Both the position numbers and the translations under genes were made by a program. Below, piece by piece: positions 1-62,831 of a DNA stretch of 62,831 bases; position 1 is the stretch's first letter, and the number at the start of each line of letters is the position of its first letter. Below the pieces are notes generated by a model, which did not search any database, was not told where the DNA came from, and saw nothing but the letters and a program-made list of their open reading frames with translations. This stretch comes from an uncultured Candidatus Saccharibacteria bacterium (GTDB lineage Bacteria > Patescibacteriota > Doudnabacteria > UBA920): assembly GCA_964505635.1 (NCBI GenBank), contig CAZDIP010000005.1, positions 793-63,623 of the forward strand. Direction: 5' to 3'.

Positions 1-9
1 GTCAAACAC

Positions 10-585
10 ATGCTTGAAATTTCTAAAAAAATTGGATTTATTTGCCTATTTATAGCTCTGGCTTTTCCGTCAGGGATCTTTTACAAGCCTAGCAATAACA
101 GCCAGCCGAAAGAGCATTTTACGATACCCAAACAGCTGGTTTACGTAATTAATGCCCCTGTCAGTAATTTTGTTAATACTTCCCCCCAGGTTGTAAATAA
201 TGTTGAAACAGAATGTAATTTTAATTTAACTTACAATAGAAGCTTGCAGGGTAGTTTGGGATTTAATTTGAATCAACCGGCTACTTGTTTTAATTCTTTG
301 CGGGTTAATAATCTTGCCTCCCCTAAAATTTCTTTACGGGTTTTTGAGTTGCAGGCAATCCACACGCAGCAAGTCGTGGTATTAGATAAAATGCAGATAG
401 ACAACCCCAATCTAACCAATTCTCCTTATGAAAAAAGAACCGAGGTTATTGAAATTTCTTTTTTAGTTTTTTATTTATTAAATATTTTTAGTTTTGGTAA
501 CAAGCTAAAACCCGTTAATTTAAAAAAGGTATTGCAAAGTCAAAATTTTTTTACCAACAGACAACTGTTAGTGCTGAGGTGTTGA
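10..585 (+). CDS. hypothetical protein with N-terminal hydrophobic anchor
   Basis: 191-aa ORF from the track. N-terminal hydrophobic stretch IGFICLFIALAF. No recognisable family motif. Confidence 0.4.
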   Translation: MLEISKKIGFICLFIALAFPSGIFYKPSNNSQPKEHFTIPKQLVYVINAPVSNFVNTSPQVVNNVETECNFNLTYNRSLQGSLGFNLNQPATCFNSLRVNNLASPKISLRVFELQAIHTQQVVVLDKMQIDNPNLTNSPYEKRTEVIEISFLVFYLLNIFSFGNKLKPVNLKKVLQSQNFFTNRQLLVLRC

Positions 586-652
586 CTAAGAAGGCCGTAT
601 TCTTATAAATAATCAAAGCATGTTAATTTAGCATGCAGAAAGAAAACATTTT

Positions 653-1213
653 ATGTCAGATGAAGTGAGAATTAATCGAGCGCCTCAGGCGCCAGTCATG
701 CAAGCCGGTCAAACTGAGTATTCTAGCGGATCCAAGTCTTCCAAGTTACCCTGGTTGATTTTAGGCCTAGTGGTGGTAGTATTGATTGTTGTCGGTGTTT
801 TATTTAGAGATAAACTATTTAGTAAAGGCTCAAAAGATTCCGGAAAAATGGAAAATCAGGTACCCGGCAAAAAATCAGATTATCAGGCAGTATTCTTAAC
901 CAATGGCCAGGTTTACTTTGGAAAAGTAAGCGCTATGGAAAAAGATTTTATGACGGTAAAGGATATTTATTATTTGCAGGTTGTACAGCAGCCGCCATTG
1001 CAAGGCAGCACTCAGGACGCCGCCTCCGGCCAAGCCGCTGCCCAGCCTCAGATTTCCTTAGTTAAACTTGGCAATGAGCTTCATGGTCCGGTTGATGAAA
1101 TGCATATTTCCCGGGCTCAAATTTTGTTCTATGAAGATTTAAAGGAAGACGGTCAGGTAGTTAAAGCTATCCGCAGCTATCAGGCTAACCCGTCCGGAGC
1201 TCCGGCTAACTAA
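653..1213 (+). CDS. hypothetical single-pass membrane protein
   Basis: 186-aa ORF with one TM helix (LPWLILGLVVVVLIVVGVLF). A strong bidirectional terminator follows it. Confidence 0.5.
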   Translation: MSDEVRINRAPQAPVMQAGQTEYSSGSKSSKLPWLILGLVVVVLIVVGVLFRDKLFSKGSKDSGKMENQVPGKKSDYQAVFLTNGQVYFGKVSAMEKDFMTVKDIYYLQVVQQPPLQGSTQDAASGQAAAQPQISLVKLGNELHGPVDEMHISRAQILFYEDLKEDGQVVKAIRSYQANPSGAPAN

Positions 1214-1233
1214 ATTTGGATTTTAAATCCAAT

Positions 1234-1261
1234 AAAAACCCCCGCCTAAGGCGGGGGTTTT
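1234..1261. terminator. bidirectional intrinsic terminator between convergent genes
   Basis: AAAAA-CCCCCGCC-taa-GGCGGGGG-TTTT. The A and T runs on either side allow termination on both strands. Confidence 0.8.
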
Positions 1262-1270
1262 AGTTTGGGT

Positions 1271-1615
1271 TTACTTTAAAGAGCTAACCATTTGATCAAA
1301 GACTTCCGGATATAAGACAGCCATTTCTGCCAGCATCTTGCGATTAATTTCTACTTTGTTCCTTTTTAAATTAGCGGCAAACTTGCTCCAAGTTGTCCCG
1401 TTTTCCCTCAAGGCCGCGTTGGTTCTTATTAACCACAAAGCCCGAAAATCCCTTTTTCGGTTTTTTCGGTCGCGGTATGCGTAAGAGTCTGCCTTAAGCA
1501 ATGCCTGTCTGGCATAAACAAAGTTTGTGGAGCGGCGGTTATCAAATCCCTTGGTTCTCTTAAGTAAGTTTTTTCTTCGTTTATTGGCGGTTACTCCGCG
1601 TTTGATTCTGGTCAT
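1271..1615 (-). CDS. rplT: 50S ribosomal protein L20
   Basis: MTRIKRGVTANKRRKNLLKRTKGF... is a typical L20 N-terminus. It sits in the conserved infC-rpmI-rplT order. Confidence 0.95.
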   Translation of the reverse strand: MTRIKRGVTANKRRKNLLKRTKGFDNRRSTNFVYARQALLKADSYAYRDRKNRKRDFRALWLIRTNAALRENGTTWSKFAANLKRNKVEINRKMLAEMAVLYPEVFDQMVSSLK

Positions 1616-1662
1616 AAATTTAGTAGTAAATAGTAAGTAGGTTAATGCTTGCTCCTTGCTGT

Positions 1663-1857
1663 CTATTTATAAGGAATTAATGCTTTAAGTTTATGAATAG
1701 TTTTGTGCAAAACTAAATCGCGGCGTTTATTTTTAGTTGTCCTTCCGGACTCGCGTGAATTAAAATGATCCTGACCGGTCGCTCTGGCCAGCAACTTACC
1801 GGTTTTAGTTTTTTTTATTCTTTTGGCTGTACCTTGATGGGTTTTTACTTTAGGCAT
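1663..1857 (-). CDS. rpmI: 50S ribosomal protein L35
   Basis: MPKVKTHQGTAKRIKKTKTGKL... 64 aa, basic, located between infC and rplT. Confidence 0.95.
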   Translation of the reverse strand: MPKVKTHQGTAKRIKKTKTGKLLARATGQDHFNSRESGRTTKNKRRDLVLHKTIHKLKALIPYK

Positions 1858-2007
1858 AGAATTGATTAAAATGATTGATATGAATGAACAAGATATTCAT
1901 GCCAGAGACAGAACCGCCTTTGGCGGAAAATGACTGTTATGAATTTAACTGGGCTCGTAGCCAAATCCGATCATTCTTTTAAATTTTTTAAATTCTCGTC
2001 AATTAAA

Positions 2008-2514
2008 TTATTTGCTTGGCGCGACTGTTAAAGACCAGGTCCCGCCCATTCTTTTTAAGGGAATTTCAACTCTATAGGGCTGGGTAATGAAGGTTAAAAA
2101 TTTGGTTAGTTGCTGTCTGCCTAGGTCGCCGAAGGCTTGTTCGCGGCCCCGCATTCTCAGTTCAATTTTTACTAAATCGCCTTCTGCTAGGAATTCGCCG
2201 ACTTTTTTTGCCTTAATGCCCATATCGTGGTCGGAAATTCTCACGCTAATCCAGATAGTCTTGACTTCAGTTTTTTTAGCATTCTTTTTTTGAAGGCTTT
2301 CCGCCTTTTTTTGCTGGTATTTAAACTTAGCAAAGTCAATAAGTTTGGCTACCGGCGGCTGGGCATTGGGAGCGACTTCCACTAAATCCAGGCCATGTTC
2401 AACAGCCAAGGAAATAGCCTCCGATGTTTTCATAACCCCAACCTGTTCACCTGCTTCGTCAATTACTCTTAAGGTAGGAGCCTTGATTTGATGATTGACT
2501 CTGGTTTTTAACAC
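2008..2514 (-). CDS. infC: translation initiation factor IF-3
   Basis: LRVIDEAGEQVGVMKTSEAISLAVEHGLDLVEVAPNAQPPVAKLIDFAKFKYQQKK. The track start is a GTG codon (cac on + at 2512-2514). Confidence 0.93.
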   Translation of the reverse strand: MLKTRVNHQIKAPTLRVIDEAGEQVGVMKTSEAISLAVEHGLDLVEVAPNAQPPVAKLIDFAKFKYQQKKAESLQKKNAKKTEVKTIWISVRISDHDMGIKAKKVGEFLAEGDLVKIELRMRGREQAFGDLGRQQLTKFLTFITQPYRVEIPLKRMGGTWSLTVAPSK

Positions 2515-2586
2515 TCTAAATATTTAATTAGCTTGATAATTATAACTTTTATCAGGTTTTTTGTCAAAGCCTTATGCTCAATAACT

Positions 2587-3960
2587 TTAGGGTACTATTA
2601 TACTTGCAATTGCAGCCACTCCCGCAATAATCATTAAAACGCTTAAAATCCAGCCCAAGCTTTCTATTTTTTTGCTGTTGACCCATTGACCCATAATTCT
2701 TTTGTTGCTGCTTATGCTGACTATAAGCACTAAAACCACCGGTGCTACGAGTCCGTTTACAACCGCGGAATAAATTAAGATTTTTATGGGGTTAAATCCA
2801 AAAAAGTTCAACGCCGCGCCTAAAGCCATGGTAATAATTATAATGCCGTAGAAAGCGTAAGCTTTTTTAAGTTTCCTGTATAAACCCTGCTTCCAGCCAA
2901 AGCTTTCGGCTAAGGCGTAAGCAGCGCTTCCGGCTAAAACCGGCACCGCCAAAAGGCCGGTACCAATTATGCCTAAAGCAAATAGGAGCCCGGCGTAGTT
3001 TCCGGCCAAAGGTTTTAAGGCTAATGCGGCATCTGCCGCGCTTTGTATATTAGTTACGCCGTTTTTGTATAAAACGGTCGCGCATGTAAGGATAATAAAA
3101 AACATCACCAGGTTAGAAAAGAACATGCCGCTCCAAACATCTACGCGCATTTTTTTTATATCCCTGGCTGTGGTTTCAAACAGTCTTTGTTTAATGCTGG
3201 TTCTGCCGTTTAAAATGTTTTCTTCCACCTCTTGCGAACTTTGCCAAAAAAACAGGTAAGGCGAAATAGTGGTTCCCAAAATCCCGCAGACTAAAAAAAG
3301 CGCGTCTTTGCTCGTATGCAATTTAGGCAAAAAGCCAAATTTAAATACTTCGCCCCAGTTAATATTTATGCTAAACGCGGCTAATATGTAGGCAAATAAA
3401 ATTAAAGTCAGCCATTTTAAGTATTTGGCATAATTGGCATAACTGGTAAAAATTTGAAAACCCAGGCTAAAAACAGCAAAGAAAATTACCAGACTCCCGA
3501 AGTTCCATTTCGGATAAATTAGCTGCGTGGCTGCGGCCATGGCGCCTAAATCCGCGCCAATATTAAAGGTGTTGGCGACAAGTAATAAAAATGAACAGAA
3601 GTAGAGGACTTTAGGGCTGAAATAAAGTTTAATGTTGCCTGCTAAGCCCCGTCCAGTGACCATGCCTATCCGGGCGCACATTTCTTGGACTATGGCCATA
3701 AGCGGAAAAGTAAAAGCCGCCAGCCACAAAAAAGTGTAGCCGTAGCGGCTGCCAGCCTGACTATAGGTGGCAATCCCGGAAGGGTCATCGTCAGCTGCGC
3801 CGGTAGTTAAGCCCGGGCCTAAGTTGTCCCAATACTGGCCGGCTTTTTTTAATCTGGCGTGGCTGGTAATGCTTTTGGCCAGGTACTCGGAAACCGTAAT
3901 GGTTTTATCTAATGTAATAGCCGGAGCGCTGACTATTTTTTCGATTATTTTTTCTGGCAA
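2587..3960 (-). CDS. NRAMP-family divalent metal cation transporter
   Basis: 457 aa, polytopic. N-terminal GPGLTTGAADDDPSGIATYSQAG block is typical of Nramp/MntH-like COG1914 proteins. Confidence 0.85.
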   Translation of the reverse strand: MPEKIIEKIVSAPAITLDKTITVSEYLAKSITSHARLKKAGQYWDNLGPGLTTGAADDDPSGIATYSQAGSRYGYTFLWLAAFTFPLMAIVQEMCARIGMVTGRGLAGNIKLYFSPKVLYFCSFLLLVANTFNIGADLGAMAAATQLIYPKWNFGSLVIFFAVFSLGFQIFTSYANYAKYLKWLTLILFAYILAAFSININWGEVFKFGFLPKLHTSKDALFLVCGILGTTISPYLFFWQSSQEVEENILNGRTSIKQRLFETTARDIKKMRVDVWSGMFFSNLVMFFIILTCATVLYKNGVTNIQSAADAALALKPLAGNYAGLLFALGIIGTGLLAVPVLAGSAAYALAESFGWKQGLYRKLKKAYAFYGIIIITMALGAALNFFGFNPIKILIYSAVVNGLVAPVVLVLIVSISSNKRIMGQWVNSKKIESLGWILSVLMIIAGVAAIASIIVP

Positions 3961-4035
3961 TTTTATTTCAAATTTGCTGCTATTTAGCAGTATTTTACCA
4001 CAGTTTGTATTTTTTAGCTAATTTTTATCTGGTAA

Positions 4036-4758
4036 TTAGCTTAAGTCTTGGTCGGTAAAAATTTCGGTTTTTTGGGGGTTATGTAAGCCTAATGCGGGCA
4101 ATAAAAAGTCTGGAAGGCTTTTATCCTTTAATTCCTTAAGTATTGGCCGTTTTTCGGTTCCGCAAATTAAGGCAACGGCGCGGCTTGCCAAGCTTAGTAA
4201 ATTAAAATTTGCGGTGACTCTTAGGGGATATTTATGCATGCCTAAAGCCTCATACCCGACCATATAATTTTGGGTTTTAAAAAGTTCGTCAAATCGCGCC
4301 TGAGTTTTTTGGGGGAAAATTCCGGCCGTATGTCCGTCTGCGCCCATCCCGGCAGTTAAAAAAATCTTACCCCGGGGATTAAGCTTGAGCCAGTTTTGTA
4401 AGTTTAAATCCAGACGCTTGGCAAAGTCAGCCAGGCTTTCTTGCATCCTAGGCAGGGTGCCAAAAAAATTTACGTTTGAACTTTGAGCCAAAGTATAAAA
4501 TTCAGTCTTTTGCATCTGTAAAAAGTTATTACCTTTCGGTTCTTGTCCGTAACGTTCGTCCAGCATGCTTACCGTTAAATTTTCACTCAAGGCCTTCTCG
4601 CTTATATAGTCTAAAATTTGCAGGGCTGAGCCGCCTGACAATAGCAGTAAAATAGGGAGCTGGTCGTGGCTTATGAGTACATCGTTTAAAGTTTCCCCGG
4701 CCAAAGCAGCCGCTTCGGCTTGGGAATTAAGGGTAATAATTTTTAGAGGGTTTTTCAT
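4036..4758 (-). CDS. 6-phosphogluconolactonase / glucosamine-6-phosphate isomerase family protein
   Basis: LLLSGGSALQIL and GMGADGHTAGIFP motifs are characteristic of the family. Confidence 0.7.
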   Translation of the reverse strand: MKNPLKIITLNSQAEAAALAGETLNDVLISHDQLPILLLLSGGSALQILDYISEKALSENLTVSMLDERYGQEPKGNNFLQMQKTEFYTLAQSSNVNFFGTLPRMQESLADFAKRLDLNLQNWLKLNPRGKIFLTAGMGADGHTAGIFPQKTQARFDELFKTQNYMVGYEALGMHKYPLRVTANFNLLSLASRAVALICGTEKRPILKELKDKSLPDFLLPALGLHNPQKTEIFTDQDLS

Positions 4759-4833
4759 GGCTAGTTTATTGTATCAGACTCGCGCGCGGTTGTGCTATAA
4801 TTTAGGCATACAAAAAAAATTTTTGAAACAAAA

Positions 4834-5748
4834 ATGTCAATAGTCCAAATTGTTTTGCCGATTTTTGTGATTATTTTTGCCGGTTTTTATTTGAGGCGCA
4901 GAAATGTGGTAAAGATTCACTGGATCCACACTTTAAACGCTTACGTGTATTATGTGGCGCTGCCGGCAATAATTTTAGCCAGTTTTTGGGAAATTAACTG
5001 GCGCCACGCTGTTATGTGGCGTTTGCTCGGCCTAAATTTGCTCGGCCTGCTTTTATTCTCCGCTTTGCTGTTTTTCGCACTTCATTTTTTTAAGATGTCA
5101 GCCAGGCTAAAAGCCGCGGTTTATGTAACGGCCTTGGTCGGTAACACTATTTACATGGGCTTTCCCATAGCGGGCGGCGCTTTTGGTTCCAGCTTATTTC
5201 CAAGCGTTATAGCCGCCGCCACCGGGCACTTGGCCTTTGGCATAGTCTTTGGAATTTTGGCAGCCGAGTTTTTGGTGGTTAAATCCAGAAATTTTAAATC
5301 TTACTTCAGGGATTTTGCCAAGAATCCTTTAATGGTGGCTTTGTTTTTGGGCATGGCGCTTAGTGTTCTGAATTTAAATCAACCGTTTTTTGACATACTC
5401 AAAAAACCTTTAACCATGCTGGGAGCTACGGCTTCGCCCGTGGCATTGTTTGCCTTGGGCGGTTTTTTGCACGGCAAGTTTATGAAAAAGCATTTGGCAT
5501 TGAGCTTGCTTACCGCCTCACTTAAGCTTTTGGCTTTACCGTTGTTTATGGCCTTAGTATTTAAAGGGGTTGCCGGTTTTAAAACTTATTTGCCCCTAAC
5601 TGTGCTTGTTTCCGCCATGCCTTCGGCTGTGACCTGTTTTATTATTGCCGAACAGTACGATTTGCAGGAAGATTTTGTGGCTAATACCATTGTTATTAGC
5701 ACGGTTTTGTCCCTGCTTACCATTTCCGCCTTTTTAATTTTTCTTTAG
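4834..5748 (+). CDS. AEC (auxin efflux carrier) family transporter
   Basis: 304 aa with about 10 TM helices. The N-terminus LPIFVIIFAGFYLRR is typical of AEC permeases. Confidence 0.8.
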   Translation: MSIVQIVLPIFVIIFAGFYLRRRNVVKIHWIHTLNAYVYYVALPAIILASFWEINWRHAVMWRLLGLNLLGLLLFSALLFFALHFFKMSARLKAAVYVTALVGNTIYMGFPIAGGAFGSSLFPSVIAAATGHLAFGIVFGILAAEFLVVKSRNFKSYFRDFAKNPLMVALFLGMALSVLNLNQPFFDILKKPLTMLGATASPVALFALGGFLHGKFMKKHLALSLLTASLKLLALPLFMALVFKGVAGFKTYLPLTVLVSAMPSAVTCFIIAEQYDLQEDFVANTIVISTVLSLLTISAFLIFL

Positions 5749-6419
5749 AATTTAAAAGGATTGAAATTAGTTTGGTTGTCGTAGAAGTCCGAATTTTCCG
5801 CGCGCTTTAGGAAATTGACTATCCAGTAAGTAAGCGGGGTGGCCAGAATTTCATACAATACTTTAAAGATATAAATTGTGCCAGCTATGTTTATAACTAA
5901 AGACAACGGCAGGACCCCGTAAAAGGCAATTAAGCTAAATACCGCGGAGTCTGCCAGCTGGCCAAAAATTGTGGAGCCTATCGTGCGAGCCCACAGGCGT
6001 TTGCCTTGGCTGTAAATTTTCATCTTCGCCAGAATATACGAATTGGCGAATTCACCCAAAAAATAGGCGACCATGCTGGCCATAACCAGTCTGGGTACAA
6101 AGCCCAAAATGGCTTCATAGGCTGGCTGGTTTGGCCAGTTTTGCGCCGGCGGCAAGTATTGAACCAGGGCAAAAGTCAGCGCGGCCAGTATTAGGCAAAA
6201 AAATCCGAGCCAAATAATTCTTCTGGCTTTTTGGTAGCCGTAAACTTCGGTTAATATGTCGCCAAAAATGTAGGAGATAGGGAATAAAACGGTGCCGGCG
6301 TCAAAGTTAAACCGGCCGACTTGGGCAATTTTCGTGGAAGCAATGTTGGAAACAAGCAGTACAACTACGAATATAGTGCCAATTAAGTCAAAATAGCGAA
6401 AATTTTCTTTTTCTTGCAT
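5745..6419 (-). CDS. queuosine-precursor transporter family protein (YhhQ/DUF165, VUT family)
   Basis: FPISYIFGDILTEVYGYQKARRIIWLGF block. 224-aa polytopic protein. Confidence 0.8.
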   Translation of the reverse strand: MQEKENFRYFDLIGTIFVVVLLVSNIASTKIAQVGRFNFDAGTVLFPISYIFGDILTEVYGYQKARRIIWLGFFCLILAALTFALVQYLPPAQNWPNQPAYEAILGFVPRLVMASMVAYFLGEFANSYILAKMKIYSQGKRLWARTIGSTIFGQLADSAVFSLIAFYGVLPLSLVINIAGTIYIFKVLYEILATPLTYWIVNFLKRAENSDFYDNQTNFNPFKF

Positions 6420-6515
6420 AAATACAAGCGATTAAATCAAAAATATAATAGCAGACTGAAAGTTTATTGCAAGTTTTTAGTTTTTTGGTTTTCATTTTTT
6501 TGAAAATAGGTTAAT

Positions 6516-7193
6516 ATGGTTAAAGAGATTTATATGACAGACATTGACACAGACAACGAAATTATTCCCGAGGATTTGCCGCCTAAAGTTCAAGCGGTTA
6601 AATCTAGGCGCAAGCCTTCCGTAGAGGGTATTAACGCCCCGGTAGTAAAAAGCTCCAGGACAAGCCCCAGTGTTTTGGCCAAAAATATGGAGGCAATTGT
6701 TCCGCAAGAGCCGGCTAAGATTATCCTGCCTTCCATGGTTAAAGACGGCTCTACAGGCGGCGGGCGCCTGCTTTTAAGCTTGCTTGGTTTTGTTTTGCTA
6801 TTGGTTTTTGGTTATTATGCCTACGGCAATTATTTTCCAAAGCAGCCGGCAGAGAGCGCGGAGCTTTCCATGGAAATTAAGGCGCCGGAAGTAAACACCG
6901 AAGAGCGGGTCTTAAACTCCGCTTTTGTCTCCACTACCACCACCAGTACTATGGAAAATACACAGCCTACCCCGACTCCCACCCCGATTATAGTTAACAG
7001 AATTGTGGTCGATTCCACTTCCACCGGCTATCTAAACGTCCGCGGCCAGCCTTCCACCTCAGCCAAGCTTTTAACCCGGGTCAGTCCCGGAGAAGCTTAT
7101 GAGTATTTAGCAGTGCAAAACGATTGGTATCAGATTGTTTTAAAAGACGGGCAGACAGGCTGGGTGAGCGGCACTTACGTTACCAAACAATAA
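6516..7193 (+). CDS. membrane-anchored bacterial SH3 domain protein
   Basis: Central TM helix, Thr/Pro linker, and C-terminal GYLNVRGQPSTSAKLLTRVSPGEAYEYLAVQNDWYQIVLKDGQTGWVSGTYV (SH3b-like). An alternative ATG lies at 6534. Confidence 0.65.
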   Translation: MVKEIYMTDIDTDNEIIPEDLPPKVQAVKSRRKPSVEGINAPVVKSSRTSPSVLAKNMEAIVPQEPAKIILPSMVKDGSTGGGRLLLSLLGFVLLLVFGYYAYGNYFPKQPAESAELSMEIKAPEVNTEERVLNSAFVSTTTTSTMENTQPTPTPTPIIVNRIVVDSTSTGYLNVRGQPSTSAKLLTRVSPGEAYEYLAVQNDWYQIVLKDGQTGWVSGTYVTKQ

Positions 7194-7202
7194 AATATTC
7201 AA

Positions 7203-7236
7203 CAAAGCACCCCGCTATTAGGCGGGGTGCTTTGTT
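7203..7236 (+). terminator. intrinsic terminator after the SH3 gene
   Basis: CAAAGCACCCCGC-tattag-GCGGGGTGCTTTG followed by a T-rich tail. Confidence 0.8.
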
Positions 7237-7385
7237 AGGTAATCATTTACGTAAACAATTACGTAAATGATTAGGTAATGGTAAGTTTGTATTTACTTTA
7301 TTGTACGTCGAAACCATAATTGTTTGGTTAGCCTTATTGTAATCTTTAGCCTGTTATATTATTGTGTTAGAGAAAGGAGGCTGGC

Positions 7386-7550
7386 ATGGCGGATTCGCCA
7401 AACAATACTGCACCTGAATCTCAGTCGCAACAGGGCGCCTCTTCTGAGCAAGCGACTTCAGACCACGCAAGTGGATGCACTTGCGTGGTCTGCCAAATTG
7501 CCGGAGGCAGCAGCTGCACTGAGAGTTACGCGTTACTGGACGACATGTAA
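7386..7550 (+). CDS. candidate small protein (54 aa) with hydrophilic N-half and Cys/Ser/Thr-rich C-half
   Basis: Not in the track (under 60 aa). AGAAAGGAGG lies 5 nt before the ATG. An extended -10 (TGtTATATT) is at 7352-7360 and a terminator at 7622-7650. Translation: MADSPNNTAPESQSQQGASSEQATSDHASGCTCVVCQIAGGSSCTESYALLDDM. Confidence 0.4.
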   Translation: MADSPNNTAPESQSQQGASSEQATSDHASGCTCVVCQIAGGSSCTESYALLDDM

Positions 7551-7621
7551 GTAATATCCTACCGGCGTAGACGGTGATTCATCTAAAAAGGTCGTTAAAG
7601 CTCGCAGGAGGCGAGCATCTA

Positions 7622-7650
7622 AAGAGCCCGACCAGCTCTTTTTGTTTTGC
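7622..7650 (+). terminator. intrinsic terminator of the small-ORF transcript
   Basis: AGAGC-ccgacca-GCTCT followed by TTTTGTTTTG. It is preceded by the hairpin GCTCGC-aggag-GCGAGC. Confidence 0.6.
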
Positions 7651-7728
7651 TAGAGGTATTCTTGTAAAAAAAAATTTTAACTTTTTTATATAGTGGACAC
7701 ACTCCAAATCAGAGTTTGTGAAATTAGT

Positions 7729-7757
7729 TTGACAAATTAGTATGAATGTGATATAAT
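7729..7757 (+). promoter_or_regulatory. consensus sigma70-type promoter for the DEAD-box helicase gene
   Basis: TTGACA (7729-7734), 17-nt spacer, TATAAT (7752-7757). Confidence 0.75.
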
Positions 7758-7847
7758 TCAGGCAAATCTGTTTGCCTGAATAATTTTCATATACTCATTT
7801 CCGCAAAAAATCTGTATACGCAAAGACAGGCGGAAATTTTTTTATAT

Positions 7848-9218
7848 ATGACAACAACAAATTTTAATTCATTAGGCATAGCTCCTAAACTTTTGGAAAT
7901 AATGGACAGGCTGGATTTTAAGGTACCTACGCCAATCCAACATCAATCCATTCCAATTGCCATAGAAGGCAAAGACATAGTGGGTATTGCCCAAACCGGC
8001 ACAGGCAAGACCCTGGCTTTCGGCATACCTATGATTCAAATTCTGGCAACAAAAAAAGGCAAAGGCCTTGTAATACTGCCGACGCGCGAGTTAGCGCTCC
8101 AGGTAAATGAGTTATTAAAAAAGATAGGGAAGTCTTTAGGCCTCAAAACCGCAATTTTAATAGGCGGAGAAAGCATTAGCAGGCAAGTCCGCCAGTTAAG
8201 GAACAATCCGCATATTATTATCGCTACACCCGGCAGGCTTATTGACCATTTGGACCAAAAAACAGTGCGCTTGGAAGGTATTACAATTTTAGTATTAGAT
8301 GAGGCTGACAGGATGCTGGATATGGGCTTTGCCCCCCAGATTAAAAAAATCCTCCAAATAGTGCCTAAAGAAAGGCAGACCATGCTTTTTTCCGCAACGA
8401 TGCCGGGGGATATAATGCAGATTGCGGAAAGCTATATGCGAATTCCGGTGCGTGTGGAAATTGCTCCCGCGGGGAGCACTCTTGACTCAACTACTCAAGA
8501 ACTTTTTTTCGTGCGCAAGGAAGACAAGCTCTCTTTGCTAAAAAATGTATTAAACCAATATAAAGGCAGCTGCCTTATTTTTACAAGGACAAAATTTGGC
8601 GCGAAAAAATTAGCAAATTCTATCCGCAATTTCGGCGTGGCTTCCGCGGAAATACATTCCAACCGCTCTTTAAACCAGCGGATTGAAGCTTTGGACGGAT
8701 TTAGAATAGGGAAATATAGGGCGCTTGTAGCAACCGATATTGCCGCGCGCGGCATAGACGTGGCTGGAATTGAACTTGTGGTAAACTATGACCTGCCGCA
8801 GCAACCGGAAGATTACGTGCATAGAATCGGAAGGACGGGCAGGGCAAAGCGTGAAGGGCATGCCATTACTTTTGCAACCTTTGAACAAAAATTTGATATC
8901 AGGTTAATTGAGAGGCTTATTAGAAAAACTTTACCTGTTTCCAAACTGCCGGGCTCTTTAAAAATACCGCAGCCGGTGGAACCTATGTCTTCTTTCGGCG
9001 GGTTTAGGGCTGCTAACCGTGAACCCATGGAAAGTTTCGGGCACGGGAAGTTCCGTCCTGTTAAAAGGCCAAGGCCGTTTCGCAGTTCGCATGCCAAAAG
9101 GCATCAAGGACAAAGTAGGAAGCCATACGTCAGTTTGCATGAAGGCAGTAGCGAGCACGGACATTTTATGAGAAGAAAAAAGCCGTTTGGTAGGCACAGG
9201 ACAAACAAATTTAGGTAA
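7848..9218 (+). CDS. DEAD-box ATP-dependent RNA helicase with basic C-terminal tail
   Basis: AQTGTGKT (motif I), DEAD, SAT and HRIGRTGR motifs. The C-terminal roughly 90 aa are Arg/Lys/His-rich. Confidence 0.93.
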   Translation: MTTTNFNSLGIAPKLLEIMDRLDFKVPTPIQHQSIPIAIEGKDIVGIAQTGTGKTLAFGIPMIQILATKKGKGLVILPTRELALQVNELLKKIGKSLGLKTAILIGGESISRQVRQLRNNPHIIIATPGRLIDHLDQKTVRLEGITILVLDEADRMLDMGFAPQIKKILQIVPKERQTMLFSATMPGDIMQIAESYMRIPVRVEIAPAGSTLDSTTQELFFVRKEDKLSLLKNVLNQYKGSCLIFTRTKFGAKKLANSIRNFGVASAEIHSNRSLNQRIEALDGFRIGKYRALVATDIAARGIDVAGIELVVNYDLPQQPEDYVHRIGRTGRAKREGHAITFATFEQKFDIRLIERLIRKTLPVSKLPGSLKIPQPVEPMSSFGGFRAANREPMESFGHGKFRPVKRPRPFRSSHAKRHQGQSRKPYVSLHEGSSEHGHFMRRKKPFGRHRTNKFR

Positions 9219-9256
9219 CAAAAACCCCGCTCTTTTAAAAGAGCGGGGTTTTTGTT
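9217..9256. terminator. bidirectional intrinsic terminator (helicase / cold-shock gene)
   Basis: AACAAAAACCCCGCTC-ttttaaaa-GAGCGGGGTTTTTGTT. Confidence 0.85.
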
Positions 9257-9261
9257 ACCGT

Positions 9262-9459
9262 TTAGGCGCGCTGTACGTTGACAGCGTTAGGACCTTTGGG
9301 GGATTCTTCCACATCAAAGCTTACAGTGTCGCCTTCGTTAAGTTCTTCGAAGGTAACGCCGACTAAAGATTTGCTGTGAAAAAATAAGTCTTTTTCCTGG
9401 CCGGCTACGGTTATAAAACCAAAGCCTTTGTCAGTCTTTTTCTTGATTACACCGTTCAT
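9262..9459 (-). CDS. cold-shock protein (CspA family, S1-like OB fold)
   Basis: KGFGFITVAGQEKDLFFHSKSL contains the RNP1-like KGFGFI motif. 65 aa. Confidence 0.92.
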   Translation of the reverse strand: MNGVIKKKTDKGFGFITVAGQEKDLFFHSKSLVGVTFEELNEGDTVSFDVEESPKGPNAVNVQRA

Positions 9460-9665
9460 TGGATTGTATAAAGTTAAAAAAATTAAATTGCAAATTAAGT
9501 ATGTTTGGGAAATTCGACCAAGTTTCTATACATAAGTGTTTGCTGTGTAATCATGCCATAAATTACCAATTGTGTCAAAGGGTGTTTTTTTAAATAAACC
9601 AAATATTTTTTTGTTTGACTGACTATACTGATGGTGGACAAGCGGAGAACTGGTTGAACTCTTTT

Positions 9666-10016
9666 CTAGAGTATATGCGGAAATTTGCCCCTAGAGCTAG
9701 GATTTATATTTGACTTTTCCTCAATAAATATAATTTCCAAATCCTTTTTTTCTTCTCCCAACTTGGCGGAGTTATTAACTCTCCAACTTTCAAGGCCAGG
9801 GCGAAGACGATTTAATTCAGAAATAAACCAATCGAAGTTTTTTTGGACAAAGATAATGTATTCTTTATAGGCAGGATGATTTTTGTCAATGAATATTTTT
9901 TTACCAACTTTTTTTATAAAAGGTGTCTCTTTTGGGAAAAAATCTAACATGCACATTGATTTACCATTACGTTGAGTCATAAAAGCCTGTGGAAAAGTCA
10001 TTTGTACAAATTTCAC
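9666..10016 (-). CDS. hypothetical protein
   Basis: 116-aa AT-rich ORF with no recognisable motif. Confidence 0.4.
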   Translation of the reverse strand: MKFVQMTFPQAFMTQRNGKSMCMLDFFPKETPFIKKVGKKIFIDKNHPAYKEYIIFVQKNFDWFISELNRLRPGLESWRVNNSAKLGEEKKDLEIIFIEEKSNINPSSRGKFPHIL

Positions 10017-10229
10017 TATAGTATAGTATAATAAAGTTATCTAATTATGCACAGCTTTAGGCTGTCTCTCATAAAACAAAAATTCAATGCAAGAGCTAAA
10101 CCCCCTCTTATTTAAAGTTAATTTTTTATTGACAAAAATCTTAATTTACCCTAAAATGGTAAGTCCCTGTCACAGGGGTTAAGCTTTATAGTCTTTTAAT
10201 AATATATCGCCCTGACATGAGGTAGTCTT

Positions 10230-10324
10230 TGGAGGAGGGTGGGAGATTTGAACTCCCGAAACCTGCGGTAACAGGTTTACTAGTTTTGGAGACTAGCGCT
10301 ATCGACCAGCTCAGCCAACCCTCC
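10230..10324 (-). tRNA. class II tRNA (22-nt variable arm) with apparent anticodon CCA
   Basis: Manual cloverleaf: GGAGGGT TG GCTG AGCTGGTCGA TAGC G CTAGT CTCCAAA ACTAG T-AAACCTG-TTACCG-CAGGTTT-C GGGAG TTCAAAT CTCCC ACCCTCC T CCA. The CCA end is encoded. G18G19 and the T-loop are present. Discriminator is U. Confidence 0.8.
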
Positions 10325-10469
10325 TGAAAGTCTACCTCACGTCTAGGCAATATAAAAACTGCTTAGAAAAATTTGTTTTCAAAAAGCGATGGTCTAACTT
10401 TTTAACGACAATTATTGGTTCGACCTATTTGCTTAACGGATACCAGACGTTTACTACAACGTCTGGTAT

Positions 10470-10598
10470 TTACTTTTGTCTAGGAACTCGAATGTGTTCA
10501 ACTTCAGTAGTCTTGGGCCGACGTTTGGCCTCTTCTATCTTTATAAACCTACCGTTACCAGAATCTCTTCCAACTTTTACGGTATAAGTTTTACTCAT
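10470..10598 (-). CDS. candidate small basic protein (42 aa)
   Basis: Not in the track. AAGGAG lies 11 nt upstream of the ATG. Translation: MSKTYTVKVGRDSGNGRFIKIEEAKRRPKTTEVEHIRVPRQK. A hairpin at 10441-10469 follows the stop. Confidence 0.5.
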   Translation of the reverse strand: MSKTYTVKVGRDSGNGRFIKIEEAKRRPKTTEVEHIRVPRQK

Positions 10599-11104
10599 TG
10601 TTACAACTTCTCCTTACGCTAGACCATCGCTTTATAAAAAACAAAAATCTACCCTAGTGACCAGCCCGCTTAAACTACATTTCTGTAGCTCTCGACGGTG
10701 TTTTTGCCAACACCCGCCAAAATCCCAAATTTTTGTGCGAGCGTGGTCACTACGATAGACTTTAAGTGTAGAAAGAATTTGGGAAAACTTCTAAACTTAC
10801 AACGTCCCTGGCAAAAGGGCTAAATTGTTCTTTACCGATAATATATTATACCCACATCCGAAACCTGTCAAATATAAAATTAGAGTTTGTATACTTTTTT
10901 ATTATAACATACCTTTTTTTAAAAAAATACTACTTATCCCCATATAGAAATCGAAGCCAAACAAAAACCCCCATCTAATAAGATGCGGGATGCTTATAAG
11001 TATGATGCTTGATATGAAAATGCCAAGTGTTTAACTAGTAGTTAAACACCAAATTATCCTATAACTAAAAGGCTTTTAGGAAAAAAGTATAAAAAAACCG
11101 CATC

Positions 11105-11504
11105 TGGTGGAGATGGGGGGAGTTAAACCCCCGTCCAGAACTTATTCATTTCCAAATTGTTCACAAGCTTAGTTTGCTTTATTTGCTTTGATGAATATAA
11201 GCGAACAAAACATCATCAAAGTTGATTTACTGTGCCTTAGCTTTAAAAGGTAAATCAGCCTTTAAAGAGCAGTCCAAAATTAGCATAAGGATCCTTAACT
11301 AGGACGAATTAAGGCTTATGTGTTGCTACTTAAATTAAGCGGCAACAGGAGCAAAAGCAAGATCAGCAGCTTTGAAGGCTGCGACTACTTTGTTCCAAGA
11401 ATTTTCAACAGCATTTGTTGATGTCCATAGGATTTACGAGACTATAGACTGGCTCGGCTTGCGTATTTAGAAATGTCAAAGACCTGTCAAAAACCGTCAT
11501 CCCC
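11105..11504 (-). ncRNA. ssrA: tmRNA (SsrA)
   Basis: 5' GGGGATGACGG... pairs with 3' ...CATCTCCACCA and includes the G3:U70 pair. T-arm is GGGGGTTTAACTCCCCC. The internal tag frame GCA GCC TTC AAA GCT GCT GAT CTT GCT TTT GCT CCT GTT GCC GCT TAA gives AAFKAADLAFAPVAA* (about 11335-11382). smpB is present at 18229-18657. Confidence 0.9.
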
Positions 11505-11513
11505 AAGGCCAAC

Positions 11514-11542
11514 ATTATATCAAATTTAGTTACTGTTGACAA
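11514..11542 (-). promoter_or_regulatory. ssrA promoter
   Basis: On the minus strand: TTGTCA, 17 nt, TATAAT, then 9 nt before the GGGG 5' end of the tmRNA. Confidence 0.65.
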
Positions 11543-11564
11543 TACTACAGAAATGTGGTATTTT
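11536..11564 (+). promoter_or_regulatory. promoter of the 96-aa gene, divergent from ssrA
   Basis: TTGACA (11536-11541), 17 nt, TATTTT (11559-11564). Its -35 overlaps the ssrA -35 on the other strand. Confidence 0.55.
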
Positions 11565-11661
11565 TATATGTTTGAGTTAGAAATTATTAGGGAGGAAAAA
11601 CTATAGAATAAAAAAAGCATCTGCCCACCATTATGCCTAGGCTCGAGTTGTAAGGAGATTT

Positions 11662-11952
11662 ATGAAGAACTTGGTGGGCAAGGAAGTTTTTTGGCTGGGG
11701 AATGTGTTCATTGTGACCATCGACCAGCAACGCAGTGGGCTCGTGGAAAGTCTGGAACACGAGCTTGATTTCTGCGGGGTACATTCCGGACCAGCGGCTA
11801 TGTACGGCAATGTGACAAAGATGGATGCTAAGGGAAACCTTACCGTTCGCTTTTTGTCTGCTGCCGGCAGCGAGCAGGGCGAGAGCTGTGATCCCAAGTA
11901 CAACTTCTATATACCGAAAGGTATGTACGTGGTTGTTTCGTGGGGGAAGTAG
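11662..11952 (+). CDS. hypothetical protein (96 aa)
   Basis: AAGGAG lies 5 nt before the ATG, with its own promoter and a terminator at 12001-12030. No family recognised. Overlapping alternative-frame ORFs in the track are judged spurious. Confidence 0.6.
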   Translation: MKNLVGKEVFWLGNVFIVTIDQQRSGLVESLEHELDFCGVHSGPAAMYGNVTKMDAKGNLTVRFLSAAGSEQGESCDPKYNFYIPKGMYVVVSWGK

Positions 11953-12000
11953 TTCTTTTCCAGCAAAGGTTGGTAATTACCTCCGAAATTACTGGGTTTG

Positions 12001-12030
12001 CCAGTTGTCCTAAACAACTGGTTTTGTTTT
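12001..12030 (+). terminator. intrinsic terminator
   Basis: CCAGTTGT-cctaa-ACAACTGG followed by TTTTGTTTT. Confidence 0.8.
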
Positions 12031-12097
12031 ACAGAAATTGGATATTACGCCTTAAGATGCGTTTTTATTTTGGCAAGATAAATGTTATTATTTTCTT

Positions 12098-12727
12098 ATG
12101 AACTATTTACCTGAATTTTTAGCAATCGCGTCGCTTCATCTTTTGGCGGTTATGAGTCCGGGCCCGGATTTTGTTTTAATCAGCAAGAATAGCCTGGTAT
12201 ATTCCAGAAAAAGCGCAATTTATACGGCTTTGGGTTTGGCTTTTGGCATCGCGGTGCACGTAACTTATTCACTTATTGGCATTGCGTACATAATTTCCAA
12301 GTCCATAGTAATCTTTTCTGCAATTAAATTTTTAGGCGCGGGATATTTAATTTACATTGGCCTAAAGTCCCTAGGCGCAACGCCAACCGAGAATATTGGC
12401 AGCGACATAGCAGCAGAAGCAAAAATACACAGTTGGTCTGCAATAAAAACCGGCTTTTTAACCAATGTCTTAAACCCTAAGGCGACGCTGTTTTTTTTAG
12501 CCGTGTTTACTCAGGTTATAGATAAAAATACGCCGGTGTTTGTGAAAGTCTTATATGGCTTGGAAATGTCTACCATGACTTTTATCTGGTTTTCGTTTGT
12601 GGCAGCAGTGCTTTCCCACAGTAAAATAAAAGAAAAATTTACTAAAATTCAACACCACGTGGAAAGAGGAATGGGTGCGGTTTTAATTGCTTTAGGGATC
12701 AAGGTTGCTTTATTAAAAGATAAATAA
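12098..12727 (+). CDS. LysE/RhtB family amino-acid exporter
   Basis: N-terminal LLAVMSPGPDFVLISKNSL motif. 209 aa with 5-6 TM helices. Confidence 0.85.
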   Translation: MNYLPEFLAIASLHLLAVMSPGPDFVLISKNSLVYSRKSAIYTALGLAFGIAVHVTYSLIGIAYIISKSIVIFSAIKFLGAGYLIYIGLKSLGATPTENIGSDIAAEAKIHSWSAIKTGFLTNVLNPKATLFFLAVFTQVIDKNTPVFVKVLYGLEMSTMTFIWFSFVAAVLSHSKIKEKFTKIQHHVERGMGAVLIALGIKVALLKDK

Positions 12728-12734
12728 TACATTT

Positions 12735-13283
12735 ATGCATTATGTGGAAATAAAAGAGTCAGGGTTGGCAAAATATTTGTTTTCTTCCAGCAACTTTGCC
12801 TGGTTTTGGCTAATTGCCCGCGTTTACGTGGGCTATGAATGGCTCATGGCAGGCTGGGGCAAGTTAGGCCAGGCGGCTTGGACAGGGGACAAAGCCGGCG
12901 CGGCTGTCAGCGGTTTTTTGCAGGGCGCGCTTAACAAAACTTCCGGCGCCCACCCCGACGTTTCAGGCTGGTACGGCTGGCTTATAGAAAACGTAGCATT
13001 GCCTAATACTTCCTTTGTATCGCATTTGGTAGTCTATGGCGAAATTTTAGTCGGCGTAGCGTTAATTTTGGGAGCCTTTACCGGCATTGCGGCGTTTTTT
13101 GGCAGCTTTATGAATTTAAATTATTTATTTGCCGGCACGGTCAGCGTAAATCCTTTATTGTTGCTTATCCAGTTGTTTTTAATTTTAGCCTGGAAAAACG
13201 CGGGCTGGTATGGTTTGGACAGGTTGCTTTTGTTTTTGCTTGGCGCGCCGTGGGACAAAGGCCGAATTTTTAAAAAGGATTAA
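12735..13283 (+). CDS. DoxX family membrane protein
   Basis: RVYVGYEWLMAGWGKL, VVYGEILVGVALILG and GWYGLD segments are typical of DoxX/DoxD-like proteins. Confidence 0.65.
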   Translation: MHYVEIKESGLAKYLFSSSNFAWFWLIARVYVGYEWLMAGWGKLGQAAWTGDKAGAAVSGFLQGALNKTSGAHPDVSGWYGWLIENVALPNTSFVSHLVVYGEILVGVALILGAFTGIAAFFGSFMNLNYLFAGTVSVNPLLLLIQLFLILAWKNAGWYGLDRLLLFLLGAPWDKGRIFKKD

Positions 13284-13289
13284 AATTAA

Positions 13290-13312
13290 ACCCCGCTAAA
13301 GCGGGTCTTTTG
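13290..13312 (+). terminator. intrinsic terminator
   Basis: CCCGC-taaa-GCGGG followed by TCTTTTG. Confidence 0.7.
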
Positions 13313-13326
13313 TTATAATATAGTTA

Positions 13327-14021
13327 ACTGACCGGCCGGCACAACAAGATGCCGGCTATGGGAGAATTTTGAAAAAGAAAGGAAAAGGAGGCCTATATGG
13401 CGGCCCTTTGGCAAGGCCGAGAATTCCCGTCGCTGTTGCCCGGCTTTAGGCCGGGTGAGGCGGCAAGTTTAGGGATAAGCCGTACCGGAGCTTGGCTCCG
13501 GGGGTTCCTTTAGCGGGAGATCCCGAGTAGTAATTTGGAAGTACGTTGTGCCTATGATGGTGTCGGCGCTGTGCACCTATGGCGCTACGCTTTGGATGAA
13601 GCAACAAGAGATTTCAGTGTGGTGCGACGTCTTGCTTAAGTGGCTGTCTGAAAATGGCAGCTTTTATGCAAGCGTCATGCTGTGTTCGGGCTTCATACCC
13701 AAAGCGCAACGTACTGTTGAGGAAGGTTCGGAATCACTGCTTCAGCTGGTGATAGTTGAATGTGTAGACACAACCCTTCGTTGCGGGTTGTTTTATGCAT
13801 CTTCACTCTTTCCGGAATGGGAAGAGGAAATCACTGCTTGGGGCAGTCTGGGTCTTGACCTGGTGTTTTTGGCTCTGGTGGAAAAGAGCCATTGCCTGGT
13901 TGAGATTTCCCGTACCATCGTAAGGAGCTTAAGGCCGGCCAGGCCTTTGTCTTTGGGTCTGGCTTAACACCCCCATGGAATAAAAAGAGGCGGGAACAAC
14001 GCTGTACGCGTTCCCGCCTCA
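13327..14021 (+). ncRNA. candidate large structured RNA (about 700 nt), class unknown
   Basis: GC-enriched block in AT-rich surroundings. An extended -10 (TGtTATAAT) sits at 13311-13319. There are at least 8 strong local hairpins, and the block ends in a 10-bp hairpin at 13987-14020. The only long ORF (13548-13967) is Cys/Trp-rich and atypical for this genome. Confidence 0.45.
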
Positions 14022-14135
14022 AAACCCCCTTATATCAAGAATAAAAAATTTTATAGCCTTTAATTAAGCCAAGCAAACACTTTTTATTGAAGCATTGTAC
14101 TTGTTAAAATGTTATAATGTTATTAACGCATACGC

Positions 14136-15593
14136 ATGCGTTTTATTATTGTAATTTATTTCATGCCAGGAAAAAAATTCGAAAAAGAATCGGCTATCCG
14201 CAAGCATTATAAAATCGGAATTGAATTGGAAATGTTTACTTTAGATAAGAAAGGTTATGTTTCCAATAACGGAGAAAAGTTCATTAAAAAATTGGAAGTC
14301 TCCAACCCTGAGCTGGGTATTAAAAAAGAGTGCGGTAGCAATATGCTGGAGTTAGAGAGCCTGCCGGAAATTTATGTGCCTGACTTAATGGAAGAGGTGG
14401 TGGGCAAGCTGGAAAAACTTTTAGTTTTAACTGAAAAAGAAAATTTGTTTATTTATCCTTTCGGGACTTACCCCGGCGCTTTCACGCCTAAAATCAGTCA
14501 GGGCCGGCGCTATATATTGCAGCAAAAACTTTTTGGCAAGCAAAAATTTATGATTGCCGCCCGCTGCTGCGGGTTGCATTGCCATTATTCCTTGCCCTGG
14601 GGCATGTTTGACGGAGAGGAAAAAGACATAAAAAATTTAGTTAAGTCCAAAAATAAGGAAAGCTTGCTTAATATATATAACCTGTTTATTGCCATGGACC
14701 CGGCGCTTACAACCTTTACCCAATCTTCGCCTTTTTACCAGGGAAAATTTTTAGGCAAAGATTCCCGGGTCGTTGTTTACCGGGGCGGACAAGTTTTTAA
14801 TTACCCGCAAGGGCTTTATGCTGACTACGAAAAGTTTGGTGGTTTGCAGGGATATGTAAATACCAATACCGATTTGCAGCATGTAATTCAAGATAGGTAT
14901 GTAAATTGGGACAGTCTGCTGGAAAAATTCAGCGCAAAGGCGCAGGAGCTTTTAAAGCACGGTTCCCGTCTGGATACCACTTGGAATCCGGTAAAAATTA
15001 ACGCACACGGTACAACCGAGCAGCGAGGCATGGACGCCAATTACCCGAGCGTAATTGTAGCCGTATGCCTGCTTATAAAATATATTTCCCTGCAGGTACA
15101 AGAACAGTTTATTAAGGTTGCAGCTTCGGACGAGGCCGTAAAACAGCCTTTCAAATATGAAAACGGAAGCATTTTAATCCCGCCGGACAGCCATGTAATA
15201 AATTATTTGCAGCCGAAAGCCGCTCTTGAAGGTTTGGCTAACGAAGATGTTTATAATTATTGTGCGGCTTTATTTCGCCTGGGAAAAATTTTTGTCCCCG
15301 AAGACAGGCTGGAATTATTACAACCTTTAAAAAATATGCTTGACGAGAAGAAAACGGTTTCCGATAAAATTTTGTCGAAAGCCAAATCTTTGGGAGTAAA
15401 ATTAGAAGAGGGGATTTCAGAATCCAAAGCCGCGGAATTGGCTTTGTATTTTTCCGAACAGCTCAGGGAAGATGTTTTTAAAACAAAGCAGGCTTTGGAA
15501 AAATTTCACAGTTCAACAAATGTAATTTCTTTGTCGGCAGCATTAATTTCAGCCAACATTGTCACCGCGGCATGTTCCGCCGCGTTTATATAA
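14136..15593 (+). CDS. glutamate-cysteine ligase family 2 (GCS2) / carboxylate-amine ligase-like protein
   Basis: IGIELEMFTLD and CGLHCHYSLP motifs resemble YbdK/GCS2 enzymes. The more likely start is the ATG at 14163 (MPGKKFEKES). Confidence 0.65.
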   Translation: MRFIIVIYFMPGKKFEKESAIRKHYKIGIELEMFTLDKKGYVSNNGEKFIKKLEVSNPELGIKKECGSNMLELESLPEIYVPDLMEEVVGKLEKLLVLTEKENLFIYPFGTYPGAFTPKISQGRRYILQQKLFGKQKFMIAARCCGLHCHYSLPWGMFDGEEKDIKNLVKSKNKESLLNIYNLFIAMDPALTTFTQSSPFYQGKFLGKDSRVVVYRGGQVFNYPQGLYADYEKFGGLQGYVNTNTDLQHVIQDRYVNWDSLLEKFSAKAQELLKHGSRLDTTWNPVKINAHGTTEQRGMDANYPSVIVAVCLLIKYISLQVQEQFIKVAASDEAVKQPFKYENGSILIPPDSHVINYLQPKAALEGLANEDVYNYCAALFRLGKIFVPEDRLELLQPLKNMLDEKKTVSDKILSKAKSLGVKLEEGISESKAAELALYFSEQLREDVFKTKQALEKFHSSTNVISLSAALISANIVTAACSAAFI

Positions 15594-15597
15594 AAAT

Positions 15598-16227
15598 TTA
15601 TTTTAACAAGGATCTCAAATTTTTAATTTTGTTTTCCGTAATCTCCCATTCGTAAATGTCGGTATTGGCTATGTCTTTATCCGTGTCGTAAGCCCTAAAA
15701 ATTCTCGGGATTTCCGGGAAGTGGAACAATAAAAGCCTTATAACCCCGTTGTGGGTAACTATGCCTATATTTTTATGGTCGTAGTTAACTACAATATCTA
15801 AAATCGCGCTAATGGTTCTTTGTCTGACGTCGTCTACGTTTTCTCCGCCAAACGGGCGATAGTTGTAAGATTGCATAGCCTCATTTTCTCGATTATCCGG
15901 CAAAAGTTTGTCCCATTCTTCCTGGGTTTTGCCGGTTAAGCTGCCAAAATCCCTTTCCCTGAGCCTAAAGTCGTGCAAAATTGGCACCGGTTCTTCCAGT
16001 GCCTGGTCTAAAATGGCCGCGCTTTCTTCCGCCCTGCGCAAATAGGATGTAAAAATTACGTCTAAGTCCAGACGTTTTATAATTGGGATTAAATTTTGCA
16101 TCTGCAGCACGCCTTTAGTGTCTAAGTAATCGTCTATCTGCACGCCTTGGCGGATGCGTTTTTTGTTGCTCGTGGTTTCGCCGTGTCGGATAAAGTAGAG
16201 GACAGTGGAATTTCTAATTTTTAGCAT
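15598..16227 (-). CDS. histidine phosphatase (phosphoglycerate mutase-like) family protein
   Basis: LYFIRHGETTSNKK (RHG catalytic motif) and a downstream VTHNGVIR (H). Confidence 0.85.
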   Translation of the reverse strand: MLKIRNSTVLYFIRHGETTSNKKRIRQGVQIDDYLDTKGVLQMQNLIPIIKRLDLDVIFTSYLRRAEESAAILDQALEEPVPILHDFRLRERDFGSLTGKTQEEWDKLLPDNRENEAMQSYNYRPFGGENVDDVRQRTISAILDIVVNYDHKNIGIVTHNGVIRLLLFHFPEIPRIFRAYDTDKDIANTDIYEWEITENKIKNLRSLLK

Positions 16228-16276
16228 AACAAAAAATCGTAAAATTACGTTTTGGAATAACTAAGCTTTTACAAAC

Positions 16277-16651
16277 TTACTTTTTTTTCTTTACAGCCTG
16301 CTTTTTGGGTGTTTTAGCCTTGGTTGCTTCTTTGATTTTGGCGGCAATGCCGGTATAGTAGCCTTTAAGTTCCTTCCCAAGTTTTTCCAAATCCTGCTTG
16401 TCTACGGATTTTATTTTTTTATATTCGGTTATAACCTGGGAAACCGCCTTGTCGTACATGGGCCTAGATACTGTTTTTAGCCGCTTTACCTCTTTTAGCA
16501 CATCGGTTTTAGCCTGTTTAACCCATTTGCTTGCCTGAGCCTGATGTTTTTTGCCGTCTTTGCCAAAAAAATAGTAAGCTCCGGCTGCTGCAGCGGCTAG
16601 TGCCATTATGCCTGCTGCTCCTGCTTTGGCTGCGCTGTGACTTTTTGCCAT
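16277..16651 (-). CDS. hypothetical protein, YtxH-like (N-terminal anchor plus Lys-rich helices)
   Basis: The anchor AGIMALAAAAAGAYYFF is followed by charged helical sequence. Confidence 0.5.
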   Translation of the reverse strand: MAKSHSAAKAGAAGIMALAAAAAGAYYFFGKDGKKHQAQASKWVKQAKTDVLKEVKRLKTVSRPMYDKAVSQVITEYKKIKSVDKQDLEKLGKELKGYYTGIAAKIKEATKAKTPKKQAVKKKK

Positions 16652-16684
16652 ATATTTTTACTCCGAGGCGAAAAAATCCGCCAG

Positions 16685-16945
16685 TTATTTTTTATGCCTT
16701 TTGTAGACCGAGTTGAAAAAACTCGCTAAATGTTTTAATTTCATTCCGGCCCGTACGTTTTCTCGCAAATCGGATAAATCTTCAGACAATAAATCGCTTT
16801 CTTTTTTTGCCTTTTGAGAAATATAATTAATTGCTCTGGTAATGCGGACAACATAATAACCCACAATTAACATAACCAAAGTAACAACCACCACTAAAAC
16901 GCTGGTTAGAAAAAAGAAAATATCCTGTTTAATAAAATCACTCAT
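16685..16945 (-). CDS. hypothetical small membrane protein
   Basis: 86 aa with one TM helix (IFFFLTSVLVVVVTLVMLIVGYYVV). Confidence 0.5.
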   Translation of the reverse strand: MSDFIKQDIFFFLTSVLVVVVTLVMLIVGYYVVRITRAINYISQKAKKESDLLSEDLSDLRENVRAGMKLKHLASFFNSVYKRHKK

Positions 16946-16996
16946 AGTTTAAGTACAATAGAGTTGTTTAGATTATATTAATTGCGGCATTGTTTG

Positions 16997-17503
16997 TTAT
17001 TTATAGTAACTTTTAACTTCGTAAAGGACATAAAGCGACAAAAGCGTGCCGATTATTAAACTGCCAAAGTCCATGGCGATTAAGCTGCCAACAGCCGAAA
17101 CTAAAATTGAGTATAAAATTAGCCGCCAGCCCCCAATTTGCCTCTTAAAGAGTCCTGGCAATGCCATGGCTTCTAAAATCAGGGCAAAAAGGCTAATGGC
17201 GCCGGTTATAAAATACATTCCTCCGGAATGCACTCTGCCGTACATCATGGCCACGGGCGTAAAAACAGCTGTCAGCCCCAAAGCTATTAACATTGCCGGA
17301 ATGGCAATAACCATGAGAATTAAGGTTATCCAAGGACCGAATTTAACAATAAATTCTTTTAAGCCCGTTGGCAGATGAAAGGTTATCTTAGCGTAAACTT
17401 TGCCGATTTCTTCCTCAATTTGCATGAGAAAACCATGATGGCCGCCTGGATTCGTTCCCGGGTTTGGAGCTTGTTGATTATTGGCCCCATTAAAATTATC
17501 CAT
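16997..17503 (-). CDS. hypothetical polytopic membrane protein
   Basis: 168 aa with 3-4 TM helices and a Gly/Pro/Asn-rich N-terminus. Confidence 0.55.
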   Translation of the reverse strand: MDNFNGANNQQAPNPGTNPGGHHGFLMQIEEEIGKVYAKITFHLPTGLKEFIVKFGPWITLILMVIAIPAMLIALGLTAVFTPVAMMYGRVHSGGMYFITGAISLFALILEAMALPGLFKRQIGGWRLILYSILVSAVGSLIAMDFGSLIIGTLLSLYVLYEVKSYYK

Positions 17504-17573
17504 ATTAAATTATAGTATTAATAATATAATTAATTATAGCACGGTTTATTCAAACAAGCATTTTTTAAAGCAC

Positions 17574-18113
17574 TTATTTTCCGTATCGGTCAAACAAGTC
17601 TTTTAAGATATTCTGGTATTTTTTTCTTATGTTTTCGTCCCGTCCAACCTCTAAAACCTCATCATTTAGGTTGGTGGCCGAAGAGGTCCAGTTAAATGAA
17701 CCGGAGGCGTAAGCTTTTTCCGTTACCACTGTTTTTAGGTGCATTATGGCGGAGTGATCTTGCTCGTAAACGGTAATGCCTTCTTTTTTAAGTTCGGTGA
17801 TAATTTTGTTTTGGCTTTCTAAGGAGCCGGTTTGGTTTCTGTCGGTTATGCCTTTTACTTCCAGTCCCCGGTACTTGGCTGCGAGCAGCGCGTCTTTTAT
17901 GTCGGTGCGGGTAAAAGTATAAATAGCGAAGTAAACAAAACGGTCGGCATCGCGAATTAGGTTTATAATTTCCAAATTAAGCTGCTGGTTCCGGTTGTAG
18001 TAAACCTCTACTTGGTGCGCGGGCTGATATTGGTAAGAAAAGTAGAATTGGGCGGAGAGTGCGACGAGCAAGACAATTATGGTAAGATGGATTTTTTCTT
18101 TTGTTACCTTCAT
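17574..18113 (-). CDS. phospholipase D-like (single HKD, Nuc-type) domain protein with signal anchor
   Basis: MHLKTVVTEKAYASGSFNWTSSATNLNDE is an HxK...GSxN type motif. Confidence 0.75.
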   Translation of the reverse strand: MKVTKEKIHLTIIVLLVALSAQFYFSYQYQPAHQVEVYYNRNQQLNLEIINLIRDADRFVYFAIYTFTRTDIKDALLAAKYRGLEVKGITDRNQTGSLESQNKIITELKKEGITVYEQDHSAIMHLKTVVTEKAYASGSFNWTSSATNLNDEVLEVGRDENIRKKYQNILKDLFDRYGK

Positions 18114-18228
18114 AAAAAAATAATGCTGTTTATTTAAATTCCAAATTCGAAAAATACAAAAAATTTAAATTTAAATACTTGAATTTTAAATTTGTTTCGA
18201 ATTTCGTGCTTCGAGTTTTGGTTTTTAT

Positions 18229-18657
18229 TTAGAAATCCCTTATTTCCTTCCTCGCTTCTCTTTTTTTAATATACTCTCTCTTATCTACTTTCTTTCTCGC
18301 TTTGCCCAGGCCGATTTTTATTTTTAGCCAACCCTTTGGGGTACAAAAAATTTCTAAGGGAATTAGGACTAAGCCTTTTTCTTTTCCTAGTAACTGTTGG
18401 ATTTCTTGCTGTTTTAGCAATAGCTGCCTGCTTTGGGTTGGGTTACATTTTTCACTTGGCGAGTATTTATAAGGGCCAATATGGCAATTTATTAAGTTTA
18501 CTCCAGAAGGCGAGGTAGTTACATAAGAGCCGGTTAAAGACACATTGCCGTTTTTGACGCTTTTCACTTCCGCTCCGGACAATACCAAACCAGCCACGAA
18601 AGCCTCTTTAATTTCGTAGTCAAAACGAGCGCGTTTATTTTCTGTTAGAATTTTCAT
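18229..18657 (-). CDS. smpB: SsrA-binding protein SmpB
   Basis: NKRARFDYEIKEAFVAGLVLSGAEVKS and a basic C-terminal tail. Confidence 0.93.
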   Translation of the reverse strand: MKILTENKRARFDYEIKEAFVAGLVLSGAEVKSVKNGNVSLTGSYVTTSPSGVNLINCHIGPYKYSPSEKCNPTQSRQLLLKQQEIQQLLGKEKGLVLIPLEIFCTPKGWLKIKIGLGKARKKVDKREYIKKREARKEIRDF

Positions 18658-18701
18658 ATTGGAATTTATTTAATTTTATCATAATGGCGTGTTATAATAT
18701 A

Positions 18702-18735
18702 GTAACCTTAAATCTCGGTCACGATTTAAGGTTAC
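18702..18735. promoter_or_regulatory. 34-nt palindrome (candidate operator) immediately after a TATAAT box
   Basis: GTAACCTTAAATC-tcggtcac-GATTTAAGGTTAC. TATAAT is at 18693-18698. An identical copy lies at 19302-19335. Confidence 0.6.
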
Positions 18736-18761
18736 AAGTCGCCAATATTTTAGTTATTTTT

Positions 18762-19292
18762 ATGCCAAAAAAAGAATTAACATTTACAAGCCAGTTAATT
18801 TTAAGCCTGCATGCAGTAGAGGAAATGCTGTTGCCTTTTATTTCGCTTAGGGAGCTAAACAAGCGTATTCGTTACGGCGGGGATTATGATAGCGCTAGAG
18901 TAGTTTTATATAAACTTAAGAGACGAGGTCTAATTAAGTATATACAATATAAAAAAGATAAATTTATTCAGTTAACCGAAAAAGGAGAATTAGAGGCTTT
19001 GATGCTTAAAACTAGATTGCCCAACAAACAGGAAGTCTGGGACGGCAAATGGAGAGTTATTTTGTTTGATATCCCCGAAGAGGCTAATTTAAAAAGGGAT
19101 CAATTTCGAAAAATGTTAAAGTCCACTGGTTTTTACATGTTTCAAAAAAGCGTATTTATTAGCCCGTATGCTTTGAATCGGGATGCTGTAGATTATCTGA
19201 ACAAGAGCCAGCTAATTAAATACATCAGAATTCTAAAGGTAGAAGATATAGATAACGATAAAGATCTAAAGACACTTTTTGGATTAAAATAA
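18762..19292 (+). CDS. PaaX-like / Cas2-fold putative transcriptional regulator
   Basis: WDGKWRVILFDIPEEANLKRDQFRKMLKSTGFYMFQKSVFISPY block. The start is taken at MPKKELTF because the track start (18684) would run through the promoter palindrome. Confidence 0.65.
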   Translation: MPKKELTFTSQLILSLHAVEEMLLPFISLRELNKRIRYGGDYDSARVVLYKLKRRGLIKYIQYKKDKFIQLTEKGELEALMLKTRLPNKQEVWDGKWRVILFDIPEEANLKRDQFRKMLKSTGFYMFQKSVFISPYALNRDAVDYLNKSQLIKYIRILKVEDIDNDKDLKTLFGLK

Positions 19293-19345
19293 TTCTGTTT
19301 TGTAACCTTAAATCTCGGTCACGATTTAAGGTTACAAAACAGAAT
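19292..19345. repeat. second copy of the 34-nt palindrome, extended to a 22-bp stem
   Basis: TTCTGTTTTGTAACCTTAAATC-tcggtcac-GATTTAAGGTTACAAAACAGAA. The core at 19302-19335 is identical to 18702-18735, exactly 600 bp downstream. Confidence 0.85.
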
Positions 19346-19416
19346 GAGGAATAGCTTATTTTACAGATGAAACATTTTGTGCAAACCATCTAATTATGTT
19401 ATTATTTAGTTAAATT

Positions 19417-21177
19417 ATGAACAGTGAAACAGGGAAAAATTACGTTAATCATATATTATCTAACGCGCTTTCAACGTTAAAATTAACGTCTTATTTAGAC
19501 GCGTTAAATATTTCAAGCCCTGAGCCAGAGTTTGGCGACTACAGTACTAATACGGTGTTGGTGTTGGCAAAAAAATTGAAAACTAATCCTAAAGAAATTG
19601 GAGAGAAACTGGTTGTAGAAATCAAGAATGAGGACAAAAAAAAATATTTCCAAAAAGTTGAAGAAAAGTCAGGTTTTATTAATTTTACTTTAACTGCCTC
19701 TTTCCTCTTACAAAATTTACAGAAAATCATTGAGCAGAGAGATTTGTATGGGGCATCTTTGGCGGGCGGCGGGATAAAAATCTTGGTAGAGTATTTTCAG
19801 CCCAATGTAGCTAAGCCGCTTCACTTGGGACATTTGCGAACAGCCATAATTGGCGATTCAATATTTCGTATTTTATTATCCCAAGGCTATAAAACCGAAA
19901 GCGACACGCATTTGGGCGATTGGGGCACCCAGTTTGGTTTGGTGCTTTTAGCTTACAAAAAATACGGAAAAATTTCTGAAATAGAAAAAAATCCGATTGA
20001 GGAATTAAACAAGCTTTACGTAAAGATTAATGCCGAGATAGAAAATGACCCGAAGCTTAGAGAAGAAGGCAAGGCTGAGTTTGTAAGATTAGAACAAGGC
20101 GACACAGAAAACCGCGAGCTTTGGAAAAAGTTTAAAGAGTGGTCGTGGCGGGAATATGACGTGGTTTATAAAGAGCTAGAAGTAAGAAAAAGTGACCATG
20201 ATTGGCCGGAAAGTTTTTTTGAAGACAAGATGGCGGCTGTTTTGGTGGCATTAAAAAATAAAGGGTTGCTCAAAGAATCCCAAGGCGCACAAATTGTAGA
20301 TTTGGAAGAGTATGGTTTAGGCGTGGCGCTTTTAGTTAAGTCAGACGGAGGCACGACTTATTTATTGCGGGACTTGGCCACTTATATTTTTAGGAAGTCC
20401 CAAGGCTTTCAAAAGCAGCTTTATGTGGTGGATGTTCGCCAGAGTCATACTTTAAAACAAACTTTTAAAATTGTTGACCTCTTGGGCTATATAAAACACT
20501 CAGAAGAAGCAGTGCACGTATCTTACGGTTTTTTGACTTTGCCACAAGGAGCCATGAGTACGCGTAAGGGTTCGGTTATTGGCGCAAAAGAATTTATAGA
20601 AAACGTGCAAAAGGAAGCTTTGAAAATTATAGAGGAAAAAAACCCAGAGTTAACCAACAAAGAAGAAGTTGCAAAAAAAGTCGCGTCTGGGGCGATAAAA
20701 TATTTTGACCTTTCCCATAATTTAAAAAGCGATATTGTGTTTGACCCAAAAAAGGCAATTACATTTGAGGGTAACACCGGGCCTTACTTACAGTACACGC
20801 ATGCTAGGATCCACGGGATACTAAGAAAAGCTAGCGTCACCATTCCGAAGGCTAGTGAGGAATCCCTTAAACAAGATAAGGGATCTCTAGCTTTGCTCGA
20901 GATGGCGCTAAAAGAACATGAAGTATCTGTTTTACGTAAATTAGCAAAATATCCAGAAGTGGTAAGCCAAGTGGCGGAAGATTTACAGCCTAACTTATTG
21001 TGCAACTATTTGTTTGGGTTAGCCCAGACTTTTAACTCGTTTTATCAAGAAGTTCCTATCCTTCAAGAATCTGATGAGCAAAAGCGATCGTTCCGTTTGC
21101 AATTAATCACCGCCACGGCGCAAGTGCTAAGTAACGGGCTTTATTTGCTTGGGATTGAAGCGCCGGAAGAAATGTAA
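19417..21177 (+). CDS. argS: arginine--tRNA ligase
   Basis: NVAKPLHLGHLRTAIIGD (HIGH-type motif), 586 aa, and a typical C-terminal anticodon-binding end (...GIEAPEEM). Confidence 0.95.
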   Translation: MNSETGKNYVNHILSNALSTLKLTSYLDALNISSPEPEFGDYSTNTVLVLAKKLKTNPKEIGEKLVVEIKNEDKKKYFQKVEEKSGFINFTLTASFLLQNLQKIIEQRDLYGASLAGGGIKILVEYFQPNVAKPLHLGHLRTAIIGDSIFRILLSQGYKTESDTHLGDWGTQFGLVLLAYKKYGKISEIEKNPIEELNKLYVKINAEIENDPKLREEGKAEFVRLEQGDTENRELWKKFKEWSWREYDVVYKELEVRKSDHDWPESFFEDKMAAVLVALKNKGLLKESQGAQIVDLEEYGLGVALLVKSDGGTTYLLRDLATYIFRKSQGFQKQLYVVDVRQSHTLKQTFKIVDLLGYIKHSEEAVHVSYGFLTLPQGAMSTRKGSVIGAKEFIENVQKEALKIIEEKNPELTNKEEVAKKVASGAIKYFDLSHNLKSDIVFDPKKAITFEGNTGPYLQYTHARIHGILRKASVTIPKASEESLKQDKGSLALLEMALKEHEVSVLRKLAKYPEVVSQVAEDLQPNLLCNYLFGLAQTFNSFYQEVPILQESDEQKRSFRLQLITATAQVLSNGLYLLGIEAPEEM

Positions 21178-21200
21178 GATAGTATTAAGTATCAAGTATT

Positions 21201-24200
21201 ATGCAAGAAGAAAAACAATCACAACCAACAGGAGCTCCCAATTTTAACGAACTTGAGCAGAAGGTTTTAAAGTACTGGGAAGACAATAAAATTTTTGAGA
21301 AGTCTTTGGAGGCGACAAAAAACAATGAACCTTACGTATTTTACGACGGTCCGCCTTTTGCCACAGGATTGCCGCACTATGGCCATATATTAGCATCAAC
21401 CATAAAAGACGCCATTCCGCGCTACCAGACTATGAAAGGCAAATTCGTGCGCAGGCGCTGGGGCTGGGATTGCCATGGCTTGCCCATAGAAAATATTGTA
21501 GAAAAAAACTTGGGAATTTCCGGAAAAAAACAGATTGAAGAGCTAGGCGTGGATAAATTTAATGAGGCGTGCAGGGCAGGCGTTTTAAAGTATGTGGAAG
21601 AATGGGGGAAAATGGTTAAAAGAATGGGTCGGTGGGTGGATTTCGAAAATTCCTACAAAACTATGGACACTAGCTATATGGAAAGTGTTTGGTGGGGCAT
21701 AAAGCAGATTTGGGATAAGGAATTAATTTATGAAGACAGAAAAGTTTTGCTTTATTGCAGCCGCTGCGAAACGCCGATTTCCAACTTTGAAGTGGCTATG
21801 GACAATTCTTACCGCGATGTTACGGAAGAATCGGTTTACGTGAAATTTAAACTTTTGCCGCGCCAAAGAATTTTAAACGACCTAACTAACGACAAGACCT
21901 ATCTTTTAGCCTGGACAACCACGCCCTGGACTTTGCCGGGCAATACCAGCTTGAATATTGGACCAAATATTACTTATGTCACAATTGAGGTAGAAAGCGG
22001 ACAGCACTATATATTAGCAAAAGACCGATTGTCTATTATTTCAGAAAAATATGAAATTTTAGGCGAAATTTTGCCCAGGCATTTAGAGGGCCTTGAATAT
22101 GAGCCGTTGTATGAAGGGGTTATTCCGAATGGACGCGGGGAAAATTTATCAGCAAATATTGCTGGCAATCCTAACCGCGCCCACAGAATTTATTTAGCGG
22201 ATTTTGTCACCACTACGGACGGCACCGGCATAGTGCACAATGCCGCAATGTACGGAGAGGAAGACTACCAGTTGGCAAAACAAAAAGATTTGCCCCGCAT
22301 GGACATGTTAGACAACAAAGGCCAGTATTTAGCCATGGCTCCAGAACACCTTCGAGGCGTGTTCTTTAAAGATGCGGATAAAATAGTAATTAGCGATTTG
22401 GAGGCCAAAGGCTTGCTTTATAAAAAGGAGCATTACACCCACAGCTATCCGCACTGTTACCGCTGCGGCACCCCGCTTTTTTACAATGCCTTGCCGGCTT
22501 GGTTTATTAATATACAAAAAGCTAAGGCCGACTTACTGAAAAATAACGAGAGCATTAATTGGTATCCTGAACATTTAAAAGCAGGCAGGTTTAAATTAGG
22601 TTTAGAAAATGCGCCGGACTGGAACATCTCCCGCAACCGCTATTGGGCTACGCCTTTGCCTTTTTGGAAATGCAGTGCGGCCGAATGTGGAAATAAAATT
22701 TGTATAGGATCAGTTAAAGAGTTGCGTGATTTATCTGCAAACTTTGGAGAGGTCTATCCGGCCGCAGAATTAAGAATTAGGAATCATGAATCAAGCCCCG
22801 CGCATAATAATTCAGGATTCAAAATTCAGGATTCAGATTTAGATCTTCATAGGCCTTATATAGATAGCGTAAAGTTAAAATGTTCACAATGTGGCGGGGA
22901 AATGAGCAGAGTTCCCGAAGTGGTGGATTGTTGGGTGGAAAGCGCCAGCATGCCTTTTGCGGAACTGCACTATCCTTTTGAAAATAATAAAGAGATTTCA
23001 CCGGAAGATTTTAAAAATCGTTTCCCGGCGGATTTTGTAGCCGAATACATAGCCCAAACCAGAGCGTGGTTTTATGTTATGCATGTTATGTCTACCGTAT
23101 TGTTTAAACAGGCGCCGTTTAAAAACGTAGTTACCACCGGCAATATTTTAGCCGAGGACGGGAGTAAAATGTCCAAGAGTAAAAATAACTACCCCGACCC
23201 ATGGCTCTTAATAGAGAAATACGGCATAGACGCGACCAGGTTTTATTTGCTCACCAGCCCGGTTATGAATGGCGACGATGTGAATTTCAGCGAAAAGGGC
23301 GTGCAGGAAGTAAATCGAAAGTTGTCTTTAATTTTATACAATGTTTGGAGTTTTTACAGAATGTATGAAAAAGATAAGTTGTCAGTGAGCAGCCAGCAGT
23401 TGTCAAAAAGTCATATCCTAGACAAGTGGGTGCTGGCGCGGCTGGCTCAAACGCAAGTTGAAGTAACTAAACAAATGGACGGCTACAATACTGTTAAAGC
23501 CGGCAGGGCGATTTTGGAATTTATTAATGAACTTTCCACCTGGTATTTAAGGAGAAATCGCGATCGCATAAAAGCTGGCGACGATTCATCCAAAGCCTGT
23601 TTAAACACCCTTGGTTTTGTGATTGCCGAAACCTGCAAACTTTTAGCTCCGTTTATGCCATTTTTGCCCGACAATATTTATAGGGATATAACAGGCGAAG
23701 AAAGTGTGCATTTGTCAGGCTGGGCATTGTCGGGGAATATAGACCAAAAAATAATAGATGAAATGCAAACCGTAAGAGAGTTGGTGGAAGCCGGCCAGGC
23801 AATGCGCAAAGAACACAATATTAAGGTTCGCCAGCCATTAGCTGAAATAGAGTATCATTTAAAGAGCAATCAGAATTTATCCGAGCAGCTTGATGCAGTT
23901 ATCGCGGAAGAGCTCAATGTAAAAATTGTTAGCGGTCGAACAGATTTTAGTCCTAAGGCTGGATGGACTTTTGCGGAAGATTCTGATTTTAAAATCGCGA
24001 TGAATTTAGAAATAAACCCTCAACTGAAAAAGGAGGGTTTGGCTCGGGAACTGGAAAGGCAGGTTCAGGATCTGCGGAAGAAAAGCGGATTAAAAGTAGG
24101 GGAGTTGGTGGATTTATATTATAATACGCCAAGTGAAGAAGCAGAGGACGCCTTGCTAAACTTACTTGATCGTAAAAAAACTTTTATTAACCAGATTAAT

Positions 24201-24284
24201 AAAACTTACGAGGTGGAGGTTGATTTTGAAACTCAAAGTGTGGTAGAAAACCAGCCGGTGTGGTTGGGCATGATTAAAATTTAA
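21201..24284 (+). CDS. ileS: isoleucine--tRNA ligase (type 2-like)
   Basis: FYDGPPFATGLPHYGHIL (HIGH), KMSKSK, DLHRPYID and a CxxC...CxxC zinc knuckle. 1027 aa. Confidence 0.96.
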   Translation: MQEEKQSQPTGAPNFNELEQKVLKYWEDNKIFEKSLEATKNNEPYVFYDGPPFATGLPHYGHILASTIKDAIPRYQTMKGKFVRRRWGWDCHGLPIENIVEKNLGISGKKQIEELGVDKFNEACRAGVLKYVEEWGKMVKRMGRWVDFENSYKTMDTSYMESVWWGIKQIWDKELIYEDRKVLLYCSRCETPISNFEVAMDNSYRDVTEESVYVKFKLLPRQRILNDLTNDKTYLLAWTTTPWTLPGNTSLNIGPNITYVTIEVESGQHYILAKDRLSIISEKYEILGEILPRHLEGLEYEPLYEGVIPNGRGENLSANIAGNPNRAHRIYLADFVTTTDGTGIVHNAAMYGEEDYQLAKQKDLPRMDMLDNKGQYLAMAPEHLRGVFFKDADKIVISDLEAKGLLYKKEHYTHSYPHCYRCGTPLFYNALPAWFINIQKAKADLLKNNESINWYPEHLKAGRFKLGLENAPDWNISRNRYWATPLPFWKCSAAECGNKICIGSVKELRDLSANFGEVYPAAELRIRNHESSPAHNNSGFKIQDSDLDLHRPYIDSVKLKCSQCGGEMSRVPEVVDCWVESASMPFAELHYPFENNKEISPEDFKNRFPADFVAEYIAQTRAWFYVMHVMSTVLFKQAPFKNVVTTGNILAEDGSKMSKSKNNYPDPWLLIEKYGIDATRFYLLTSPVMNGDDVNFSEKGVQEVNRKLSLILYNVWSFYRMYEKDKLSVSSQQLSKSHILDKWVLARLAQTQVEVTKQMDGYNTVKAGRAILEFINELSTWYLRRNRDRIKAGDDSSKACLNTLGFVIAETCKLLAPFMPFLPDNIYRDITGEESVHLSGWALSGNIDQKIIDEMQTVRELVEAGQAMRKEHNIKVRQPLAEIEYHLKSNQNLSEQLDAVIAEELNVKIVSGRTDFSPKAGWTFAEDSDFKIAMNLEINPQLKKEGLARELERQVQDLRKKSGLKVGELVDLYYNTPSEEAEDALLNLLDRKKTFINQINKTYEVEVDFETQSVVENQPVWLGMIKI

Positions 24285-24324
24285 ATAACCTAAGCCAAAA
24301 GCAATAGCTGTAATCGATAACTCT

Positions 24325-25053
24325 ATGTCAAGGGAATATATTTATGATGCGATAATTCTTAAAAAAACTCCTTTTGGCGAGGCGGACGAAATTGTTACCG
24401 CTTATTCTAAACAGGCGGGTAAATTAAAATTTTTGTCTAAAGCCAGCAAATTAAGCAGGAGTAAGCTTGGACAGGCTTTGCAGGGTTTATTTCTATTAAA
24501 TGTTAGGCTTACGGGCGGGAGCGGTAGGGGTTTGCCAAAAATTATTTCAGCTGAAATAAAAAAAACTTTTTCTGTGCTAAGAGAAAATTTAGATACTACA
24601 ACCGCTGCAATTTATGCCAACGAATTAGTGACCAAATTTTCTCCCGATGGCGAACAAAATGCCGACTTGTTTATTTTATTGGAAAATATGTTGGAAAATT
24701 TAAATCAACCATTGTCTGAGCATCAGGTTCAGATAATGCTGGCAAAATTCAAAATTGATTTTTTATTTCTTCTTGGGCTGGGGATAAAATCTGAACCGCG
24801 GCTTGAGCTTTTAGATAAAGTGGCATTCAGCAATCATTTGGGCGGTTTTGGAAAAGCCGGTATATCCTTAGACGAAAGAATTATAGATACCTCGGTTTTT
24901 AAACAATTTTTAGCTCTAAAAGCTTATGAAGAAACAAAAAGTAAAGATAATTTTATTTTTGAAAGACTTTTGGAATTGCAGGTTTTGCTAACAGACTTTT
25001 TAGAATATAATTTAGAAAGACGCATCCATTCTGAGAAGTTAATTAGTTTTTAA
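24325..25053 (+). CDS. recO: DNA repair protein RecO
   Basis: YDAIILKKTPFGEADEIVTAYSKQAGKLKFLSKASKLSRSKL is an OB-fold N-terminus typical of RecO. Confidence 0.85.
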   Translation: MSREYIYDAIILKKTPFGEADEIVTAYSKQAGKLKFLSKASKLSRSKLGQALQGLFLLNVRLTGGSGRGLPKIISAEIKKTFSVLRENLDTTTAAIYANELVTKFSPDGEQNADLFILLENMLENLNQPLSEHQVQIMLAKFKIDFLFLLGLGIKSEPRLELLDKVAFSNHLGGFGKAGISLDERIIDTSVFKQFLALKAYEETKSKDNFIFERLLELQVLLTDFLEYNLERRIHSEKLISF

Positions 25054-25078
25054 CCATGTTATAATTTTAATAAGATTT

Positions 25079-26908
25079 ATGCAACCAAATTTACCAAAGA
25101 ATAGCGGTGACTTCTCTCCGAAGCCCGTTGAGCAGCCTATTTTAAATTCAGATTTGCGCACCAGAATTGCAAATAGCCAGCTTGAAGAAAAAACTGGATT
25201 TTTTAAGACAAACAGGTACTACATTTTTTTTATTGTTTTAGGTCTGGGGATTATAGCGGTGCTAGGATATTTGGCTTTTCGTAGTCCGCCCCCCCAGGCG
25301 CCGAAAGAAGCCAATGTTGCTATTAGTATTGACGCGCCGGAAACCCTGGCCAGCGGAAGCGAAGCGGTTTATAAAATTACCACAACCAATAACGACGCAC
25401 TTAAGTTAACCGATTTAACTTTAGAGTTGGTTTACCCTTCAAGCGCGGTTTATGTCAGTAGTGTGCCAAAAGCCGAAAATATATCTGGCACGCTCTTTCA
25501 GATTCCGGATTTAATTCCGGGTCAGAATGCCGCAGTGATTGTAAAAGTACGCATAAATGGGAGCGTTAATGATTCTAAAGAATTGCTTGCAAAATTGAGT
25601 TATAAGTATTCAAATTTTAGTTCTGCTTTTGTTAAAGAAAAAGCAATTTATACCAGGTTAATTGCATCTGATATTGAACTTGCGCTTACAGGTCCCCAAA
25701 ATGCCACCAATGGCCAGATTTTGAACTACTCAATTAAGTATAAAAACAATTCAGGTTCGGAAATAAAAAATGCTCGCATTCAACTAAATTATCCATCCGG
25801 ATTCAATTTTTCAGTCTCAGATCCTCAGGCTGACATCGGCAATAATATATGGAATATTTCAGTTTTACCGGATAAAAGCGAGGGGGTAATTGAATTTAGA
25901 GGTTCTTTTGCAAATTCTTTGCCCGGTGAGTCAAAAGCTTTAGTGGCTGATTTTATGATTTTGGGTTCCGATGGCAGATTTTTTACACAAAATTCTGTGA
26001 GTTATGAAACAGCCATGGCCAATTCGCCTTTGGGTATTTTTCAGGAGATAGAAAGTTCCGACGGTCCTTTTTTAGAAGTAGTACAGCCGGGAAGCACCGT
26101 CCAATTAAAGATTAAGTATCAAAACAATTCCAGCATCGCTGCCACCGGAGTTAATGTATTTTTAAGCTTAGATTCTAAGTCGGTTGATACTGCTAGTATT
26201 TCCGCCGAGGGTGGCTTAATCAACAATCAGGAAGTTGTTTGGAATGCCTCTTCGGCCTCTCAGCTTCAAAGTTTGGCGCCCAGCGAATCCGGGGAGCTTA
26301 GGATTAATTTTAAAATTAAAAATCCTGCCACCAGAGATTCGGCAAAAAATTTGCAAATTGCAAGCTCAATAAAAATTAAAGCCAATGAATTTGATTACTT
26401 TTCCGGCAATCAACTGGTTATAAAAATCGCGAGTCCGGCAAAAATCAGTTCCAACTTGCTTTTTTCCAACGGCAACCTCCCTCCAAAAGTGGGGCAATCA
26501 ACTTATTATACCGTCAATCTGTCCCTGCAAAATTCCAGCAATGATTTTTCGGACGCTTTATTAACGGCGTTTATTCCGTTGGGCAGCAGTGGTTTTGACA
26601 CGTCCAGCATAAGTCAGGCCGAAGCAGGTAAAGTTGAATTTGATTCCAGTACGGGCAAGTTAACGTGGCGAATGGGGTTTTTGCCTGCTTATGCCGGGAA
26701 GTTCAATCAGCCGAAGAATTTATCTTTTAAGGTAAAATTAACTCCATCTGCTTCACAGGTAGGACAAAATCCTGTATTGGTAAAAAATATAGTTTTTACG
26801 GGCAAAGATGTATTTACGACACAGGAGATTAATTTGACATCTCAGGATATAACAACAGCAGATTATTTTGACCAGAACAATTATAGCCAGGGTCAGGTAG
26901 TTGAATAG
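25079..26908 (+). CDS. hypothetical membrane-anchored surface protein with repeated beta-sandwich-like segments
   Basis: 609 aa. A TM helix lies near residue 50, followed by repeated segments of about 110 aa rich in N/S/T (DUF11/CARDB-like by eye). Confidence 0.6.
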   Translation: MQPNLPKNSGDFSPKPVEQPILNSDLRTRIANSQLEEKTGFFKTNRYYIFFIVLGLGIIAVLGYLAFRSPPPQAPKEANVAISIDAPETLASGSEAVYKITTTNNDALKLTDLTLELVYPSSAVYVSSVPKAENISGTLFQIPDLIPGQNAAVIVKVRINGSVNDSKELLAKLSYKYSNFSSAFVKEKAIYTRLIASDIELALTGPQNATNGQILNYSIKYKNNSGSEIKNARIQLNYPSGFNFSVSDPQADIGNNIWNISVLPDKSEGVIEFRGSFANSLPGESKALVADFMILGSDGRFFTQNSVSYETAMANSPLGIFQEIESSDGPFLEVVQPGSTVQLKIKYQNNSSIAATGVNVFLSLDSKSVDTASISAEGGLINNQEVVWNASSASQLQSLAPSESGELRINFKIKNPATRDSAKNLQIASSIKIKANEFDYFSGNQLVIKIASPAKISSNLLFSNGNLPPKVGQSTYYTVNLSLQNSSNDFSDALLTAFIPLGSSGFDTSSISQAEAGKVEFDSSTGKLTWRMGFLPAYAGKFNQPKNLSFKVKLTPSASQVGQNPVLVKNIVFTGKDVFTTQEINLTSQDITTADYFDQNNYSQGQVVE

Positions 26909-26946
26909 ATTACGCAAGCTGTAATTAGATTGATGAAACACAAACT

Positions 26947-26974
26947 AAAATCGCCTCTTGTTAAAGGCGATTTT
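26947..26974. terminator. bidirectional terminator between convergent genes
   Basis: AAAATCGCC-tcttgttaaa-GGCGATTTT. Confidence 0.8.
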
Positions 26975-27026
26975 AGTTATATGTGCTTATTTTTCGTCTA
27001 TGTTTTGGTGTTTGAAAGCTAGAAGT

Positions 27027-27989
27027 TTAAGGATAAATATAACCTTTAATAGCTTTGCTGGTTTTGGAAATAGTACGTTTATTGATTTTGCCGAATTTTT
27101 CATAGTTCATTTCCGAGACCACAAAGCTGTTTTCAGAAACAGACTCAATAAAGGCAACGTGTCCGTATTTGCTTTCATTGGTAACAACCACAGCTCCGGG
27201 CACTGGTACTTTTCCGGTTTGAATTCCAAAACCCTGGGCATTTTTTAGCCAAAGTTTGGCATTACCGCCAAAAGGTATGTGGACTTTGGTGGCAACGTAC
27301 CAGGTGCAATAGCCCCATGGGAATATATGGCCGGTGCCATTGTTAACTATTTTTGGTTTTATAACGCCTTCCGGTTTAACCTTGCCGTCGTTGGTATTTC
27401 TGGGAGTTGGTTTTGGGGCTGGCTGCGGCATTATTCCACCGGGCAGAATAATAATCTGTCCTTCTTCAAAAGCCTCGGCATCGGCCAAGCCATTGTATGC
27501 GATAATCGTTTCCAGGCTCACTTTATATTTTTTTGCTAAGTCAGGCAGGGTTGTATTGCTGTTCGCTGTAACAATAATCCCGTCGGTCGGAGGTATTAAA
27601 AGTTGCCAGCCCGGTTTAATTTGGGTGCCGGGTAATTTATTTGCCCAAATAATGGTATTGGTACTAAGGCCAAAGTTTGCAGCTATGCTTTTTAAGGTAT
27701 CCCCGGATTTGGTTTCGTAGACTTTAATTTGTTTTGCTATCAACCCTGAAATACTGTCGGGATTTGGTTTGACTATTGCTTCACTTGAAAAAACCAGCCC
27801 GTTATCATCTTCGCCGTCTTGCTTAATTATGCCGTTGACGCTTAAACCCTCAAAATTATCGGCTCGTGCTTGAGCAATTAAGCCCTGATTAGCAACGGTC
27901 GTAAGAATGCTGGTATTTTTTGCATAAAGTTTGGGATTTAACTGAGGATGCATTGAAAGCAGCCTGGACATGTGACTGTTGTCACCCAA
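27027..27989 (-). CDS. peptidoglycan hydrolase with two LysM repeats and a C-terminal CHAP domain
   Basis: LysM repeats: GDTLKSIAANFGLSTNTIIWANKL and TLPDLAKKYKVSLETIIAYNGL. CHAP: FPWGYCTWYVA ... GHVAFIESV. The track start is TTG, and the true N-terminus is probably further upstream (see findings). Confidence 0.85.
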   Translation of the reverse strand: MGDNSHMSRLLSMHPQLNPKLYAKNTSILTTVANQGLIAQARADNFEGLSVNGIIKQDGEDDNGLVFSSEAIVKPNPDSISGLIAKQIKVYETKSGDTLKSIAANFGLSTNTIIWANKLPGTQIKPGWQLLIPPTDGIIVTANSNTTLPDLAKKYKVSLETIIAYNGLADAEAFEEGQIIILPGGIMPQPAPKPTPRNTNDGKVKPEGVIKPKIVNNGTGHIFPWGYCTWYVATKVHIPFGGNAKLWLKNAQGFGIQTGKVPVPGAVVVTNESKYGHVAFIESVSENSFVVSEMNYEKFGKINKRTISKTSKAIKGYIYP

Positions 27990-28525
27990 AACCTGGCTAG
28001 AATTTATTTTTGAGAGAGTGAAAAAATAAAAATTAATCCCAGCAACTGAGAGGGTTAAGATAACCAGCAGAAGTTCGCTGGAAAATTTAATACAATAATC
28101 GTACCAGGCAAGTGTTTTTAAATTGGTCGCCGGAAACGAATTTAAGTGAAGTTTTTTAATTAAAGGCAGGCTTTTTTTTAAAATAAAGGCGACTTTTAAA
28201 TTGTAGTATTTGCCTAGTAGTATTATTTTTAGGCAAGTTGCCTTAACTAATCTTTGCCAGGAAATAATTTTTTTGATATACGCCTCGTACTCCGTAAGTT
28301 AAGCAAAATATTTCGGTAATATGCCTCAGTAATATTTTTTCTTAAAATGCGGTTAATTGCTGTTGTAAACAAACTAGATATTTTAACTAACAATAATTTT
28401 ATCAAGTTACTACCAGGTGAGCAATAATTTAATCAGTAAAATTATCATTTTTTCCTATATTTAAAAGGATTAATATTTTAAACCGCTTAAAAAAGATAAA
28501 ATTATAAGTATGCTATAATTATTGG

Positions 28526-30760
28526 GTGATTAACCTTTCTTCTTTAAACGAAAAACAAAAACAAGCAGTAACCGCGCCAATGGGCGCGGTTTTAGTGCTG
28601 GCCGGACCTGGTAGCGGCAAAACCAAAACTTTAACCAGCCGCATTGCCTATATTATAGAGAAGCGCATGGTTCACCCTTTAAATATTTTGGCTTTAACCT
28701 TTACTAACAAAGCGGCCAAAGAGATGCGCGAGAGGGTTTCTAAGCTTTTGGCAAGAATGCCGGGAGCAAGCGACAAGCTAACCATGGGAACCTTTCATTC
28801 GGTTTGCGTCAGGATTCTGCGAAAGGAAATTACCCATTTAGGCTATGCCAATGATTTTGTAATTTTTGACAGTGACGACCAGCAAAAAGTTTTAAAAGAT
28901 ATTTTAGAAGAATTACGGATAGACACCAAGCGTTTGCCGGCTTCTTTGTTTTCGGCTTTAATTTCCCGGGCAAAAAATTTGCTGCAACTGCCTTCACAGT
29001 TAAACATAGGCATTGAGTCGCCTTTGGCCGAACAATTAGCCGAAGTTTACGCGCGCTATCAGGACAGTTTATATAAACAAAACGGCGTGGACTTTGACGA
29101 TTTGCTTATGCTGACCGTAAAATTGTTTGAAAATTTCCCAAAAGTTTTAAAAAAATACCAGGAGCAGTTTAAATATGTGTTGGTGGACGAGTATCAGGAT
29201 ACAAACCCGGCGCAGTACGCGCTTTTAAGGCTTCTGACCGAACACCACAATGTGTTTGTGGTGGGCGACGATGCCCAGAGTATTTATGGGTTTAGGGGCA
29301 GCGACATCCGTAATATTTTAAGCTTTGAACAGGATTTTCCCGAAAGTTTAATAATCAAACTTGAGCAAAATTATCGCTCAAGCAAAAATATTTTGGAAGC
29401 CGCTCAAAAAGTTATTGAATTAAACCCGGAGCAGCGCCAAAAAACTTTATGGACGCAAAATTCGCAAGGAGAGAAAATTACGCTTTTTGAGGCAGAGAAC
29501 GAAAGGGCGGAAGCGGAATTTGTGGCAAAAAAAATTATTCAGTTGGCCAGCGGGGAAAAGGTAGAAGAGCTGGAATATCATCTCGAGGAAGATGCGGATG
29601 TAAAAGGCATGTCTATATTAGACAGGTTTTTAAAAGCACGCAAAATGTACGGCAGCGCGTCTTTAAAAAGTTTCCGTCCTTCTCTGCTGCCCCAAATGCC
29701 AAAAAAACACGATTCTTTAAAAGAGTTTTGTATTTTGTACCGAACCCACGCCCAAAGCCGAGCTATTGAAGAAGTGTTAATAGAAAGCGGCATCCCTTAT
29801 GTTATTGTTGGGGGCTTGAAATTTTATGAAAGAAAAGAAATTAAAGATATGCTTAGTTATTTGCGAGTATGCATAAATTTTCGGGACTTAGTTTCGTTAA
29901 AAAGGGTTATAAACGAGCCGGCTCGGGGGATTGGGGAGAAATCATATCAGATAATTAGGGACTTTATTTTAGATTTTAGACCAAATAATGAAAATATTTC
30001 CATTCAGAGTCCGAGTGTTTCCGAGGACGAAGAATCCCTTTCCAATCCGAAAACAAGGGATTCCTCGCAAAGCCTCGGAATGGTTAAGGATTTTCGCATT
30101 AAGCTTTCAGAAATAAAACTTCCGCCCAAGCAGTGGCAAAGCTGCCAGGAATTTTTTGAAAGTTTGGACGAAATTATAAATACTACTGAAGAAGCCGATT
30201 TAACATCTATAATAAGGAAAATTGGCAAACGCACAGGCTATGAACGCTCTGTTAGGGACGGAAGCGAGCAAGGGGAGAACAGATGGGAAAACGTGGAAGA
30301 ATTAATGACTGTGGGAAATAAGTTTAAAAATATGCCATGGCGCGAAGGGGCGACCGCGCTTTTAGAAGAAGTGGCGCTTTTGTCAGAAATTGACCAAAAG
30401 GATGAAAACAAAGACGCAGTTACTTTAATGACGCTTCATTCCGCTAAAGGCCTTGAGTTCGACAATGTATTTTTTGTGGGCCTAGAAGAAGGCATATTGC
30501 CTCATTCGCGTTCATTAATTGAGACCAACCAGCTTTCCGAAGAAATTAGGCTTGCTTATGTTGGGTTGACTCGGGCCAGAAAAAGATTATATTTAGTTTA
30601 TGCTGCCACAAGGAGAATTTACGGCGACACTAGGGTTTCGCAACCATCTAGAATATTGAAAGTCTTGCCGAAAGATGTAGTAGAATTTATGGGCGTAAGC
30701 AAAGATTTTTTTGGCGATAGCGAGGAAGGGGAGCTGATTGTGGAAAAAATGGATTTTTAA
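28526..30760 (+). CDS. UvrD/PcrA-type ATP-dependent DNA helicase
   Basis: LNEKQKQAVTAP, AGPGSGKTKTLT (Walker A), VDEYQDTN, TLHSAKGLEFD and YVGLTRARKRLYL. Confidence 0.93.
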   Translation: MINLSSLNEKQKQAVTAPMGAVLVLAGPGSGKTKTLTSRIAYIIEKRMVHPLNILALTFTNKAAKEMRERVSKLLARMPGASDKLTMGTFHSVCVRILRKEITHLGYANDFVIFDSDDQQKVLKDILEELRIDTKRLPASLFSALISRAKNLLQLPSQLNIGIESPLAEQLAEVYARYQDSLYKQNGVDFDDLLMLTVKLFENFPKVLKKYQEQFKYVLVDEYQDTNPAQYALLRLLTEHHNVFVVGDDAQSIYGFRGSDIRNILSFEQDFPESLIIKLEQNYRSSKNILEAAQKVIELNPEQRQKTLWTQNSQGEKITLFEAENERAEAEFVAKKIIQLASGEKVEELEYHLEEDADVKGMSILDRFLKARKMYGSASLKSFRPSLLPQMPKKHDSLKEFCILYRTHAQSRAIEEVLIESGIPYVIVGGLKFYERKEIKDMLSYLRVCINFRDLVSLKRVINEPARGIGEKSYQIIRDFILDFRPNNENISIQSPSVSEDEESLSNPKTRDSSQSLGMVKDFRIKLSEIKLPPKQWQSCQEFFESLDEIINTTEEADLTSIIRKIGKRTGYERSVRDGSEQGENRWENVEELMTVGNKFKNMPWREGATALLEEVALLSEIDQKDENKDAVTLMTLHSAKGLEFDNVFFVGLEEGILPHSRSLIETNQLSEEIRLAYVGLTRARKRLYLVYAATRRIYGDTRVSQPSRILKVLPKDVVEFMGVSKDFFGDSEEGELIVEKMDF

Positions 30761-30764
30761 AAGG

Positions 30765-30985
30765 GTGGCGGCGGGATACTGGTTCCCGCCGCCGCCATGG
30801 AATTTATTTACGCTTACGATACAGACTGACTTCTGAGGGCGTCGCGTATCTCCATGGATGGTTAAGGGCATGCAAACTGCACCCCACGGTCATCACAGAT
30901 CATGTTCCGCACCCATAGATCTGCAATTTGCCTCCTTCTCCATTTGTTTGGCATGTTGGGCAGGGGTCGCCTGCCCGTTTACTAT
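30765..30985. ncRNA. candidate structured RNA or leader in a GC-enriched spacer; orientation unresolved
   Basis: A 12-bp GC hairpin lies at 30764-30796, with a T-run only on the minus strand. A second hairpin, GGGCAGG-ggtcg-CCTGCCC, lies at 30958-30976 and is followed by GTTTACTAT on plus. Confidence 0.35.
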
Positions 30986-31034
30986 CGGACAAAGTAGGTT
31001 TTCGCTCCATAGAAAGTATATTAAAATAAATAGC

Positions 31035-31931
31035 ATGGAAATTCAAGGTCTAAAAAATTTATTGCGCAATAACAAAATTAAGCCCAATTTTACTTACGGC
31101 CAGAATTTTTTAATGGACGACGAGATTTTAAACGAAGTTGTAAAAGCAGCCGGTGTAAGACCGGAAGACTTGGTAGTCGAGATTGGACCCGGGATTGGCA
31201 ATTTAACCAGACAGCTTTGCGAAAAGGCCGGGTTTGTTTTGTCTATAGAAAAAGATCCGCAGTTTCAGCAAATTTTGTATAACATAAAAAAAGACTATCG
31301 CGAAAATTTTAGGTACGAAATCGCCGATGCCTTAACTTTTGATTTTGAAAGTGCAATAGCAAACCGATCCGAACAATCCGAATTAAATCCGAATGCCCCG
31401 AATTCGGAGCATTCGGATAGAGTTCGTAGGTTAGGATCGGAATATAAAGTGGTTGCTAATATCCCGTATTATATAACTGGAAAAATTTTGCAGCTGTTCC
31501 TAAATGCAAAAAATAAACCTAGCAGCATTACTGTCTTAACCCAAAAAGAAGTCGCGGAGAACGTAACTGCCGCAGCAGGGGACTTAAGCGTACTGGCAAT
31601 TTCGGTCCAACTTTATGGCAAGCCTTCAATTGTAAAAATTGTGCCGGCCAAAAGTTTTTATCCGACGCCAAAAGTTGACAGCGCGATTTTGCATATAGAA
31701 CTTTTTAAAAAACCAAAATATAAAATTACAGACGAAAAAAAGTTTTTTAAAATTGTTAAAGCTTGCTTTATGGGAAAAAGAAAACAAATTCATAATACCT
31801 TAGTCAGTAATCTTAGATTGCCGAAGGAAAATGTTTTGCAAATTCTGTCTGAATTGAAAATAGCCCCAAGTTCCAGACCACAGGAATTAAAAATCGAGGA
31901 TTGGATTAAGTTATCTGAAAAGCTGTCCTAA
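31035..31931 (+). CDS. rsmA: 16S rRNA (adenine1518/1519-N6)-dimethyltransferase RsmA/KsgA
   Basis: YGQNFLMDDEIL, VVEIGPGIGNLT (SAM motif) and VVANIPYYIT. The start is taken at MEIQGLKN; the track start at 30858 runs through the GC-rich spacer. Confidence 0.92.
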   Translation: MEIQGLKNLLRNNKIKPNFTYGQNFLMDDEILNEVVKAAGVRPEDLVVEIGPGIGNLTRQLCEKAGFVLSIEKDPQFQQILYNIKKDYRENFRYEIADALTFDFESAIANRSEQSELNPNAPNSEHSDRVRRLGSEYKVVANIPYYITGKILQLFLNAKNKPSSITVLTQKEVAENVTAAAGDLSVLAISVQLYGKPSIVKIVPAKSFYPTPKVDSAILHIELFKKPKYKITDEKKFFKIVKACFMGKRKQIHNTLVSNLRLPKENVLQILSELKIAPSSRPQELKIEDWIKLSEKLS

Positions 31932-31957
31932 AGCCCGGGTTAAAATAATTAGAAATT

Positions 31958-32449
31958 TTAAAAACTTATCTCATCTCCAATTATAATAATATTTTTTTTG
32001 CTCCATCCGGCGTTAACTTCTAAAACCATATCGACATCTGTTGGCGGGGAGTAGGTAGGCAAATGTTCAAAAGAATTATTGGGAGCTGGAACATCGTGGG
32101 TTATTCCAACGATTTTTTTATTTGCGATCCAAATTATGTCTAAATTAAAACTCATATCTTTCATCCAAAAAATGGGGCGTCCAAAACTTTTAAAATCAAA
32201 AAGCATTCCCTCGGTGTCAGATAGTTGTCTTCGTCCGGACAACCCTTTTTCCATATCGGAGTTGTTACTTACAACTTCCACAAAAATTTTTTTGTTTCCT
32301 AGGGTTAGCGGGGTATTATAGGGCGAGCTTGTATTATTTTGTACCGGAGGGGGAGCATTAAGGCATCCGGAGGATAAAAATAATAAGATAAAAAAGAAGG
32401 TAATTCGTAAAAAAAAGTTAGGTAAGAGTTTGCTATTGCAATTTTTCAT
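31958..32449 (-). CDS. DUF192 (COG1430) domain protein with signal peptide
   Basis: GLSGRRQLSDTEGMLFDF ... IFWMKDMSFNLDIIWI block. Confidence 0.75.
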   Translation of the reverse strand: MKNCNSKLLPNFFLRITFFFILLFLSSGCLNAPPPVQNNTSSPYNTPLTLGNKKIFVEVVSNNSDMEKGLSGRRQLSDTEGMLFDFKSFGRPIFWMKDMSFNLDIIWIANKKIVGITHDVPAPNNSFEHLPTYSPPTDVDMVLEVNAGWSKKNIIIIGDEISF

Positions 32450-32558
32450 AATCTGTGCTATAATTATAACAGATAAAGTTAATCTTTATCGAAACAAAAA
32501 CCAAACACAACAAAATATCTTTTAGTTTTGGCTAAAATCGTCAAAACCTTTTTGTCTT

Positions 32559-33551
32559 ATGCGGAAAATTTTATTACCCCTTAATTCAGGAAAATTTGCT
32601 GTCTTTCTTTTGTCGGCAGTTTTTTTTGCGGGTGCTTTTACCTTGGTTAGGGGGGGAGAGCATTATGCAAAAGCAGCCTACTACAACTCTATTGCTATTA
32701 AAACTTTGGAAGACCCCACTGTTTATATTTTGCAAAATCAATTTTATAAACTTGCACTGCCCAGCGAAAAGATATTTTTATCTTACGGTTTTAATTGGGA
32801 AGATATTAAAATCGTGTCTGCCGCTGAAATGTCTTTGTATAAGAACACCACTTATATCAGATTGGTAAATTCAAAAAGTCTTTACCGGTTGGATTCCGGC
32901 GGAAACAAAAGGCTGTTAAATTCTGATGCCCAAAATTTTCTTTCTTTATCTTCAAATAATGCATTAGTGGTGAGCAGGCTGCATTTTAATTTTTTTCAAA
33001 CAGGATTGGTTTTGACCAAGTCGGAAGCTGAAAAAGATATGCAAAACTTTTTTGTCGGGCCTATTTTGGTTCAAGGTTCCCAAAGTGAGGAGTGCGTGCC
33101 CGATGAGACAGTAGGCGGTAAGTTTGGCTGTTTGGTTTATGAAGCTTATGTTAAGAACGATGTTTCTTTATGCGAAAAAATTTATGACGACAAATGGCAA
33201 AGTTTGTGCCTAAGTTCCTTTATGCCGTCCGGCAGTGACAAATTTTCCAATTGCAAAAAAATTGCAGACGAAAATTACCGGCAAGACTGCTATATAGCAG
33301 TAGCGGTCACAGAAAAAAAATCCTCATACTGCTCGCTTTTAACGAGTGAGCAAAAAAAATCTTTATGTCTGATGAATGTGGGCATAGCGTTAAAAGATTT
33401 CAATGCGTGCAATTATGCTTCGGTAAATGAAAGAGACAAGTGTTATTTTTCTTACGCTCTGATTAATTTAGAAACCCAAGCTTGCGATAACATTGCCAAT
33501 ACCTCTGAGTTCAAGCAAAATTGTTTAAAATTTTCTAGCCAGGCGCAATAG
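32559..33551 (+). CDS. hypothetical signal-anchored protein with C-terminal Cys-pair repeats
   Basis: N-terminal TM helix (FAVFLLSAVFFAGAFTLV). The C-terminal half carries about five C-x10-11-C units. It is the first gene of the same-strand block. Confidence 0.6.
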   Translation: MRKILLPLNSGKFAVFLLSAVFFAGAFTLVRGGEHYAKAAYYNSIAIKTLEDPTVYILQNQFYKLALPSEKIFLSYGFNWEDIKIVSAAEMSLYKNTTYIRLVNSKSLYRLDSGGNKRLLNSDAQNFLSLSSNNALVVSRLHFNFFQTGLVLTKSEAEKDMQNFFVGPILVQGSQSEECVPDETVGGKFGCLVYEAYVKNDVSLCEKIYDDKWQSLCLSSFMPSGSDKFSNCKKIADENYRQDCYIAVAVTEKKSSYCSLLTSEQKKSLCLMNVGIALKDFNACNYASVNERDKCYFSYALINLETQACDNIANTSEFKQNCLKFSSQAQ

Positions 33552-33552
33552 T

Positions 33553-33888
33553 ATGAAAGCAACCTTAAAAACAAAAATTTCTTTCACAATAATTTTTGTA
33601 AGTTTGATTTTCAGCACGGCATCATTACCCAGAAAAACTTACGCTCAGGTGCTGGCCGGAGGAAGATTTTTACCAGGACTGTTCGATATTTTTACCCCCA
33701 GTCCTACCTGCGGGCTTTTGGTAAGCGTAGTAGGGCCAAGACCGGGTTTGTTTGTTTGGGCTCCCACCAGGTACAATTTTTTTAACATGACATTAAATCA
33801 TGTTGGTACGCATGTTTTAGGTAAAAGTGTAATAGCTCCGCCCTGTCCGCCGACTTTAATTCTTTATGGTTCAAGTTTAATCCCTTAA
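33553..33888 (+). CDS. hypothetical small secreted protein (111 aa)
   Basis: The signal peptide ends ...KTYAQV. The mature part is Pro/Gly-rich with 2 Cys. The start abuts the previous stop. Confidence 0.55.
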   Translation: MKATLKTKISFTIIFVSLIFSTASLPRKTYAQVLAGGRFLPGLFDIFTPSPTCGLLVSVVGPRPGLFVWAPTRYNFFNMTLNHVGTHVLGKSVIAPPCPPTLILYGSSLIP

Positions 33889-33898
33889 TAAAAAACAT

Positions 33899-34624
33899 AT
33901 GACAAATCAATCAGCTAATTCCAATCTATCTTTTAACCATTTTGCTTTAATTGCGGGAGTAGCGGTAACTTTGCTAGGGTTTTCCTGGATGAAGAACCCT
34001 GAAATTTTTTCCAGACTTTTTTCCAAAGCCGCACCCTCCAAAATAGAAGATCAGGCAAGAGTTGCTTACTACCCTTATGTGGCAAAAGAAAATTCTGAGC
34101 CTACAGTGGCGGGAGCCAGCACGCAGGCGGCTGGGCCGAGTATTTTAAATGAAGATGGGAGTTTAAGCCCGGTGTTTGATTTTGGCAGCGTGTTGGGCGT
34201 CAATACAGAACAGATTTCAGCCGATGCCGAGAGCATTAAAGTGATTACGGTGGCTGACAGTCCGGCAGGGATTGAGGATTTTATAAAGTCCTCGCAAAAG
34301 GTTGAGTCTGAGCTTATTAATGTCGTCAGTTTTGAGCAAGCTCTTTCTTCGCAGGATCAGCAGCAAATCAACCATGAGGCCGACAAGCTTTCGCAAGTTT
34401 TGGTGAGTTTAAAAACAACGCCGGTACCCGCTTCTTTTGCCAGGCTGCAAAAATTAAAAATACTTCAGTATCAGGTGGCCATACAGATGCTAAAGAATTA
34501 TACCAGCGTAGATAATAATCCCGAGCAGGCCTTAAATGATTTAGGTGTATTTATGGAAAGCCAAAAAATGATGGGGGATGAATTGGTAAGGTTAAACCAA
34601 CAATACAATTTAGAAGCCCGATAA
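33899..34624 (+). CDS. hypothetical membrane-anchored protein
   Basis: 241 aa with a TM helix (FALIAGVAVTLLGF). Tightly packed with the next gene. Confidence 0.55.
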   Translation: MTNQSANSNLSFNHFALIAGVAVTLLGFSWMKNPEIFSRLFSKAAPSKIEDQARVAYYPYVAKENSEPTVAGASTQAAGPSILNEDGSLSPVFDFGSVLGVNTEQISADAESIKVITVADSPAGIEDFIKSSQKVESELINVVSFEQALSSQDQQQINHEADKLSQVLVSLKTTPVPASFARLQKLKILQYQVAIQMLKNYTSVDNNPEQALNDLGVFMESQKMMGDELVRLNQQYNLEAR

Positions 34625-34625
34625 T

Positions 34626-36635
34626 ATGGCCATAAAAATAGGAAGCAAAAAATTTATTTTGGATATAACGGCTAAAATCTTGTTAACCGTTGTAATTTTG
34701 GGTGCACTGCCTCAGACTGTTTTAGCTTTAGCTTTGGATTCTGTGCCTATTGACCACCCGGGTTTAGGACAGGGGGGAGTAGCGGGAGATGCTGCGGCCG
34801 TGGCAGCCAACAGCGCTCTTGGCGTGGCTGAAATACACATAAATACCTGCGACAATCAGGAGTTGGTAAACCAGGGTTTTGACAGTGGTATTAACGCTGC
34901 TTTGCCCGGACTGTCTTTAATTACCGGCGGAGCCGATGAGGCCGCTTATTTGCAAAACAAGATTACAACCTTAGACACGCAATTGGCTTGCAGGGAAATT
35001 GACAAAGTTGCTTTGGAAAAAATTCCTTCCGTCAATTTGCTCGTACAGCAAAAAAAGCAGCAGCTTTTGGATAAAACCGTCGCCTCAATAAAAACTTTGC
35101 AAGCAAGAAAAGACCAGTTAATGGCTCAGCAGCGTGTAGCCAAAGCTGGTTTTTGGAAAGGGGTTTTCGTTAAATTAATGGTTAACCTGTCCAAGTCCAT
35201 GGCTACCAGGCTGGTCAATATGATCATAAATAACTATAAAGTTAACGACTTTGCCCGTTATGCCAGCGTTTTAGGCGCGCAGGTTTATACTACCGATTAC
35301 ATTATGCAAAATGCGGATGTCAGTCGTGACCAGCTCATGATCCGCTCTATGCTTACCAACCCGTTGCTACGCGAAAAAATTCCCAACGCGGCTTTCCAGC
35401 GCGCCTCAGACTCCATGGCCGTAAACAATATTCCGTTTAAAGCTGAAGAAATTAATTACGACGACCCGAAATTCTTTTTAAAATTAAACAAAACTTTTGC
35501 GGCTGACGCCCAGCCGGCAATGGTTAGCGCGGTTTTAAGCGGTAAAGCCAATAGCATTGAGCAAAGCGCCAATACCGCAGCTAAAACGGAAATTAACGCC
35601 AGTAACGGCATAAAATCGCCGCATACCTGCAGCGATGTAGTATCACAGCAAAATTCAATTGACAGGGAGTGGAAGGCGGTAAACGATAAAGTAGCTGACA
35701 GGCAGGCTTTGGTAGATAGTCTGGAAAATGAGTTAAATTTGCTTAAAAATTTTACTGCTTCCAATAAACAAAAAATTTCCCAAGATTTGGCGAAAGCCAG
35801 GACTGATTTAAAACAAGCCCATGCTGAATTGTCGGCTTTGGATGGCAAGTATGACAATAAGGCCGTGGTTAAATTTTGTGACTCGGTAAGCACACCGGGC
35901 AATTTGGTTAATCAGGGCGTAGATAAACTTGTTAATTCGGTGATTAGTAAAGCATCTGACTTTAGCGATAATAATTTATCCAGCGTGCAAAGCACACTCA
36001 CAAATTTAGCTACCACTGTTTTTGAAAATTTGCTTTTCGGCAGAACAGCGCGCTCCAGTATTGTTAATGAATTAACCAATTCAGCTTCTGCGGTCACTGG
36101 GATTGTGGTCAGTGGTTTGAGTGAAGCTTCGGTAAAAAGAAAATTGGATCAAAAGCAGGCGAATATGGAAAAGGGCGTTGATTTTGACTGGGACTTTGGC
36201 AGTAGTGCCTCAGAGTATATTTTAACCTGGTCGGTTGACCAGGCAAAAATAAAAAATGCATCCTATGCGACTATTGCCGGAACCGGGGTTAGTCCTACGC
36301 AACGTTTAAATCTTAGCGGAAGCTTAACCGTTAATTCTTCTTTGCCCGGGAACTATTTTTTGAGAGTGTTCGCGGCAAATAATACTACTGCATTGGTGAC
36401 AGTTTCGGTTACCACAGAAAGTTCTTCTGTGGGTGGTTCTTCAAACACAACTCCAAATGGAACAGGTAATGCCGCGTGCGGAGGTAATTATTCAAGTTTG
36501 CAGGTTTGTGTTCAACAAACCGGAGATCAAAATTATTGTGCTTCTATTTGCTCGCAGGTTCAGGGAGCTTTTACTCAGGCGACTGTAAACATAAGAGGAC
36601 CTAGTGGAATTACACCAAGAGGTCCAGCCAACTGA
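34626..36635 (+). CDS. hypothetical large secreted or anchored protein (669 aa)
   Basis: N-terminal anchor (ILLTVVILGALPQTVLALA), coiled-coil-like middle, beta-rich Ser/Thr/Asn tail and a Cys-rich C-terminus. A terminator follows. Confidence 0.65.
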   Translation: MAIKIGSKKFILDITAKILLTVVILGALPQTVLALALDSVPIDHPGLGQGGVAGDAAAVAANSALGVAEIHINTCDNQELVNQGFDSGINAALPGLSLITGGADEAAYLQNKITTLDTQLACREIDKVALEKIPSVNLLVQQKKQQLLDKTVASIKTLQARKDQLMAQQRVAKAGFWKGVFVKLMVNLSKSMATRLVNMIINNYKVNDFARYASVLGAQVYTTDYIMQNADVSRDQLMIRSMLTNPLLREKIPNAAFQRASDSMAVNNIPFKAEEINYDDPKFFLKLNKTFAADAQPAMVSAVLSGKANSIEQSANTAAKTEINASNGIKSPHTCSDVVSQQNSIDREWKAVNDKVADRQALVDSLENELNLLKNFTASNKQKISQDLAKARTDLKQAHAELSALDGKYDNKAVVKFCDSVSTPGNLVNQGVDKLVNSVISKASDFSDNNLSSVQSTLTNLATTVFENLLFGRTARSSIVNELTNSASAVTGIVVSGLSEASVKRKLDQKQANMEKGVDFDWDFGSSASEYILTWSVDQAKIKNASYATIAGTGVSPTQRLNLSGSLTVNSSLPGNYFLRVFAANNTTALVTVSVTTESSSVGGSSNTTPNGTGNAACGGNYSSLQVCVQQTGDQNYCASICSQVQGAFTQATVNIRGPSGITPRGPAN

Positions 36636-36637
36636 TT

Positions 36638-36664
36638 TAAAAACCCCCTTTTAGGGGGTTTTTA
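36638..36664 (+). terminator. intrinsic terminator splitting the block into two units
   Basis: AAAAACCCCC-tttta-GGGGGTTTTT. Confidence 0.8.
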
Positions 36665-36781
36665 AATATCCTTTTAAGAAGAAAACAAAACTCATTCATT
36701 TAATTGTGGAAAAGTTTTATATTAACCAAGGTATAAAGAAAATGCTCAGGAAATAAAAATTTGGAGTATTTTTTGGTTTTG

Positions 36782-36790
36782 TGGTATAAT
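36782..36790 (+). promoter_or_regulatory. extended -10 promoter element for the second unit
   Basis: TGgTATAAT. Confidence 0.55.
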
Positions 36791-36847
36791 TTGATTAAAG
36801 TTGAAAGAAAAAAGCTCTGAATTTCAGAAAAATTTAAATCTTTTTAA

Positions 36848-39800
36848 TTGTTACAGAAATTAAAAATAAAAATTAGGCAATTAGACATAAAACAAGGCAT
36901 AGGCATGGTGCTTTTGTCTGTTTTTTGTTTTGCTCTTTTGCCGAATTTTACTCAGGCCGCCCAGGGTATTGCCGACGACGGAAAAGACAACAGGACGTTT
37001 GATATAACCGACGTAGTTCTCAGGCCGGAAATTAGTGCTGCTACGGGTTTGGATTGCGGCAATACCCCTCTTAGCCAATTAAAAGGCAATATCCAAAAAA
37101 TTGAACAGTTGTGCAAGTTTAACACAAAAGGATTTTACACTATTGGAAATAATGTTTCAGAAAAGGAAAAATCTTATTTATTAGTTAAATATTCAATTTA
37201 TTTAGAGAAGCCTGGTGAGTTAAACGTAGCACCTAAGTCATTTGGAGATATTTTTAAAGATTTTACTTTTGGCTTGGTAGGCCCAAGCGCACCCAAAGTT
37301 GATTACGTGAAAATTAGTAATGGGTTTTATGGCTTTGGAGTGGTAAATCATCCTATTTTAGGTATAGGTTATGCCGTAGGGTTATCTGGCCAGGAAAAAT
37401 GTGAGAAAAAAGTCTTATCTTACCCTTGGGAAAAGGAAGAGTTTATTAATTCATGTAATTTTGGCCCTCGTTCTAATGGCGGTAAACAAAGTTTTGAACC
37501 CGAAAGTGAAGTAACCTGGAAGACCGGCTCGCCTATAAGAACAGTTTATTTTGCCTATGGCCCGGACAATAATTTTGACGGGCTCGCCATGAATGAAACT
37601 GGTAAAGACTATAAAATGGTTTTTTGGCCTTCTCTTTATTTGAACGTGGGCAATAGAAGTGTGCTGGATAAATATGTTGTTTCAGCTGCGGCAACCGCCG
37701 CCGCCCAAATGAGTACCGGGGTTTCTCAGAAAGCTTTGGATATAGCCAAGCAGGGTGTTCAAAAGGGAGATGATGCTATTAAGGCGTTGGTTGATTTTTT
37801 TAAAGGTTCGGCTCCACAAGCGGCTAGGGCATTTAGTGAAGCGGAGTTGCAGGCACTAGCAAAAGGAGCAATTAATTGGGCGGAAGATATTTTAACATGG
37901 CCTGGGAATGCCCAATCAGTGGAACAGGTGGCCACAAGGGCAGCAGAACTTGCGGCTAAAGAAGCCATTAAAAATGGGGCAAAGGTAGAGCAGGCAACAG
38001 CTTTAATAGGTAATATTACTAAGGATTTAGCAGCAACTGCAGGCATGGATGCAGCTGCTGCAACAAACCTAGCCGAACAGGCAGCGGTTAAAGCTGGTAT
38101 TGCTGCGGGCGGCACGGTTGAAGCCGCAGCTGGTGGGGCTAGGGCTGCTTCTAAATTTGGTAAGATAATTAAATTTGCTGGACCGGCTGCTCAAGTTATT
38201 GGACCGCTTTTTAATGGCGTGCAGCTGACTTTTAGTATTTTTAGTTTTTCTAAAGAACACTTTGATATTTATGATTCAAAAAATACTTTAACTTTGAGGT
38301 TGTACGCTACAGAAGCAGAGGCACAAAGCCATGCTAATGACCCAGCCCCGGTTGATGCATCTAATATGGGTTCAACCCCAGGTACTTCCAGTGTAGGTAA
38401 GAGCGGTTCCCCTTTATTAGGTTTTATAAACGAGCTAATTGCTATTTTAACCGCGTTTGTGCAGGAGCTTATTTATCTTTTGTTCACGGCCTTGGTGGTG
38501 CCTTTAATTGAAGCCATGCTTTCTATTCGCACCTATACCGACCAGTTTGCCGCAGTAATTTATCCGGGTTGGATAGTAGTAAGGAATGTGTGCAATATTT
38601 TATTTATTATTGCAATCATGGCCATTGCCATGGGTACTTTGTTGAGGTTGGACGGCTATCAGTTTAGAAGCATGCTGATAAATTTAATTGTCGCGGCCTT
38701 GCTCGTAAATTTTAGCTTGTTTGTAGGACAGGCGGTGCTCGGCGTGGCAGATACGGTGCAAAGCCAATTTTTGCCGAATAACAAGGCGGTTATAAGAAGC
38801 CTGGGAGCAGATTTGGTGCTTAATAATCGCGAGGCATTTTCCCGCTTTGCCCGTGGGGATTTTGCCAGCCAAGGTTATTTTTCTCAAACCGTGGTACCGC
38901 TTTTTATGCTTGTTGTCAGCGCGGGAACTTTTATGGTGTTTTTGGCCATTGCCGCGTTTTTGGCTATTCGGGTGGTTATGCTTTGGATACTCTTAATGGT
39001 TTCGCCCGTTGCTTACGCGGCAGGAGCTTTGCCTTCCACAGCGCATTATAGGGAAGAATGGTGGGAAACATTTTTGAAGTACGCGTTTTTTACGCCGGTT
39101 ATGGCTTTTTGTTTGAATATGGCGGCCGTGATTGTTAACGCGCAAAAGACTAATCCGGTTTTAAGGCAAATTAGCAGCGCGGAATTTAGCGATAATAATC
39201 TTTCTTCTTTTGTCTTTAACGTGGCCAGCAATATTTTACTGTTAATATTTTTGTTGGTAGCTTTGCAGGCAGCTGAAAAGTTTAGCATTATTGGCGCTGG
39301 TAAAATTACCGACTTTGCCAAGGGCGGCATGTTTGCGTTGCCAAAAATTGCTGCTGGTTACGGCGCGAGAAAATGGAATGAATTTACGGCAAATACTGTC
39401 AGAGGACATGGCCGCAAAGTTAGTTTTGGTAGGGCCGTGGCTTCCGCGGCTTTAAACCCGGTAGCTTTTGCAAAGGCGTGGGCAAAAGAAAGGGAAAAGA
39501 AAGATCATCGCGCTCAGGAAAAAGCCGAACTTGCCGCTTTGGAGGTCGTACAGCAAAGATTTGCCAGCCCAAAAACTTTTTTGTTTGGAGGGGGGAAAAT
39601 TAAGCAGCATATTTTGGCTCACGACAAGCACGAAGAAGATGATGAAGCTAAAAATTTTGCCAACATGTCCCGTGAGAATGTGGCGCGTAATGCGGCTGAA
39701 ATTTCTACGCTTGGTTTTAGCGAAGACGATATGGCAAGCAAGCGTGGGGTAATTAAGCTGGCTATGCACAAAGGTTATATTGACGACGTAGTAGAAGAGG

Positions 39801-41140
39801 CTTATCAGACAAAGGAAGGCAGGCAGTTGCTTGAAAAAATGAAAAAGTACGGTTTGGACGACGATGATTTTGAAGAAAAGGAAATAACAGACGAGAATGG
39901 CAACAAAGTAAAAGTTAAAAGCGCAATATACAGCCATAAAACCAGGAGGGCTTTGTATAAAGCCATGTTCGGTTGGGTTGGCGATGATGAACATGGGCAC
40001 TTTAAAGACCATGCTGCTGGCAGGCTTATTACCGAAGAAGGTGAAGAAGAAGGTATGAATACCGGGCATTTGGAGTATATGACCGATATGTATTTTGACG
40101 TGGCGAGCGGGGAATATAAATTTTATAAATTGCGAAAAGTGGTTGATCCGACAACTGGCAAAGAAATGTTTGTGAGTGATGGTGAAACTGTAATGGCGGG
40201 TGAAGAAATTGGTAAGAAAGATTCCCGTACTCAAGCCAGAATTGCCTGGCATGCTCTTATTAGCTCAAACGGACGGGATTTTAGTAGGGCAATATTCAGA
40301 AAAGTGGCTAAGGCATTTAGGGAAAACCCAGGTTTTATGCAGGAGCGCCAAACCAATAAATTATTTACCGGTAAATCCAGTGGAGATGTGGTGGTGGCAG
40401 CTCAGAAAGCATTTAAGGATAAAAAAGTCCTTAATGTCGATCCTAATTTTGCAAATGTTATTAAAATGATGATGGATGAAGACGAGGGTGCTACCGCAAC
40501 TATGATTCAAAGGTTTGTAAATGATACAAGCACGGCCGCGATCGCTGATTTAATGAAAAAGGGTTTTACTGTAAACGGAGAAAAAATTAATTTTAAAAAC
40601 ACCTCAGTCGGAGGGATTAGCGGAACAGTAACCGAGCAATTAAAGGAGGGTAAGGCTATTAATACCCAGATAGCGGGTGCTTCCGCAGAGGTGCTAAAAA
40701 ATTATGATTCTGTAGACCGGCTGCCTGATTTTAACGTGGTCGTTAATGGTTTGGTGGCAACGGGAAAAGTTAATAGGGGAGAGGCTGTTAAAGTAACTTT
40801 TAGTTACTTACAACAGTTGTCTCAAGAAATTTTGACAAAACGCAAAATTGATACCGCAGACGTAATTCAAAAGCCGTCTACCAGATACGCAAATGTTGAA
40901 GTTTTACTCTCAGGGCAGCAGTTAAGTAAGTTTTTGGATGTAATCAAGGATGCCACTAACAGGGGTCTTGCCGACAGTACGAGGTTTGCGTCAGACACCG
41001 ATAAAACAAACGCAATCAAGAAAACTATCGAAGAAGATTTAAATGATAAGGATGTTAAAAAAAGTTTGGGCAACCATGATCTTACCTCAATATTTAATTC
41101 AGAAGAGTTTGCAAAAGAAATTTTAAACGCCTTAAAATAA
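36848..41140 (+). CDS. giant VirB6/TrbL-like polytopic membrane protein (1430 aa)
   Basis: Signal sequence (the more likely start is the ATG at 36905, MVLLSVFCFALL...AAQG). The layout is about 500 aa outside, then 6-8 TM helices at about aa 520-830 in a TrbL/VirB6-like arrangement, then about 600 aa of charged cytoplasmic tail. The gene lies in a VirB4 cluster. Confidence 0.6.
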   Translation: MLQKLKIKIRQLDIKQGIGMVLLSVFCFALLPNFTQAAQGIADDGKDNRTFDITDVVLRPEISAATGLDCGNTPLSQLKGNIQKIEQLCKFNTKGFYTIGNNVSEKEKSYLLVKYSIYLEKPGELNVAPKSFGDIFKDFTFGLVGPSAPKVDYVKISNGFYGFGVVNHPILGIGYAVGLSGQEKCEKKVLSYPWEKEEFINSCNFGPRSNGGKQSFEPESEVTWKTGSPIRTVYFAYGPDNNFDGLAMNETGKDYKMVFWPSLYLNVGNRSVLDKYVVSAAATAAAQMSTGVSQKALDIAKQGVQKGDDAIKALVDFFKGSAPQAARAFSEAELQALAKGAINWAEDILTWPGNAQSVEQVATRAAELAAKEAIKNGAKVEQATALIGNITKDLAATAGMDAAAATNLAEQAAVKAGIAAGGTVEAAAGGARAASKFGKIIKFAGPAAQVIGPLFNGVQLTFSIFSFSKEHFDIYDSKNTLTLRLYATEAEAQSHANDPAPVDASNMGSTPGTSSVGKSGSPLLGFINELIAILTAFVQELIYLLFTALVVPLIEAMLSIRTYTDQFAAVIYPGWIVVRNVCNILFIIAIMAIAMGTLLRLDGYQFRSMLINLIVAALLVNFSLFVGQAVLGVADTVQSQFLPNNKAVIRSLGADLVLNNREAFSRFARGDFASQGYFSQTVVPLFMLVVSAGTFMVFLAIAAFLAIRVVMLWILLMVSPVAYAAGALPSTAHYREEWWETFLKYAFFTPVMAFCLNMAAVIVNAQKTNPVLRQISSAEFSDNNLSSFVFNVASNILLLIFLLVALQAAEKFSIIGAGKITDFAKGGMFALPKIAAGYGARKWNEFTANTVRGHGRKVSFGRAVASAALNPVAFAKAWAKEREKKDHRAQEKAELAALEVVQQRFASPKTFLFGGGKIKQHILAHDKHEEDDEAKNFANMSRENVARNAAEISTLGFSEDDMASKRGVIKLAMHKGYIDDVVEEAYQTKEGRQLLEKMKKYGLDDDDFEEKEITDENGNKVKVKSAIYSHKTRRALYKAMFGWVGDDEHGHFKDHAAGRLITEEGEEEGMNTGHLEYMTDMYFDVASGEYKFYKLRKVVDPTTGKEMFVSDGETVMAGEEIGKKDSRTQARIAWHALISSNGRDFSRAIFRKVAKAFRENPGFMQERQTNKLFTGKSSGDVVVAAQKAFKDKKVLNVDPNFANVIKMMMDEDEGATATMIQRFVNDTSTAAIADLMKKGFTVNGEKINFKNTSVGGISGTVTEQLKEGKAINTQIAGASAEVLKNYDSVDRLPDFNVVVNGLVATGKVNRGEAVKVTFSYLQQLSQEILTKRKIDTADVIQKPSTRYANVEVLLSGQQLSKFLDVIKDATNRGLADSTRFASDTDKTNAIKKTIEEDLNDKDVKKSLGNHDLTSIFNSEEFAKEILNALK

Positions 41141-42196
41141 ATGAAAACAGAAGTTGGAAATTTTTTAAAATCTTTGGCACCCCATCAGCTTTTTGACGAG
41201 GAAAATTTTAAGCAGATTAAGTATCAGGCGGACTTACTTATTGAGAGCTTTGAATATGATGGCGCTGCTGAATATTCTCGGGATTTGGAAGGTTTATTAA
41301 AGCAGATTCAACCAGAAGAGGAAAACACAGATTATTATAATATTTTATTGTATTGGATGTACAGATTAAGGTTGTTTGCTTTTTCAGTTTTAAAGCCAAA
41401 AGAAAAAGATGAGATATTCAAGGACGATATTATCATAATTCTGTCTTTAGGCTTGGATATAAAAGATTCTTTAAATGACTCAGTGGCTTTTTATGACAGT
41501 GTATCTGTGATTGAATCTTTGACCAAAAGCTATGCCACGTCTTTAGCCGCTTCTAATGTTTTATTGGGGGAGAATAACATAAAGCAAAAAAATATTGAAT
41601 TTAAGCCAACTATAAGTAATTGGATTGGGGAATATTCAGCAAGTATAAAAAGTCACGGCGCTCAATTAAATGATTCAGGTACATTCCATATTTTGAATTT
41701 TTTTAATACGAATCAATACGCCAAGGAATTAACCGAGAAAGAAAAAGCCTTGTTAAAGGAAGTTTTAGATTTATATGACTGGTTAATAAGGCCTGTGGCA
41801 GTAGAAGGCGGAGGTTCTCAAATTATAGATTATAATAAAAATAGTTATAATATTGTCAAAACTGATTTAATTACACAAGGGTCTTTATTAACCAGTAGCC
41901 GAAATTTATCAGATATTAAATCTCCTAATGTCCAAGCTTTAAAACCACAAAGCATTTTGCCTAAAAAAGACAATTTGGACTTAGGTTCAAGCAAGTCGCC
42001 GGGTATAAAATTATTTTCAGAAAATCCTCCAGAAGCCGCAAAATTACCAAATGTTCACCCTAAACCGGCAGGACAATTGTCAGATAACCTGGTTAAAGAC
42101 TTAAACAGCATTCAAAAGGAGATAGCGCTTAAGAAAAGCCTGGCTCAAGCGGAAATCCAAAAAAAACTAACTAAATTAAAAGATAGAAAAAAATAG
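41141..42196 (+). CDS. hypothetical soluble protein (351 aa)
   Basis: No TM helix or signal peptide. The ATG directly abuts the upstream TAA. Confidence 0.6.
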   Translation: MKTEVGNFLKSLAPHQLFDEENFKQIKYQADLLIESFEYDGAAEYSRDLEGLLKQIQPEEENTDYYNILLYWMYRLRLFAFSVLKPKEKDEIFKDDIIIILSLGLDIKDSLNDSVAFYDSVSVIESLTKSYATSLAASNVLLGENNIKQKNIEFKPTISNWIGEYSASIKSHGAQLNDSGTFHILNFFNTNQYAKELTEKEKALLKEVLDLYDWLIRPVAVEGGGSQIIDYNKNSYNIVKTDLITQGSLLTSSRNLSDIKSPNVQALKPQSILPKKDNLDLGSSKSPGIKLFSENPPEAAKLPNVHPKPAGQLSDNLVKDLNSIQKEIALKKSLAQAEIQKKLTKLKDRKK

Positions 42197-42208
42197 GTTA
42201 AAACAAAA

Positions 42209-43255
42209 ATGAATTTCCAACACGCGGAAAAAATTAGAAATTTAATCAATCAGTCTGAAATTTTAACAGCGGTTGAAAAAGCCGAGTGGCTGGGCTTTTT
42301 GGAATTAATGAACGACAAGCAACTTTTGGAATTGGAAGAAATTCTATCGGGCAGCCAAAAAACCGAATACGCTTCAATAGTTACTCCGGTTTTAAAAACT
42401 CCGGTTAAAAATCTCCCAGACCCAAACCAGCAAGGCAAACCCATCACCCACTATTTGTCGCACGAGGAACCAAAGGCTGCTGTAAAATCGCAATTGCCTC
42501 ATCTCGGCCATATTTTAAACATGCCTAGCGTTCCAAAGAAAACTGAAGCGAAATTGCCGGAAGCAAAAACGATAAAATTAAAAACAGGGTTTTTTCAGCG
42601 GTTGTCCAACATTTTTCAAGAAAAAGAGCTGCCTTCCGGAATCAATGAGCACGAACTTGCTTTGCCTAATCCGGATTTAGAGCCGGTAAAAAATTATATT
42701 GGCAAAATAGAAGTTATTGGAAGCACTGCGAAAGCAGTTAAAAATAAGCCGGGGGAATCCGCGTTAAACCCCAAGGCTTATGGGTTAAAAAAACTGCCTA
42801 ACATGATTAATGTTTCCAGGCAGCAAGAAGAAAAAACCCCCAGTGTATTTAAGACCGCCGCAACAAGCGAACTGCAGCCGGCATCCAAAAGCCAGTTGCC
42901 CCAAGCTGTTAGCAATATGCAAGCAGCACAGGCAGTGCCGTCTATAAACCCAAGAAGTCGAGCGGGACAAAATAAAAATATAAAAAATTTGGAAGAACTC
43001 AGCCTACTTACCATACAAGATTTAGAAGAAGGAGATTTAAATCAGTTAATTAAAAATATTCAAAACCTGGTGAAGCAAAAAAATATTCACGAAGCTTTAA
43101 AACATCTGGAGGAGAGCCCTATGTATAAAAGTTATATGGAAACAGGTAAAAAAGCTTTGCTTAACGATAGTTTTGAAAATTTGGAGGAGCAGGGGTTAAT
43201 AAATCAGGAACAATTTGAAATGGTGGCGGATTTATTAAGACAGGTTAAAGCCTAA
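42209..43255 (+). CDS. hypothetical soluble protein (348 aa)
   Basis: No TM helix. The middle is Pro/Lys-rich and likely disordered, and the ends look helical. Confidence 0.6.
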   Translation: MNFQHAEKIRNLINQSEILTAVEKAEWLGFLELMNDKQLLELEEILSGSQKTEYASIVTPVLKTPVKNLPDPNQQGKPITHYLSHEEPKAAVKSQLPHLGHILNMPSVPKKTEAKLPEAKTIKLKTGFFQRLSNIFQEKELPSGINEHELALPNPDLEPVKNYIGKIEVIGSTAKAVKNKPGESALNPKAYGLKKLPNMINVSRQQEEKTPSVFKTAATSELQPASKSQLPQAVSNMQAAQAVPSINPRSRAGQNKNIKNLEELSLLTIQDLEEGDLNQLIKNIQNLVKQKNIHEALKHLEESPMYKSYMETGKKALLNDSFENLEEQGLINQEQFEMVADLLRQVKA

Positions 43256-43286
43256 GACCGGTTTGTGTTATAATTAAATTATATAT

Positions 43287-43727
43287 ATGCAATTTCCAGT
43301 CCCTCAGTTTACAGAGGTAGAAGACAAAATTATCGGACCTTTGACTCTCAAACAGTTTGGAGTAATTTTTGCTGCCGGAACTGTAATTTTTTTGGCTTAC
43401 TCAATAAGTAAAAGTGTGCCTATTTTAATTTTTTTCTGCGTACTTTTTGGATTGCCAGCTTTGGGTATTGCTTTCGGAAAAATTAACGGGAGGCCGATTT
43501 ATAATAGTTTTGGTTTTGCCGTAAATTTTATTTTAAGTCCCAAAATTTATGTCTTCCATAAAGAGGCCTACTTTTTGTCTGTTAATAAGCAGATAGAAGA
43601 CAAAACCAAAATTTTTAAAACTCCCCAGGCGCAAACTATTATAGATCCGCAGTTAAAGATTAAAGAAATTAACAAAATACTGCAGCAGCAGGCTTTGGCC
43701 GAAAGGGAGCTCTTAAAGCGAAAATAA
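43287..43727 (+). CDS. PrgI-family (VirB3-like) T4SS membrane protein
   Basis: MQFPVPQFTEVEDKIIGPLTLKQFGVIFAAG plus two TM helices, the hallmark N-terminus of the PrgI family. It lies upstream of VirB4. Confidence 0.7.
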   Translation: MQFPVPQFTEVEDKIIGPLTLKQFGVIFAAGTVIFLAYSISKSVPILIFFCVLFGLPALGIAFGKINGRPIYNSFGFAVNFILSPKIYVFHKEAYFLSVNKQIEDKTKIFKTPQAQTIIDPQLKIKEINKILQQQALAERELLKRK

Positions 43728-43730
43728 CAA

Positions 43731-44423
43731 ATGCAATTTGAAATGCGAAATAAAAAAAAGCCTCAAGGCAAAGCCACTCAGAGTTTTTTGCGCATGGCTG
43801 AAATTAAGAATGACACTGTAGTTTTGGACGATGGGAGTATTCGCGCGGTTGTTGCCGTATCCTCTACTAATTTTGACCTAAAGAGCCAAGAAGAACAGGA
43901 TTCCATTATTTTTAATTTTCAGCGTTTTTTAAATTCCCTGGATTTTCCGATTCAAATTTTAATGCAAAGCCGAAAAATAGAAATAGGGAATTATATTGAA
44001 AAATTGAAAAGGCTGGCCGAAAAACAAACTAACGAACTACTTAGAGTCCAGACCAATGAGTACGTCGAATTTATTAACCGCCTGGTGGAAAATGCCAGCA
44101 TTATGAATAAACATTTTTATATTATTATACCATTGGGCCAAAATATTTTTCCAAAAGCCTCAGGATTTTTTTCCAGGGTATTTGGTAATGGCAGAGCCAG
44201 GGAAGCGGCCCAAAGAATAGAAAATTTTGAAAGAGCAAAGGAGCAAATAGACAATAGGGTTAATGCGGTAATTTCCAATTTATCGGGGGTGGGGGTCAGA
44301 GGGGCGAGGCTTAAAACAGAAGAAATTATCCAGCTTTATTATAATTCCTATAATTTTGATAATGCTCCCGTAATAGATCCTTCTAAACTTGATGAAATGA
44401 AAGTTTTTGAAGAAAAAAAATAA
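43731..44423 (+). CDS. hypothetical protein resembling the non-ATPase N-terminal domain of Tn916-Orf16/TcpF-type VirB4
   Basis: TQSFLRMAEIKNDTVVLDDGSIRAVVAVSSTNFDLKSQEEQDSIIFNFQRFLNSLDFPIQILMQSRK follows the pattern seen at the N-terminus of Gram-positive VirB4 proteins (recalled, not searched). Confidence 0.55.
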   Translation: MQFEMRNKKKPQGKATQSFLRMAEIKNDTVVLDDGSIRAVVAVSSTNFDLKSQEEQDSIIFNFQRFLNSLDFPIQILMQSRKIEIGNYIEKLKRLAEKQTNELLRVQTNEYVEFINRLVENASIMNKHFYIIIPLGQNIFPKASGFFSRVFGNGRAREAAQRIENFERAKEQIDNRVNAVISNLSGVGVRGARLKTEEIIQLYYNSYNFDNAPVIDPSKLDEMKVFEEKK

Positions 44424-44456
44424 AATTAAAACCAAAAAGTTAATTTTCTTTTAATT

Positions 44457-46304
44457 ATGAGTTTATTTGGCCCAAAAAGCGAAGAAGAAATTTTAGAAAA
44501 AAAGAAGCATATTGAAGAGTTGGAAGCCGAGCAAAACATCAATAAACGTTTGGGTGATTTAGAGCAGACTTATAAAGAGGGTCTGACCACTTTAAAGGAT
44601 TTGCTTGCGCCCGCTGCTTTGAAGTTTCAAAGCAGCTATTTTGAGCTAAATGGCAAATATGCGCGGAGTTTTTTTGTTTTAACTTACCCCCGTTTTCTTT
44701 CATCCAACTGGCTGTCCTTTATTATTCAGGCTGAAGGCGCCTTGGATCTTTCCATGTTTATTTATCCGATTGACAGTGAAACTATATTGAAAAAGCTGAA
44801 AAGTAAAGTCGGTGAAATTGGTTCGCAAATGTCTATTAACCAGGAAAAGGGTCAGGTTCGCGACCCGATGCTCGAAACCGCGTATAAGGATGTGGAAGGA
44901 CTTAGGGATGCTCTTATGCAGGGGACGGAAAAGTATTTTCGTTTGGCTCTTTATTTTACTATTTATACAGATGATTTAAAGGAGCTGGAGAAAAATTCCA
45001 CAACTTTGGAAAGCGCATTGGGCGCCAAGTTAGTACTAACCAAACGGGCTTTAATGCAGACGCAGAGCGGTTTTAATTCCACTTTACCTTTAGGACTTGA
45101 TGAACTTGATGTGGGAAACAATATGAATACCAGCCCGCTTTCCAGCTGTTTTCCTTTTGTCTCTTCTGATTTGTCTTCCAACGACGGTATTCTTTACGGC
45201 ATAAACCGTCATAACAACAGCTTGATTTTATTTGACCGTTTCGCCATGGAAAATGCCAATTCAGTGGTTTTTGCCAAGTCAGGAGCCGGAAAGTCTTATG
45301 CGGTTAAGTTGGAAGTTTTACGCAGTTTAATGATAGGGACCGAGGTTATAATTGTTGATCCAGAAAACGAATACAAGCATTTGGCTGACGCGGTGGGTGG
45401 AACGTACTTAAATGTATCTTTGAATTCCGACTCCAGAATTAATCCGTTTGATTTGCCAATTGCCATAGAAGGCGAAGATACGGCCGATGTTTTGCGCAGC
45501 AGTGTGGTTAATCTGCTTGGTCTTTTTAATTTAATGCTCGGCAAGCTTAATCCGACCGAAGAAGCCATAATGGATAAGGCAATTTGGCAGACTTATGCCA
45601 AAAAAGACATTACCCCCCAAATGCAGGATTTTAAGACGGCAGAATATCCTACCATGAACGATTTAATTGAAATTTTGTCCAGTATTGTCGGGGCGGAAAG
45701 TTTGGCTCAACGTTTGACTAAATTTACGGAAGGCACTTTTGCGGGGCTCTTTAACCAGCCGACTAACGTGGTTTTAAATAACCAGCTGGTGGTTTTTTCA
45801 ATCAGAGATTTGGAGGATCAACTAAGGCCCATAGCTATGTATATTATTTTGGGCTATATATGGAATATTGTACGCAGTGAGTTGAAAAAACGCATTTTGG
45901 TTTTAGACGAGGCCTGGATTATGATGCAGCATGAAGATTCCGCCCGGTTCGTTTTTGGTATTGCCAAACGCGCCCGCAAATATTATTTAGGACTTTCAAC
46001 AATAACCCAGGATGTGGCGGATTTTATGGCAAGCCCTTATGGCAAGCCTATTGTGACCAACTCCTCAATTCAATTGCTTTTAAAGCAATCGCCTGCCGCC
46101 ATAAATATTATTGCCGAAACCTTCTTTTTAACTGAAGGGGAGAAATACCTACTTTTGGAAAGCGAGGTTGGTGAAGGTATCTTTTTTGCAGGACTTAACC
46201 ACGCCGCCATCAAAATTTACGCTTCTTATGTGGAAGATCAAATTATTACCACTGATCCCAAACAGCTTTTGGAAATCCAGGATAGTCAAGAAAAATTAAG
46301 TTAG
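44457..46304 (+). CDS. VirB4-family T4SS ATPase
   Basis: LAPAALKFQSSYFELNGKYARSFFVLTYPRFLSSNWL, Walker A FAKSGAGKSYAVK, IIVDPENEY, Walker B RILVLDEAW and STITQD. Confidence 0.9.
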   Translation: MSLFGPKSEEEILEKKKHIEELEAEQNINKRLGDLEQTYKEGLTTLKDLLAPAALKFQSSYFELNGKYARSFFVLTYPRFLSSNWLSFIIQAEGALDLSMFIYPIDSETILKKLKSKVGEIGSQMSINQEKGQVRDPMLETAYKDVEGLRDALMQGTEKYFRLALYFTIYTDDLKELEKNSTTLESALGAKLVLTKRALMQTQSGFNSTLPLGLDELDVGNNMNTSPLSSCFPFVSSDLSSNDGILYGINRHNNSLILFDRFAMENANSVVFAKSGAGKSYAVKLEVLRSLMIGTEVIIVDPENEYKHLADAVGGTYLNVSLNSDSRINPFDLPIAIEGEDTADVLRSSVVNLLGLFNLMLGKLNPTEEAIMDKAIWQTYAKKDITPQMQDFKTAEYPTMNDLIEILSSIVGAESLAQRLTKFTEGTFAGLFNQPTNVVLNNQLVVFSIRDLEDQLRPIAMYIILGYIWNIVRSELKKRILVLDEAWIMMQHEDSARFVFGIAKRARKYYLGLSTITQDVADFMASPYGKPIVTNSSIQLLLKQSPAAINIIAETFFLTEGEKYLLLESEVGEGIFFAGLNHAAIKIYASYVEDQIITTDPKQLLEIQDSQEKLS

Positions 46305-46384
46305 CATAAAAAATATAACCATAACAAAAGCACAAACAATACGCTGTTTGTAATAGTTATGGTTATTGTTTGTAATTATTAGGC

Positions 46385-49300
46385 ATGCCACAGGATCTGG
46401 AAGATTTAAACCAAGTTGATTCAGTATCAGGAGGGAATTTTAGTTTTGACCCAGCTGGCTTTAAAAAGCCCGCTGTTTTAATAGTAGGCGGTGACGGAAA
46501 AAATATTGTGGGTGAATTTGTCAGGGTTTTTGCAATTTTTGTGGAAGGCAAAAAGTCCGGGGGCTCAGATGAATTTAATATTGGAGTCGGCTCTAAAGTT
46601 AGGGTTTTAGGTCAGGGCCTCTCAAACTTTGACTATATTACAGTAAGGAGTGAGCAAAAAAAACAGGCGGTTATTGATGAAGTTTTTTTTGCAGATAACC
46701 AGATAACTTTTGTCATCCCCAGCATTTTTGTTAAAATTTTCGGCAAAGATGAATTTTTATGGTTGGAATTCGGACAAAAAGCTGATCCTCGCAAGGCTTT
46801 TCGGCTTTCTCGTTATTTAATTTTTGAGGGGGCAACAGCTCGGGAATCATCTGACGAAAAGAAACAAAGCGTAAAACAACAAAATTTAACAAGCGATGAA
46901 AAACCCAAGGCAATCAAGAGCCAACAAACGGGAGTGGGAGGCGTTGTTGAAGGCGCATTAAGCGATGTTGCTCAAGGGTTTTTGGGCAAATCTGGTTTTG
47001 AGCGCAATATACAGCAAAACACACAACAAAATAAAACCGTATCACGACAGCCGAATTTAAAGAAAATCTTAAATGCAGGTATTGAATCTGTTGATAATTT
47101 ACCTCAAGACGATTCATCGGCTTTTGAAACTAATTTAAAAGCATCAGTAGACGCTGAAATTAATAGCCAAGCAACGCGAACCGAAACAACAGAGTCGCTC
47201 AGAGTTGGTTCTGATTTTACTCCCATTGTTTCTCAAAACGTCAATTTGGAACAAGCTTCTGTAAATACTGGCTCTGCTGGTATTCCTCCATTAGGTCAGA
47301 ATGTTTCAGTTGAAACCCAGATAAAGGCTAAAAATAATTTAGCGACGCTGATCGAAGTTCCCACGTCCGCTTCGCAGATTGACGCGGAGGTACAAGGGCA
47401 ATCTATTGGGCAAGCGTCATTTAATAGTAGGCCCGCAATTCAGGCTACAGTAGACGGTCCCATTTCCCAGGTTCCAAACGTTTTTGTGTCAAAAGGGGCG
47501 GGTAGTTTAGATGGCCAGCTAACTTCATCTTCAAAATTAAGTGCAAGCGGAAAGGTTGCTGAACAACCAATTCAGGCTGGGTTGGGTGTTAATATGAATA
47601 TGCTGCCTATGGAAGTTAAAGCCGAACAGGCAGCAGAGCCAGAGTTAGAAGAAAACATTTCTGGTCAAATTTCCGATTTGTCCCAAAAAGATTCCCTAGC
47701 CGCAGCTTTAGACGGGCCTCAAAAGGGTTTTCGCACAGATTCAGAACAAGTATCTTTAAAGACTCCCAGCGCCAATCAAGATCAGCCCCAAGCCCACAAA
47801 CATAATAAACCGCCAGTTGATAAAAAATCAGAATCGCCTGACTACCCAAAAGAAAAAGCCGAGGAAAAAACGTCTCAAAATAAGACTTTAAACGGTGTCC
47901 AGAATAAACAAAAGGAAAACAATCAGGTTGGTAAGAAGACAGATTTAGACCCCGAGACAGAGGAAAAAAAATCAGATAAAAATTCATTACCAAAAACAGG
48001 TATTGAAGTGCCTGGCCCTGAGTCTGTTTTAGAATCCAGAGATCTGGGTGTTAAAATGCGAAACCAGCAGCCTGGTAAGGATTTTGCCGGACTCAAAAAC
48101 AGGCTTCAGGCTAATGATATAGCGTTTAAAGGTAAAAGCCGGCCATTTAGAGTTGTTTCCGGAAAGAAAATCACGGATAAAGAATTTTTAGGCGGAGCAG
48201 CTTCAAAGCCTAAACCTTTGAATTTAGATAGGCAACCGGTCAAAACTAAATCAGATACGACCGATATAGGACAAACCACTCCTAACAATAAAGAGTTGGT
48301 TGAAAATAAACAAGATAAACCAGGGATTTCTGAAAGGGAAAAACCAAAACAAGATAATTCTGAACTTGAGGATAGAAATTTGTTAACTGACCCAAGAACT
48401 ACCGGTGAATTAATGAGCCAGGCTTTGAAGGGTGATTTATCTGCAGACCGTGCTGTCTTGCCGACCATTCGGAGAATAATTGAGAAAAAAAACTTCTTGG
48501 CCGGCAAAGGTCTTTCTCAGGCCTCGGCTAAAATTTGGCATTATGGATTTGGAATCTCTGCCGGAACTTTTTTTAGCGGTTTTGACTTTTTCTTGGGCGC
48601 TTTGGTTATGGATGCGTATTGGATTTTTGGACATAGGCAGAATCCCAAACTTTTTCCAATGAAAACTTGGCAAAAAGTTCTTACTATTTTTGCCAATGTC
48701 ATGCCCTTTATTTATGTAATTTTAACCTTGGTTTTAATTATTATGGCGGGTTGCAATTCACCCGAACCCATTAAATCGGTTTTTATTAAAGCAACGGGAG
48801 GAAGCATAAGTGAATCTGTTTCTGGCGGTGGCATCTGCACATATTTTAATTACAAAAATTTGGAATCGGTTATTACCGGCAGGGTGGAAAATATTACCCC
48901 TTCCGGCCTTTTGTCTACCGGCTCCTGGACGGCAGCCATAAATTCCAGTGTCCAAAAATATCCGAATGTGCCTGGTTGCATGCTAAGAGTTGTGATTCAA
49001 AAAGAGTCGGCTGGCCAAGCCGATGTGATAGGCTGTGATTGTGCTTACAACGGACAGCCTCAATTCTGTCCAAATAATAAACAGAGTAATAAATATTTTC
49101 CGGGGTTTCCTTTTGATTGGGAACATTGTTCTTACGGCGTTGGCTTGACTCAGTGGACAATTTTTCAAAGGCGTTATGCTAGTATTCCAAATGATTTTCG
49201 CCGTTGGCAGTCTGCCAGCTTTCCGAGCAGAACCCCTTTTGGCACCCAGTTTTATGGCGTGGATGACTTTTTAAATCCCCAATTAAGTTTGGATCTAACG

Positions 49301-49447
49301 GCGGAAAAATTTAGCAGAGATTTGGCAAAAAATCCTGGTGATATCGCGGGAGCCTTTGCCGCTTATGTGGGGGCCAGCAGCTCTCAACAGCGGTTTGTCC
49401 AGGAAAGAATGGCTTTATATAATATGTGTATAAGTAATACCCAATAA
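46385..49447 (+). CDS. large membrane protein with C-terminal SLT-type lytic transglycosylase domain (VirB1/PrgK-like role)
   Basis: The C-terminus carries VIQKESAGQ (catalytic E-S), GVGLTQ (GLMQ-like) and AFAAYVGA (AYNAG-like). Upstream are about 550 aa of low-complexity Q/S/K/E/P sequence and TM helices at about aa 710-790. Confidence 0.75.
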   Translation: MPQDLEDLNQVDSVSGGNFSFDPAGFKKPAVLIVGGDGKNIVGEFVRVFAIFVEGKKSGGSDEFNIGVGSKVRVLGQGLSNFDYITVRSEQKKQAVIDEVFFADNQITFVIPSIFVKIFGKDEFLWLEFGQKADPRKAFRLSRYLIFEGATARESSDEKKQSVKQQNLTSDEKPKAIKSQQTGVGGVVEGALSDVAQGFLGKSGFERNIQQNTQQNKTVSRQPNLKKILNAGIESVDNLPQDDSSAFETNLKASVDAEINSQATRTETTESLRVGSDFTPIVSQNVNLEQASVNTGSAGIPPLGQNVSVETQIKAKNNLATLIEVPTSASQIDAEVQGQSIGQASFNSRPAIQATVDGPISQVPNVFVSKGAGSLDGQLTSSSKLSASGKVAEQPIQAGLGVNMNMLPMEVKAEQAAEPELEENISGQISDLSQKDSLAAALDGPQKGFRTDSEQVSLKTPSANQDQPQAHKHNKPPVDKKSESPDYPKEKAEEKTSQNKTLNGVQNKQKENNQVGKKTDLDPETEEKKSDKNSLPKTGIEVPGPESVLESRDLGVKMRNQQPGKDFAGLKNRLQANDIAFKGKSRPFRVVSGKKITDKEFLGGAASKPKPLNLDRQPVKTKSDTTDIGQTTPNNKELVENKQDKPGISEREKPKQDNSELEDRNLLTDPRTTGELMSQALKGDLSADRAVLPTIRRIIEKKNFLAGKGLSQASAKIWHYGFGISAGTFFSGFDFFLGALVMDAYWIFGHRQNPKLFPMKTWQKVLTIFANVMPFIYVILTLVLIIMAGCNSPEPIKSVFIKATGGSISESVSGGGICTYFNYKNLESVITGRVENITPSGLLSTGSWTAAINSSVQKYPNVPGCMLRVVIQKESAGQADVIGCDCAYNGQPQFCPNNKQSNKYFPGFPFDWEHCSYGVGLTQWTIFQRRYASIPNDFRRWQSASFPSRTPFGTQFYGVDDFLNPQLSLDLTAEKFSRDLAKNPGDIAGAFAAYVGASSSQQRFVQERMALYNMCISNTQ

Positions 49448-49450
49448 GTT

Positions 49451-50017
49451 ATGAAAAGTTATCAGAAAATTTTGCTTTACGGACTGGGGTTTTTTGTAGT
49501 CGCTGTTTTATTTTTTACTATACTCCAAGGGTTTTTAAAACAACCCGGTAATAATAATGCAAAAAATCAAAATCAGGAGAATGATACCGTAGAATTATCA
49601 GACTATATTTTAAGCACACAGGAGGAGTCAACTGTTAAAGAATTTGTAAAAAACTTTGTAAATTTGTATAATAGTTACAGCTACAAGAATTTTAGCAATT
49701 TGACAGCTCTAGGGGACTATCAAACTTTAGAATTTCAGAAAAAAACCGCTGAATTTGTTGCTGAATTGGAGAATTCTGTACCATCTGGCTTTTTGCAGAC
49801 TACAGTTTCCGACCTTAATACCTTTAAATATTCGTACCAAAATTTAAGCTTATTAACAGCAACGCTTAAGGCGCATGTTACAGAAGAAATTCAAAATTAC
49901 AACCAAGTATCACCGAGATCTGCACAAAATACAAAACAATATTTAATTACGGTAAGAATTGAATTAATTAAATCAGCTAATGTTTGGCTGGTAAATGATA
50001 TAAAAATACAAAAGTAA
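49451..50017 (+). CDS. hypothetical membrane-anchored protein (possible VirB8/NTF2-like component)
   Basis: N-terminal TM helix plus a globular domain of about 140 aa. Its size, topology and position resemble VirB8/PrgL-like proteins. This is inference only. Confidence 0.45.
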   Translation: MKSYQKILLYGLGFFVVAVLFFTILQGFLKQPGNNNAKNQNQENDTVELSDYILSTQEESTVKEFVKNFVNLYNSYSYKNFSNLTALGDYQTLEFQKKTAEFVAELENSVPSGFLQTTVSDLNTFKYSYQNLSLLTATLKAHVTEEIQNYNQVSPRSAQNTKQYLITVRIELIKSANVWLVNDIKIQK

Positions 50018-50026
50018 AATAAAAAT

Positions 50027-51199
50027 ATGAATAAAAAAGCCATTGCAATACTCGGAGCCATTTTTTTATTAATTCTGGGAACTTTAGGGTTTCTGCTTTA
50101 TTCGAAATATTTTTCTTCGTCCCAGCCACAACAGCCTTCGGCTCAAAATTTAACTCAACCCGAGGGCGATGACATAAAAATTGACAATCAAACAGCCGGC
50201 CCTGACAGTCAGAGTTCGGACAACGGAGATAGCCAGAACCAGCCGCAGGCTTATAAACTCATAGACGACCAGGTTATTTCTCCGATTTTGTTTTATAATG
50301 GCACGGGTATAACTTATTTTAACCGCCAAGGTCAGCTATTTCAGGCAACTTTGGAAGATACTAATAACCAGACTATTGTTGCGTCAAAAAAGATTCTGGA
50401 GATTCCCTTAAGAACAAATATTGAAAAAATTCTTTGGCCTGCTAAAGGCGATAATTTTATTGCTGAATTTGAAGTGCAAGGGAAAAAGGGTTGGAGTTTT
50501 TTTGATAGCAAAAACAGCCTATATGTGGATTTGCCAGCCCAGATGGGGTCTGTATCGTGGTTGCCAAGTTCGGAAAAAATTTATTATACCTGGACTTATG
50601 CAGATTCTACAAGAAACGACACCGTTAACCTTTCTGACCCGGACGGCAAGAATTATCAAAAAGTTGGTGAAATCTGGCATAAAAATGCCAAAGTTACTGT
50701 TTCCCCAGACGGTTTAAGTATATTGTATTTTAAGGAAATCAATTTGGACTTTACAAATGCAATAGGTTTAACGACTCCGGATGGAAAAGTTTGGAAGACA
50801 TTAATTAGCGAGGGCTATAATTATGGGGTTTTATGGAGCCCGGATAGTAAAAAGTTTTTATTTGGCAAAAAGAATCCTACTAACCAGCAGTATCAGCTGT
50901 GGTACTATGACCTATCTTTGGGAGAAGTGAAAAATTTAGGATTATTTACCACTCCAGACAAAGCAGTCTGGGATAAAGACAGTACCACAATTTATGCGGC
51001 TGTGCCTGCTCTGGGCAGCCAGTCTAATTTAACAGTCGACTCATTTTTTAAATTTAATACCTCTACTTTTGAGAAAAAAGAGTATGTTCTCCCGGGACAG
51101 ACATTAGATGGCGGAGACTTATTTTTAAATCTAAATTCCACCAAGCTATTTTTTAAGAACGCTCAGGATGGAGGGTTATACTATTTGGACTTAAATTAA
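50027..51199 (+). CDS. membrane-anchored beta-propeller (TolB/PD40-like repeat) protein
   Basis: Repeated WxPDG/S units: VSPDGLSILYF, WSPDSKKFLF and WLPSSEKIYYTW. Confidence 0.6.
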   Translation: MNKKAIAILGAIFLLILGTLGFLLYSKYFSSSQPQQPSAQNLTQPEGDDIKIDNQTAGPDSQSSDNGDSQNQPQAYKLIDDQVISPILFYNGTGITYFNRQGQLFQATLEDTNNQTIVASKKILEIPLRTNIEKILWPAKGDNFIAEFEVQGKKGWSFFDSKNSLYVDLPAQMGSVSWLPSSEKIYYTWTYADSTRNDTVNLSDPDGKNYQKVGEIWHKNAKVTVSPDGLSILYFKEINLDFTNAIGLTTPDGKVWKTLISEGYNYGVLWSPDSKKFLFGKKNPTNQQYQLWYYDLSLGEVKNLGLFTTPDKAVWDKDSTTIYAAVPALGSQSNLTVDSFFKFNTSTFEKKEYVLPGQTLDGGDLFLNLNSTKLFFKNAQDGGLYYLDLN

Positions 51200-51228
51200 T
51201 AATAGCTTATAATAAAATTGAAAATTTC

Positions 51229-51296
51229 GTAGCAAGTAGTAGGCAGCAAGCGAGGGAAACCTTTATACTTAATACCTGCTACTTGCTACTTTTTTT
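51229..51296 (+). terminator. long hairpin plus T7 run between the secretion block and radA
   Basis: GTAGCAAGTAG (51229-51239) pairs with CTACTTGCTAC (51279-51289), followed by TTTTTTT and directly by the radA ATG. Confidence 0.6.
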
Positions 51297-52619
51297 ATGT
51301 CCAAATCTCAAACAATGCACCAATGTTCTAAATGCCAATTTCGCACTGCGACCTGGCAGGGTAAATGTCCGTCTTGCAATGAATGGGACACATTACAATT
51401 GGTGAAGACCGACAAGCTACAGGTTACAAGTGGCGTAGCATCTACTCCCTTAGATTTATCAGGGATTGTAGACAATCAGCACGCTAGGATAGTTAGCGGC
51501 ATAAGCGAGTTTGACGAAGTTTTAGGCGGTGGCATTGTGCCCGGAAGCTTGGTTTTGCTTGGCGGCGACCCGGGAATAGGCAAGTCCACTTTGGCTTTGC
51601 AGCTTTGTATGAAAAACGCGCCGCAAAATGTTTTGTATGTTTCGGGGGAAGAATCAGCCGGACAAATTAAACTTAGGGCTTCAAGGATTTCCAAAAATCA
51701 TCAACTTCAGGTTTTAGCCGAGACCGATTTAAGCGTAGTTTTAGCCACAGTGGCAGAAATAAGGCCGGATTTAGTGGTAGTTGATTCTATTCAGACTTTG
51801 TATACCGCAGAAGCAAGCGGCGTGGCGGGAGGCGTGGCTCAGGTTACTAATGCCGTACAAAAGATTATGCAGCTTGCAAAATCACAAAATATTTCTTTCA
51901 TAATAATCGGCCACGTAACCAAAGAGGGTTATTTGGCCGGGCCAAAGACTTTAGAGCATATGGTGGACACGGTTTTGTATTTAGAGGGCGAAAGGTTTGC
52001 CGCATTTAGAATTTTGCGCTGCGTGAAAAACCGTTTTGGCACAACTAATGAAGTGGGAGTGTTTGAAATGCAAGGAGCGGGTCTTATTGAGGTTAAAAAT
52101 CCATCCCAATTATTTTTAGGCGAAGACAGCATTAAGGCTTCGGGCAATATAATTACCAGTGTATTGGAAGGCAGCCGAGCGATACTTTTAGAAATTCAGG
52201 CGCTTACCTCCACCACTAATTTTGGTTACCCCAAGCGCACAACCAGTGGGTATGACAATAACCGCTTGCAATTAATTACCGCGATATTAAGCAAGCGCGC
52301 GGGCATGAATTTGTCTAACCAGGATATTTATATAAATGTCGTTGGCGGGCTTAAAATAGAAGAGCCGGCCGCGGATTTAGCCGTGGCGTTGTCCGTAATT
52401 TCCAGCATAAAAGACCAGGTAATAGAAGACACCGTGGTTGTGGGGGAGCTGGGGCTTTCCGGCGAAGTTAGGTTTGTGCCGAATTTGGAAAAAAGGATAA
52501 GGGAAGCAGAAAAATTAGGGTTTAAAAGAATAATTTGTCCGAAAAGTAAAATATCTTTAAGCGGAAAAATCAAAGTCGCGCAGATAAAAACTCTTAGCGA
52601 TGCTGTTAAGGCGCTTTAA
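51297..52619 (+). CDS. radA: DNA repair protein RadA/Sms
   Basis: CSKCQFRTATWQGKCPSCNEWDTL zinc finger, GGDPGIGKSTL Walker A, KNRFG motif and a Lon-like C-terminal domain. Confidence 0.95.
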   Translation: MSKSQTMHQCSKCQFRTATWQGKCPSCNEWDTLQLVKTDKLQVTSGVASTPLDLSGIVDNQHARIVSGISEFDEVLGGGIVPGSLVLLGGDPGIGKSTLALQLCMKNAPQNVLYVSGEESAGQIKLRASRISKNHQLQVLAETDLSVVLATVAEIRPDLVVVDSIQTLYTAEASGVAGGVAQVTNAVQKIMQLAKSQNISFIIIGHVTKEGYLAGPKTLEHMVDTVLYLEGERFAAFRILRCVKNRFGTTNEVGVFEMQGAGLIEVKNPSQLFLGEDSIKASGNIITSVLEGSRAILLEIQALTSTTNFGYPKRTTSGYDNNRLQLITAILSKRAGMNLSNQDIYINVVGGLKIEEPAADLAVALSVISSIKDQVIEDTVVVGELGLSGEVRFVPNLEKRIREAEKLGFKRIICPKSKISLSGKIKVAQIKTLSDAVKAL

Positions 52620-52655
52620 AGATTTTAGTACCTGGATGAAAAGTTATTTTTACGA

Positions 52656-54779
52656 TTATTCCAAATGTATTGTTTGGTCGTTAATTTTTTCCGCTAAAAG
52701 CGGGTAGTGAGAAAGTTTTAAATCATCAACCAATAATTTTTTAGCTTCCTGGCGCGCTTTTGGGATAAGCGATAAGTAGTCAGGATTAAAATATTTGTAA
52801 TCAAAACCAGATTGCTCTTGGCCGAATAACTGGCCAAAGCCCCTTTGTTTTAAGTCAAGCTCAGCGAGTTCAAAACCGTCATTGGTTTTGGTGAAGGACT
52901 CTAGGCGGGCGAGGGTGTCGCTTTTTTCTTTAGACAAAATAGTTTCTCCACCGGGGCCTGAAACTATTTTGTCGTCTGAATATGCCATAGATGGCAGTTT
53001 ATTACTAACAAACAAAAAGCAATAACTTTGGTGATTACTACGGCCTACGCGGCCGCGAAACTGGTGAAGCTGGGATAAGCCAAATCTTTCCGCGCCCTCT
53101 ATAACCATAACCGAAGCATTAGGAACGTCTACCCCCACTTCTACAACTGACGTAGATACTAAAATTTGAGTCGTGTTGGCCAAGAAATCGGCCATGACTT
53201 GTTCTTTATCCTTGCCTTTCATTTTACCGTGTAGCAGCCCAATTTTTAATTCCGGAAATATTTTTTTAAGATTTTCCAGTTCTAATTTTGCAGATTTAAC
53301 ATCGTTGACAACTTCTTCAATCAGAGGCGTAATAACAAACGCCTGCCTGCCATTTTTAACTTCCTGGCTTATAAATTGGTAGGCTTTTAGTCTTACGGCA
53401 TCGCTTATTAGTTTGGTTATAATTGATTTTCTGCCCTGGGGCTTGGTTTTTATAACTGATATGTCTAATTCGTCCGCAAGCGCGAGTTTTAGAGTTCTTG
53501 GAATAGGGGTTGCTGAAAGCGACAGCAGATGAGGGATTTTTTGATTAATTTTAATCAGCCGCGCTCTTTGGTTAACGCCGAAACGATGCTGTTCGTCTAT
53601 AACAACCAAAGCTAATTTTTTGAATTTAATTTTTTCCTGCAAAAGCGCATGCGTGCCTATGTAGAGGCCCGGGCTGCCTTTTTTTATTTTGTCAGTCAAA
53701 TCTTTTTTTGAGTCCGCACCTTCAAAATAGTTATTTGTAAGCAGAAAACTTTTAATTTTTTTCGCGTTGAAATATTTTAAGGCTGTTTCGTAGTGCTGGC
53801 GGGCTAATATTTCGGTTGGCGCCAAAAAGCCCACTTGAAAACCTTCCGCTACCGCTTGCAAAGACGCAATAAGCGCGACTAAGGTTTTACCGCTACCCAC
53901 GTCACCTTCAAGCAGGCGGTTCATAGGAATATTTTTTTCTAAATCCTTCAAAACATCCCAAGTAGCTTGTTTTTGCTCAAGAGTTAATTTAAAAGGCAGG
54001 CTTTCCACAAAAGTTTTAACTAATTCTTGATTGAATTTAATGAGATATGAACCTTTTTCCACATTTTCTCTTTTGTGTTTTTGGGCTACAAGCTGTGAAA
54101 TAAAAATTTCCTCAAAGTCAAACCGGCGGCGGGCGTTTAAAATATCATCGTTAGAATTGGGAAAATGGGCTAGTTTGACAGCATTAGAAATTTCTAGCAG
54201 ACCTTGGTTTTTTATAACATCAAGCGGTAAAATTTCCGGTAGTTCGTTTGTCATATTTAAAACTGAACGCACGGCATTCCGCACCGTGCGGGGGTAGAGA
54301 TTCTGGGTTAAATGGTAAATCGGAACTAGGCGGGCGGTATGAATCGGAAAATCATTGACTTTTTCGTATAACGGGTTGGTTAGCTGAAGGGTGTTTTTAT
54401 AATTTTCCGCTTTGCCGGCTAGAAAGACTTCGTCGCCGGACACTAAAGTTTTAGCCAAATAAGCCTGGTTAAACCAGACGACTTTAAGCGCTCCTGTGTC
54501 ATCTCCGACCAAAGCCTCGGCTAAGGATAAGCGGGAGCGAAAAGAAAAGCGGGAATTAATAGATTTAATTTTTACTTTTACGCTTACATCTTCCCCCGGT
54601 TTTAAATCTTTAATACTAGCCGTTTTGGAAAAATCTAAATAGCGGTAGGGGAGATGTAGTAATAAATCACCTGCTGTTAACAAGCCTAATTTTTTAAAAG
54701 CCGCATTTTGCGGCTTGGTAAGTTTTAATATTTCGGAAAGTTGCAAGTCTAGGGCCATAAGAGTTTTTAAATGAGACAA
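52656..54779 (-). CDS. recG: ATP-dependent DNA helicase RecG
   Basis: N-terminal wedge/OB domain, GDVGSGKT, DEQHRFG and QLHQFRGRVGR. Confidence 0.95.
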   Translation of the reverse strand: MSHLKTLMALDLQLSEILKLTKPQNAAFKKLGLLTAGDLLLHLPYRYLDFSKTASIKDLKPGEDVSVKVKIKSINSRFSFRSRLSLAEALVGDDTGALKVVWFNQAYLAKTLVSGDEVFLAGKAENYKNTLQLTNPLYEKVNDFPIHTARLVPIYHLTQNLYPRTVRNAVRSVLNMTNELPEILPLDVIKNQGLLEISNAVKLAHFPNSNDDILNARRRFDFEEIFISQLVAQKHKRENVEKGSYLIKFNQELVKTFVESLPFKLTLEQKQATWDVLKDLEKNIPMNRLLEGDVGSGKTLVALIASLQAVAEGFQVGFLAPTEILARQHYETALKYFNAKKIKSFLLTNNYFEGADSKKDLTDKIKKGSPGLYIGTHALLQEKIKFKKLALVVIDEQHRFGVNQRARLIKINQKIPHLLSLSATPIPRTLKLALADELDISVIKTKPQGRKSIITKLISDAVRLKAYQFISQEVKNGRQAFVITPLIEEVVNDVKSAKLELENLKKIFPELKIGLLHGKMKGKDKEQVMADFLANTTQILVSTSVVEVGVDVPNASVMVIEGAERFGLSQLHQFRGRVGRSNHQSYCFLFVSNKLPSMAYSDDKIVSGPGGETILSKEKSDTLARLESFTKTNDGFELAELDLKQRGFGQLFGQEQSGFDYKYFNPDYLSLIPKARQEAKKLLVDDLKLSHYPLLAEKINDQTIHLE

Positions 54780-54803
54780 AAGCGACTCATGGGATTTTTC
54801 CGT

Positions 54804-54880
54804 TGGTGACTTCGGCTGGAATCGAACCAGCGGCCTTCTCCTTCGGAGGGAGACGCTCTAATCCACTGAGCTACGAAGCC
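54804..54880 (-). tRNA. tRNA-Arg (anticodon CCG)
   Basis: GGCTTCG TA GCTC AGTGGATTA GAGC G TCTCC CTCCGAA GGAGA AGGCC GCTGG TTCGATT CCAGC CGAAGTC A CCA. Confidence 0.93.
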
Positions 54881-54890
54881 TTGATTAGGC

Positions 54891-55361
54891 TTAAAATTTT
54901 AGTTTGTGCATTAATTTTTGAGCGGATGTCTCTTTGGTATATTCATGTTCCGGCAGGTTTTGGATCAAAAATGCGCGTACTTCTTCTGGATCCTGCCCTT
55001 CCAGTTCAAATATAAGCACGTTGTTTAAATAAGTCGTGGTAATTATATTTAAGGTTTTATGATTTTCGGTATTTACTATCCAAAAAGATTTAAGTTGTTT
55101 GTATGGAAAATGGAGACTTCCATAATTAATCCCTTTAGAAGTAAGTTCTATGTCAAGAATTTCCGGTTTCTGTCTGGAAAAAAATACAATACAAGCAGTT
55201 AGCAGCAGCATGGTGACGGCTGCAAAAATATCTTTTTGGATTATAAAAAAACCAATTATTAATATGCCTATTGCGGTTAAAGTTACATACCAACCGGAGG
55301 TTTTTTCGTAGTGCTTAAACTCCGGAGCTTGCCAGGATATATTATTTTTGTTTGCGCTCAT
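54891..55361 (-). CDS. hypothetical membrane protein (two TM helices plus a small C-terminal domain)
   Basis: 156 aa with TM helices WYVTLTAIGILIIGFFII and AAVTMLLLTACIVFF. Confidence 0.5.
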   Translation of the reverse strand: MSANKNNISWQAPEFKHYEKTSGWYVTLTAIGILIIGFFIIQKDIFAAVTMLLLTACIVFFSRQKPEILDIELTSKGINYGSLHFPYKQLKSFWIVNTENHKTLNIITTTYLNNVLIFELEGQDPEEVRAFLIQNLPEHEYTKETSAQKLMHKLKF

Positions 55362-55490
55362 ATTTATTTTGCGTGAATGATCAAACTTTAAGCAAAAGAA
55401 TTTTATGGTAATTTTTAATCACTCCTGTTGCTAAAAATTAGCCAGATTTTTATTTTCGTGATTTTAGCGGGTTTTCTTATGGTTTAGGCG

Positions 55491-55580
<90 letters not shown>

Positions 55581-55798
55581 AAAATTTACCTTGGGATTGA
55601 TGTGATTATACCAATTTCTAGCAAAGAAATCAAACCTTTTAGCTTCGGATAATAAAAAAACCCGCTCTAGAACAGGTTTTTTTATTATCCGTTTTGTAAC
55701 GGACGCTCTATTTTAGTTTCAGGATGCCGTCAAAATTTACGGCTTGCTACTGTCCTGAAAGGGATTAAGATTAAATCTTAATCCGATCAGGCCACTAG

Positions 55799-57007
55799 TT
55801 ATTGATTAAAATCAGTTTGCGGAGAAGGATCTTCTAAAATAAATGAACTAACCGTGGATTTTTCTTCAATCATACTCTCGGGGGTAGGCTCGGGTCGTGG
55901 TGGAGCGACATTTTTTTGGCTTTCAGGAGAAGTGGTTGACTCTGGTGTGCTGGTGTTAGTGGGAACTGTTGCGTCCGCATTAGTAAATTCACCTTTTATA
56001 TCAGTTTTTATTTCAGGCAACAAAATCAAAATTTTTCTGGCAATGATCCTGCCTTCTTCTTTTTTTCCCTGGACATTTATTTTATTGCCTAGTTTTAAAT
56101 TTTCGGTGTTCAAGGTTTTTCCTTCAGAGTCCATAAGTATAGTACTCTCAATTAGTGTAAATTCAGTTTGTTCAACTGTAATGGAGCTCTGATCTAACTT
56201 GGTTAAAGAGCCGGTTATGCTGACTTTTTCAGACTCCGGATCCAAAAAGGTTAAAGATGCTTCGTTGCCTGCTATGGCAATATAGTTTTTGATCTCAGTT
56301 ATTTTATTTAAATTTTCTTTGGTGGCTACCAAGGCGTTTTTAGTGACAGAATCCAGCTCTTCATCGGCTTTAATGGTATTTAAAAGTTCCGCCTGCTGTT
56401 TGTTTAAAGTTTCAGCCGAGGTTACAAGCGGGTGATTAATTTGGTTTAAAGTATTATTTTTAGCTGCCTGGTTTAGGGTGTTTACACTATTTTTTGATTC
56501 GGTAATCAGCTCATTTAATACTGCCTTTTCTTTTCTTGGATCTATGGACGGGTCGTTTAGAACTTTCTGAGCCTCGTTTAGCCTTTTTTGCGCAATTTGC
56601 AATTGCAGATTAACTTTAGCTTCTTCTGACATGGTAAATTTAAGCTGAATTTGTTCGGAGGCGTGCTTTAAAGTGAAGAGTTTTTGACCGGGGACGCTAG
56701 TGTATGCCATAAGGCCAATCGCCGTGCAGCTGGATACTAACAAAAGGGAGCTTATGCCCGCGGTCAAAAGCTTAGAAAAGGGCGTCCAGATAAATGCTGA
56801 TTTCTCCTGGGCCGATAAAATATATTTTCTTCTGAGCAGTGGCTGCGGAACTTCATTTTTTGGGATGCTGTAAAGTTTTTTAGCGATTTCTAAAAGCGCC
56901 TGACCCTCTTGCTCGGTCCCAGAGAAACTTAAAAAATCCTCTTTATTATAAGGGTTTGCTTTAATATGTTTTAAGGCCTCATTAAAATTGTATTCTTTGT
57001 TGTCCAT
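55799..57007 (-). CDS. putative anti-sigma factor-like membrane protein (DUF5667-like)
   Basis: Overlaps the upstream ECF sigma gene by 26 nt. One TM helix lies at about aa 80-100, followed by a coiled-coil-rich extracytoplasmic part and a Pro/Thr/Ser-rich C-terminus. Confidence 0.55.
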   Translation of the reverse strand: MDNKEYNFNEALKHIKANPYNKEDFLSFSGTEQEGQALLEIAKKLYSIPKNEVPQPLLRRKYILSAQEKSAFIWTPFSKLLTAGISSLLLVSSCTAIGLMAYTSVPGQKLFTLKHASEQIQLKFTMSEEAKVNLQLQIAQKRLNEAQKVLNDPSIDPRKEKAVLNELITESKNSVNTLNQAAKNNTLNQINHPLVTSAETLNKQQAELLNTIKADEELDSVTKNALVATKENLNKITEIKNYIAIAGNEASLTFLDPESEKVSITGSLTKLDQSSITVEQTEFTLIESTILMDSEGKTLNTENLKLGNKINVQGKKEEGRIIARKILILLPEIKTDIKGEFTNADATVPTNTSTPESTTSPESQKNVAPPRPEPTPESMIEEKSTVSSFILEDPSPQTDFNQ

Positions 57008-57608
57008 AGTCAGATTTAAAATTTTCTTCCTGTTTAATTAGTTCCTGAAGCTTCATAATCGCTCTATGTTGAATTACTCTTATTGACCCTTCGCTTTTGT
57101 CCGTTAGGGCGGCGATTTCGGAATTGTCTAGCTCATCAAAAAATTTAAGCTTAATTATCGTTTGCTGCACCGGGTCTAATTTTTTTAACAATTTTAGTAA
57201 AAATTTTTGTTGTTGATCGAGATTAATAATATCAACTACATTGCTTTCGTATTCTAAAGTGTTTTCCAGTTCGTCTAAGGCGACAGTGAATTTTTTTGTT
57301 CTGTAATAATCAATAACAGTGTTTCGGGCAATTTGGTAAAGCCAGGCTTCAAAAGTTTTAGTTTCAGTGATGGAATTAATTTTTACGTAAGCTTTGACAA
57401 AAACGTCTTCACACAAGTCTTCGGCGACTTCTTTGTGCCCGACTCTAAAATAAACAAAACGGAAAATTTTTTTAAAAAACAGGTCGTAAATTTGGCCAAA
57501 AGCCCCGTTCTGGCCAAATTTGGCTTGTTCAACCAAAATTTTCAGGCCATCTTCCGAATAACCCTTATTATTTAGGGAACTAATATGTAAGACGAAAGGC
57601 TTATCCAT
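56982..57608 (-). CDS. ECF-type RNA polymerase sigma-70 family factor
   Basis: Region 2: FFKKIFRFVYFRVGHKEVAEDLCEDVFVKAY ... WLYQIARNTVIDYYR. Region 4: ELDNSEIAALTDKSEGSIRVIQHRAIMKL. Confidence 0.88.
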   Translation of the reverse strand: MDKPFVLHISSLNNKGYSEDGLKILVEQAKFGQNGAFGQIYDLFFKKIFRFVYFRVGHKEVAEDLCEDVFVKAYVKINSITETKTFEAWLYQIARNTVIDYYRTKKFTVALDELENTLEYESNVVDIINLDQQQKFLLKLLKKLDPVQQTIIKLKFFDELDNSEIAALTDKSEGSIRVIQHRAIMKLQELIKQEENFKSDYGQQRIQF

Positions 57609-57727
57609 TTGTTACAAATCCATGATTAAGTAAAAAATATATAAAAAAGTCAAATTTTAAACAAACAAACACTTTATAAATCTAATATATTGTAGCATAA
57701 AGCCCGATTTTTTTAGCAAATAAAAAA

Positions 57728-57750
57728 GTTTCATTTCTGAAACTCTTTTT
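57728..57750. terminator. bidirectional hairpin terminator
   Basis: GTTTCA-tttc-TGAAAC with A/T runs on both sides. Confidence 0.55.
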
Positions 57751-57771
57751 TCGTTGGCGTTAAGTTTCTAC

Positions 57772-57792
57772 TGGCGGAAGGGGAGGGATTCG
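57772..57792 (-). repeat. exact 21-nt duplicate of the 3' end of tRNA-Ser(GCU)
   Basis: TGGCGGAAGGGGAGGGATTCG occurs at 57772-57792 and at 57947-57967. The first copy has no matching 5' half. Confidence 0.9.
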
Positions 57793-57946
57793 GCCACCTC
57801 ACGCTAGTCTCCTCAAGCTTACAGTTTTCGTCGACTCACGCTACGGCGACCCCAGACGTTCCAAGTCTGCCACTGGCAGGCTTGTTCCTTTTTTCGAATC
57901 CCGCAATGCCATGGAAACTCCGCCCACTTCGTGGGCAGACTTTTCA

Positions 57947-58038
57947 TGGCGGAAGGGGAGGGATTCGAACCCTCGAAAGGATTTGACTCCTTTACCGGTT
58001 TAGCAAACCAGCGCACTAGGCCTCTATGCGACCCTTCC
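57947..58038 (-). tRNA. tRNA-Ser (anticodon GCU)
   Basis: GGAAGGG...CTGGT TTGCTAA ACCGG with a long variable arm, then GAGGG TTCGAAT CCCTC CCCTTCC G CCA. Confidence 0.92.
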
Positions 58039-58097
58039 AAAACCATTGACTTAAGTAAATTTGATGATATTGCGTTTAGGGTATTTTATCAAATCGC

Positions 58098-58838
58098 TTA
58101 ATCTTTCGCAACCGTTAAACACCAAACGTTTTTTGCGCCGTTTTCTTTTAAAATTTTTGTTGCCTCAATCAACGTAAAGCCGGTAGTTGCCACGTCGTCA
58201 ACCAAAATAAAACTTTGATTTTTAAGGCTTTCAGAGCGGTTTTGTAAGCTAAAAGCTCGTTGTATGTTTTTTATTCTTTCTTCCCGCTTTAGATTTTTTT
58301 GAGTTTTAGTTATTTTGTTCCTTTTTAAAATTGTTTTTATGGGTAAATGCAAATCAAGAGACAGTGCTTCGCATAAAATTTCAGCCTGGTTAAAGCCCCG
58401 CCAGCTTTGCCGCCATTTGTGCAAAGGGATAGGCACAAGCGTTAACGGTTGGCCGGTTTTTAGTATGCCTGGATAGTGTTGTAAGATTTTTAATGATGCC
58501 AACTCTCCTAAAATTATAAAGACATCTTTTAAAAAGTAGTATTTGCCGTGGATTATAAGTTTGGAAACATTTTTATCTTTGTAATCATAAAAACTAATAA
58601 GCCCGTCGGGCGTGTGTTTGTTTTGGCAGTTTGGGTGGGTTTGGCCTCCCACAGAAGGTTTTTTGCAAACAATACAGCATTGCGACTCGTTTAATTTTAA
58701 TTTTTCTTTGCAAATTACGCACAAAAATTGTTTATTTTCAACTTCGCAAATCAGGCATTTTATTGGAAACAATGTGTCTAAAATAAAAGTTTTTATGTCC
58801 GTGAAAAATGGTTTTAAAAAAGATTCATACATATTCAT
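58098..58838 (-). CDS. comFC: ComF family protein (ComFC-like phosphoribosyltransferase fold)
   Basis: N-terminal CxxC...CxxC zinc finger (CLICEVENKQFLCVICKEKL ... CCIVCKK). C-terminal ILVDDVATTGFTL is a PRTase motif. Confidence 0.85.
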   Translation of the reverse strand: MNMYESFLKPFFTDIKTFILDTLFPIKCLICEVENKQFLCVICKEKLKLNESQCCIVCKKPSVGGQTHPNCQNKHTPDGLISFYDYKDKNVSKLIIHGKYYFLKDVFIILGELASLKILQHYPGILKTGQPLTLVPIPLHKWRQSWRGFNQAEILCEALSLDLHLPIKTILKRNKITKTQKNLKREERIKNIQRAFSLQNRSESLKNQSFILVDDVATTGFTLIEATKILKENGAKNVWCLTVAKD

Positions 58839-58946
58839 AATCGTTATGACGATTCCAACAAAGTCGGAAGAAACAATTTATAGTTTAGTATAAAGTAGCA
58901 AGTAGTAGGCAAATATAAAATTAGTTTAACAAAATTTTCGGCAAAT

Positions 58947-59320
58947 GAAAAAGACTGTCTGCACCTGACAGTCTTGTGCTAATAGCAAACGCAATTTTTT
59001 TGGGTCATCGGCATCGCCGATGTGACACATACCCTTAAGCGTTGCGTGGTGCTGCTTGGGGCTGCGCATGGTTAGCCCCCACCATAAAGATGAAATTATT
59101 TGCCCTCTGTTTTTTGCCCGCCTCCTTGCGGGCCTACTTCCCCGCGCATTGCTGCGCGGTTTTTCGGTATGACGACGAACCTTCCCGTACTCTCTAACCG
59201 TGCCTTCGCGTCCAGCACTACGACGTGGTTAAATATACGAACCAAGGCTGGATTGATAGCCCAGCTGGCAGGTCTAAACCCTTTTTCAGGGCGTCGGATT
59301 AAATGATTTTATCAAAAAAC
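58947..59320 (-). ncRNA. candidate structured RNA (about 370 nt) between the clpC terminator and comFC; class unknown
   Basis: GC-enriched. Strong minus-strand hairpins include CCGCGCA-GCAA-TGCGCGG (GNRA loop), GCCCGC-aaggag-GCGGGC, GGGGCT...AGCCCC and CATCGGC-gat-GCCGATG. It has its own terminator, AGACTGTC-N7-GACAGTCT plus TTTTTC, at 58947-58974. Confidence 0.45.
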
Positions 59321-59346
59321 AGAGAGAGAGTCAATAGAAGAAAAAT

Positions 59347-59374
59347 AAAAAACCTCGCAATTTGCGAGGTTTTT
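59347..59374 (-). terminator. clpC intrinsic terminator
   Basis: AAACCTCGCAA/TTGCGAGGTTT hairpin followed on the minus strand by TTTTTATTTTT. Confidence 0.8.
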
Positions 59375-59388
59375 AGGAAATAAATTAA

Positions 59389-61941
59389 TTATACCGGTAC
59401 GGGAATTTTTGCTGAATATTTTTGGAAAGAAAAAACAATTAAGTCTTTTTTTACATCCGCTGAAATTTGCTTTCCTACCTTAGCTTTCCCGGCAATAATT
59501 TTTTCTGCCAGCGGGTCTTCTAACAGTTCCTGGATATTTTTGCGTACAAAGCGCGCTCCCTGGCTTGGGTCAAAGCTTTTGTCGGAAATATATTTTATAA
59601 CCGCGGGCGTGACTTTTAACATTAGGTCCTGCTCAAGGAGCCTGGTTTGTAAATTTGAAATTTGCAGCTGGGCGATTTTTTTAAGTTCCTGCAGGCCTAA
59701 AGGCTTAAAGACAATCACCTTGTCTATTCGGTTTAAAAATTCCGGCTTAAAGTCTTCTTTGAGTTTTTCTAAAATGCCTTCTTTGATTTTTTCATACTCT
59801 TTTTCAAGTTTCAGCTGGTAGCTTAGCTGTTCGTCTTTTTCCGCAAAGCCGATTTTGGTTGCCTGCATGGTTAGTTCCCGCATGCCTAAATTGGAAGTCA
59901 TAATAATTACCGTATTGCGGAAATTTACAGTTTTGCCGGCCGCGTCGGTTAACTGCCCGTCTTCCAGAATTTGCAGTAAAATATTAAATACGTCGGGATT
60001 GGCTTTCTCTATTTCATCAAACAATACCACGCAGTAAGGTTTGCGACGCACGGCTTCCGTGAGTTTGCCGCCTTCGCCGTATCCCACATAACCGGCCGGG
60101 GCGCCTATAAGCCTTGAAACATTGTGCCTTTCCATAAATTCAGACATGTCCACCCGCACCAACGCGGTTTCATCTTCAAAAATTTCGTTAGCTAAGATTT
60201 TAGCGGTTTCGGTTTTGCCTACACCAGTGGGCCCTAGGAAAATAAAGGAGCCTAAAGGGCGTTTGGGGTCGGTTATGCCGGCGCGGCTGCGCTTGACTGC
60301 TTTGGCCACCTCTTCCACTGCCTGGTCCTGGCCGATAACTTTGGATTTTAGAATTTTTTCCAAAGCAGAAAGTTTGCCAAGCTCTGTTTTGGTTAGTTTA
60401 TTAAGCGGTATTTTAGTCATCATTGAAACTGTGTGGGCAATATCTTCCGCAGTTATTATATGGGTCGGAACTTGTTTTTCCGCCATGAGGCTTTGGCTTA
60501 GTTCATTTTTTTGTTTGAGTAATTTTTCTTCCTGAGCCCGAAGGTGCAGGGCAGTGGTAAAATCTTGGCTTAAAACGGCCTTGGTTTTTTCCTGCTCCAG
60601 GCTTTCCAAGTCGCTTTCAATTTTTTTTGTAGCCCTAAGCAATTTACTGTTGCTGTTTAAAGAGCGCAAGAAAGCCGCGGTTTCATCTATTAAGTCAACA
60701 GCCTTGTCGGGCAAAAAGCGGTCGGAAATATAGCGGGCGGATAGCTCCACTGCCGCTGTAATAGCTTCGTCGGTAATGGTGACATTATGGTGTTTTTCGT
60801 AATTAGGCCTAAGGCCTTTTAATATTTGAGCTGTTTCATCACGACTCGGTTCTTCCACTGTTATGGCCTGGAACCTTCTTTCTAAAGCCGCATCCGGTTC
60901 AACATGTTTTTTGTACTCGGCCAGCGTAGTGGCGCCAATGGCTCTAAGTTCGCCCCGGGCGAGGGCGGGTTTTAGAATATTGGCCGCGTCTAAAGAGCCG
61001 GTAGTGGCGCCGGCGCCTACCATGGTATGAAGCTCGTCTATGAATAAAATAATATTCGGGTCAGCTTTGACTTCCTCAATAATTTGTTTGAGGCGGTTTT
61101 CAAATTCACCGCGAAACATGCTTCCTGCGACAATTAAAGCCAGGTCTAAAGACAGAATTTTTTTGTCCAGCAATGAGTCAGGTACCTCGCGTTTGGAAAT
61201 TGCCAAAGCCAGTCCCTCCACTATGGCGGTTTTGCCAACACCGGCTTCGCCGATTAAGAGGGGATTATTTTTAGTCCTGCGATTTAGAATGCTGACCATG
61301 CGTTCTATTTCTTTTTTTCTTCCGATAACCGGATCAACTAAACCTTGGGAGGCTTTTTTGGTTATGTCAGTGGTAAAATATTCCAACAGGCTTTGTTTTT
61401 GCGCTCCGGGTCTTTGCGGCCCCATTTGTGGCATGGGACCTTCTGACTGGTGACCCGGTATTTCGTTTTCGGGCATTTCAGGGAATTTGGAAATATTTTC
61501 AAAGACGGAAAGCAGATTTTCTTTTAACTCACTAATATTAATTCCCAATTTTGAAAGAATCACCTTTGCCCGGTTTTGTTGAGCGCTTATAATGCCGTAT
61601 AAAAAGTGCTCCGTGCCAATAAATTGATAGTTGTACTGGCTAGCTATAATGGCTGATTTTTCAATGGCGCTTTTTAAATTTTCCGACAGTACCGGCTTCC
61701 AGGCAGCAACCTGATTGTTAGTGTTAACAAAAAGCAGTTCTTGTTTGACTATTTCAGGCGTTAATTTGGTTTTTGTTAATACCTCGGCTGCAAAACTGGA
61801 TTTTTCGGAAATTACTCCATAAAGCAAGTGTTCGGTGCCAATATGGTCATGTTTTAATTCTTCACTCGCAAGCTGCGCAAAAATTAAGGCATTTTTTGCG
61901 CGGGAAGAGAGCCGTTCTAAAATAGAAGAGAAATTAGTCAT
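59389..61941 (-). CDS. clpC: ATP-dependent Clp protease ATP-binding subunit ClpC-type (class I AAA+)
   Basis: Two Clp_N repeats ([20 protein letters not shown]) and two Walker A sites ([19 protein letters not shown]). The middle domain is short (about 70 aa) and ClpC-like with [25 protein letters not shown]. An IGF ClpP-docking tripeptide is present. Confidence 0.92.
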
Positions 61942-62010
61942 AAGTTTAGAGAATAGCGATTAGTGTTTAGAAAATAGAATCTGTTACACTGTAATTATAC
62001 TATATTTTAA

Positions 62011-62039
62011 AGTATATCTTTCATTATCACTCGTGTCAA
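62011..62039 (-). promoter_or_regulatory. clpC promoter
   Basis: On the minus strand: TTGACA (62034-62039), 17 nt, TATACT (62011-62016). Confidence 0.65.
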
Positions 62040-62050
62040 TAGAGTGATAA
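62024..62050. promoter_or_regulatory. CIRCE-like inverted repeat (candidate HrcA operator)
   Basis: TTATCACTC-N9-GAGTGATAA against the CIRCE consensus TTAGCACTC-N9-GAGTGCTAA. There is one symmetric substitution, and the N9 spacer contains the clpC -35. Confidence 0.7.
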
Positions 62051-62060
62051 AAATAAATTT

Positions 62061-62510
62061 TTGATAATGTTTGAAGATTTACCTGAGAATAAAGAAAGAG
62101 CCTACAATTACGCAATTTATTTGCTAGGTCTTAAACTGCGGACTGAAGGTGAAATTAGGGAAAAGTTACGGGTTAAGGGTTATCCGCTACTGGTTATTGA
62201 TGTGGTAGTACATCAGCTAGCGGAAAATCGGTATTTAGACGACCAAAGGTATGCCGAAATATATTTGGATAATTTAAAAAAATATAAAACTTTTGGCTAT
62301 TACGGGATTAAAAAAAAGCTGATGGAAAAACGGTTGCCGCCAAATATAATTGAAAGTGTTTTGTGTGAAGGCTTGAGTGAGGAAGAGGAAATGAAAATCG
62401 CTAAGAGATTTTTGATAAAGCAAACAGAAACCGAAAAACAAAAATTAGCTCAGAAGTTAAAGGCAAGGGGATTTAGAGCTAATTTGATTTTTATAGTTAT
62501 GGGGTTTTAA
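62061..62510 (+). CDS. recX: recombination regulator RecX
   Basis: AYNYAIYLLGLKLRTEGEIREKLRVKGY ... LDDQRYAEIYLDN shows a three-helix repeat pattern. The start is TTG at 62061 or ATG at 62067. Confidence 0.85.
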   Translation: MIMFEDLPENKERAYNYAIYLLGLKLRTEGEIREKLRVKGYPLLVIDVVVHQLAENRYLDDQRYAEIYLDNLKKYKTFGYYGIKKKLMEKRLPPNIIESVLCEGLSEEEEMKIAKRFLIKQTETEKQKLAQKLKARGFRANLIFIVMGF

Positions 62511-62745
62511 TATGCCAGGTTGACATGCCAGTGCGTTTGATTTTACCTTCAGAGTTAAGATCCTGTGTAACTTCTGCTACATCATTCATTCCTACCATAT
62601 GGTGATTATCGCCCGCGGTTGTTTTAACGATCTCTAATAACTCAGATTCTGAAATGCCAATTTGTCCCGCAGATTTAATTTTTTCATAAACCGCAGTTTT
62701 TACACGGTCTGACCAGCGATTTTCGGGTTGTATTGGTTTTTCCAT
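62497..62745 (-). CDS. hypothetical protein (82 aa)
   Basis: ORF convergent with recX, overlapping its end by 14 nt. No motif recognised. Confidence 0.4.
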   Translation of the reverse strand: MEKPIQPENRWSDRVKTAVYEKIKSAGQIGISESELLEIVKTTAGDNHHMVGMNDVAEVTQDLNSEGKIKRTGMSTWHIKTP

Positions 62746-62831
62746 AATATATATTTATAAATATTGAGATTGTTAAATAAACCTGTTGGTGAAAAAATAC
62801 AATTAAGCCTTGAATACAGGTTTTTTTATTT

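Follow-up and report, generated by a model that had tools for sequence, protein, structure and literature searches.

Which amino acid reaches UGG codons when a tRNA carries the anticodon of tRNA-Trp on the body of another family? The question is raised by a gene in a 62,831-nt stretch of DNA, referred to here as the window, from a Doudnabacteria-like CPR bacterium. ARAGORN labels the gene tRNA-Trp(cca), whereas its long variable arm and most of its identity elements are those of tRNA-Ser. We find it to be a genuine, structurally intact and lineage-specific gene in which a canonical (7/5) tRNA-Ser body carries the anticodon CCA. The leading hypothesis suggested by these elements is that SerRS charges the tRNA, so that UGG would receive a residue other than Trp. 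The RNA would then be a hybrid-identity Ser-tRNA(CCA) acting as a dampened Trp-to-Ser mistranslator, a reading that we favor with slightly less than even confidence. The features of the locus are collected in Table 1.

Table 1. Features of the tRNA(CCA) locus in window coordinates.
Feature	Position	Strand	Basis
Class II tRNA gene, 95 nt, Ser-type body, anticodon CCA, U73, encoded CCA end	10230..10324	-	ARAGORN, Rfam RF00005, fold, Ser profile
Anticodon CCA (TGG on + strand), loop C32 U33 C34 C35 A36 A37 A38	10287..10289	-	sequence, Rfam alignment
Variable region, 22 nt: U44, 8-bp stem AAACCUGU/GCAGGUUU, loop UACC, C48	10258..10279	-	fold, alignment with the window's Ser tRNAs
Discriminator U73	10233..10233	-	Rfam alignment; resident Ser tRNAs both G73
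5' leader arm of precursor helix, RNA UAUAUUGCCUAGACGUGAGGUAGACUUU	10327..10354	-	inverted repeat; duplex energy
3' trailer arm of precursor helix, pairs with leader	10203..10230	-	inverted repeat; precursor fold
Sigma-70-like promoter match TTGACA-17-TAATAT, tentative	10843..10871	-	consensus scan only

The gene encodes an intact class II tRNA

An earlier note, made from the sequence alone, had called a class II tRNA reading CCA at this position, and both ARAGORN and Rfam upheld the call. The covariance model RF00005 matched the gene at 55.1 bits (whole-window E = 3.9e-9), well above its gathering threshold of 29 bits, in a full-length alignment (model positions 1-71) that retained CCA as the anticodon and placed a 21-nt insertion at the variable region. 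The minimum free energy fold (-37.7 kcal/mol, z = -3.58) combines a cloverleaf with a hairpin in the variable arm, and none of 200 shuffled sequences was as stable. The mature RNA reads GGAGGGU-UG-GCUG-AGCUGGUCGA-UAGC-G-CUAGU-CUCCAAA-ACUAG in its 5' half and (U AAACCUGU UACC GCAGGUUU C)-GGGAG-UUCAAAU-CUCCC-ACCCUCC-U-CCA in its 3' half, with the variable region in parentheses. It has a 7-bp acceptor stem, a 5-bp T stem within a canonical T arm, a D arm with a 4-bp stem (including G13.U22) and a 10-nt loop containing G18 G19, and an anticodon arm with a 5-bp stem and the 7-nt loop CUCCAAA. Pairing is perfect in the acceptor, anticodon, T and variable stems, and inspection of the alignment and sequence indicated that U8, A14, G18 G19, A21, U33, G53 U54 U55 C56, A58, C61 and G15-C48 are all kept.

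The manual anatomy given in the earlier note (acceptor, D, anticodon and T arms, 22-nt variable region, U73 and CCA end) therefore stands, except that the variable stem it described as 7 bp has 8 once the terminal U.G pair is counted. Its idea that opening the last anticodon-stem pair would yield a 9-nt loop like those of frameshift suppressors was abandoned: nothing argues for opening U31-A39, a Watson-Crick pair in a fully paired 5-bp stem. The anticodon loop differs by a single substitution, G35 to C, from the tRNA-Ser(CGA) loop CUCGAAA, the loop of the resident Ser(UGA) is CUUGAAA, and the base of the variable arm (U-AAA...UUU-C) is the same as in the resident tRNA-Ser(GCU). Assignment as tRNA-Sec was rejected. 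That class requires a 13-bp (8/5) acceptor/T branch, a 6-bp D stem, a 4-nt D loop, UCA and G73, whereas the gene has a 7/5 branch, a 4-bp D stem, a 10-nt D loop, CCA and U73, and its U8 is unable to pair, leaving it without an eighth acceptor pair.

UGG remains a Trp codon in the host

UGG still means Trp in the host genome. All 24 Trp residues of the window's IleRS are encoded by TGG, and at the columns that are at least 80% Trp across 119 homologues the window has TGG in 22 of 22. TGG makes up 0.89% of codons. Reassignment of UGG, or use of UGA as a sense codon, was rejected on the basis of these 22 sites, the use of TGA as a stop and the uninterrupted long housekeeping ORFs. Because UGG is a normal Trp codon here, a serylated tRNA(CCA) would be a missense tRNA and no agent of codon reassignment. 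Replacing an invariant Trp by serine should be harmful, and this fits the perfect preservation of the gene badly unless its output is very low.

The body carries serine identity elements

[quoted passage not shown] A Ser anticodon thus defines the decoding family without being needed by the enzyme, and LeuRS, too, does without the anticodon as a determinant. With the anticodon masked, isotype profiles that are sequence-only HMMs, not curated isotype models, and that were trained on tRNAs from a phage-heavy set of loci picked for class II CCA tRNAs, scored the gene at 52.7 bits for Ser, 10.2 for Leu and 14.2 for Tyr (cross-validation 145/160). The resemblance to Ser tRNAs that the earlier note had seen in the D arm and 5' half hence extends to the whole body. 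With held-out half-models the score was 36.5-37.5 bits, within the interquartile range of genuine Ser tRNAs (median 40.1, IQR 28-51).

The individual determinants point the same way, with the proviso that the published rules derive from E. coli, T. thermophilus and B. subtilis and may not hold for CPR enzymes. Bacterial Ser identity has been assigned to C72, G2-C71, R4-Y69, C11-G24, a large variable region, G30-C40 and G73, the last being 'moderate' in E. coli (PMC9976931 Table 1). The gene has C72, G2-C71, G4-C69, C11-G24, the large variable region and G30-C40; the sole listed determinant to be replaced is G73, by U73. A Ser anticodon (NGA or GCU) is not present, CCA standing in its place. 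Among the unique Ser-anticodon class II tRNAs of our pool, U73 is the second most common discriminator (12/77), with examples that include a Ser(AGA) from a Collinsella aerofaciens isolate and a Ser(CGA) from a 32-tRNA phage array. For Mukai et al. (PMC5389517), a long variable arm combined with 'G73 or U73' marks a tRNA as Ser-type, and their work in E. coli demonstrated that Ser was inserted at codons other than its own. Judged from these sequence comparisons, U73 is compatible with Ser identity.

Trp identity in bacteria, on the other hand, depends on G73, A1-U72, A9 and G3-C70, with C34 C35 A36 a major determinant in all domains (PMC9976931). Here the anticodon bases C34 C35 A36 are present, and U73, G1-C72, G9 and A3-U70 occupy the other positions. 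Three of the four Trp acceptor pairs (G2-C71, G3-C70, G4-C69 and G5-C68) occur in the gene, the exception being A3-U70; these pairs are generic and fit Ser as well. Beyond the anticodon and generic G-C acceptor pairs, the gene thus shows no bacterial TrpRS determinant. Since CCA is the strongest TrpRS determinant, TrpRS may nevertheless charge the tRNA partly or mainly.

Class II tRNA(CCA) genes in other genomes

If TrpRS does so, the gene could be a remolded tRNA-Trp, its CCA having let TrpRS take over a class II tRNA of Ser origin, which would now deliver Trp to UGG codons, whether as an additional Trp isoacceptor or as the only one of the lineage. We regard this as unlikely, while taking it as the most serious of the alternatives. 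Class II shape in itself is no obstacle. The earlier note had allowed for a diverged Trp tRNA of 'unprecedented shape', a description that did not survive our survey: in a scan of 185,579 species genomes, one restrictive pattern picked out about 45 class II tRNA(CCA) genes among the species representatives, and in phage contigs it matched at least 112. In phage arrays with at least 15 tRNAs, a class II-shaped tRNA(CCA) is the sole Trp tRNA in 20 of 24, including three arrays that span all 20 amino acids, and the phage genes appear to serve as tRNA-Trp. Their bodies are mostly Ser-like (65) or Tyr-like (18) by profile. Collinsella-type tRNAs are Trp bodies with extended variable arms, and Ser- and Leu-bodied CCA tRNAs are scattered sporadically over unrelated phyla. 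Capture by TrpRS is also favored by the anticodon, by the perfectly intact state of the gene and by the fact that harmless Trp insertion is the simplest account of a window in which UGG is strictly Trp. In addition, G1-C72 and G2-C71 fit archaeal-type Trp identity, and an archaeal-type TrpRS is found in some CPR bacteria (PMC5370408).

Several observations nonetheless argue against a tRNA-Trp. The gene has neither the G73 of bacterial nor the A73 of archaeal tRNA-Trp, and it lacks A1-U72 and A9. Phage genes of the Trp type parse as G73 in 108 of 112 cases, and in most of them G1-C72 is replaced, by A1-U72 or G1.U72; the remaining four calls, as U73, look like a one-base offset in parsing, and a viral scan restricted to U73 with a CCA end gave no match. 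With the anticodon masked, the body groups with genuine Ser tRNAs instead of the phage Trp type: when the Ser profile was set against one built from phage Trp-type class II tRNAs, its margins were +15.9 and +8.6 bits in favor of Ser (median margins +20.9 for genuine Ser and -15.8 for phage Trp-type; cross-validation 145/152). Finally, the species scan gave no match in Doudnabacteria, and the gene is missing at every syntenic site inspected in the closest relatives (see below). Taken together, these two absences imply that it is not the standard tRNA-Trp of its clade, and the concern raised in the earlier note, that it might be the conserved sole tRNA-Trp of relatives, is answered by the second of them.

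A long helix encloses the tRNA in its precursor

The tRNA gene is flanked by an inverted repeat with 28-nt arms that are 82% complementary. The earlier note had reported complementary leader and trailer motifs; the complementarity is real, and stronger and far longer than it had stated, with the motifs starting one base lower than given there, at 10218 and 10329. The leader/trailer duplex has an energy of -35.0 kcal/mol, compared with -10.1 +/- 2.6 kcal/mol for shuffled trailers (z = -9.5, 0/300 as strong). The other three tRNAs of the window, with leader/trailer energies of only -4.6 to -7.0 kcal/mol, are without such a helix. The helix prolongs the acceptor stem by A(-1)-U73, followed by an internal loop holding C74 C75 and then 4 + 12 + 10 bp. 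In the predicted precursor (MFE -75.3 kcal/mol) an intact cloverleaf caps a 27-bp leader/trailer helix.

Among 1,346 tRNAs, the three other strongest helices around class II CCA tRNAs enclose Leu-bodied A73 tRNA(CCA) genes, at L029, L040 (Nomurabacteria) and L048 (Saccharibacteria). Enrichment of flanking helices across the wider G1-C72 group of class II CCA tRNAs is only suggestive (energy of -19 kcal/mol or below in 7/21 versus 10%; Mann-Whitney p = 0.07). No gene neighborhood common to the helix-enclosed CCA tRNAs was found when L040, L048 and the window were compared.

A consensus scan revealed no convincing promoter directly upstream of the tRNA. The nearest upstream match on its strand lies about 520 nt away (Table 1), and this tentative promoter would co-transcribe a 42-aa ORF (10470-10598), which matches no family, with the tRNA. 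A tmRNA gene is located 780 nt upstream on the same strand, and Rfam detected nothing credible by way of structured RNA in the gap between the two.

The gene is an orphan in lineage-specific DNA

The tRNA(CCA) gene is an orphan, lineage-specific gene. The closest IleRS relatives (76% identity; L085-L091) have the DoxX to ArgRS-IleRS-RecO-UvrD block in common with the window and no tRNA or tmRNA within 10 kb. The closest helicase relatives with the helicase/cold-shock pair (L227, L228 and L231) likewise have no tRNA or tmRNA, and more distant helicase homologues are not syntenic with the window. A pattern for the body with any anticodon, TGAGCTGGTCGATN{43,59}GTTCRAATC, gave 15 matches in JGI metagenomes, all of them chance matches in coding DNA and none a tRNA, and no match in viral contigs; these negatives are weak evidence because an exact pattern is insensitive to diverged orthologues. 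As no orthologue was found, selection on the gene is without support from covariation or conservation.

The neighbors of the tRNA are the tmRNA gene, a cold-shock gene and a DEAD-box helicase gene, and an adjoining 116-aa ORF has no homologue among 5.8 billion proteins. A prophage, or an island integrated at the 3' end of the tmRNA gene, was considered and rejected: the best repeat scored 21 against 17.8 +/- 2.4 for shuffles, 34/300 of which were as good, so that no att-like tmRNA-end repeat is evident, and the flanking ORFs encode no integrase or phage families. Similarity to GenBank phages was limited to a 99-nt tRNA-like stretch.

Such an orphan might be a mutated or decaying tRNA-Ser(CGA) in which G35 changed to C, a change in a dispensable isoacceptor that left the gene silent, poorly matured or mildly deleterious and with no selected function. 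UCG is readable by the Ser-UGA tRNA, which makes Ser(CGA) dispensable, and the window carries Ser(UGA) and Ser(GCU) and no Ser(CGA). This alternative draws on the one-base distance between the two anticodon loops, on the orphan status of the gene, whose D-loop/T-loop pattern matched no tRNA in viral contigs or JGI metagenomes, and on its location in lineage-specific DNA beside an ORF without homologue. The lack of a clear promoter immediately upstream agrees with it as well, as does the sporadic occurrence of Ser- and Leu-bodied CCA tRNAs, which recurrent point mutation predicts. We consider it improbable all the same. The gene has no signs of decay: its stems are perfect, no invariant position has been lost and the sequence includes the CCA end. 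Its body differs substantially from both resident Ser tRNAs, which together with U73 argues that it is not a fresh duplicate of either. The strong helix, and the same architecture at Leu-bodied CCA tRNAs of CPR bacteria, suggest a maintained unit, and a consensus assembly error falling exactly at position 35 is very unlikely.

A possible path to dampened mistranslation

For the Ser-tRNA(CCA) that we tentatively favor, the following sequence of events is envisaged. The primary transcript would lock the tRNA at the tip of the 27-bp helix, which could serve as an rRNA-style processing stem and is long enough for RNase III. Removal of the helix would be needed before RNase P and 3' trimming could free the mature ends. 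Given that SerRS ignores the anticodon, the released tRNA would be serylated, and it would pair with UGG on the ribosome and act as a Trp-to-Ser missense tRNA. Its output is probably low or conditional.

A more far-reaching version, which we offer as little more than speculation, would be a Trp-codon bypass in CPR bacteria, in which class II tRNAs of anticodon-blind synthetases have repeatedly been given a Trp anticodon, packaged in a helix and gated. Its examples would be the Ser-bodied tRNA described here and the Leu-bodied tRNAs of Nomurabacteria and Saccharibacteria. CPR organisms rely on hosts for amino acids, and scarcity of Trp-tRNA might trigger RNase III-type release from the helix, yielding Ser- or Leu-tRNA(CCA). 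Ribosomes would be kept moving through UGG at the price of mistranslation, in a manner that would complement ribosome rescue by the nearby tmRNA.

It is also very improbable that the RNA is non-translational, for example a decoy, a sensor, a substrate of a tRNA-targeting nuclease or an aminoacyl-transferase, or a Y-RNA-like module. With its tRNA domain on a long 5'/3' helix, the RNA bears a loose resemblance to modular tRNA-like RNAs, and the adjoining tmRNA, cold-shock and DEAD-box helicase genes have RNA-stress functions. In YrlA, however, the long stem stands in for the anticodon stem, whereas here it prolongs the acceptor stem; the RNA falls outside the structural definition of Y-RNA-like molecules, and that reading was rejected. 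Many allo-tRNAs have been suggested to be non-translational and tied to toxin-antitoxin or mobile elements (Mukai et al., PMC5389517), which counts for such a role, but no toxin-antitoxin, Ro/Rsr, Fem-type or nuclease gene was found near the tRNA. Moreover, Rfam matches are limited to the tRNA family, and the complete anticodon arm, with U33 and A37, and the encoded CCA end leave the tRNA fully equipped for decoding.

Charging by CysRS, with Cys delivered to UGG, is hardly credible: of the bacterial Cys determinants (U73, G2-C71, C3-G70 and G34 C35 A36, with U73 alone giving minihelices Cys identity; PMC9976931) the gene has U73, G2-C71, C35 and A36, and thus two of the three Cys anticodon bases, but G34, C3-G70 and the G15:G48 Levitt pair are missing, tRNA-Cys belongs to class I, and U73 is more simply explained as a common tRNA-Ser variant.

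Comparison with known systems

Changes of the genetic code and regulated mistranslation both draw on natural tRNAs in which body and anticodon are mismatched. To our knowledge, confirmed bacterial cases are few, namely allo-tRNAs, the tRNA-ProX family and Sec/Cys hybrids. A Ser-tRNA(CCA) would add to them a Ser-bodied tRNA of canonical shape aimed at the single Trp codon, a reduced-genome CPR lineage as host and a long precursor helix as a possible new throttle. We found no literature description of a class II tRNA-Trp or a Ser-bodied tRNA(CCA).

Allo-tRNAs are class II tRNAs with long variable arms, G73 or U73 and non-Ser anticodons (35 codons), and are predicted SerRS substrates, some of which have been shown to be so in E. 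coli (Mukai et al. 2017, Nucleic Acids Res, PMC5389517). They are rare and patchy, occur mainly in Acidobacteria, Clostridia and Proteobacteria, often near toxin-antitoxin genes, and are toxic if overexpressed; their use in translation is perhaps not universal (PMC5389517). The gene described here has the long variable arm, one of the two discriminators (U73) and a non-Ser anticodon in common with them. It differs in that its 7-bp acceptor and 5-bp T stem are canonical, in place of their 8/4 or 9/3 arrangement, which excludes it from the allo-tRNAs as defined in 2017, and in its CPR host, the absence of toxin-antitoxin neighbors and the long precursor helix. 'Trp' and 'UGG' occur 0 times in the text of Mukai et al. 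(PMC5389517).

The tRNA-Ser(CAG) of CUG-clade yeasts and other natural or engineered anticodon variants of tRNA-Ser also place a foreign anticodon on a Ser body, and cause ambiguous decoding or mistranslation at a level that must be modulated (PMC11415595; PMC6827378). In both settings the combination of a Ser-identity body with another anticodon is enabled by SerRS ignoring the latter. However, the known cases are eukaryotic and the Candida codon has truly been reassigned, whereas UGG stays Trp at 22/22 conserved sites here, so that any Ser insertion would be low-level mistranslation. Known variants are dampened by G33 or by mutations in the acceptor stem or variable arm; the candidate damper of tRNA(CCA) is the precursor helix.

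Phage class II tRNA(CCA) genes (IMG/VR loci L107-L226) resemble ours in joining a Ser-like (or Tyr-like) D arm and a long variable arm to the anticodon context GUCU-CCA-AAAC. They are found in arrays, where they fill the Trp slot, and have an acceptor end of the bacterial Trp type (G73 with A1-U72 or G1.U72) and no flanking helices. The window's tRNA, in contrast, stands alone within its flanking helix, has G1-C72 and U73, and falls on the Ser side of the profile comparison. The survey may in fact be a more useful result than the single gene, since it depicts class II tRNA(CCA) as common in phage arrays, seemingly as tRNA-Trp, and as sporadic in bacteria, where the bodies are of the Ser, Leu and Trp types. 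Every class II tRNA(CCA) is labeled 'tRNA-Trp' by annotation pipelines on the strength of its anticodon alone, which is probably wrong for some.

Lastly, alloacceptor remolding and anticodon shifts combine the body of one family with the anticodon of another by point mutation; they are described mainly from mitochondria and eukaryotic nuclear genomes and usually involve synthetases that read the anticodon, so that identity switches along with it (PMC4783518; PMC3923123). The parent synthetase of tRNA(CCA) would be SerRS, which does not read the anticodon, and the identity of the tRNA is therefore expected to stay Ser.

A tRNA gene with a long variable arm and a Trp anticodon

Five RNA genes were predicted in the window by ARAGORN, and one of them is the tRNA with anticodon CCA at exactly 10230-10324. 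The Rfam tRNA model matched it over its full length with 55.1 bits (threshold, 29 bits; 10233-10324, minus strand) and a 21-nt insertion in the variable region. Its single-sequence fold was a cloverleaf with a variable-arm hairpin (-37.7 kcal/mol, z = -3.58) that none of 200 shuffled sequences equalled. Every anatomical feature listed in the earlier note for a class II CCA tRNA was recovered in these analyses; all stems pair perfectly and the universal tertiary nucleotides are all there. The variable stem, described as 7 bp, is 8 bp when its closing U.G pair is counted, and the motifs noted in the flanks are present, with starts at 10218 and 10329, each one base below the reported position. 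The loop CUCCAAA is one base away from the Ser(CGA) loop CUCGAAA.

Features of the window tRNA, its neighbourhood and comparison loci
Feature	Position (strand)	Description
Window tRNA(CCA)	10230-10324 (-)	95 nt
Acceptor 5' to D arm		GGAGGGU UG GCUG AGCUGGUCGA UAGC G (sequence and Rfam alignment)
Anticodon arm		CUAGU CUCCAAA ACUAG
Variable region		U-AAACCUGU-UACC-GCAGGUUU-C
T arm to 3' end		GGGAG UUCAAAU CUCCC ACCCUCC U CCA
Leader/trailer arms	10327-10354 and 10203-10230	precursor helix
116-aa ORF	9666-10016 (-)	just downstream of window tRNA
42-aa ORF	10470-10598 (-)	MSKTYTVKVGRDSGNGRFIKIEEAKRRPKTTEVEHIRVPRQK; between tmRNA and window tRNA
tmRNA	11105-11504 (-)	400 nt; Rfam 135.1 bits; tag peptide AAFKAADLAFAPVAA; U-run directly 3' of gene
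tmRNA promoter	11542-11514	near-consensus
Palindrome	9214-9259	perfect, 23 + 23 nt (GGTAACAAAAACCCCGCTCTTTT / AAAAGAGCGGGGTTTTTGTTACC)
Partial copies of palindrome arm	10094-10115 and 10960-10981
Rearranged segment	7848-19292	helicase/cold-shock pair to His_Phos
PaaX-middle/Cas2-like domain protein	18684-19292 (+)	directly upstream of ArgRS
Large-protein run	33899-51199	no Pfam match: 669, 1430, 351, 348, 230, 1020, 188, 390 aa
TraG/VirB4-like P-loop ATPase	44457-46304	amid the large-protein run
Resident tRNA-Ser(UGA)	55492-55580	G73
Resident tRNA-Ser(GCU)	57947-58038	G73
L029 tRNA(CCA)	180-264	Leu-bodied
L040 tRNA(CCA)	3051-3137	Leu-bodied; Nomurabacteria
L048 tRNA(CCA)	3093-3178	Leu-bodied; Saccharibacteria
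L043 tRNA(CCA)	2845-2942	Ser-bodied, 98 nt; Terriglobales MAG
L081 tRNA(CCA)	5603-5700	Ser-bodied, 98 nt
L107 tRNA(CCA)	5286-5377	phage, IMG/VR

The tRNA body is Ser-like

Anticodon-masked profiles of the Ser (77), Leu (55) and Tyr (28) class II tRNAs from all retrieved loci, which classified 145 of 160 correctly in two-fold cross-validation, gave the window tRNA 52.7 bits for Ser versus 10.2 for Leu and 14.2 for Tyr, in line with the Ser-like D arm and 5' half described in the earlier note. On half-models that excluded it, it scored 36.5-37.5 bits (held-out genuine Ser tRNAs: median 40.1, IQR 28-51). In terms of the identity sets established by experiment for bacteria (PMC9976931 Table 1), it carries the Ser determinants C72, G2-C71, R4-Y69, C11-G24, a large variable region and G30-C40; only G73, graded moderate in E. 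coli, is missing. Its matches to the Trp set are limited to the anticodon and three generic G-C acceptor pairs; G73, A1-U72, A9 and G3-C70 are absent. LeuRS and TyrRS need A73 (PMC9976931), which is not in the window tRNA. The resident Ser tRNAs have G73 and a different D arm, ruling out a near-copy of either; a tRNA-Sec identity was also rejected.

The discriminator U73 was found elsewhere in Ser tRNAs. Unique Ser-anticodon class II tRNAs in our phage-heavy pool, selected for class II CCA tRNAs, have N73 as G in 59, U in 12, C in 5 and A in 1, and the Leu and Tyr tRNAs nearly always have A73. One U73 example, a Ser(AGA) tRNA of a Collinsella aerofaciens isolate, shares the window tRNA's acceptor stem (GGAGGGU/ACCCUCC), and another, a Ser(CGA), lies inside a phage array of 32 tRNAs. 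For allo-tRNAs, some of which were shown to insert Ser at non-Ser codons in E. coli, the SerRS signature is a long variable arm with 'G73 or U73' (Mukai et al., PMC5389517). Together, the pool counts and this signature mark U73 as a natural Ser-type discriminator. Among the matches listed, U73 essentially never occurs in Trp-type class II tRNAs.

An orphan gene in a host with the standard code

The best helicase and IleRS homologues are from Doudnabacteria or Patescibacteria, the closest at 72-76% identity, which places the host among CPR bacteria, with no close relatives sequenced. Its IleRS has 24 Trp residues, all encoded by TGG, and TGG likewise stands in the window at 22 of 22 columns where at least 80% of 119 IleRS homologues have Trp; TGG makes up 0.89% of codons. 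Stop codons in the 42 ORFs of at least 150 aa are strongly skewed (TAA 35, TAG 5, TGA 2), and TGA is still a stop because long housekeeping ORFs run uninterrupted. UGG therefore means Trp under the standard code, and the 22 conserved columns exclude its reassignment by the window tRNA.

The tRNA's neighbours are typical of a chromosome: transporters, a DEAD-box helicase, a cold-shock protein, tmRNA, ArgRS, IleRS, RecO, UvrD, KsgA, RadA, RecG and ClpB. The tmRNA lies 780 nt upstream of the tRNA, on the same strand. The 42-aa ORF matched no family and the 116-aa ORF has no homologue among 5.8 billion proteins, which places the tRNA in lineage-specific DNA. The gene is an orphan: neither tRNA nor tmRNA was found within 10 kb upstream in two loci syntenic from DoxX to ArgRS-IleRS-RecO-UvrD (L085, L086), no tRNA follows the helicase/cold-shock pair in the three loci that have this pair in common with the window (L227, L228, L231), and in JGI metagenomes a D-loop/T-loop body pattern turned up nothing beyond chance matches. 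Searches for an att-type repeat of the tmRNA 3' end and for integrase or phage genes near the tRNA were negative and lend no support to an origin as prophage or island.

The surrounding segment is rearranged relative to its closest relatives. In L227 the helicase comes directly after His_Phos and peptidase M23 genes, and in L085 GIY-YIG and unknown genes precede DoxX; the window has csp, an orphan ORF, tRNA, tmRNA, LysE and DoxX at the corresponding place. The pairing of the PaaX-middle/Cas2-like gene with ArgRS is kept in L227. The palindrome between the convergent helicase and cold-shock genes looks like a bidirectional terminator, and the large-protein run could encode type IV secretion machinery, or something like a pilus, of the CPR kind.

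Class II tRNA(CCA) genes in other bacteria and phages

A single, restrictive pattern (CCA anticodon arm GTCTCCAAAAC, 22-36 nt, then GTTCRAATC), which leaves out class I tRNA-Trp, gave 83 matches in 185,579 species genomes; about 45 are class II tRNA(CCA) by ARAGORN (83-98 nt, many phyla). Three groups can be told apart: Trp-bodied tRNAs that have A1-U72, G73 and a lengthened variable arm (Collinsella and its relatives, plus one 21-tRNA array from Saccharibacteria); Ser-bodied tRNAs with G1-C72 and G73 or, rarely, U73 (L043; L030, Dehalococcoidia); and Leu-bodied tRNAs with G1-C72 and A73 (L029, L037, L040, L048, L065, L074). In IMG/VR the same pattern revealed class II tRNA(CCA) in at least 112 loci (112 of 120 among the matches listed; examples are L107, L115 and L149), mostly within tRNA arrays. 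The 'unprecedented shape' entertained in the earlier note is thus contradicted.

The phage tRNAs have Ser- or Tyr-like bodies. Among the matches listed, G73 was parsed in 108 of 112, the other four U73 calls apparently reflecting a one-base registration offset, and A1-U72 occurs in 63 and G1.U72 in 31. Of the 24 listed arrays with at least 15 tRNAs, 20 have the class II tRNA as their sole Trp tRNA, including three that span all 20 amino acids. Given also the Trp-type ends, phages appear to use such Ser- or Tyr-shaped molecules as tRNA-Trp, a use of which we found no description in the literature searched, meaning 'not found' rather than 'unknown'. The window tRNA stands outside this group: nothing viral matched in scans for its body, for U73 combined with a CCA end or for the Leu-like family, and a Ser versus phage-Trp profile contest (145/152 in cross-validation; median margins +20.9 for genuine Ser, -15.8 for phage Trp-type) favoured Ser for it, with margins of +15.9 and +8.6 bits.

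In L011, L046, L053, L064 (the C. aerofaciens isolate) and L067, a Trp-bodied tRNA(CCA) with a variable arm of ~15 nt adjoins tRNA-Ser(GCU) and the unusual U73 tRNA-Ser(AGA) whose acceptor stem is identical to the window tRNA's; near-identical copies occur on viral contigs L174, L180, L182, L202, L211 and L217. The tRNAs of L043 and L081 are a closely related pair, one with U73 and an encoded CCA end, the other with G73; L043 has a leader/trailer helix of ~12 bp (about -17 to -20 kcal/mol, depending on flank length used). The phage tRNA loci (L107-L226) also hold 12 tRNAs whose anticodon, CUA, is of the amber-suppressor type.

A long precursor helix

The complementarity of leader and trailer described earlier is real and reaches far past the motifs first noticed. 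In the folded precursor an A(-1)-U73 pair is followed by a small internal loop containing C74 and C75, and this in turn by 4 + 12 + 10 bp, so that the cloverleaf sits atop a quasi-continuous helix of ~34 bp (precursor MFE, -75.3 kcal/mol). The duplex is worth -35.0 kcal/mol versus -10.1 +/- 2.6 with shuffled trailers and a mean of -9.7 (sd 4.9) for 1,346 tRNAs in the retrieved loci; the other three window tRNAs have none comparable. The next strongest class II CCA helices, in L029 (-32.4), L040 (-28.5) and L048 (-26.7), each enclose a Leu-bodied tRNA in 18-26 bp. The gene neighbourhoods of these three are unrelated, and the L029 and L040 helices show at least one compensatory change. Phage Trp-type copies are without such a helix. 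When all G1-C72 class II CCA genes are taken together, such helices are enriched no more than suggestively: 7 of 21 reach -19 kcal/mol or better, versus 10% (Mann-Whitney p = 0.07). We read the helix, by inference, as a processing stem of the rRNA kind, whose cleavage would have to precede maturation of the tRNA ends; it might also throttle tRNA output.

Interpretation and comparison with known systems

The best-supported reading, which we hold tentatively and at somewhat less than even confidence, is a hybrid identity: a canonical 7/5 tRNA-Ser body and Ser-type discriminator joined to a Trp anticodon, predicted to be serylated and then to decode UGG, its activity kept low or gated. A remolded tRNA-Trp, charged by TrpRS through the anticodon, has phage precedent and a harmless outcome in its favour, but with neither G73 nor A73 and no conservation we judge it unlikely. 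Also doubtful, and ranked after it, is the idea that a dispensable Ser(CGA) gene recently underwent a G35-to-C change and has no selected role; this would fit the orphan status, but the gene is perfectly preserved and its helix architecture recurs. A non-translational tRNA-like role is improbable, and charging by CysRS via U73, C35 and A36 more so.

A hybrid Ser/Trp tRNA acting as a mistranslator, without conservation, is plausible but unproven. Its mode would resemble that of allo-tRNAs and the Candida-type tRNA-Ser(CAG), as SerRS is blind to the anticodon; however, allo-tRNAs are 8/4 or 9/3, which rules out the 7/5 window tRNA as one of them. It belongs with natural tRNAs whose body and anticodon are mismatched, a known kind; its unusual points are that the Trp codon is its target and that its precursor helix is long. 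It also exposes a wider pattern, in which phages commonly carry class II-shaped tRNA(CCA), and CPR genomes have Ser- and Leu-bodied CCA tRNAs within hairpins.

Follow-up and report, generated by a model that had tools for sequence, protein, structure and literature searches.

Ultra-small Patescibacteria typically carry chromosomal, non-conjugative T4SS, which were described by Wang et al. 2023 (PMC10633639) and by Quinonero-Coronel et al. 2025 (PMC12102498). The second of these studies reported the Patescibacteria clade of T4SS, its TrsD component, the missing relaxase and the ksgA context, as well as a radA/recG/comF neighbourhood for the class ABY1. In Saccharibacteria, epibiotic growth requires the homologous T4SS but not comEC (PMC10633639). 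A host-interface role and DNA import have both been proposed for these systems (PMC10633639, PMC12102498, PMC12857230). The related MPF-FATA T4SS of Gram-positive plasmids and ICEs comprise TraC-TraD-TraE-TraF-TraG-TraH of pIP501/pGO1, PrgH-L of pCF10 and the C. difficile CTn CD1110 system. Here, we analysed a 62.8-kb stretch of DNA, hereafter the window, which is nearly the entire 63.6-kb contig. The block at 32559-51199 is very probably, judging by homology to these systems, a chromosomal, vertically inherited T4SS of Ca. Doudnabacteria with a role at the host interface, and it would belong to the Patescibacteria-specific clade descended from monoderm MPF-FATA conjugation machinery. An earlier sequence-only reading had implied that the system was new. 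The locus is real, but the system, the absence of a relaxase, the chromosomal context and both candidate functions had already been published (PMC10633639, PMC12102498, PMC12857230). What is new is limited to three details: an anchored propeller resembling TolB, the absence of nearby pilin genes and a helical surface protein that has no structural relative.

The block consists of 13 tightly packed, non-overlapping ORFs of at least 60 amino acids on the plus strand, named g1 to g13 in order of position, and all 13 are intact. They are separated by gaps of 0-80 nt, with the exception of 212 nt between 36635 and 36848. The sequence-only reading was right about the same-strand packing and the two units, but it had counted 14 co-directional ORFs; a 14th was not found, and the 212-nt gap has no ORF of at least 35 amino acids. 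The division into two units, by a terminator and an extended -10, was also found. The upstream unit is closed by an intrinsic-terminator-like hairpin, unassigned to either strand, at 36635-36667, with a perfect 15-bp stem and a T-run on both strands (AAAAACCCCC-TTTT-GGGGGTTTTT, then the T-run). It is followed by an extended -10, TGGTATAAT, at 36782-36790 on the plus strand, a candidate promoter for the unit that runs from VirB6 to the propeller, read from the sequence as a consensus match.

The sequence-only reading had named four T4SS products, a PrgI/VirB3-like protein, a VirB4 ATPase, a giant VirB6/TrbL-like protein and an SLT-type wall hydrolase; it had noted a protein of VirB8-like size and topology and another resembling a VirB4 N-domain. 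Family and structure searches bore out all six. The motor of the system is the VirB4 ATPase g10 (44457-46304, plus strand), which contains the GAGKS, DPENEY and LDEAW motifs, including the Walker motifs. It matches Pfam P-loop_TraG (E = 6e-26) and AAA_10, and it scores 356.9 bits against the NCBIfam equivalog conju_CD1110, whose cutoff is 325. This model is covered at positions 176-728 by g10 and at positions 18-136 by the preceding gene g9 (43731-44423, plus strand), a TrsD-type protein (NCBIfam TrsD E = 1.5e-6, VirB4_plasma E = 4.9e-10). From these alignments, g9 is in effect the VirB4 N-terminal domain carried on a separate gene. Upstream of it, g8 (43287-43727, plus strand) is a PrgI/VirB3-like protein with two TM segments, which exceeds the Pfam PrgI gathering score (E = 2.5e-9). 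Among 80 related Doudnabacteria loci, g9 and g8 are present in 77 and 71, respectively.

The first gene of the downstream unit, g5 (36848-41140, plus strand), encodes an extended VirB6/TrbL-like polytopic protein of 1430 amino acids. It has an extracytoplasmic N-domain of about 500 amino acids, a conserved TM core (about residues 510-830) and a hydrophilic C-domain of about 600 amino acids. The Pfam TrbL match of the window protein itself is below threshold (E = 0.0044), but 28 of 36 orthologue cores match, the best with E = 4.5e-7; the sole PDB profile match is TrwI/VirB6 (E = 0.63). The N-domain is unique to this genome, without a detectable homologue among 54 loci, in which the C-domain has only 8.

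The VirB1-like protein g11 (46385-49447, plus strand, 1020 amino acids) can be described as an N-terminal β-rich domain, a low-complexity region of about 550 amino acids, a membrane segment at about residues 715-790 and, encoded by DNA 48935-49444, an SLT-type lytic transglycosylase domain at the C-terminus. Besides the hydrophobic segment 772-790, the segment 715-745 and the overall topology were judged by eye. A Pfam search with the entire protein gave no match, whereas its C-terminal 170 amino acids gave a sub-threshold match to SLT (E = 0.0059). The family is matched by all 11 orthologous domains (best E = 3.3e-7), and their alignment shows no variation in the E-S, GLTQ and Y-x-G motifs. 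The SLT domain is found in just 10 of the 80 loci, and the length and domain content of g11 both vary between loci. The next gene, g12 (49451-50017, plus strand), has no match at the sequence level. In its AF2 model (pLDDT 85), a TM helix at the N-terminus precedes an NTF2-like domain, and among PDB structures Foldseek ranks CagV, TcpC, Rickettsia and Bartonella VirB8, pIP501 TraH, pCF10 PrgL and R388 VirB8 highest (E = 4e-5 to 1e-3). This VirB8-like bitopic protein is present in 11 loci, among them all 10 that bear the SLT domain.

These products make up a monoderm-type T4SS core, and the block encodes the full channel set: VirB4 with its N-domain split off as a separate TrsD, PrgI/VirB3, VirB6 in an extended form, the VirB8-like protein and a VirB1-like hydrolase of the SLT type that is bound to the membrane. 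PrgI, TrsD/TraD, VirB6, the VirB1-like hydrolase and the VirB8-like NTF2 protein stand in the same relative order as in MPF-FATA systems, which share with this locus the CD1110-type VirB4 and the absence of outer-membrane core proteins. However, the locus lacks the relaxase, T4CP, oriT and PrgB-type adhesin of those systems, its accessory genes are unrelated and it appears chromosomally fixed and vertically inherited. The nearest plasmid-borne TrsD homologues, at 25-29% identity, come from clusters on Firmicutes megaplasmids such as pGspE55-1 of Geobacillus subterraneus, in which PrgI, TrsD and VirB4 are followed by a protein of about 900 amino acids and a wall hydrolase, an order that matches the present locus. 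These clusters are plasmid-borne, their hydrolase is an M23 peptidase, and 41 of 45 plasmids with the closest TrsD homologues are typed non-mobilizable. The one cluster examined, that of pGspE55-1, adjoins Tad/Flp pilus genes, and its other neighbours are annotated differently.

Closer still is the T4SS of Southlakia epibionticum (SEML1_0004-0019; PMC10633639, PMC12102498), a chromosomal, monoderm-type system of the Patescibacteria clade. Both have the order VirB6, PrgI, TrsD, VirB4 and a large membrane protein or wall hydrolase. The clade also shares a cluster without relaxase or T4CP, a very highly conserved VirB4, a nearby ksgA and, as reported for ABY1, radA, recG and comF. The predicted membership of this clade rests on VirB4 similarity and synteny. 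There are also differences. The SLT domain is fused to a membrane protein here, while S. epibionticum has a triple lysozyme-like protein, and a clear VirB8-like protein is found here but none was detected there. Furthermore, two additional genes for soluble proteins lie between VirB6 and PrgI. The first, g6 (41141-42196, plus strand, 351 amino acids), has no TM segment and no match in Pfam or the PDB, and it was detected in 59 loci with an iterated HMM. The second, g7 (42209-43255, plus strand, 348 amino acids), was detected in 66 loci. The alignment of g7 shows conservation at both ends, in a helix motif at the N-terminus and a helical domain at the C-terminus, with a Pro-rich disordered linker between them; its only Pfam match is DUF7275, below threshold (E = 2e-4). 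In place of the PEGA-domain exported protein of S. epibionticum, the locus ends with g13 (50027-51199, plus strand), a membrane-anchored TolB-like β-propeller (TM helix at residues 6-24; PDB profile match to TolB, E = 4.8e-9). Among the accessory genes of the locus, g13 is the best conserved; it was found in 72 of the 80 loci, directly before radA.

The upstream operon g1-g4, which encodes four secreted or anchored proteins, has no described counterpart; together with g6, g7 and the propeller, it makes up the lineage-specific parts. The first gene, g1 (32559-33551, plus strand, 330 amino acids), begins with a hydrophobic signal or anchor and has a repeat region rich in regularly spaced Cys residues; it matches nothing in Pfam or NCBIfam. 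The second, g2 (33553-33888, plus strand, 111 amino acids), is a small secreted protein without a Pfam match at E ≤ 0.1. With its single hydrophobic segment, it does not resemble a VirB2 pilin. In a related locus (L082), homologues of g1 and g2 occupy the same positions and are 54% and 60% identical, respectively. The third, g3 (33899-34624, plus strand, 241 amino acids, with an N-terminal helix anchor), has homologues in 18 Doudnabacteria loci, where they precede g4/VirB6. The surface protein g4 (34626-36635, plus strand, 669 amino acids) is found upstream of VirB6 in 33 loci, and a set of 1.84 billion proteins contains no more than 141 representative clusters of its family. The AF2 model of g4 (pLDDT 81) has an N-terminal anchor, a long α-helical bundle with helices of up to 67 residues and a C-terminal Ig-like β-sandwich (residues 518-596), and Foldseek found no match to it in the PDB at E < 0.001. 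The surface parts of the apparatus are hypervariable, as seen in the N-domain of VirB6 and in g11.

The VirB4 proteins closest to g10 (84-94% identity) and the 80 syntenic loci come from Patescibacteria / Ca. Doudnabacteria MAGs, in keeping with the earlier guess of an epibiotic small-genome bacterium. The order VirB6-x-x-PrgI-TrsD-VirB4-...-propeller-radA-recG is repeated in most of the 80 species genomes; where the 10-kb flank extends far enough, uvrD/ksgA lie upstream in 7 loci and DUF192 in 4. VirB4 is 64-94% identical over the 80 loci, with a median of 79% (78 with a full ORF match). Over the same 45 genomes, the median is 79% for VirB4, 56% for RadA and 48% for RecG, which by sequence comparison places VirB4 under stronger constraint than the adjacent core genes. 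Since VirB4 is more conserved than RadA, and given the shared gene order, the radA-recG neighbours and the native composition, the locus appears vertically inherited. The sequence-only reading had remarked on this composition and on the core-gene flanks, and both observations stand: G+C is 0.37-0.44 in the block and 0.34-0.45 in the remaining window, and family searches confirmed rsmA/ksgA, DUF192, radA and recG. The block could alternatively be the non-functional, decayed remnant of an integrative conjugative element whose mobility genes are gone, as its T4SS genes derive from conjugation machinery and tRNA genes lie a few kb downstream. This is extremely improbable, and effectively refuted by synteny and conservation: every ORF is intact, the chromosomal position is the same in most of the 80 genomes, VirB4 is more constrained than its core neighbours and the composition is native.

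Pfam scans of the window, which beyond the block covered ORFs of at least 100 amino acids that were not nested in a longer one, detected neither a coupling protein nor VirB11, relaxase, replication or integration functions, as the sequence-only reading had stated; the other Pfam-matching genes are all housekeeping. Nor does the window contain an oriT-like or mobility gene, which speaks against functional conjugation or chromosomal DNA export. Such a system would need a coupling protein and a relaxase of divergent or unknown type from elsewhere in the genome, of which the window is only about 63 kb. In its favour, VirB4 passes a curated conjugative-ATPase model. Most Patescibacteria genomes are also reported to carry VirD4-like genes at a distance from virB4, and a distal t4cp is common among true conjugative systems (PMC12102498). 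However, of 3,035 Patescibacteria genomes, relaxases were detected in just 103, seldom near virB4, and the distal T4CP homologue of S. epibionticum is non-essential while its T4SS is essential (PMC12102498). The conservation of VirB4 above that of RadA also fits a core cellular function better than transfer, and we consider conjugation highly unlikely.

The gene neighbourhood bears on inward DNA transport, a hypothesis explicitly raised in PMC12102498, in which host or environmental DNA would be taken up and passed to ComF, RadA and RecG, to be recombined or salvaged for its nucleotides. radA (51297-52619, plus strand; NCBIfam RadA equivalog, 541 bits) is co-directional, starts 97 nt past g13 and is adjacent in 63 of the 80 loci; we treat it as context, its membership of the T4SS being unproven. 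The convergent neighbour recG (52656-54779, minus strand; Pfam RecG wedge and helicase domains) is present in 56 of the 80. The 62-kb window also contains a ComF-family gene (58098-58838, minus strand; NCBIfam comF E = 1.1e-31), recX, recO and uvrD, and S. epibionticum shows the same comF linkage (SEML1_0021 = K02242). ComB of H. pylori and archaeal Ced/Ted are likewise VirB4-based T4SS that serve their own cell without relaxase or coupling protein, both of which the locus lacks; a link to recombination and competence genes is seen here. For Patescibacteria T4SS, DNA uptake is a proposed function. ComB is diderm, with ComB7/9/10, which are absent here, and the match of VirB4 to the CedB DNA-import model (E = 3e-9) is far below the cutoff and much weaker than those to conjugative VirB4 models. 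Moreover, genes may be linked without sharing a function: radA and recG both belong to the housekeeping set, and chance synteny can persist in tiny genomes. The locus has no ComEC or DNA-binding receptor. Competence of S. epibionticum requires type IV pili together with ComEC, and loss of comEC leaves viability unaffected, whereas the T4SS is essential. DNA import is a tentative and rather unlikely reading.

Under the preferred reading, a host-interface T4SS, VirB4 and TrsD would dock on PrgI and VirB6 and power a translocon across the membrane, and the SLT domain would open the wall of the epibiont itself. Contact with the host cell may be made by the fast-evolving extracytoplasmic parts (the VirB6 N-domain, g4 and g11). 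The apparatus would move macromolecules between epibiont and host, in either direction, rather than conjugate DNA. Host-interface function and essentiality in Doudnabacteria are extrapolated from one Saccharibacteria species, in which the VirB2-like pilin array is essential. Because neither the window nor the 10 kb on either side of VirB4 in the 80 Doudnabacteria loci yielded such an array, the extracellular part of the Doudnabacteria T4SS may be built differently from that of Saccharibacteria.

The T4SS (type IV secretion system) block at positions 32559-51199 comprises 13 non-overlapping ORFs on the + strand, hereafter referred to as g1 to g13, which encode proteins of 330, 111, 241, 669, 1430, 351, 348, 146, 230, 615, 1020, 188 and 390 amino acids, respectively. 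The sequence-only reading had described fourteen tightly packed, co-directional ORFs; the packing and the common strand stand, whereas the number does not. Neighbouring ORFs abut or lie at most 80 nt apart, except for a 212-nt gap between g4 and g5 (36636-36847), which has a perfect 15-bp hairpin with A/T runs on both sides (36635-36667) and an extended -10 element, TGGTATAAT (36782-36790). The proposed layout of two units, g1-g4 followed by g5-g13, is therefore real. The G+C content of the block, 0.37-0.44, equals that of the rest of the window, as had been noted from its composition.

The motor of the system is g10 (44457), which carries the GAGKS, DPENEY and LDEAW motifs (Walker A/B) and matches Pfam P-loop_TraG (E=6e-26). 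It also passes the NCBIfam equivalog conju_CD1110, which describes the conjugative VirB4 of C. difficile CD1110, scoring 356.9 bits where 325 is the cutoff, and its reading as a VirB4 ATPase is confirmed. Directly upstream, g9 (43731) matches NCBIfam TrsD (E=1.5e-6) and VirB4_plasma (E=4.9e-10), in agreement with the earlier impression that this product resembles a VirB4 N-domain. When aligned to the CD1110 model, g9 covers positions 18-136 and g10 positions 176-728. Together they look like a VirB4 with a separately encoded N-domain. The PrgI/VirB3-like protein, g8 (43287), scores above the gathering threshold of Pfam PrgI (E=2.5e-9), has two transmembrane helices and is encoded near VirB4; here too the call holds.

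The giant protein g5 (36848), which had been called VirB6/TrbL-like, is an extended VirB6. It has at least six transmembrane segments, and although its Pfam TrbL match in the window copy is below threshold (E=0.0014-0.0044), TrbL/VirB6 matches the membrane core in 28 of 36 orthologues, at best with 4.5e-7. The single match in a PDB profile search was TrwI/VirB6 and was not significant. As a whole protein, g11 (46385) has no Pfam match. Its SLT domain, the basis for having named it an SLT-type wall hydrolase, is confined to the last ~170 residues (Pfam SLT in the window copy, 0.0059). When 11 orthologous domains are aligned, E-S, GLTQ and Y-x-G are invariant, and Pfam SLT is found in all 11, at best with 3.3e-7. 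PDB sequence and profile searches with this domain gave nothing meaningful, so the SLT call follows from the Pfam matches across orthologues together with the motifs. A LysM-LysM-CHAP wall hydrolase (27027-27989, - strand) and a DUF11-repeat surface protein (25079-26908, + strand) are encoded about 4.5-7 kb upstream of the block. SLT and CHAP domains are often joined in VirB1-like proteins of Gram-positive bacteria, and for this reason g11 and its SLT domain might be complemented by the CHAP enzyme.

The protein g12 (49451), whose size and topology had suggested VirB8, was modelled with AlphaFold (AF2; pLDDT 85) as a transmembrane helix followed by an NTF2-like domain. The best PDB matches of this model in Foldseek (E=4e-5 to 1e-3) are VirB8 homologues, namely CagV, TcpC, Rickettsia and Bartonella VirB8, pIP501 TraH, pCF10 PrgL and R388 VirB8. 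In sequence searches, relatives were found only within its own small family, and a PDB profile search was empty; it is the structure comparison alone that identifies g12 as VirB8-like. The five core subunits of a monoderm system (VirB1-like, B3, B4, B6 and B8-like) are all present. We take the order of the core genes to be the TraC-TraD-TraE-(TraF/G)-TraH order of pIP501/pGO1, a comparison backed by the structural matches to TraH and PrgL and by a Geobacillus plasmid cluster. That cluster, on pGspE55-1 of Geobacillus subterraneus (NZ_AP022558.1, 29385-57936), consists of PrgI, TrsD, VirB4, a large protein and an M23 hydrolase, and lies beside Tad/Flp pilus genes. The nearest plasmid-borne TrsD homologues are found on 45 Firmicutes plasmids, 41 of which are typed as non-mobilizable, and the pGspE55-1 cluster is the one among them that was examined; they may form another relaxase-less branch of MPF-FATA.

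VirB4 homologues number thousands, and the best 120 are 84-94% identical to g10. Where the source is named, these 120 come from metagenome-assembled genomes of Patescibacteria or Candidatus Doudnabacteria. The same is true of the 80 Doudnabacteria VirB4 neighbourhoods that we examined with 10-kb flanks, out of 331 loci obtained when each species was represented by a single genome. In these 80 loci the recurrent order is [g3-g4]-VirB6-g6-g7-PrgI-TrsD-VirB4-[g11-like]-[g12]-g13-radA-recG(-), with uvrD-ksgA-DUF192 upstream of the block wherever the flank is long enough. Within the bounds set by the 10-kb flanks and contig ends, TrsD was found in 77 of the 80 loci, g13 in 72, PrgI in 71, radA in 63, g7 in 60, recG in 56 and VirB6 in 54. 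In most of the 80 species genomes, the block keeps its place next to radA-recG.

Conservation is uneven along the locus. Measured against the window proteins in the 45 genomes where radA and recG are both full, VirB4 has a median identity of 79%, RadA of 56% and RecG of 48%, so that VirB4 is better conserved than RadA. A homologue of the VirB6 N-terminal ectodomain was detectable in none of the loci, and g11 varies among them in length and domain content. The SLT domain of g11 is present in only 10 loci, all 10 of which have g12. The g1 and g2 proteins recur in the same order, with 54-60% identity, in one close relative. Such a combination of fixed position, ultra-conserved motor and hypervariable surface parts indicates that the apparatus encoded by the block is inherited vertically, has an important function and is exposed to something outside the cell that changes fast. 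The fixed radA-recG position, the matching G+C and the lack of an integrase in the window also bear out the view that this is not a recently acquired conjugative element. That the block could be a decayed integrative conjugative element is contradicted by its intact genes, its synteny and its conservation, and we give this reading almost no credence. In one relative (JACRDK010000010.1), paralogous ORFs of 123 and 131 amino acids (7881-8252 and 9591-9986) lie inside the T4SS operon, where they flank PrgI-TrsD; they have no counterpart in the window and look like four-helix-bundle proteins of the type encoded by 23S rRNA intervening sequences.

Among the accessory proteins, g13 (50027) is a membrane-anchored TolB-like β-propeller (profile against PDB TolB, E=4.8e-9). 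The AF2 model of g4 (pLDDT 81) is composed of an N-terminal anchor, a long helical bundle and a C-terminal Ig-like sandwich, and has no significant Foldseek match. Only a small family surrounds g4: an exhaustive representative search, covering 1.84 billion proteins, gave 141 representative clusters. A weak profile match to MACPF perforin-like proteins (E=0.012) raised the possibility of a pore-former, which was dropped because the model is a helical bundle with an Ig-like domain and no significant structural match. Pfam and NCBIfam scans assigned no family to the soluble proteins g6 and g7, nor did a PDB profile search for g6; the same two scans gave none for the secreted or anchored proteins g1-g3. 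A VirB2-like pilin was not found: g1-g4 have no Pfam pilin match at E≤0.1, the gaps of the window contain no small two-TM ORF, and the 80 loci have none within 10 kb of VirB4, PrgI and DUF5673-like families aside.

The surroundings were covered by a Pfam scan of all other window ORFs of at least 100 amino acids that are not inside a longer ORF. Apart from a few unmatched ORFs, these neighbours are ordinary chromosomal genes, with functions in translation (L20, IF3, ArgRS, IleRS, SmpB, KsgA) and in repair and recombination (RecO, UvrD, RadA, RecG, RecX, ComF), together with ClpB, an ECF sigma factor, transporters and the LysM-CHAP hydrolase. The context of the block includes ksgA (30858), radA (51297), recG (52656) and comF (58098). 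A protein of 156 amino acids that has two TM segments and weakly matches DUF5673 (54891-55361, - strand), which adjoins recG in 45 of the 80 loci, probably lies outside the T4SS. A small PaaX/Cas2-like protein is encoded at 18684-19292 (+ strand), and in a relative (L004:1684-2208) a 174-aa ORF similar to it by eye lies between g4 and VirB6; they may represent a family of regulators that shifts position in these genomes. Intergenic stretches of 550-780 nt with few ORFs (10325-11104, 11505-12097 and 58839-59388), which lie next to the tmRNA gene and upstream of clpB, have no Rfam match at the gathering threshold and could contain regulatory regions or RNAs that are not annotated. A tRNA whose anticodon is CCA and thus reads UGG (Trp) is encoded at 10230-10324 (- strand) and has a 21-nt variable arm and the discriminator U73. 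A variable arm of such length marks the class II architecture, which in bacteria is, as a rule, found only in tRNAs for Ser, Leu and Tyr. This tRNA aligns best with the two tRNA-Ser among the three other tRNAs of the window, and a metagenome scan for relatives gave only unrelated sequences; it could be derived from tRNA-Ser or be an unusual tRNA-Trp of the lineage.

Among the scanned ORFs of the window there is no coupling protein (VirD4/TcpA), VirB11, relaxase, replication or integration function, as the sequence-only reading had stated. Since the window is nearly all of the 63,623-bp contig, this absence applies to the window and does not extend to the genome. The block differs from a conjugative element in lacking a relaxase, a coupling protein and an integrase in the window, and in its fixed position and native composition. 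True conjugation with distally encoded partners is improbable. In a survey of 3,035 Patescibacteria genomes, 2,417 of which have VirB4, relaxases were found in only 103, and VirD4-like genes are usually distant from virB4 (Quinonero-Coronel et al. 2025, PMC12102498). The block also differs from the ComB DNA-uptake system, as neither the ComB7/ComB9/ComB10 core (VirB7/9/10-like proteins) nor ComEC was found among the window ORFs scanned.

According to the literature, the organism is a monoderm. In the same survey, nearly all Patescibacteria VirB4s group in a single clade that is nested within MPF-FATA; the commonest partner of VirB4 is TrsD, PrgI, VirB6 and VirB2-like proteins are widespread, and VirB8 is seldom detected (PMC12102498). 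On the chromosome, ksgA is among the neighbouring genes, to which comF, recG and radA are added in class ABY1 (PMC12102498). The Doudnabacteria block shares the TrsD homologue beside VirB4 and the ksgA, radA, recG and comF context. It differs in that no pilin genes were found near virB4 in the Doudnabacteria loci, whereas such genes are frequent, though not universal, in the phylum (1135 assemblies; PMC12102498). In Southlakia epibionticum, a homologous cluster is essential for epibiotic growth by Tn-seq; its genes run VirB6-PrgI-TrsD-VirB4-large protein-lysozyme, a pilin array goes with them and comF lies nearby, and it resembles Gram-positive conjugative T4SSs without recognisable coupling or relaxase proteins (Wang et al. 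2023, PMC10633639). Thus, the identification as a T4SS and both functional ideas of the earlier reading, ComB-like uptake and a cell-cell interface, are correct and match published proposals for Patescibacteria (PMC10633639, PMC12102498).

The block is very probably the chromosomal T4SS of the Patescibacteria clade as found in Doudnabacteria. Given that identity, we consider it fairly likely that the apparatus transports macromolecules at the host interface and does not conjugate. In such a system, VirB4/TrsD hexamers would dock onto PrgI and the VirB6 core, and the VirB8-like g12 would scaffold the channel. The SLT domain of g11 may cut the epibiont's own wall, while the variable ectodomains and the products of g1-g4 may contact the host envelope. 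The g6 and g7 proteins and the 600-aa C-domain of VirB6 are candidates for recruiting substrates, a role normally filled by the coupling protein. The authors of the survey propose that DNA or other macromolecules are imported from the host (PMC12102498), and a 2025 FEMS review echoes this (PMC12857230). DNA import by the same apparatus would fit the tight linkage to radA and the clustering of recombination and competence genes, but in Saccharibacteria competence relies on type IV pili and ComEC and the essentiality of the T4SS does not depend on ComEC; we regard it as a minority possibility. Somewhat more doubtful is the idea that the Doudnabacteria T4SS has dispensed with VirB2 pilins, and that g4, the VirB6 ectodomain and the TolB-like propeller, as lineage-specific extracellular parts, form a new epibiont-to-host conduit, through which DNA or nucleotides of the host would be taken up and passed directly to the co-located RadA, RecG and ComF.

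The feature is real, was correctly read and was already known, and its new details are increments on a known system. They are a VirB8-like subunit, supported by a structural model, that co-occurs with the SLT domain in a subgroup of Doudnabacteria; an anchored TolB-like propeller, whose gene is the best conserved of the accessory genes; a g4 family without a structural relative; and the seeming lack of VirB2-like pilins close to virB4 in the Doudnabacteria class. A large part of the bacterial diversity that is uncultivated belongs to Patescibacteria, and their T4SS was the first that a bacterium carrying it was shown to need for its own survival. The window brings no new principle; it offers a clean and complete case from Doudnabacteria, with an assignment for each of the five monoderm core subunits, among them the VirB8-like subunit that sequence surveys seldom detect in the phylum. 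It also singles out a few conserved accessory proteins, g4, g6, g7 and g13, as possible substrate receptors or parts of the contact with the host.
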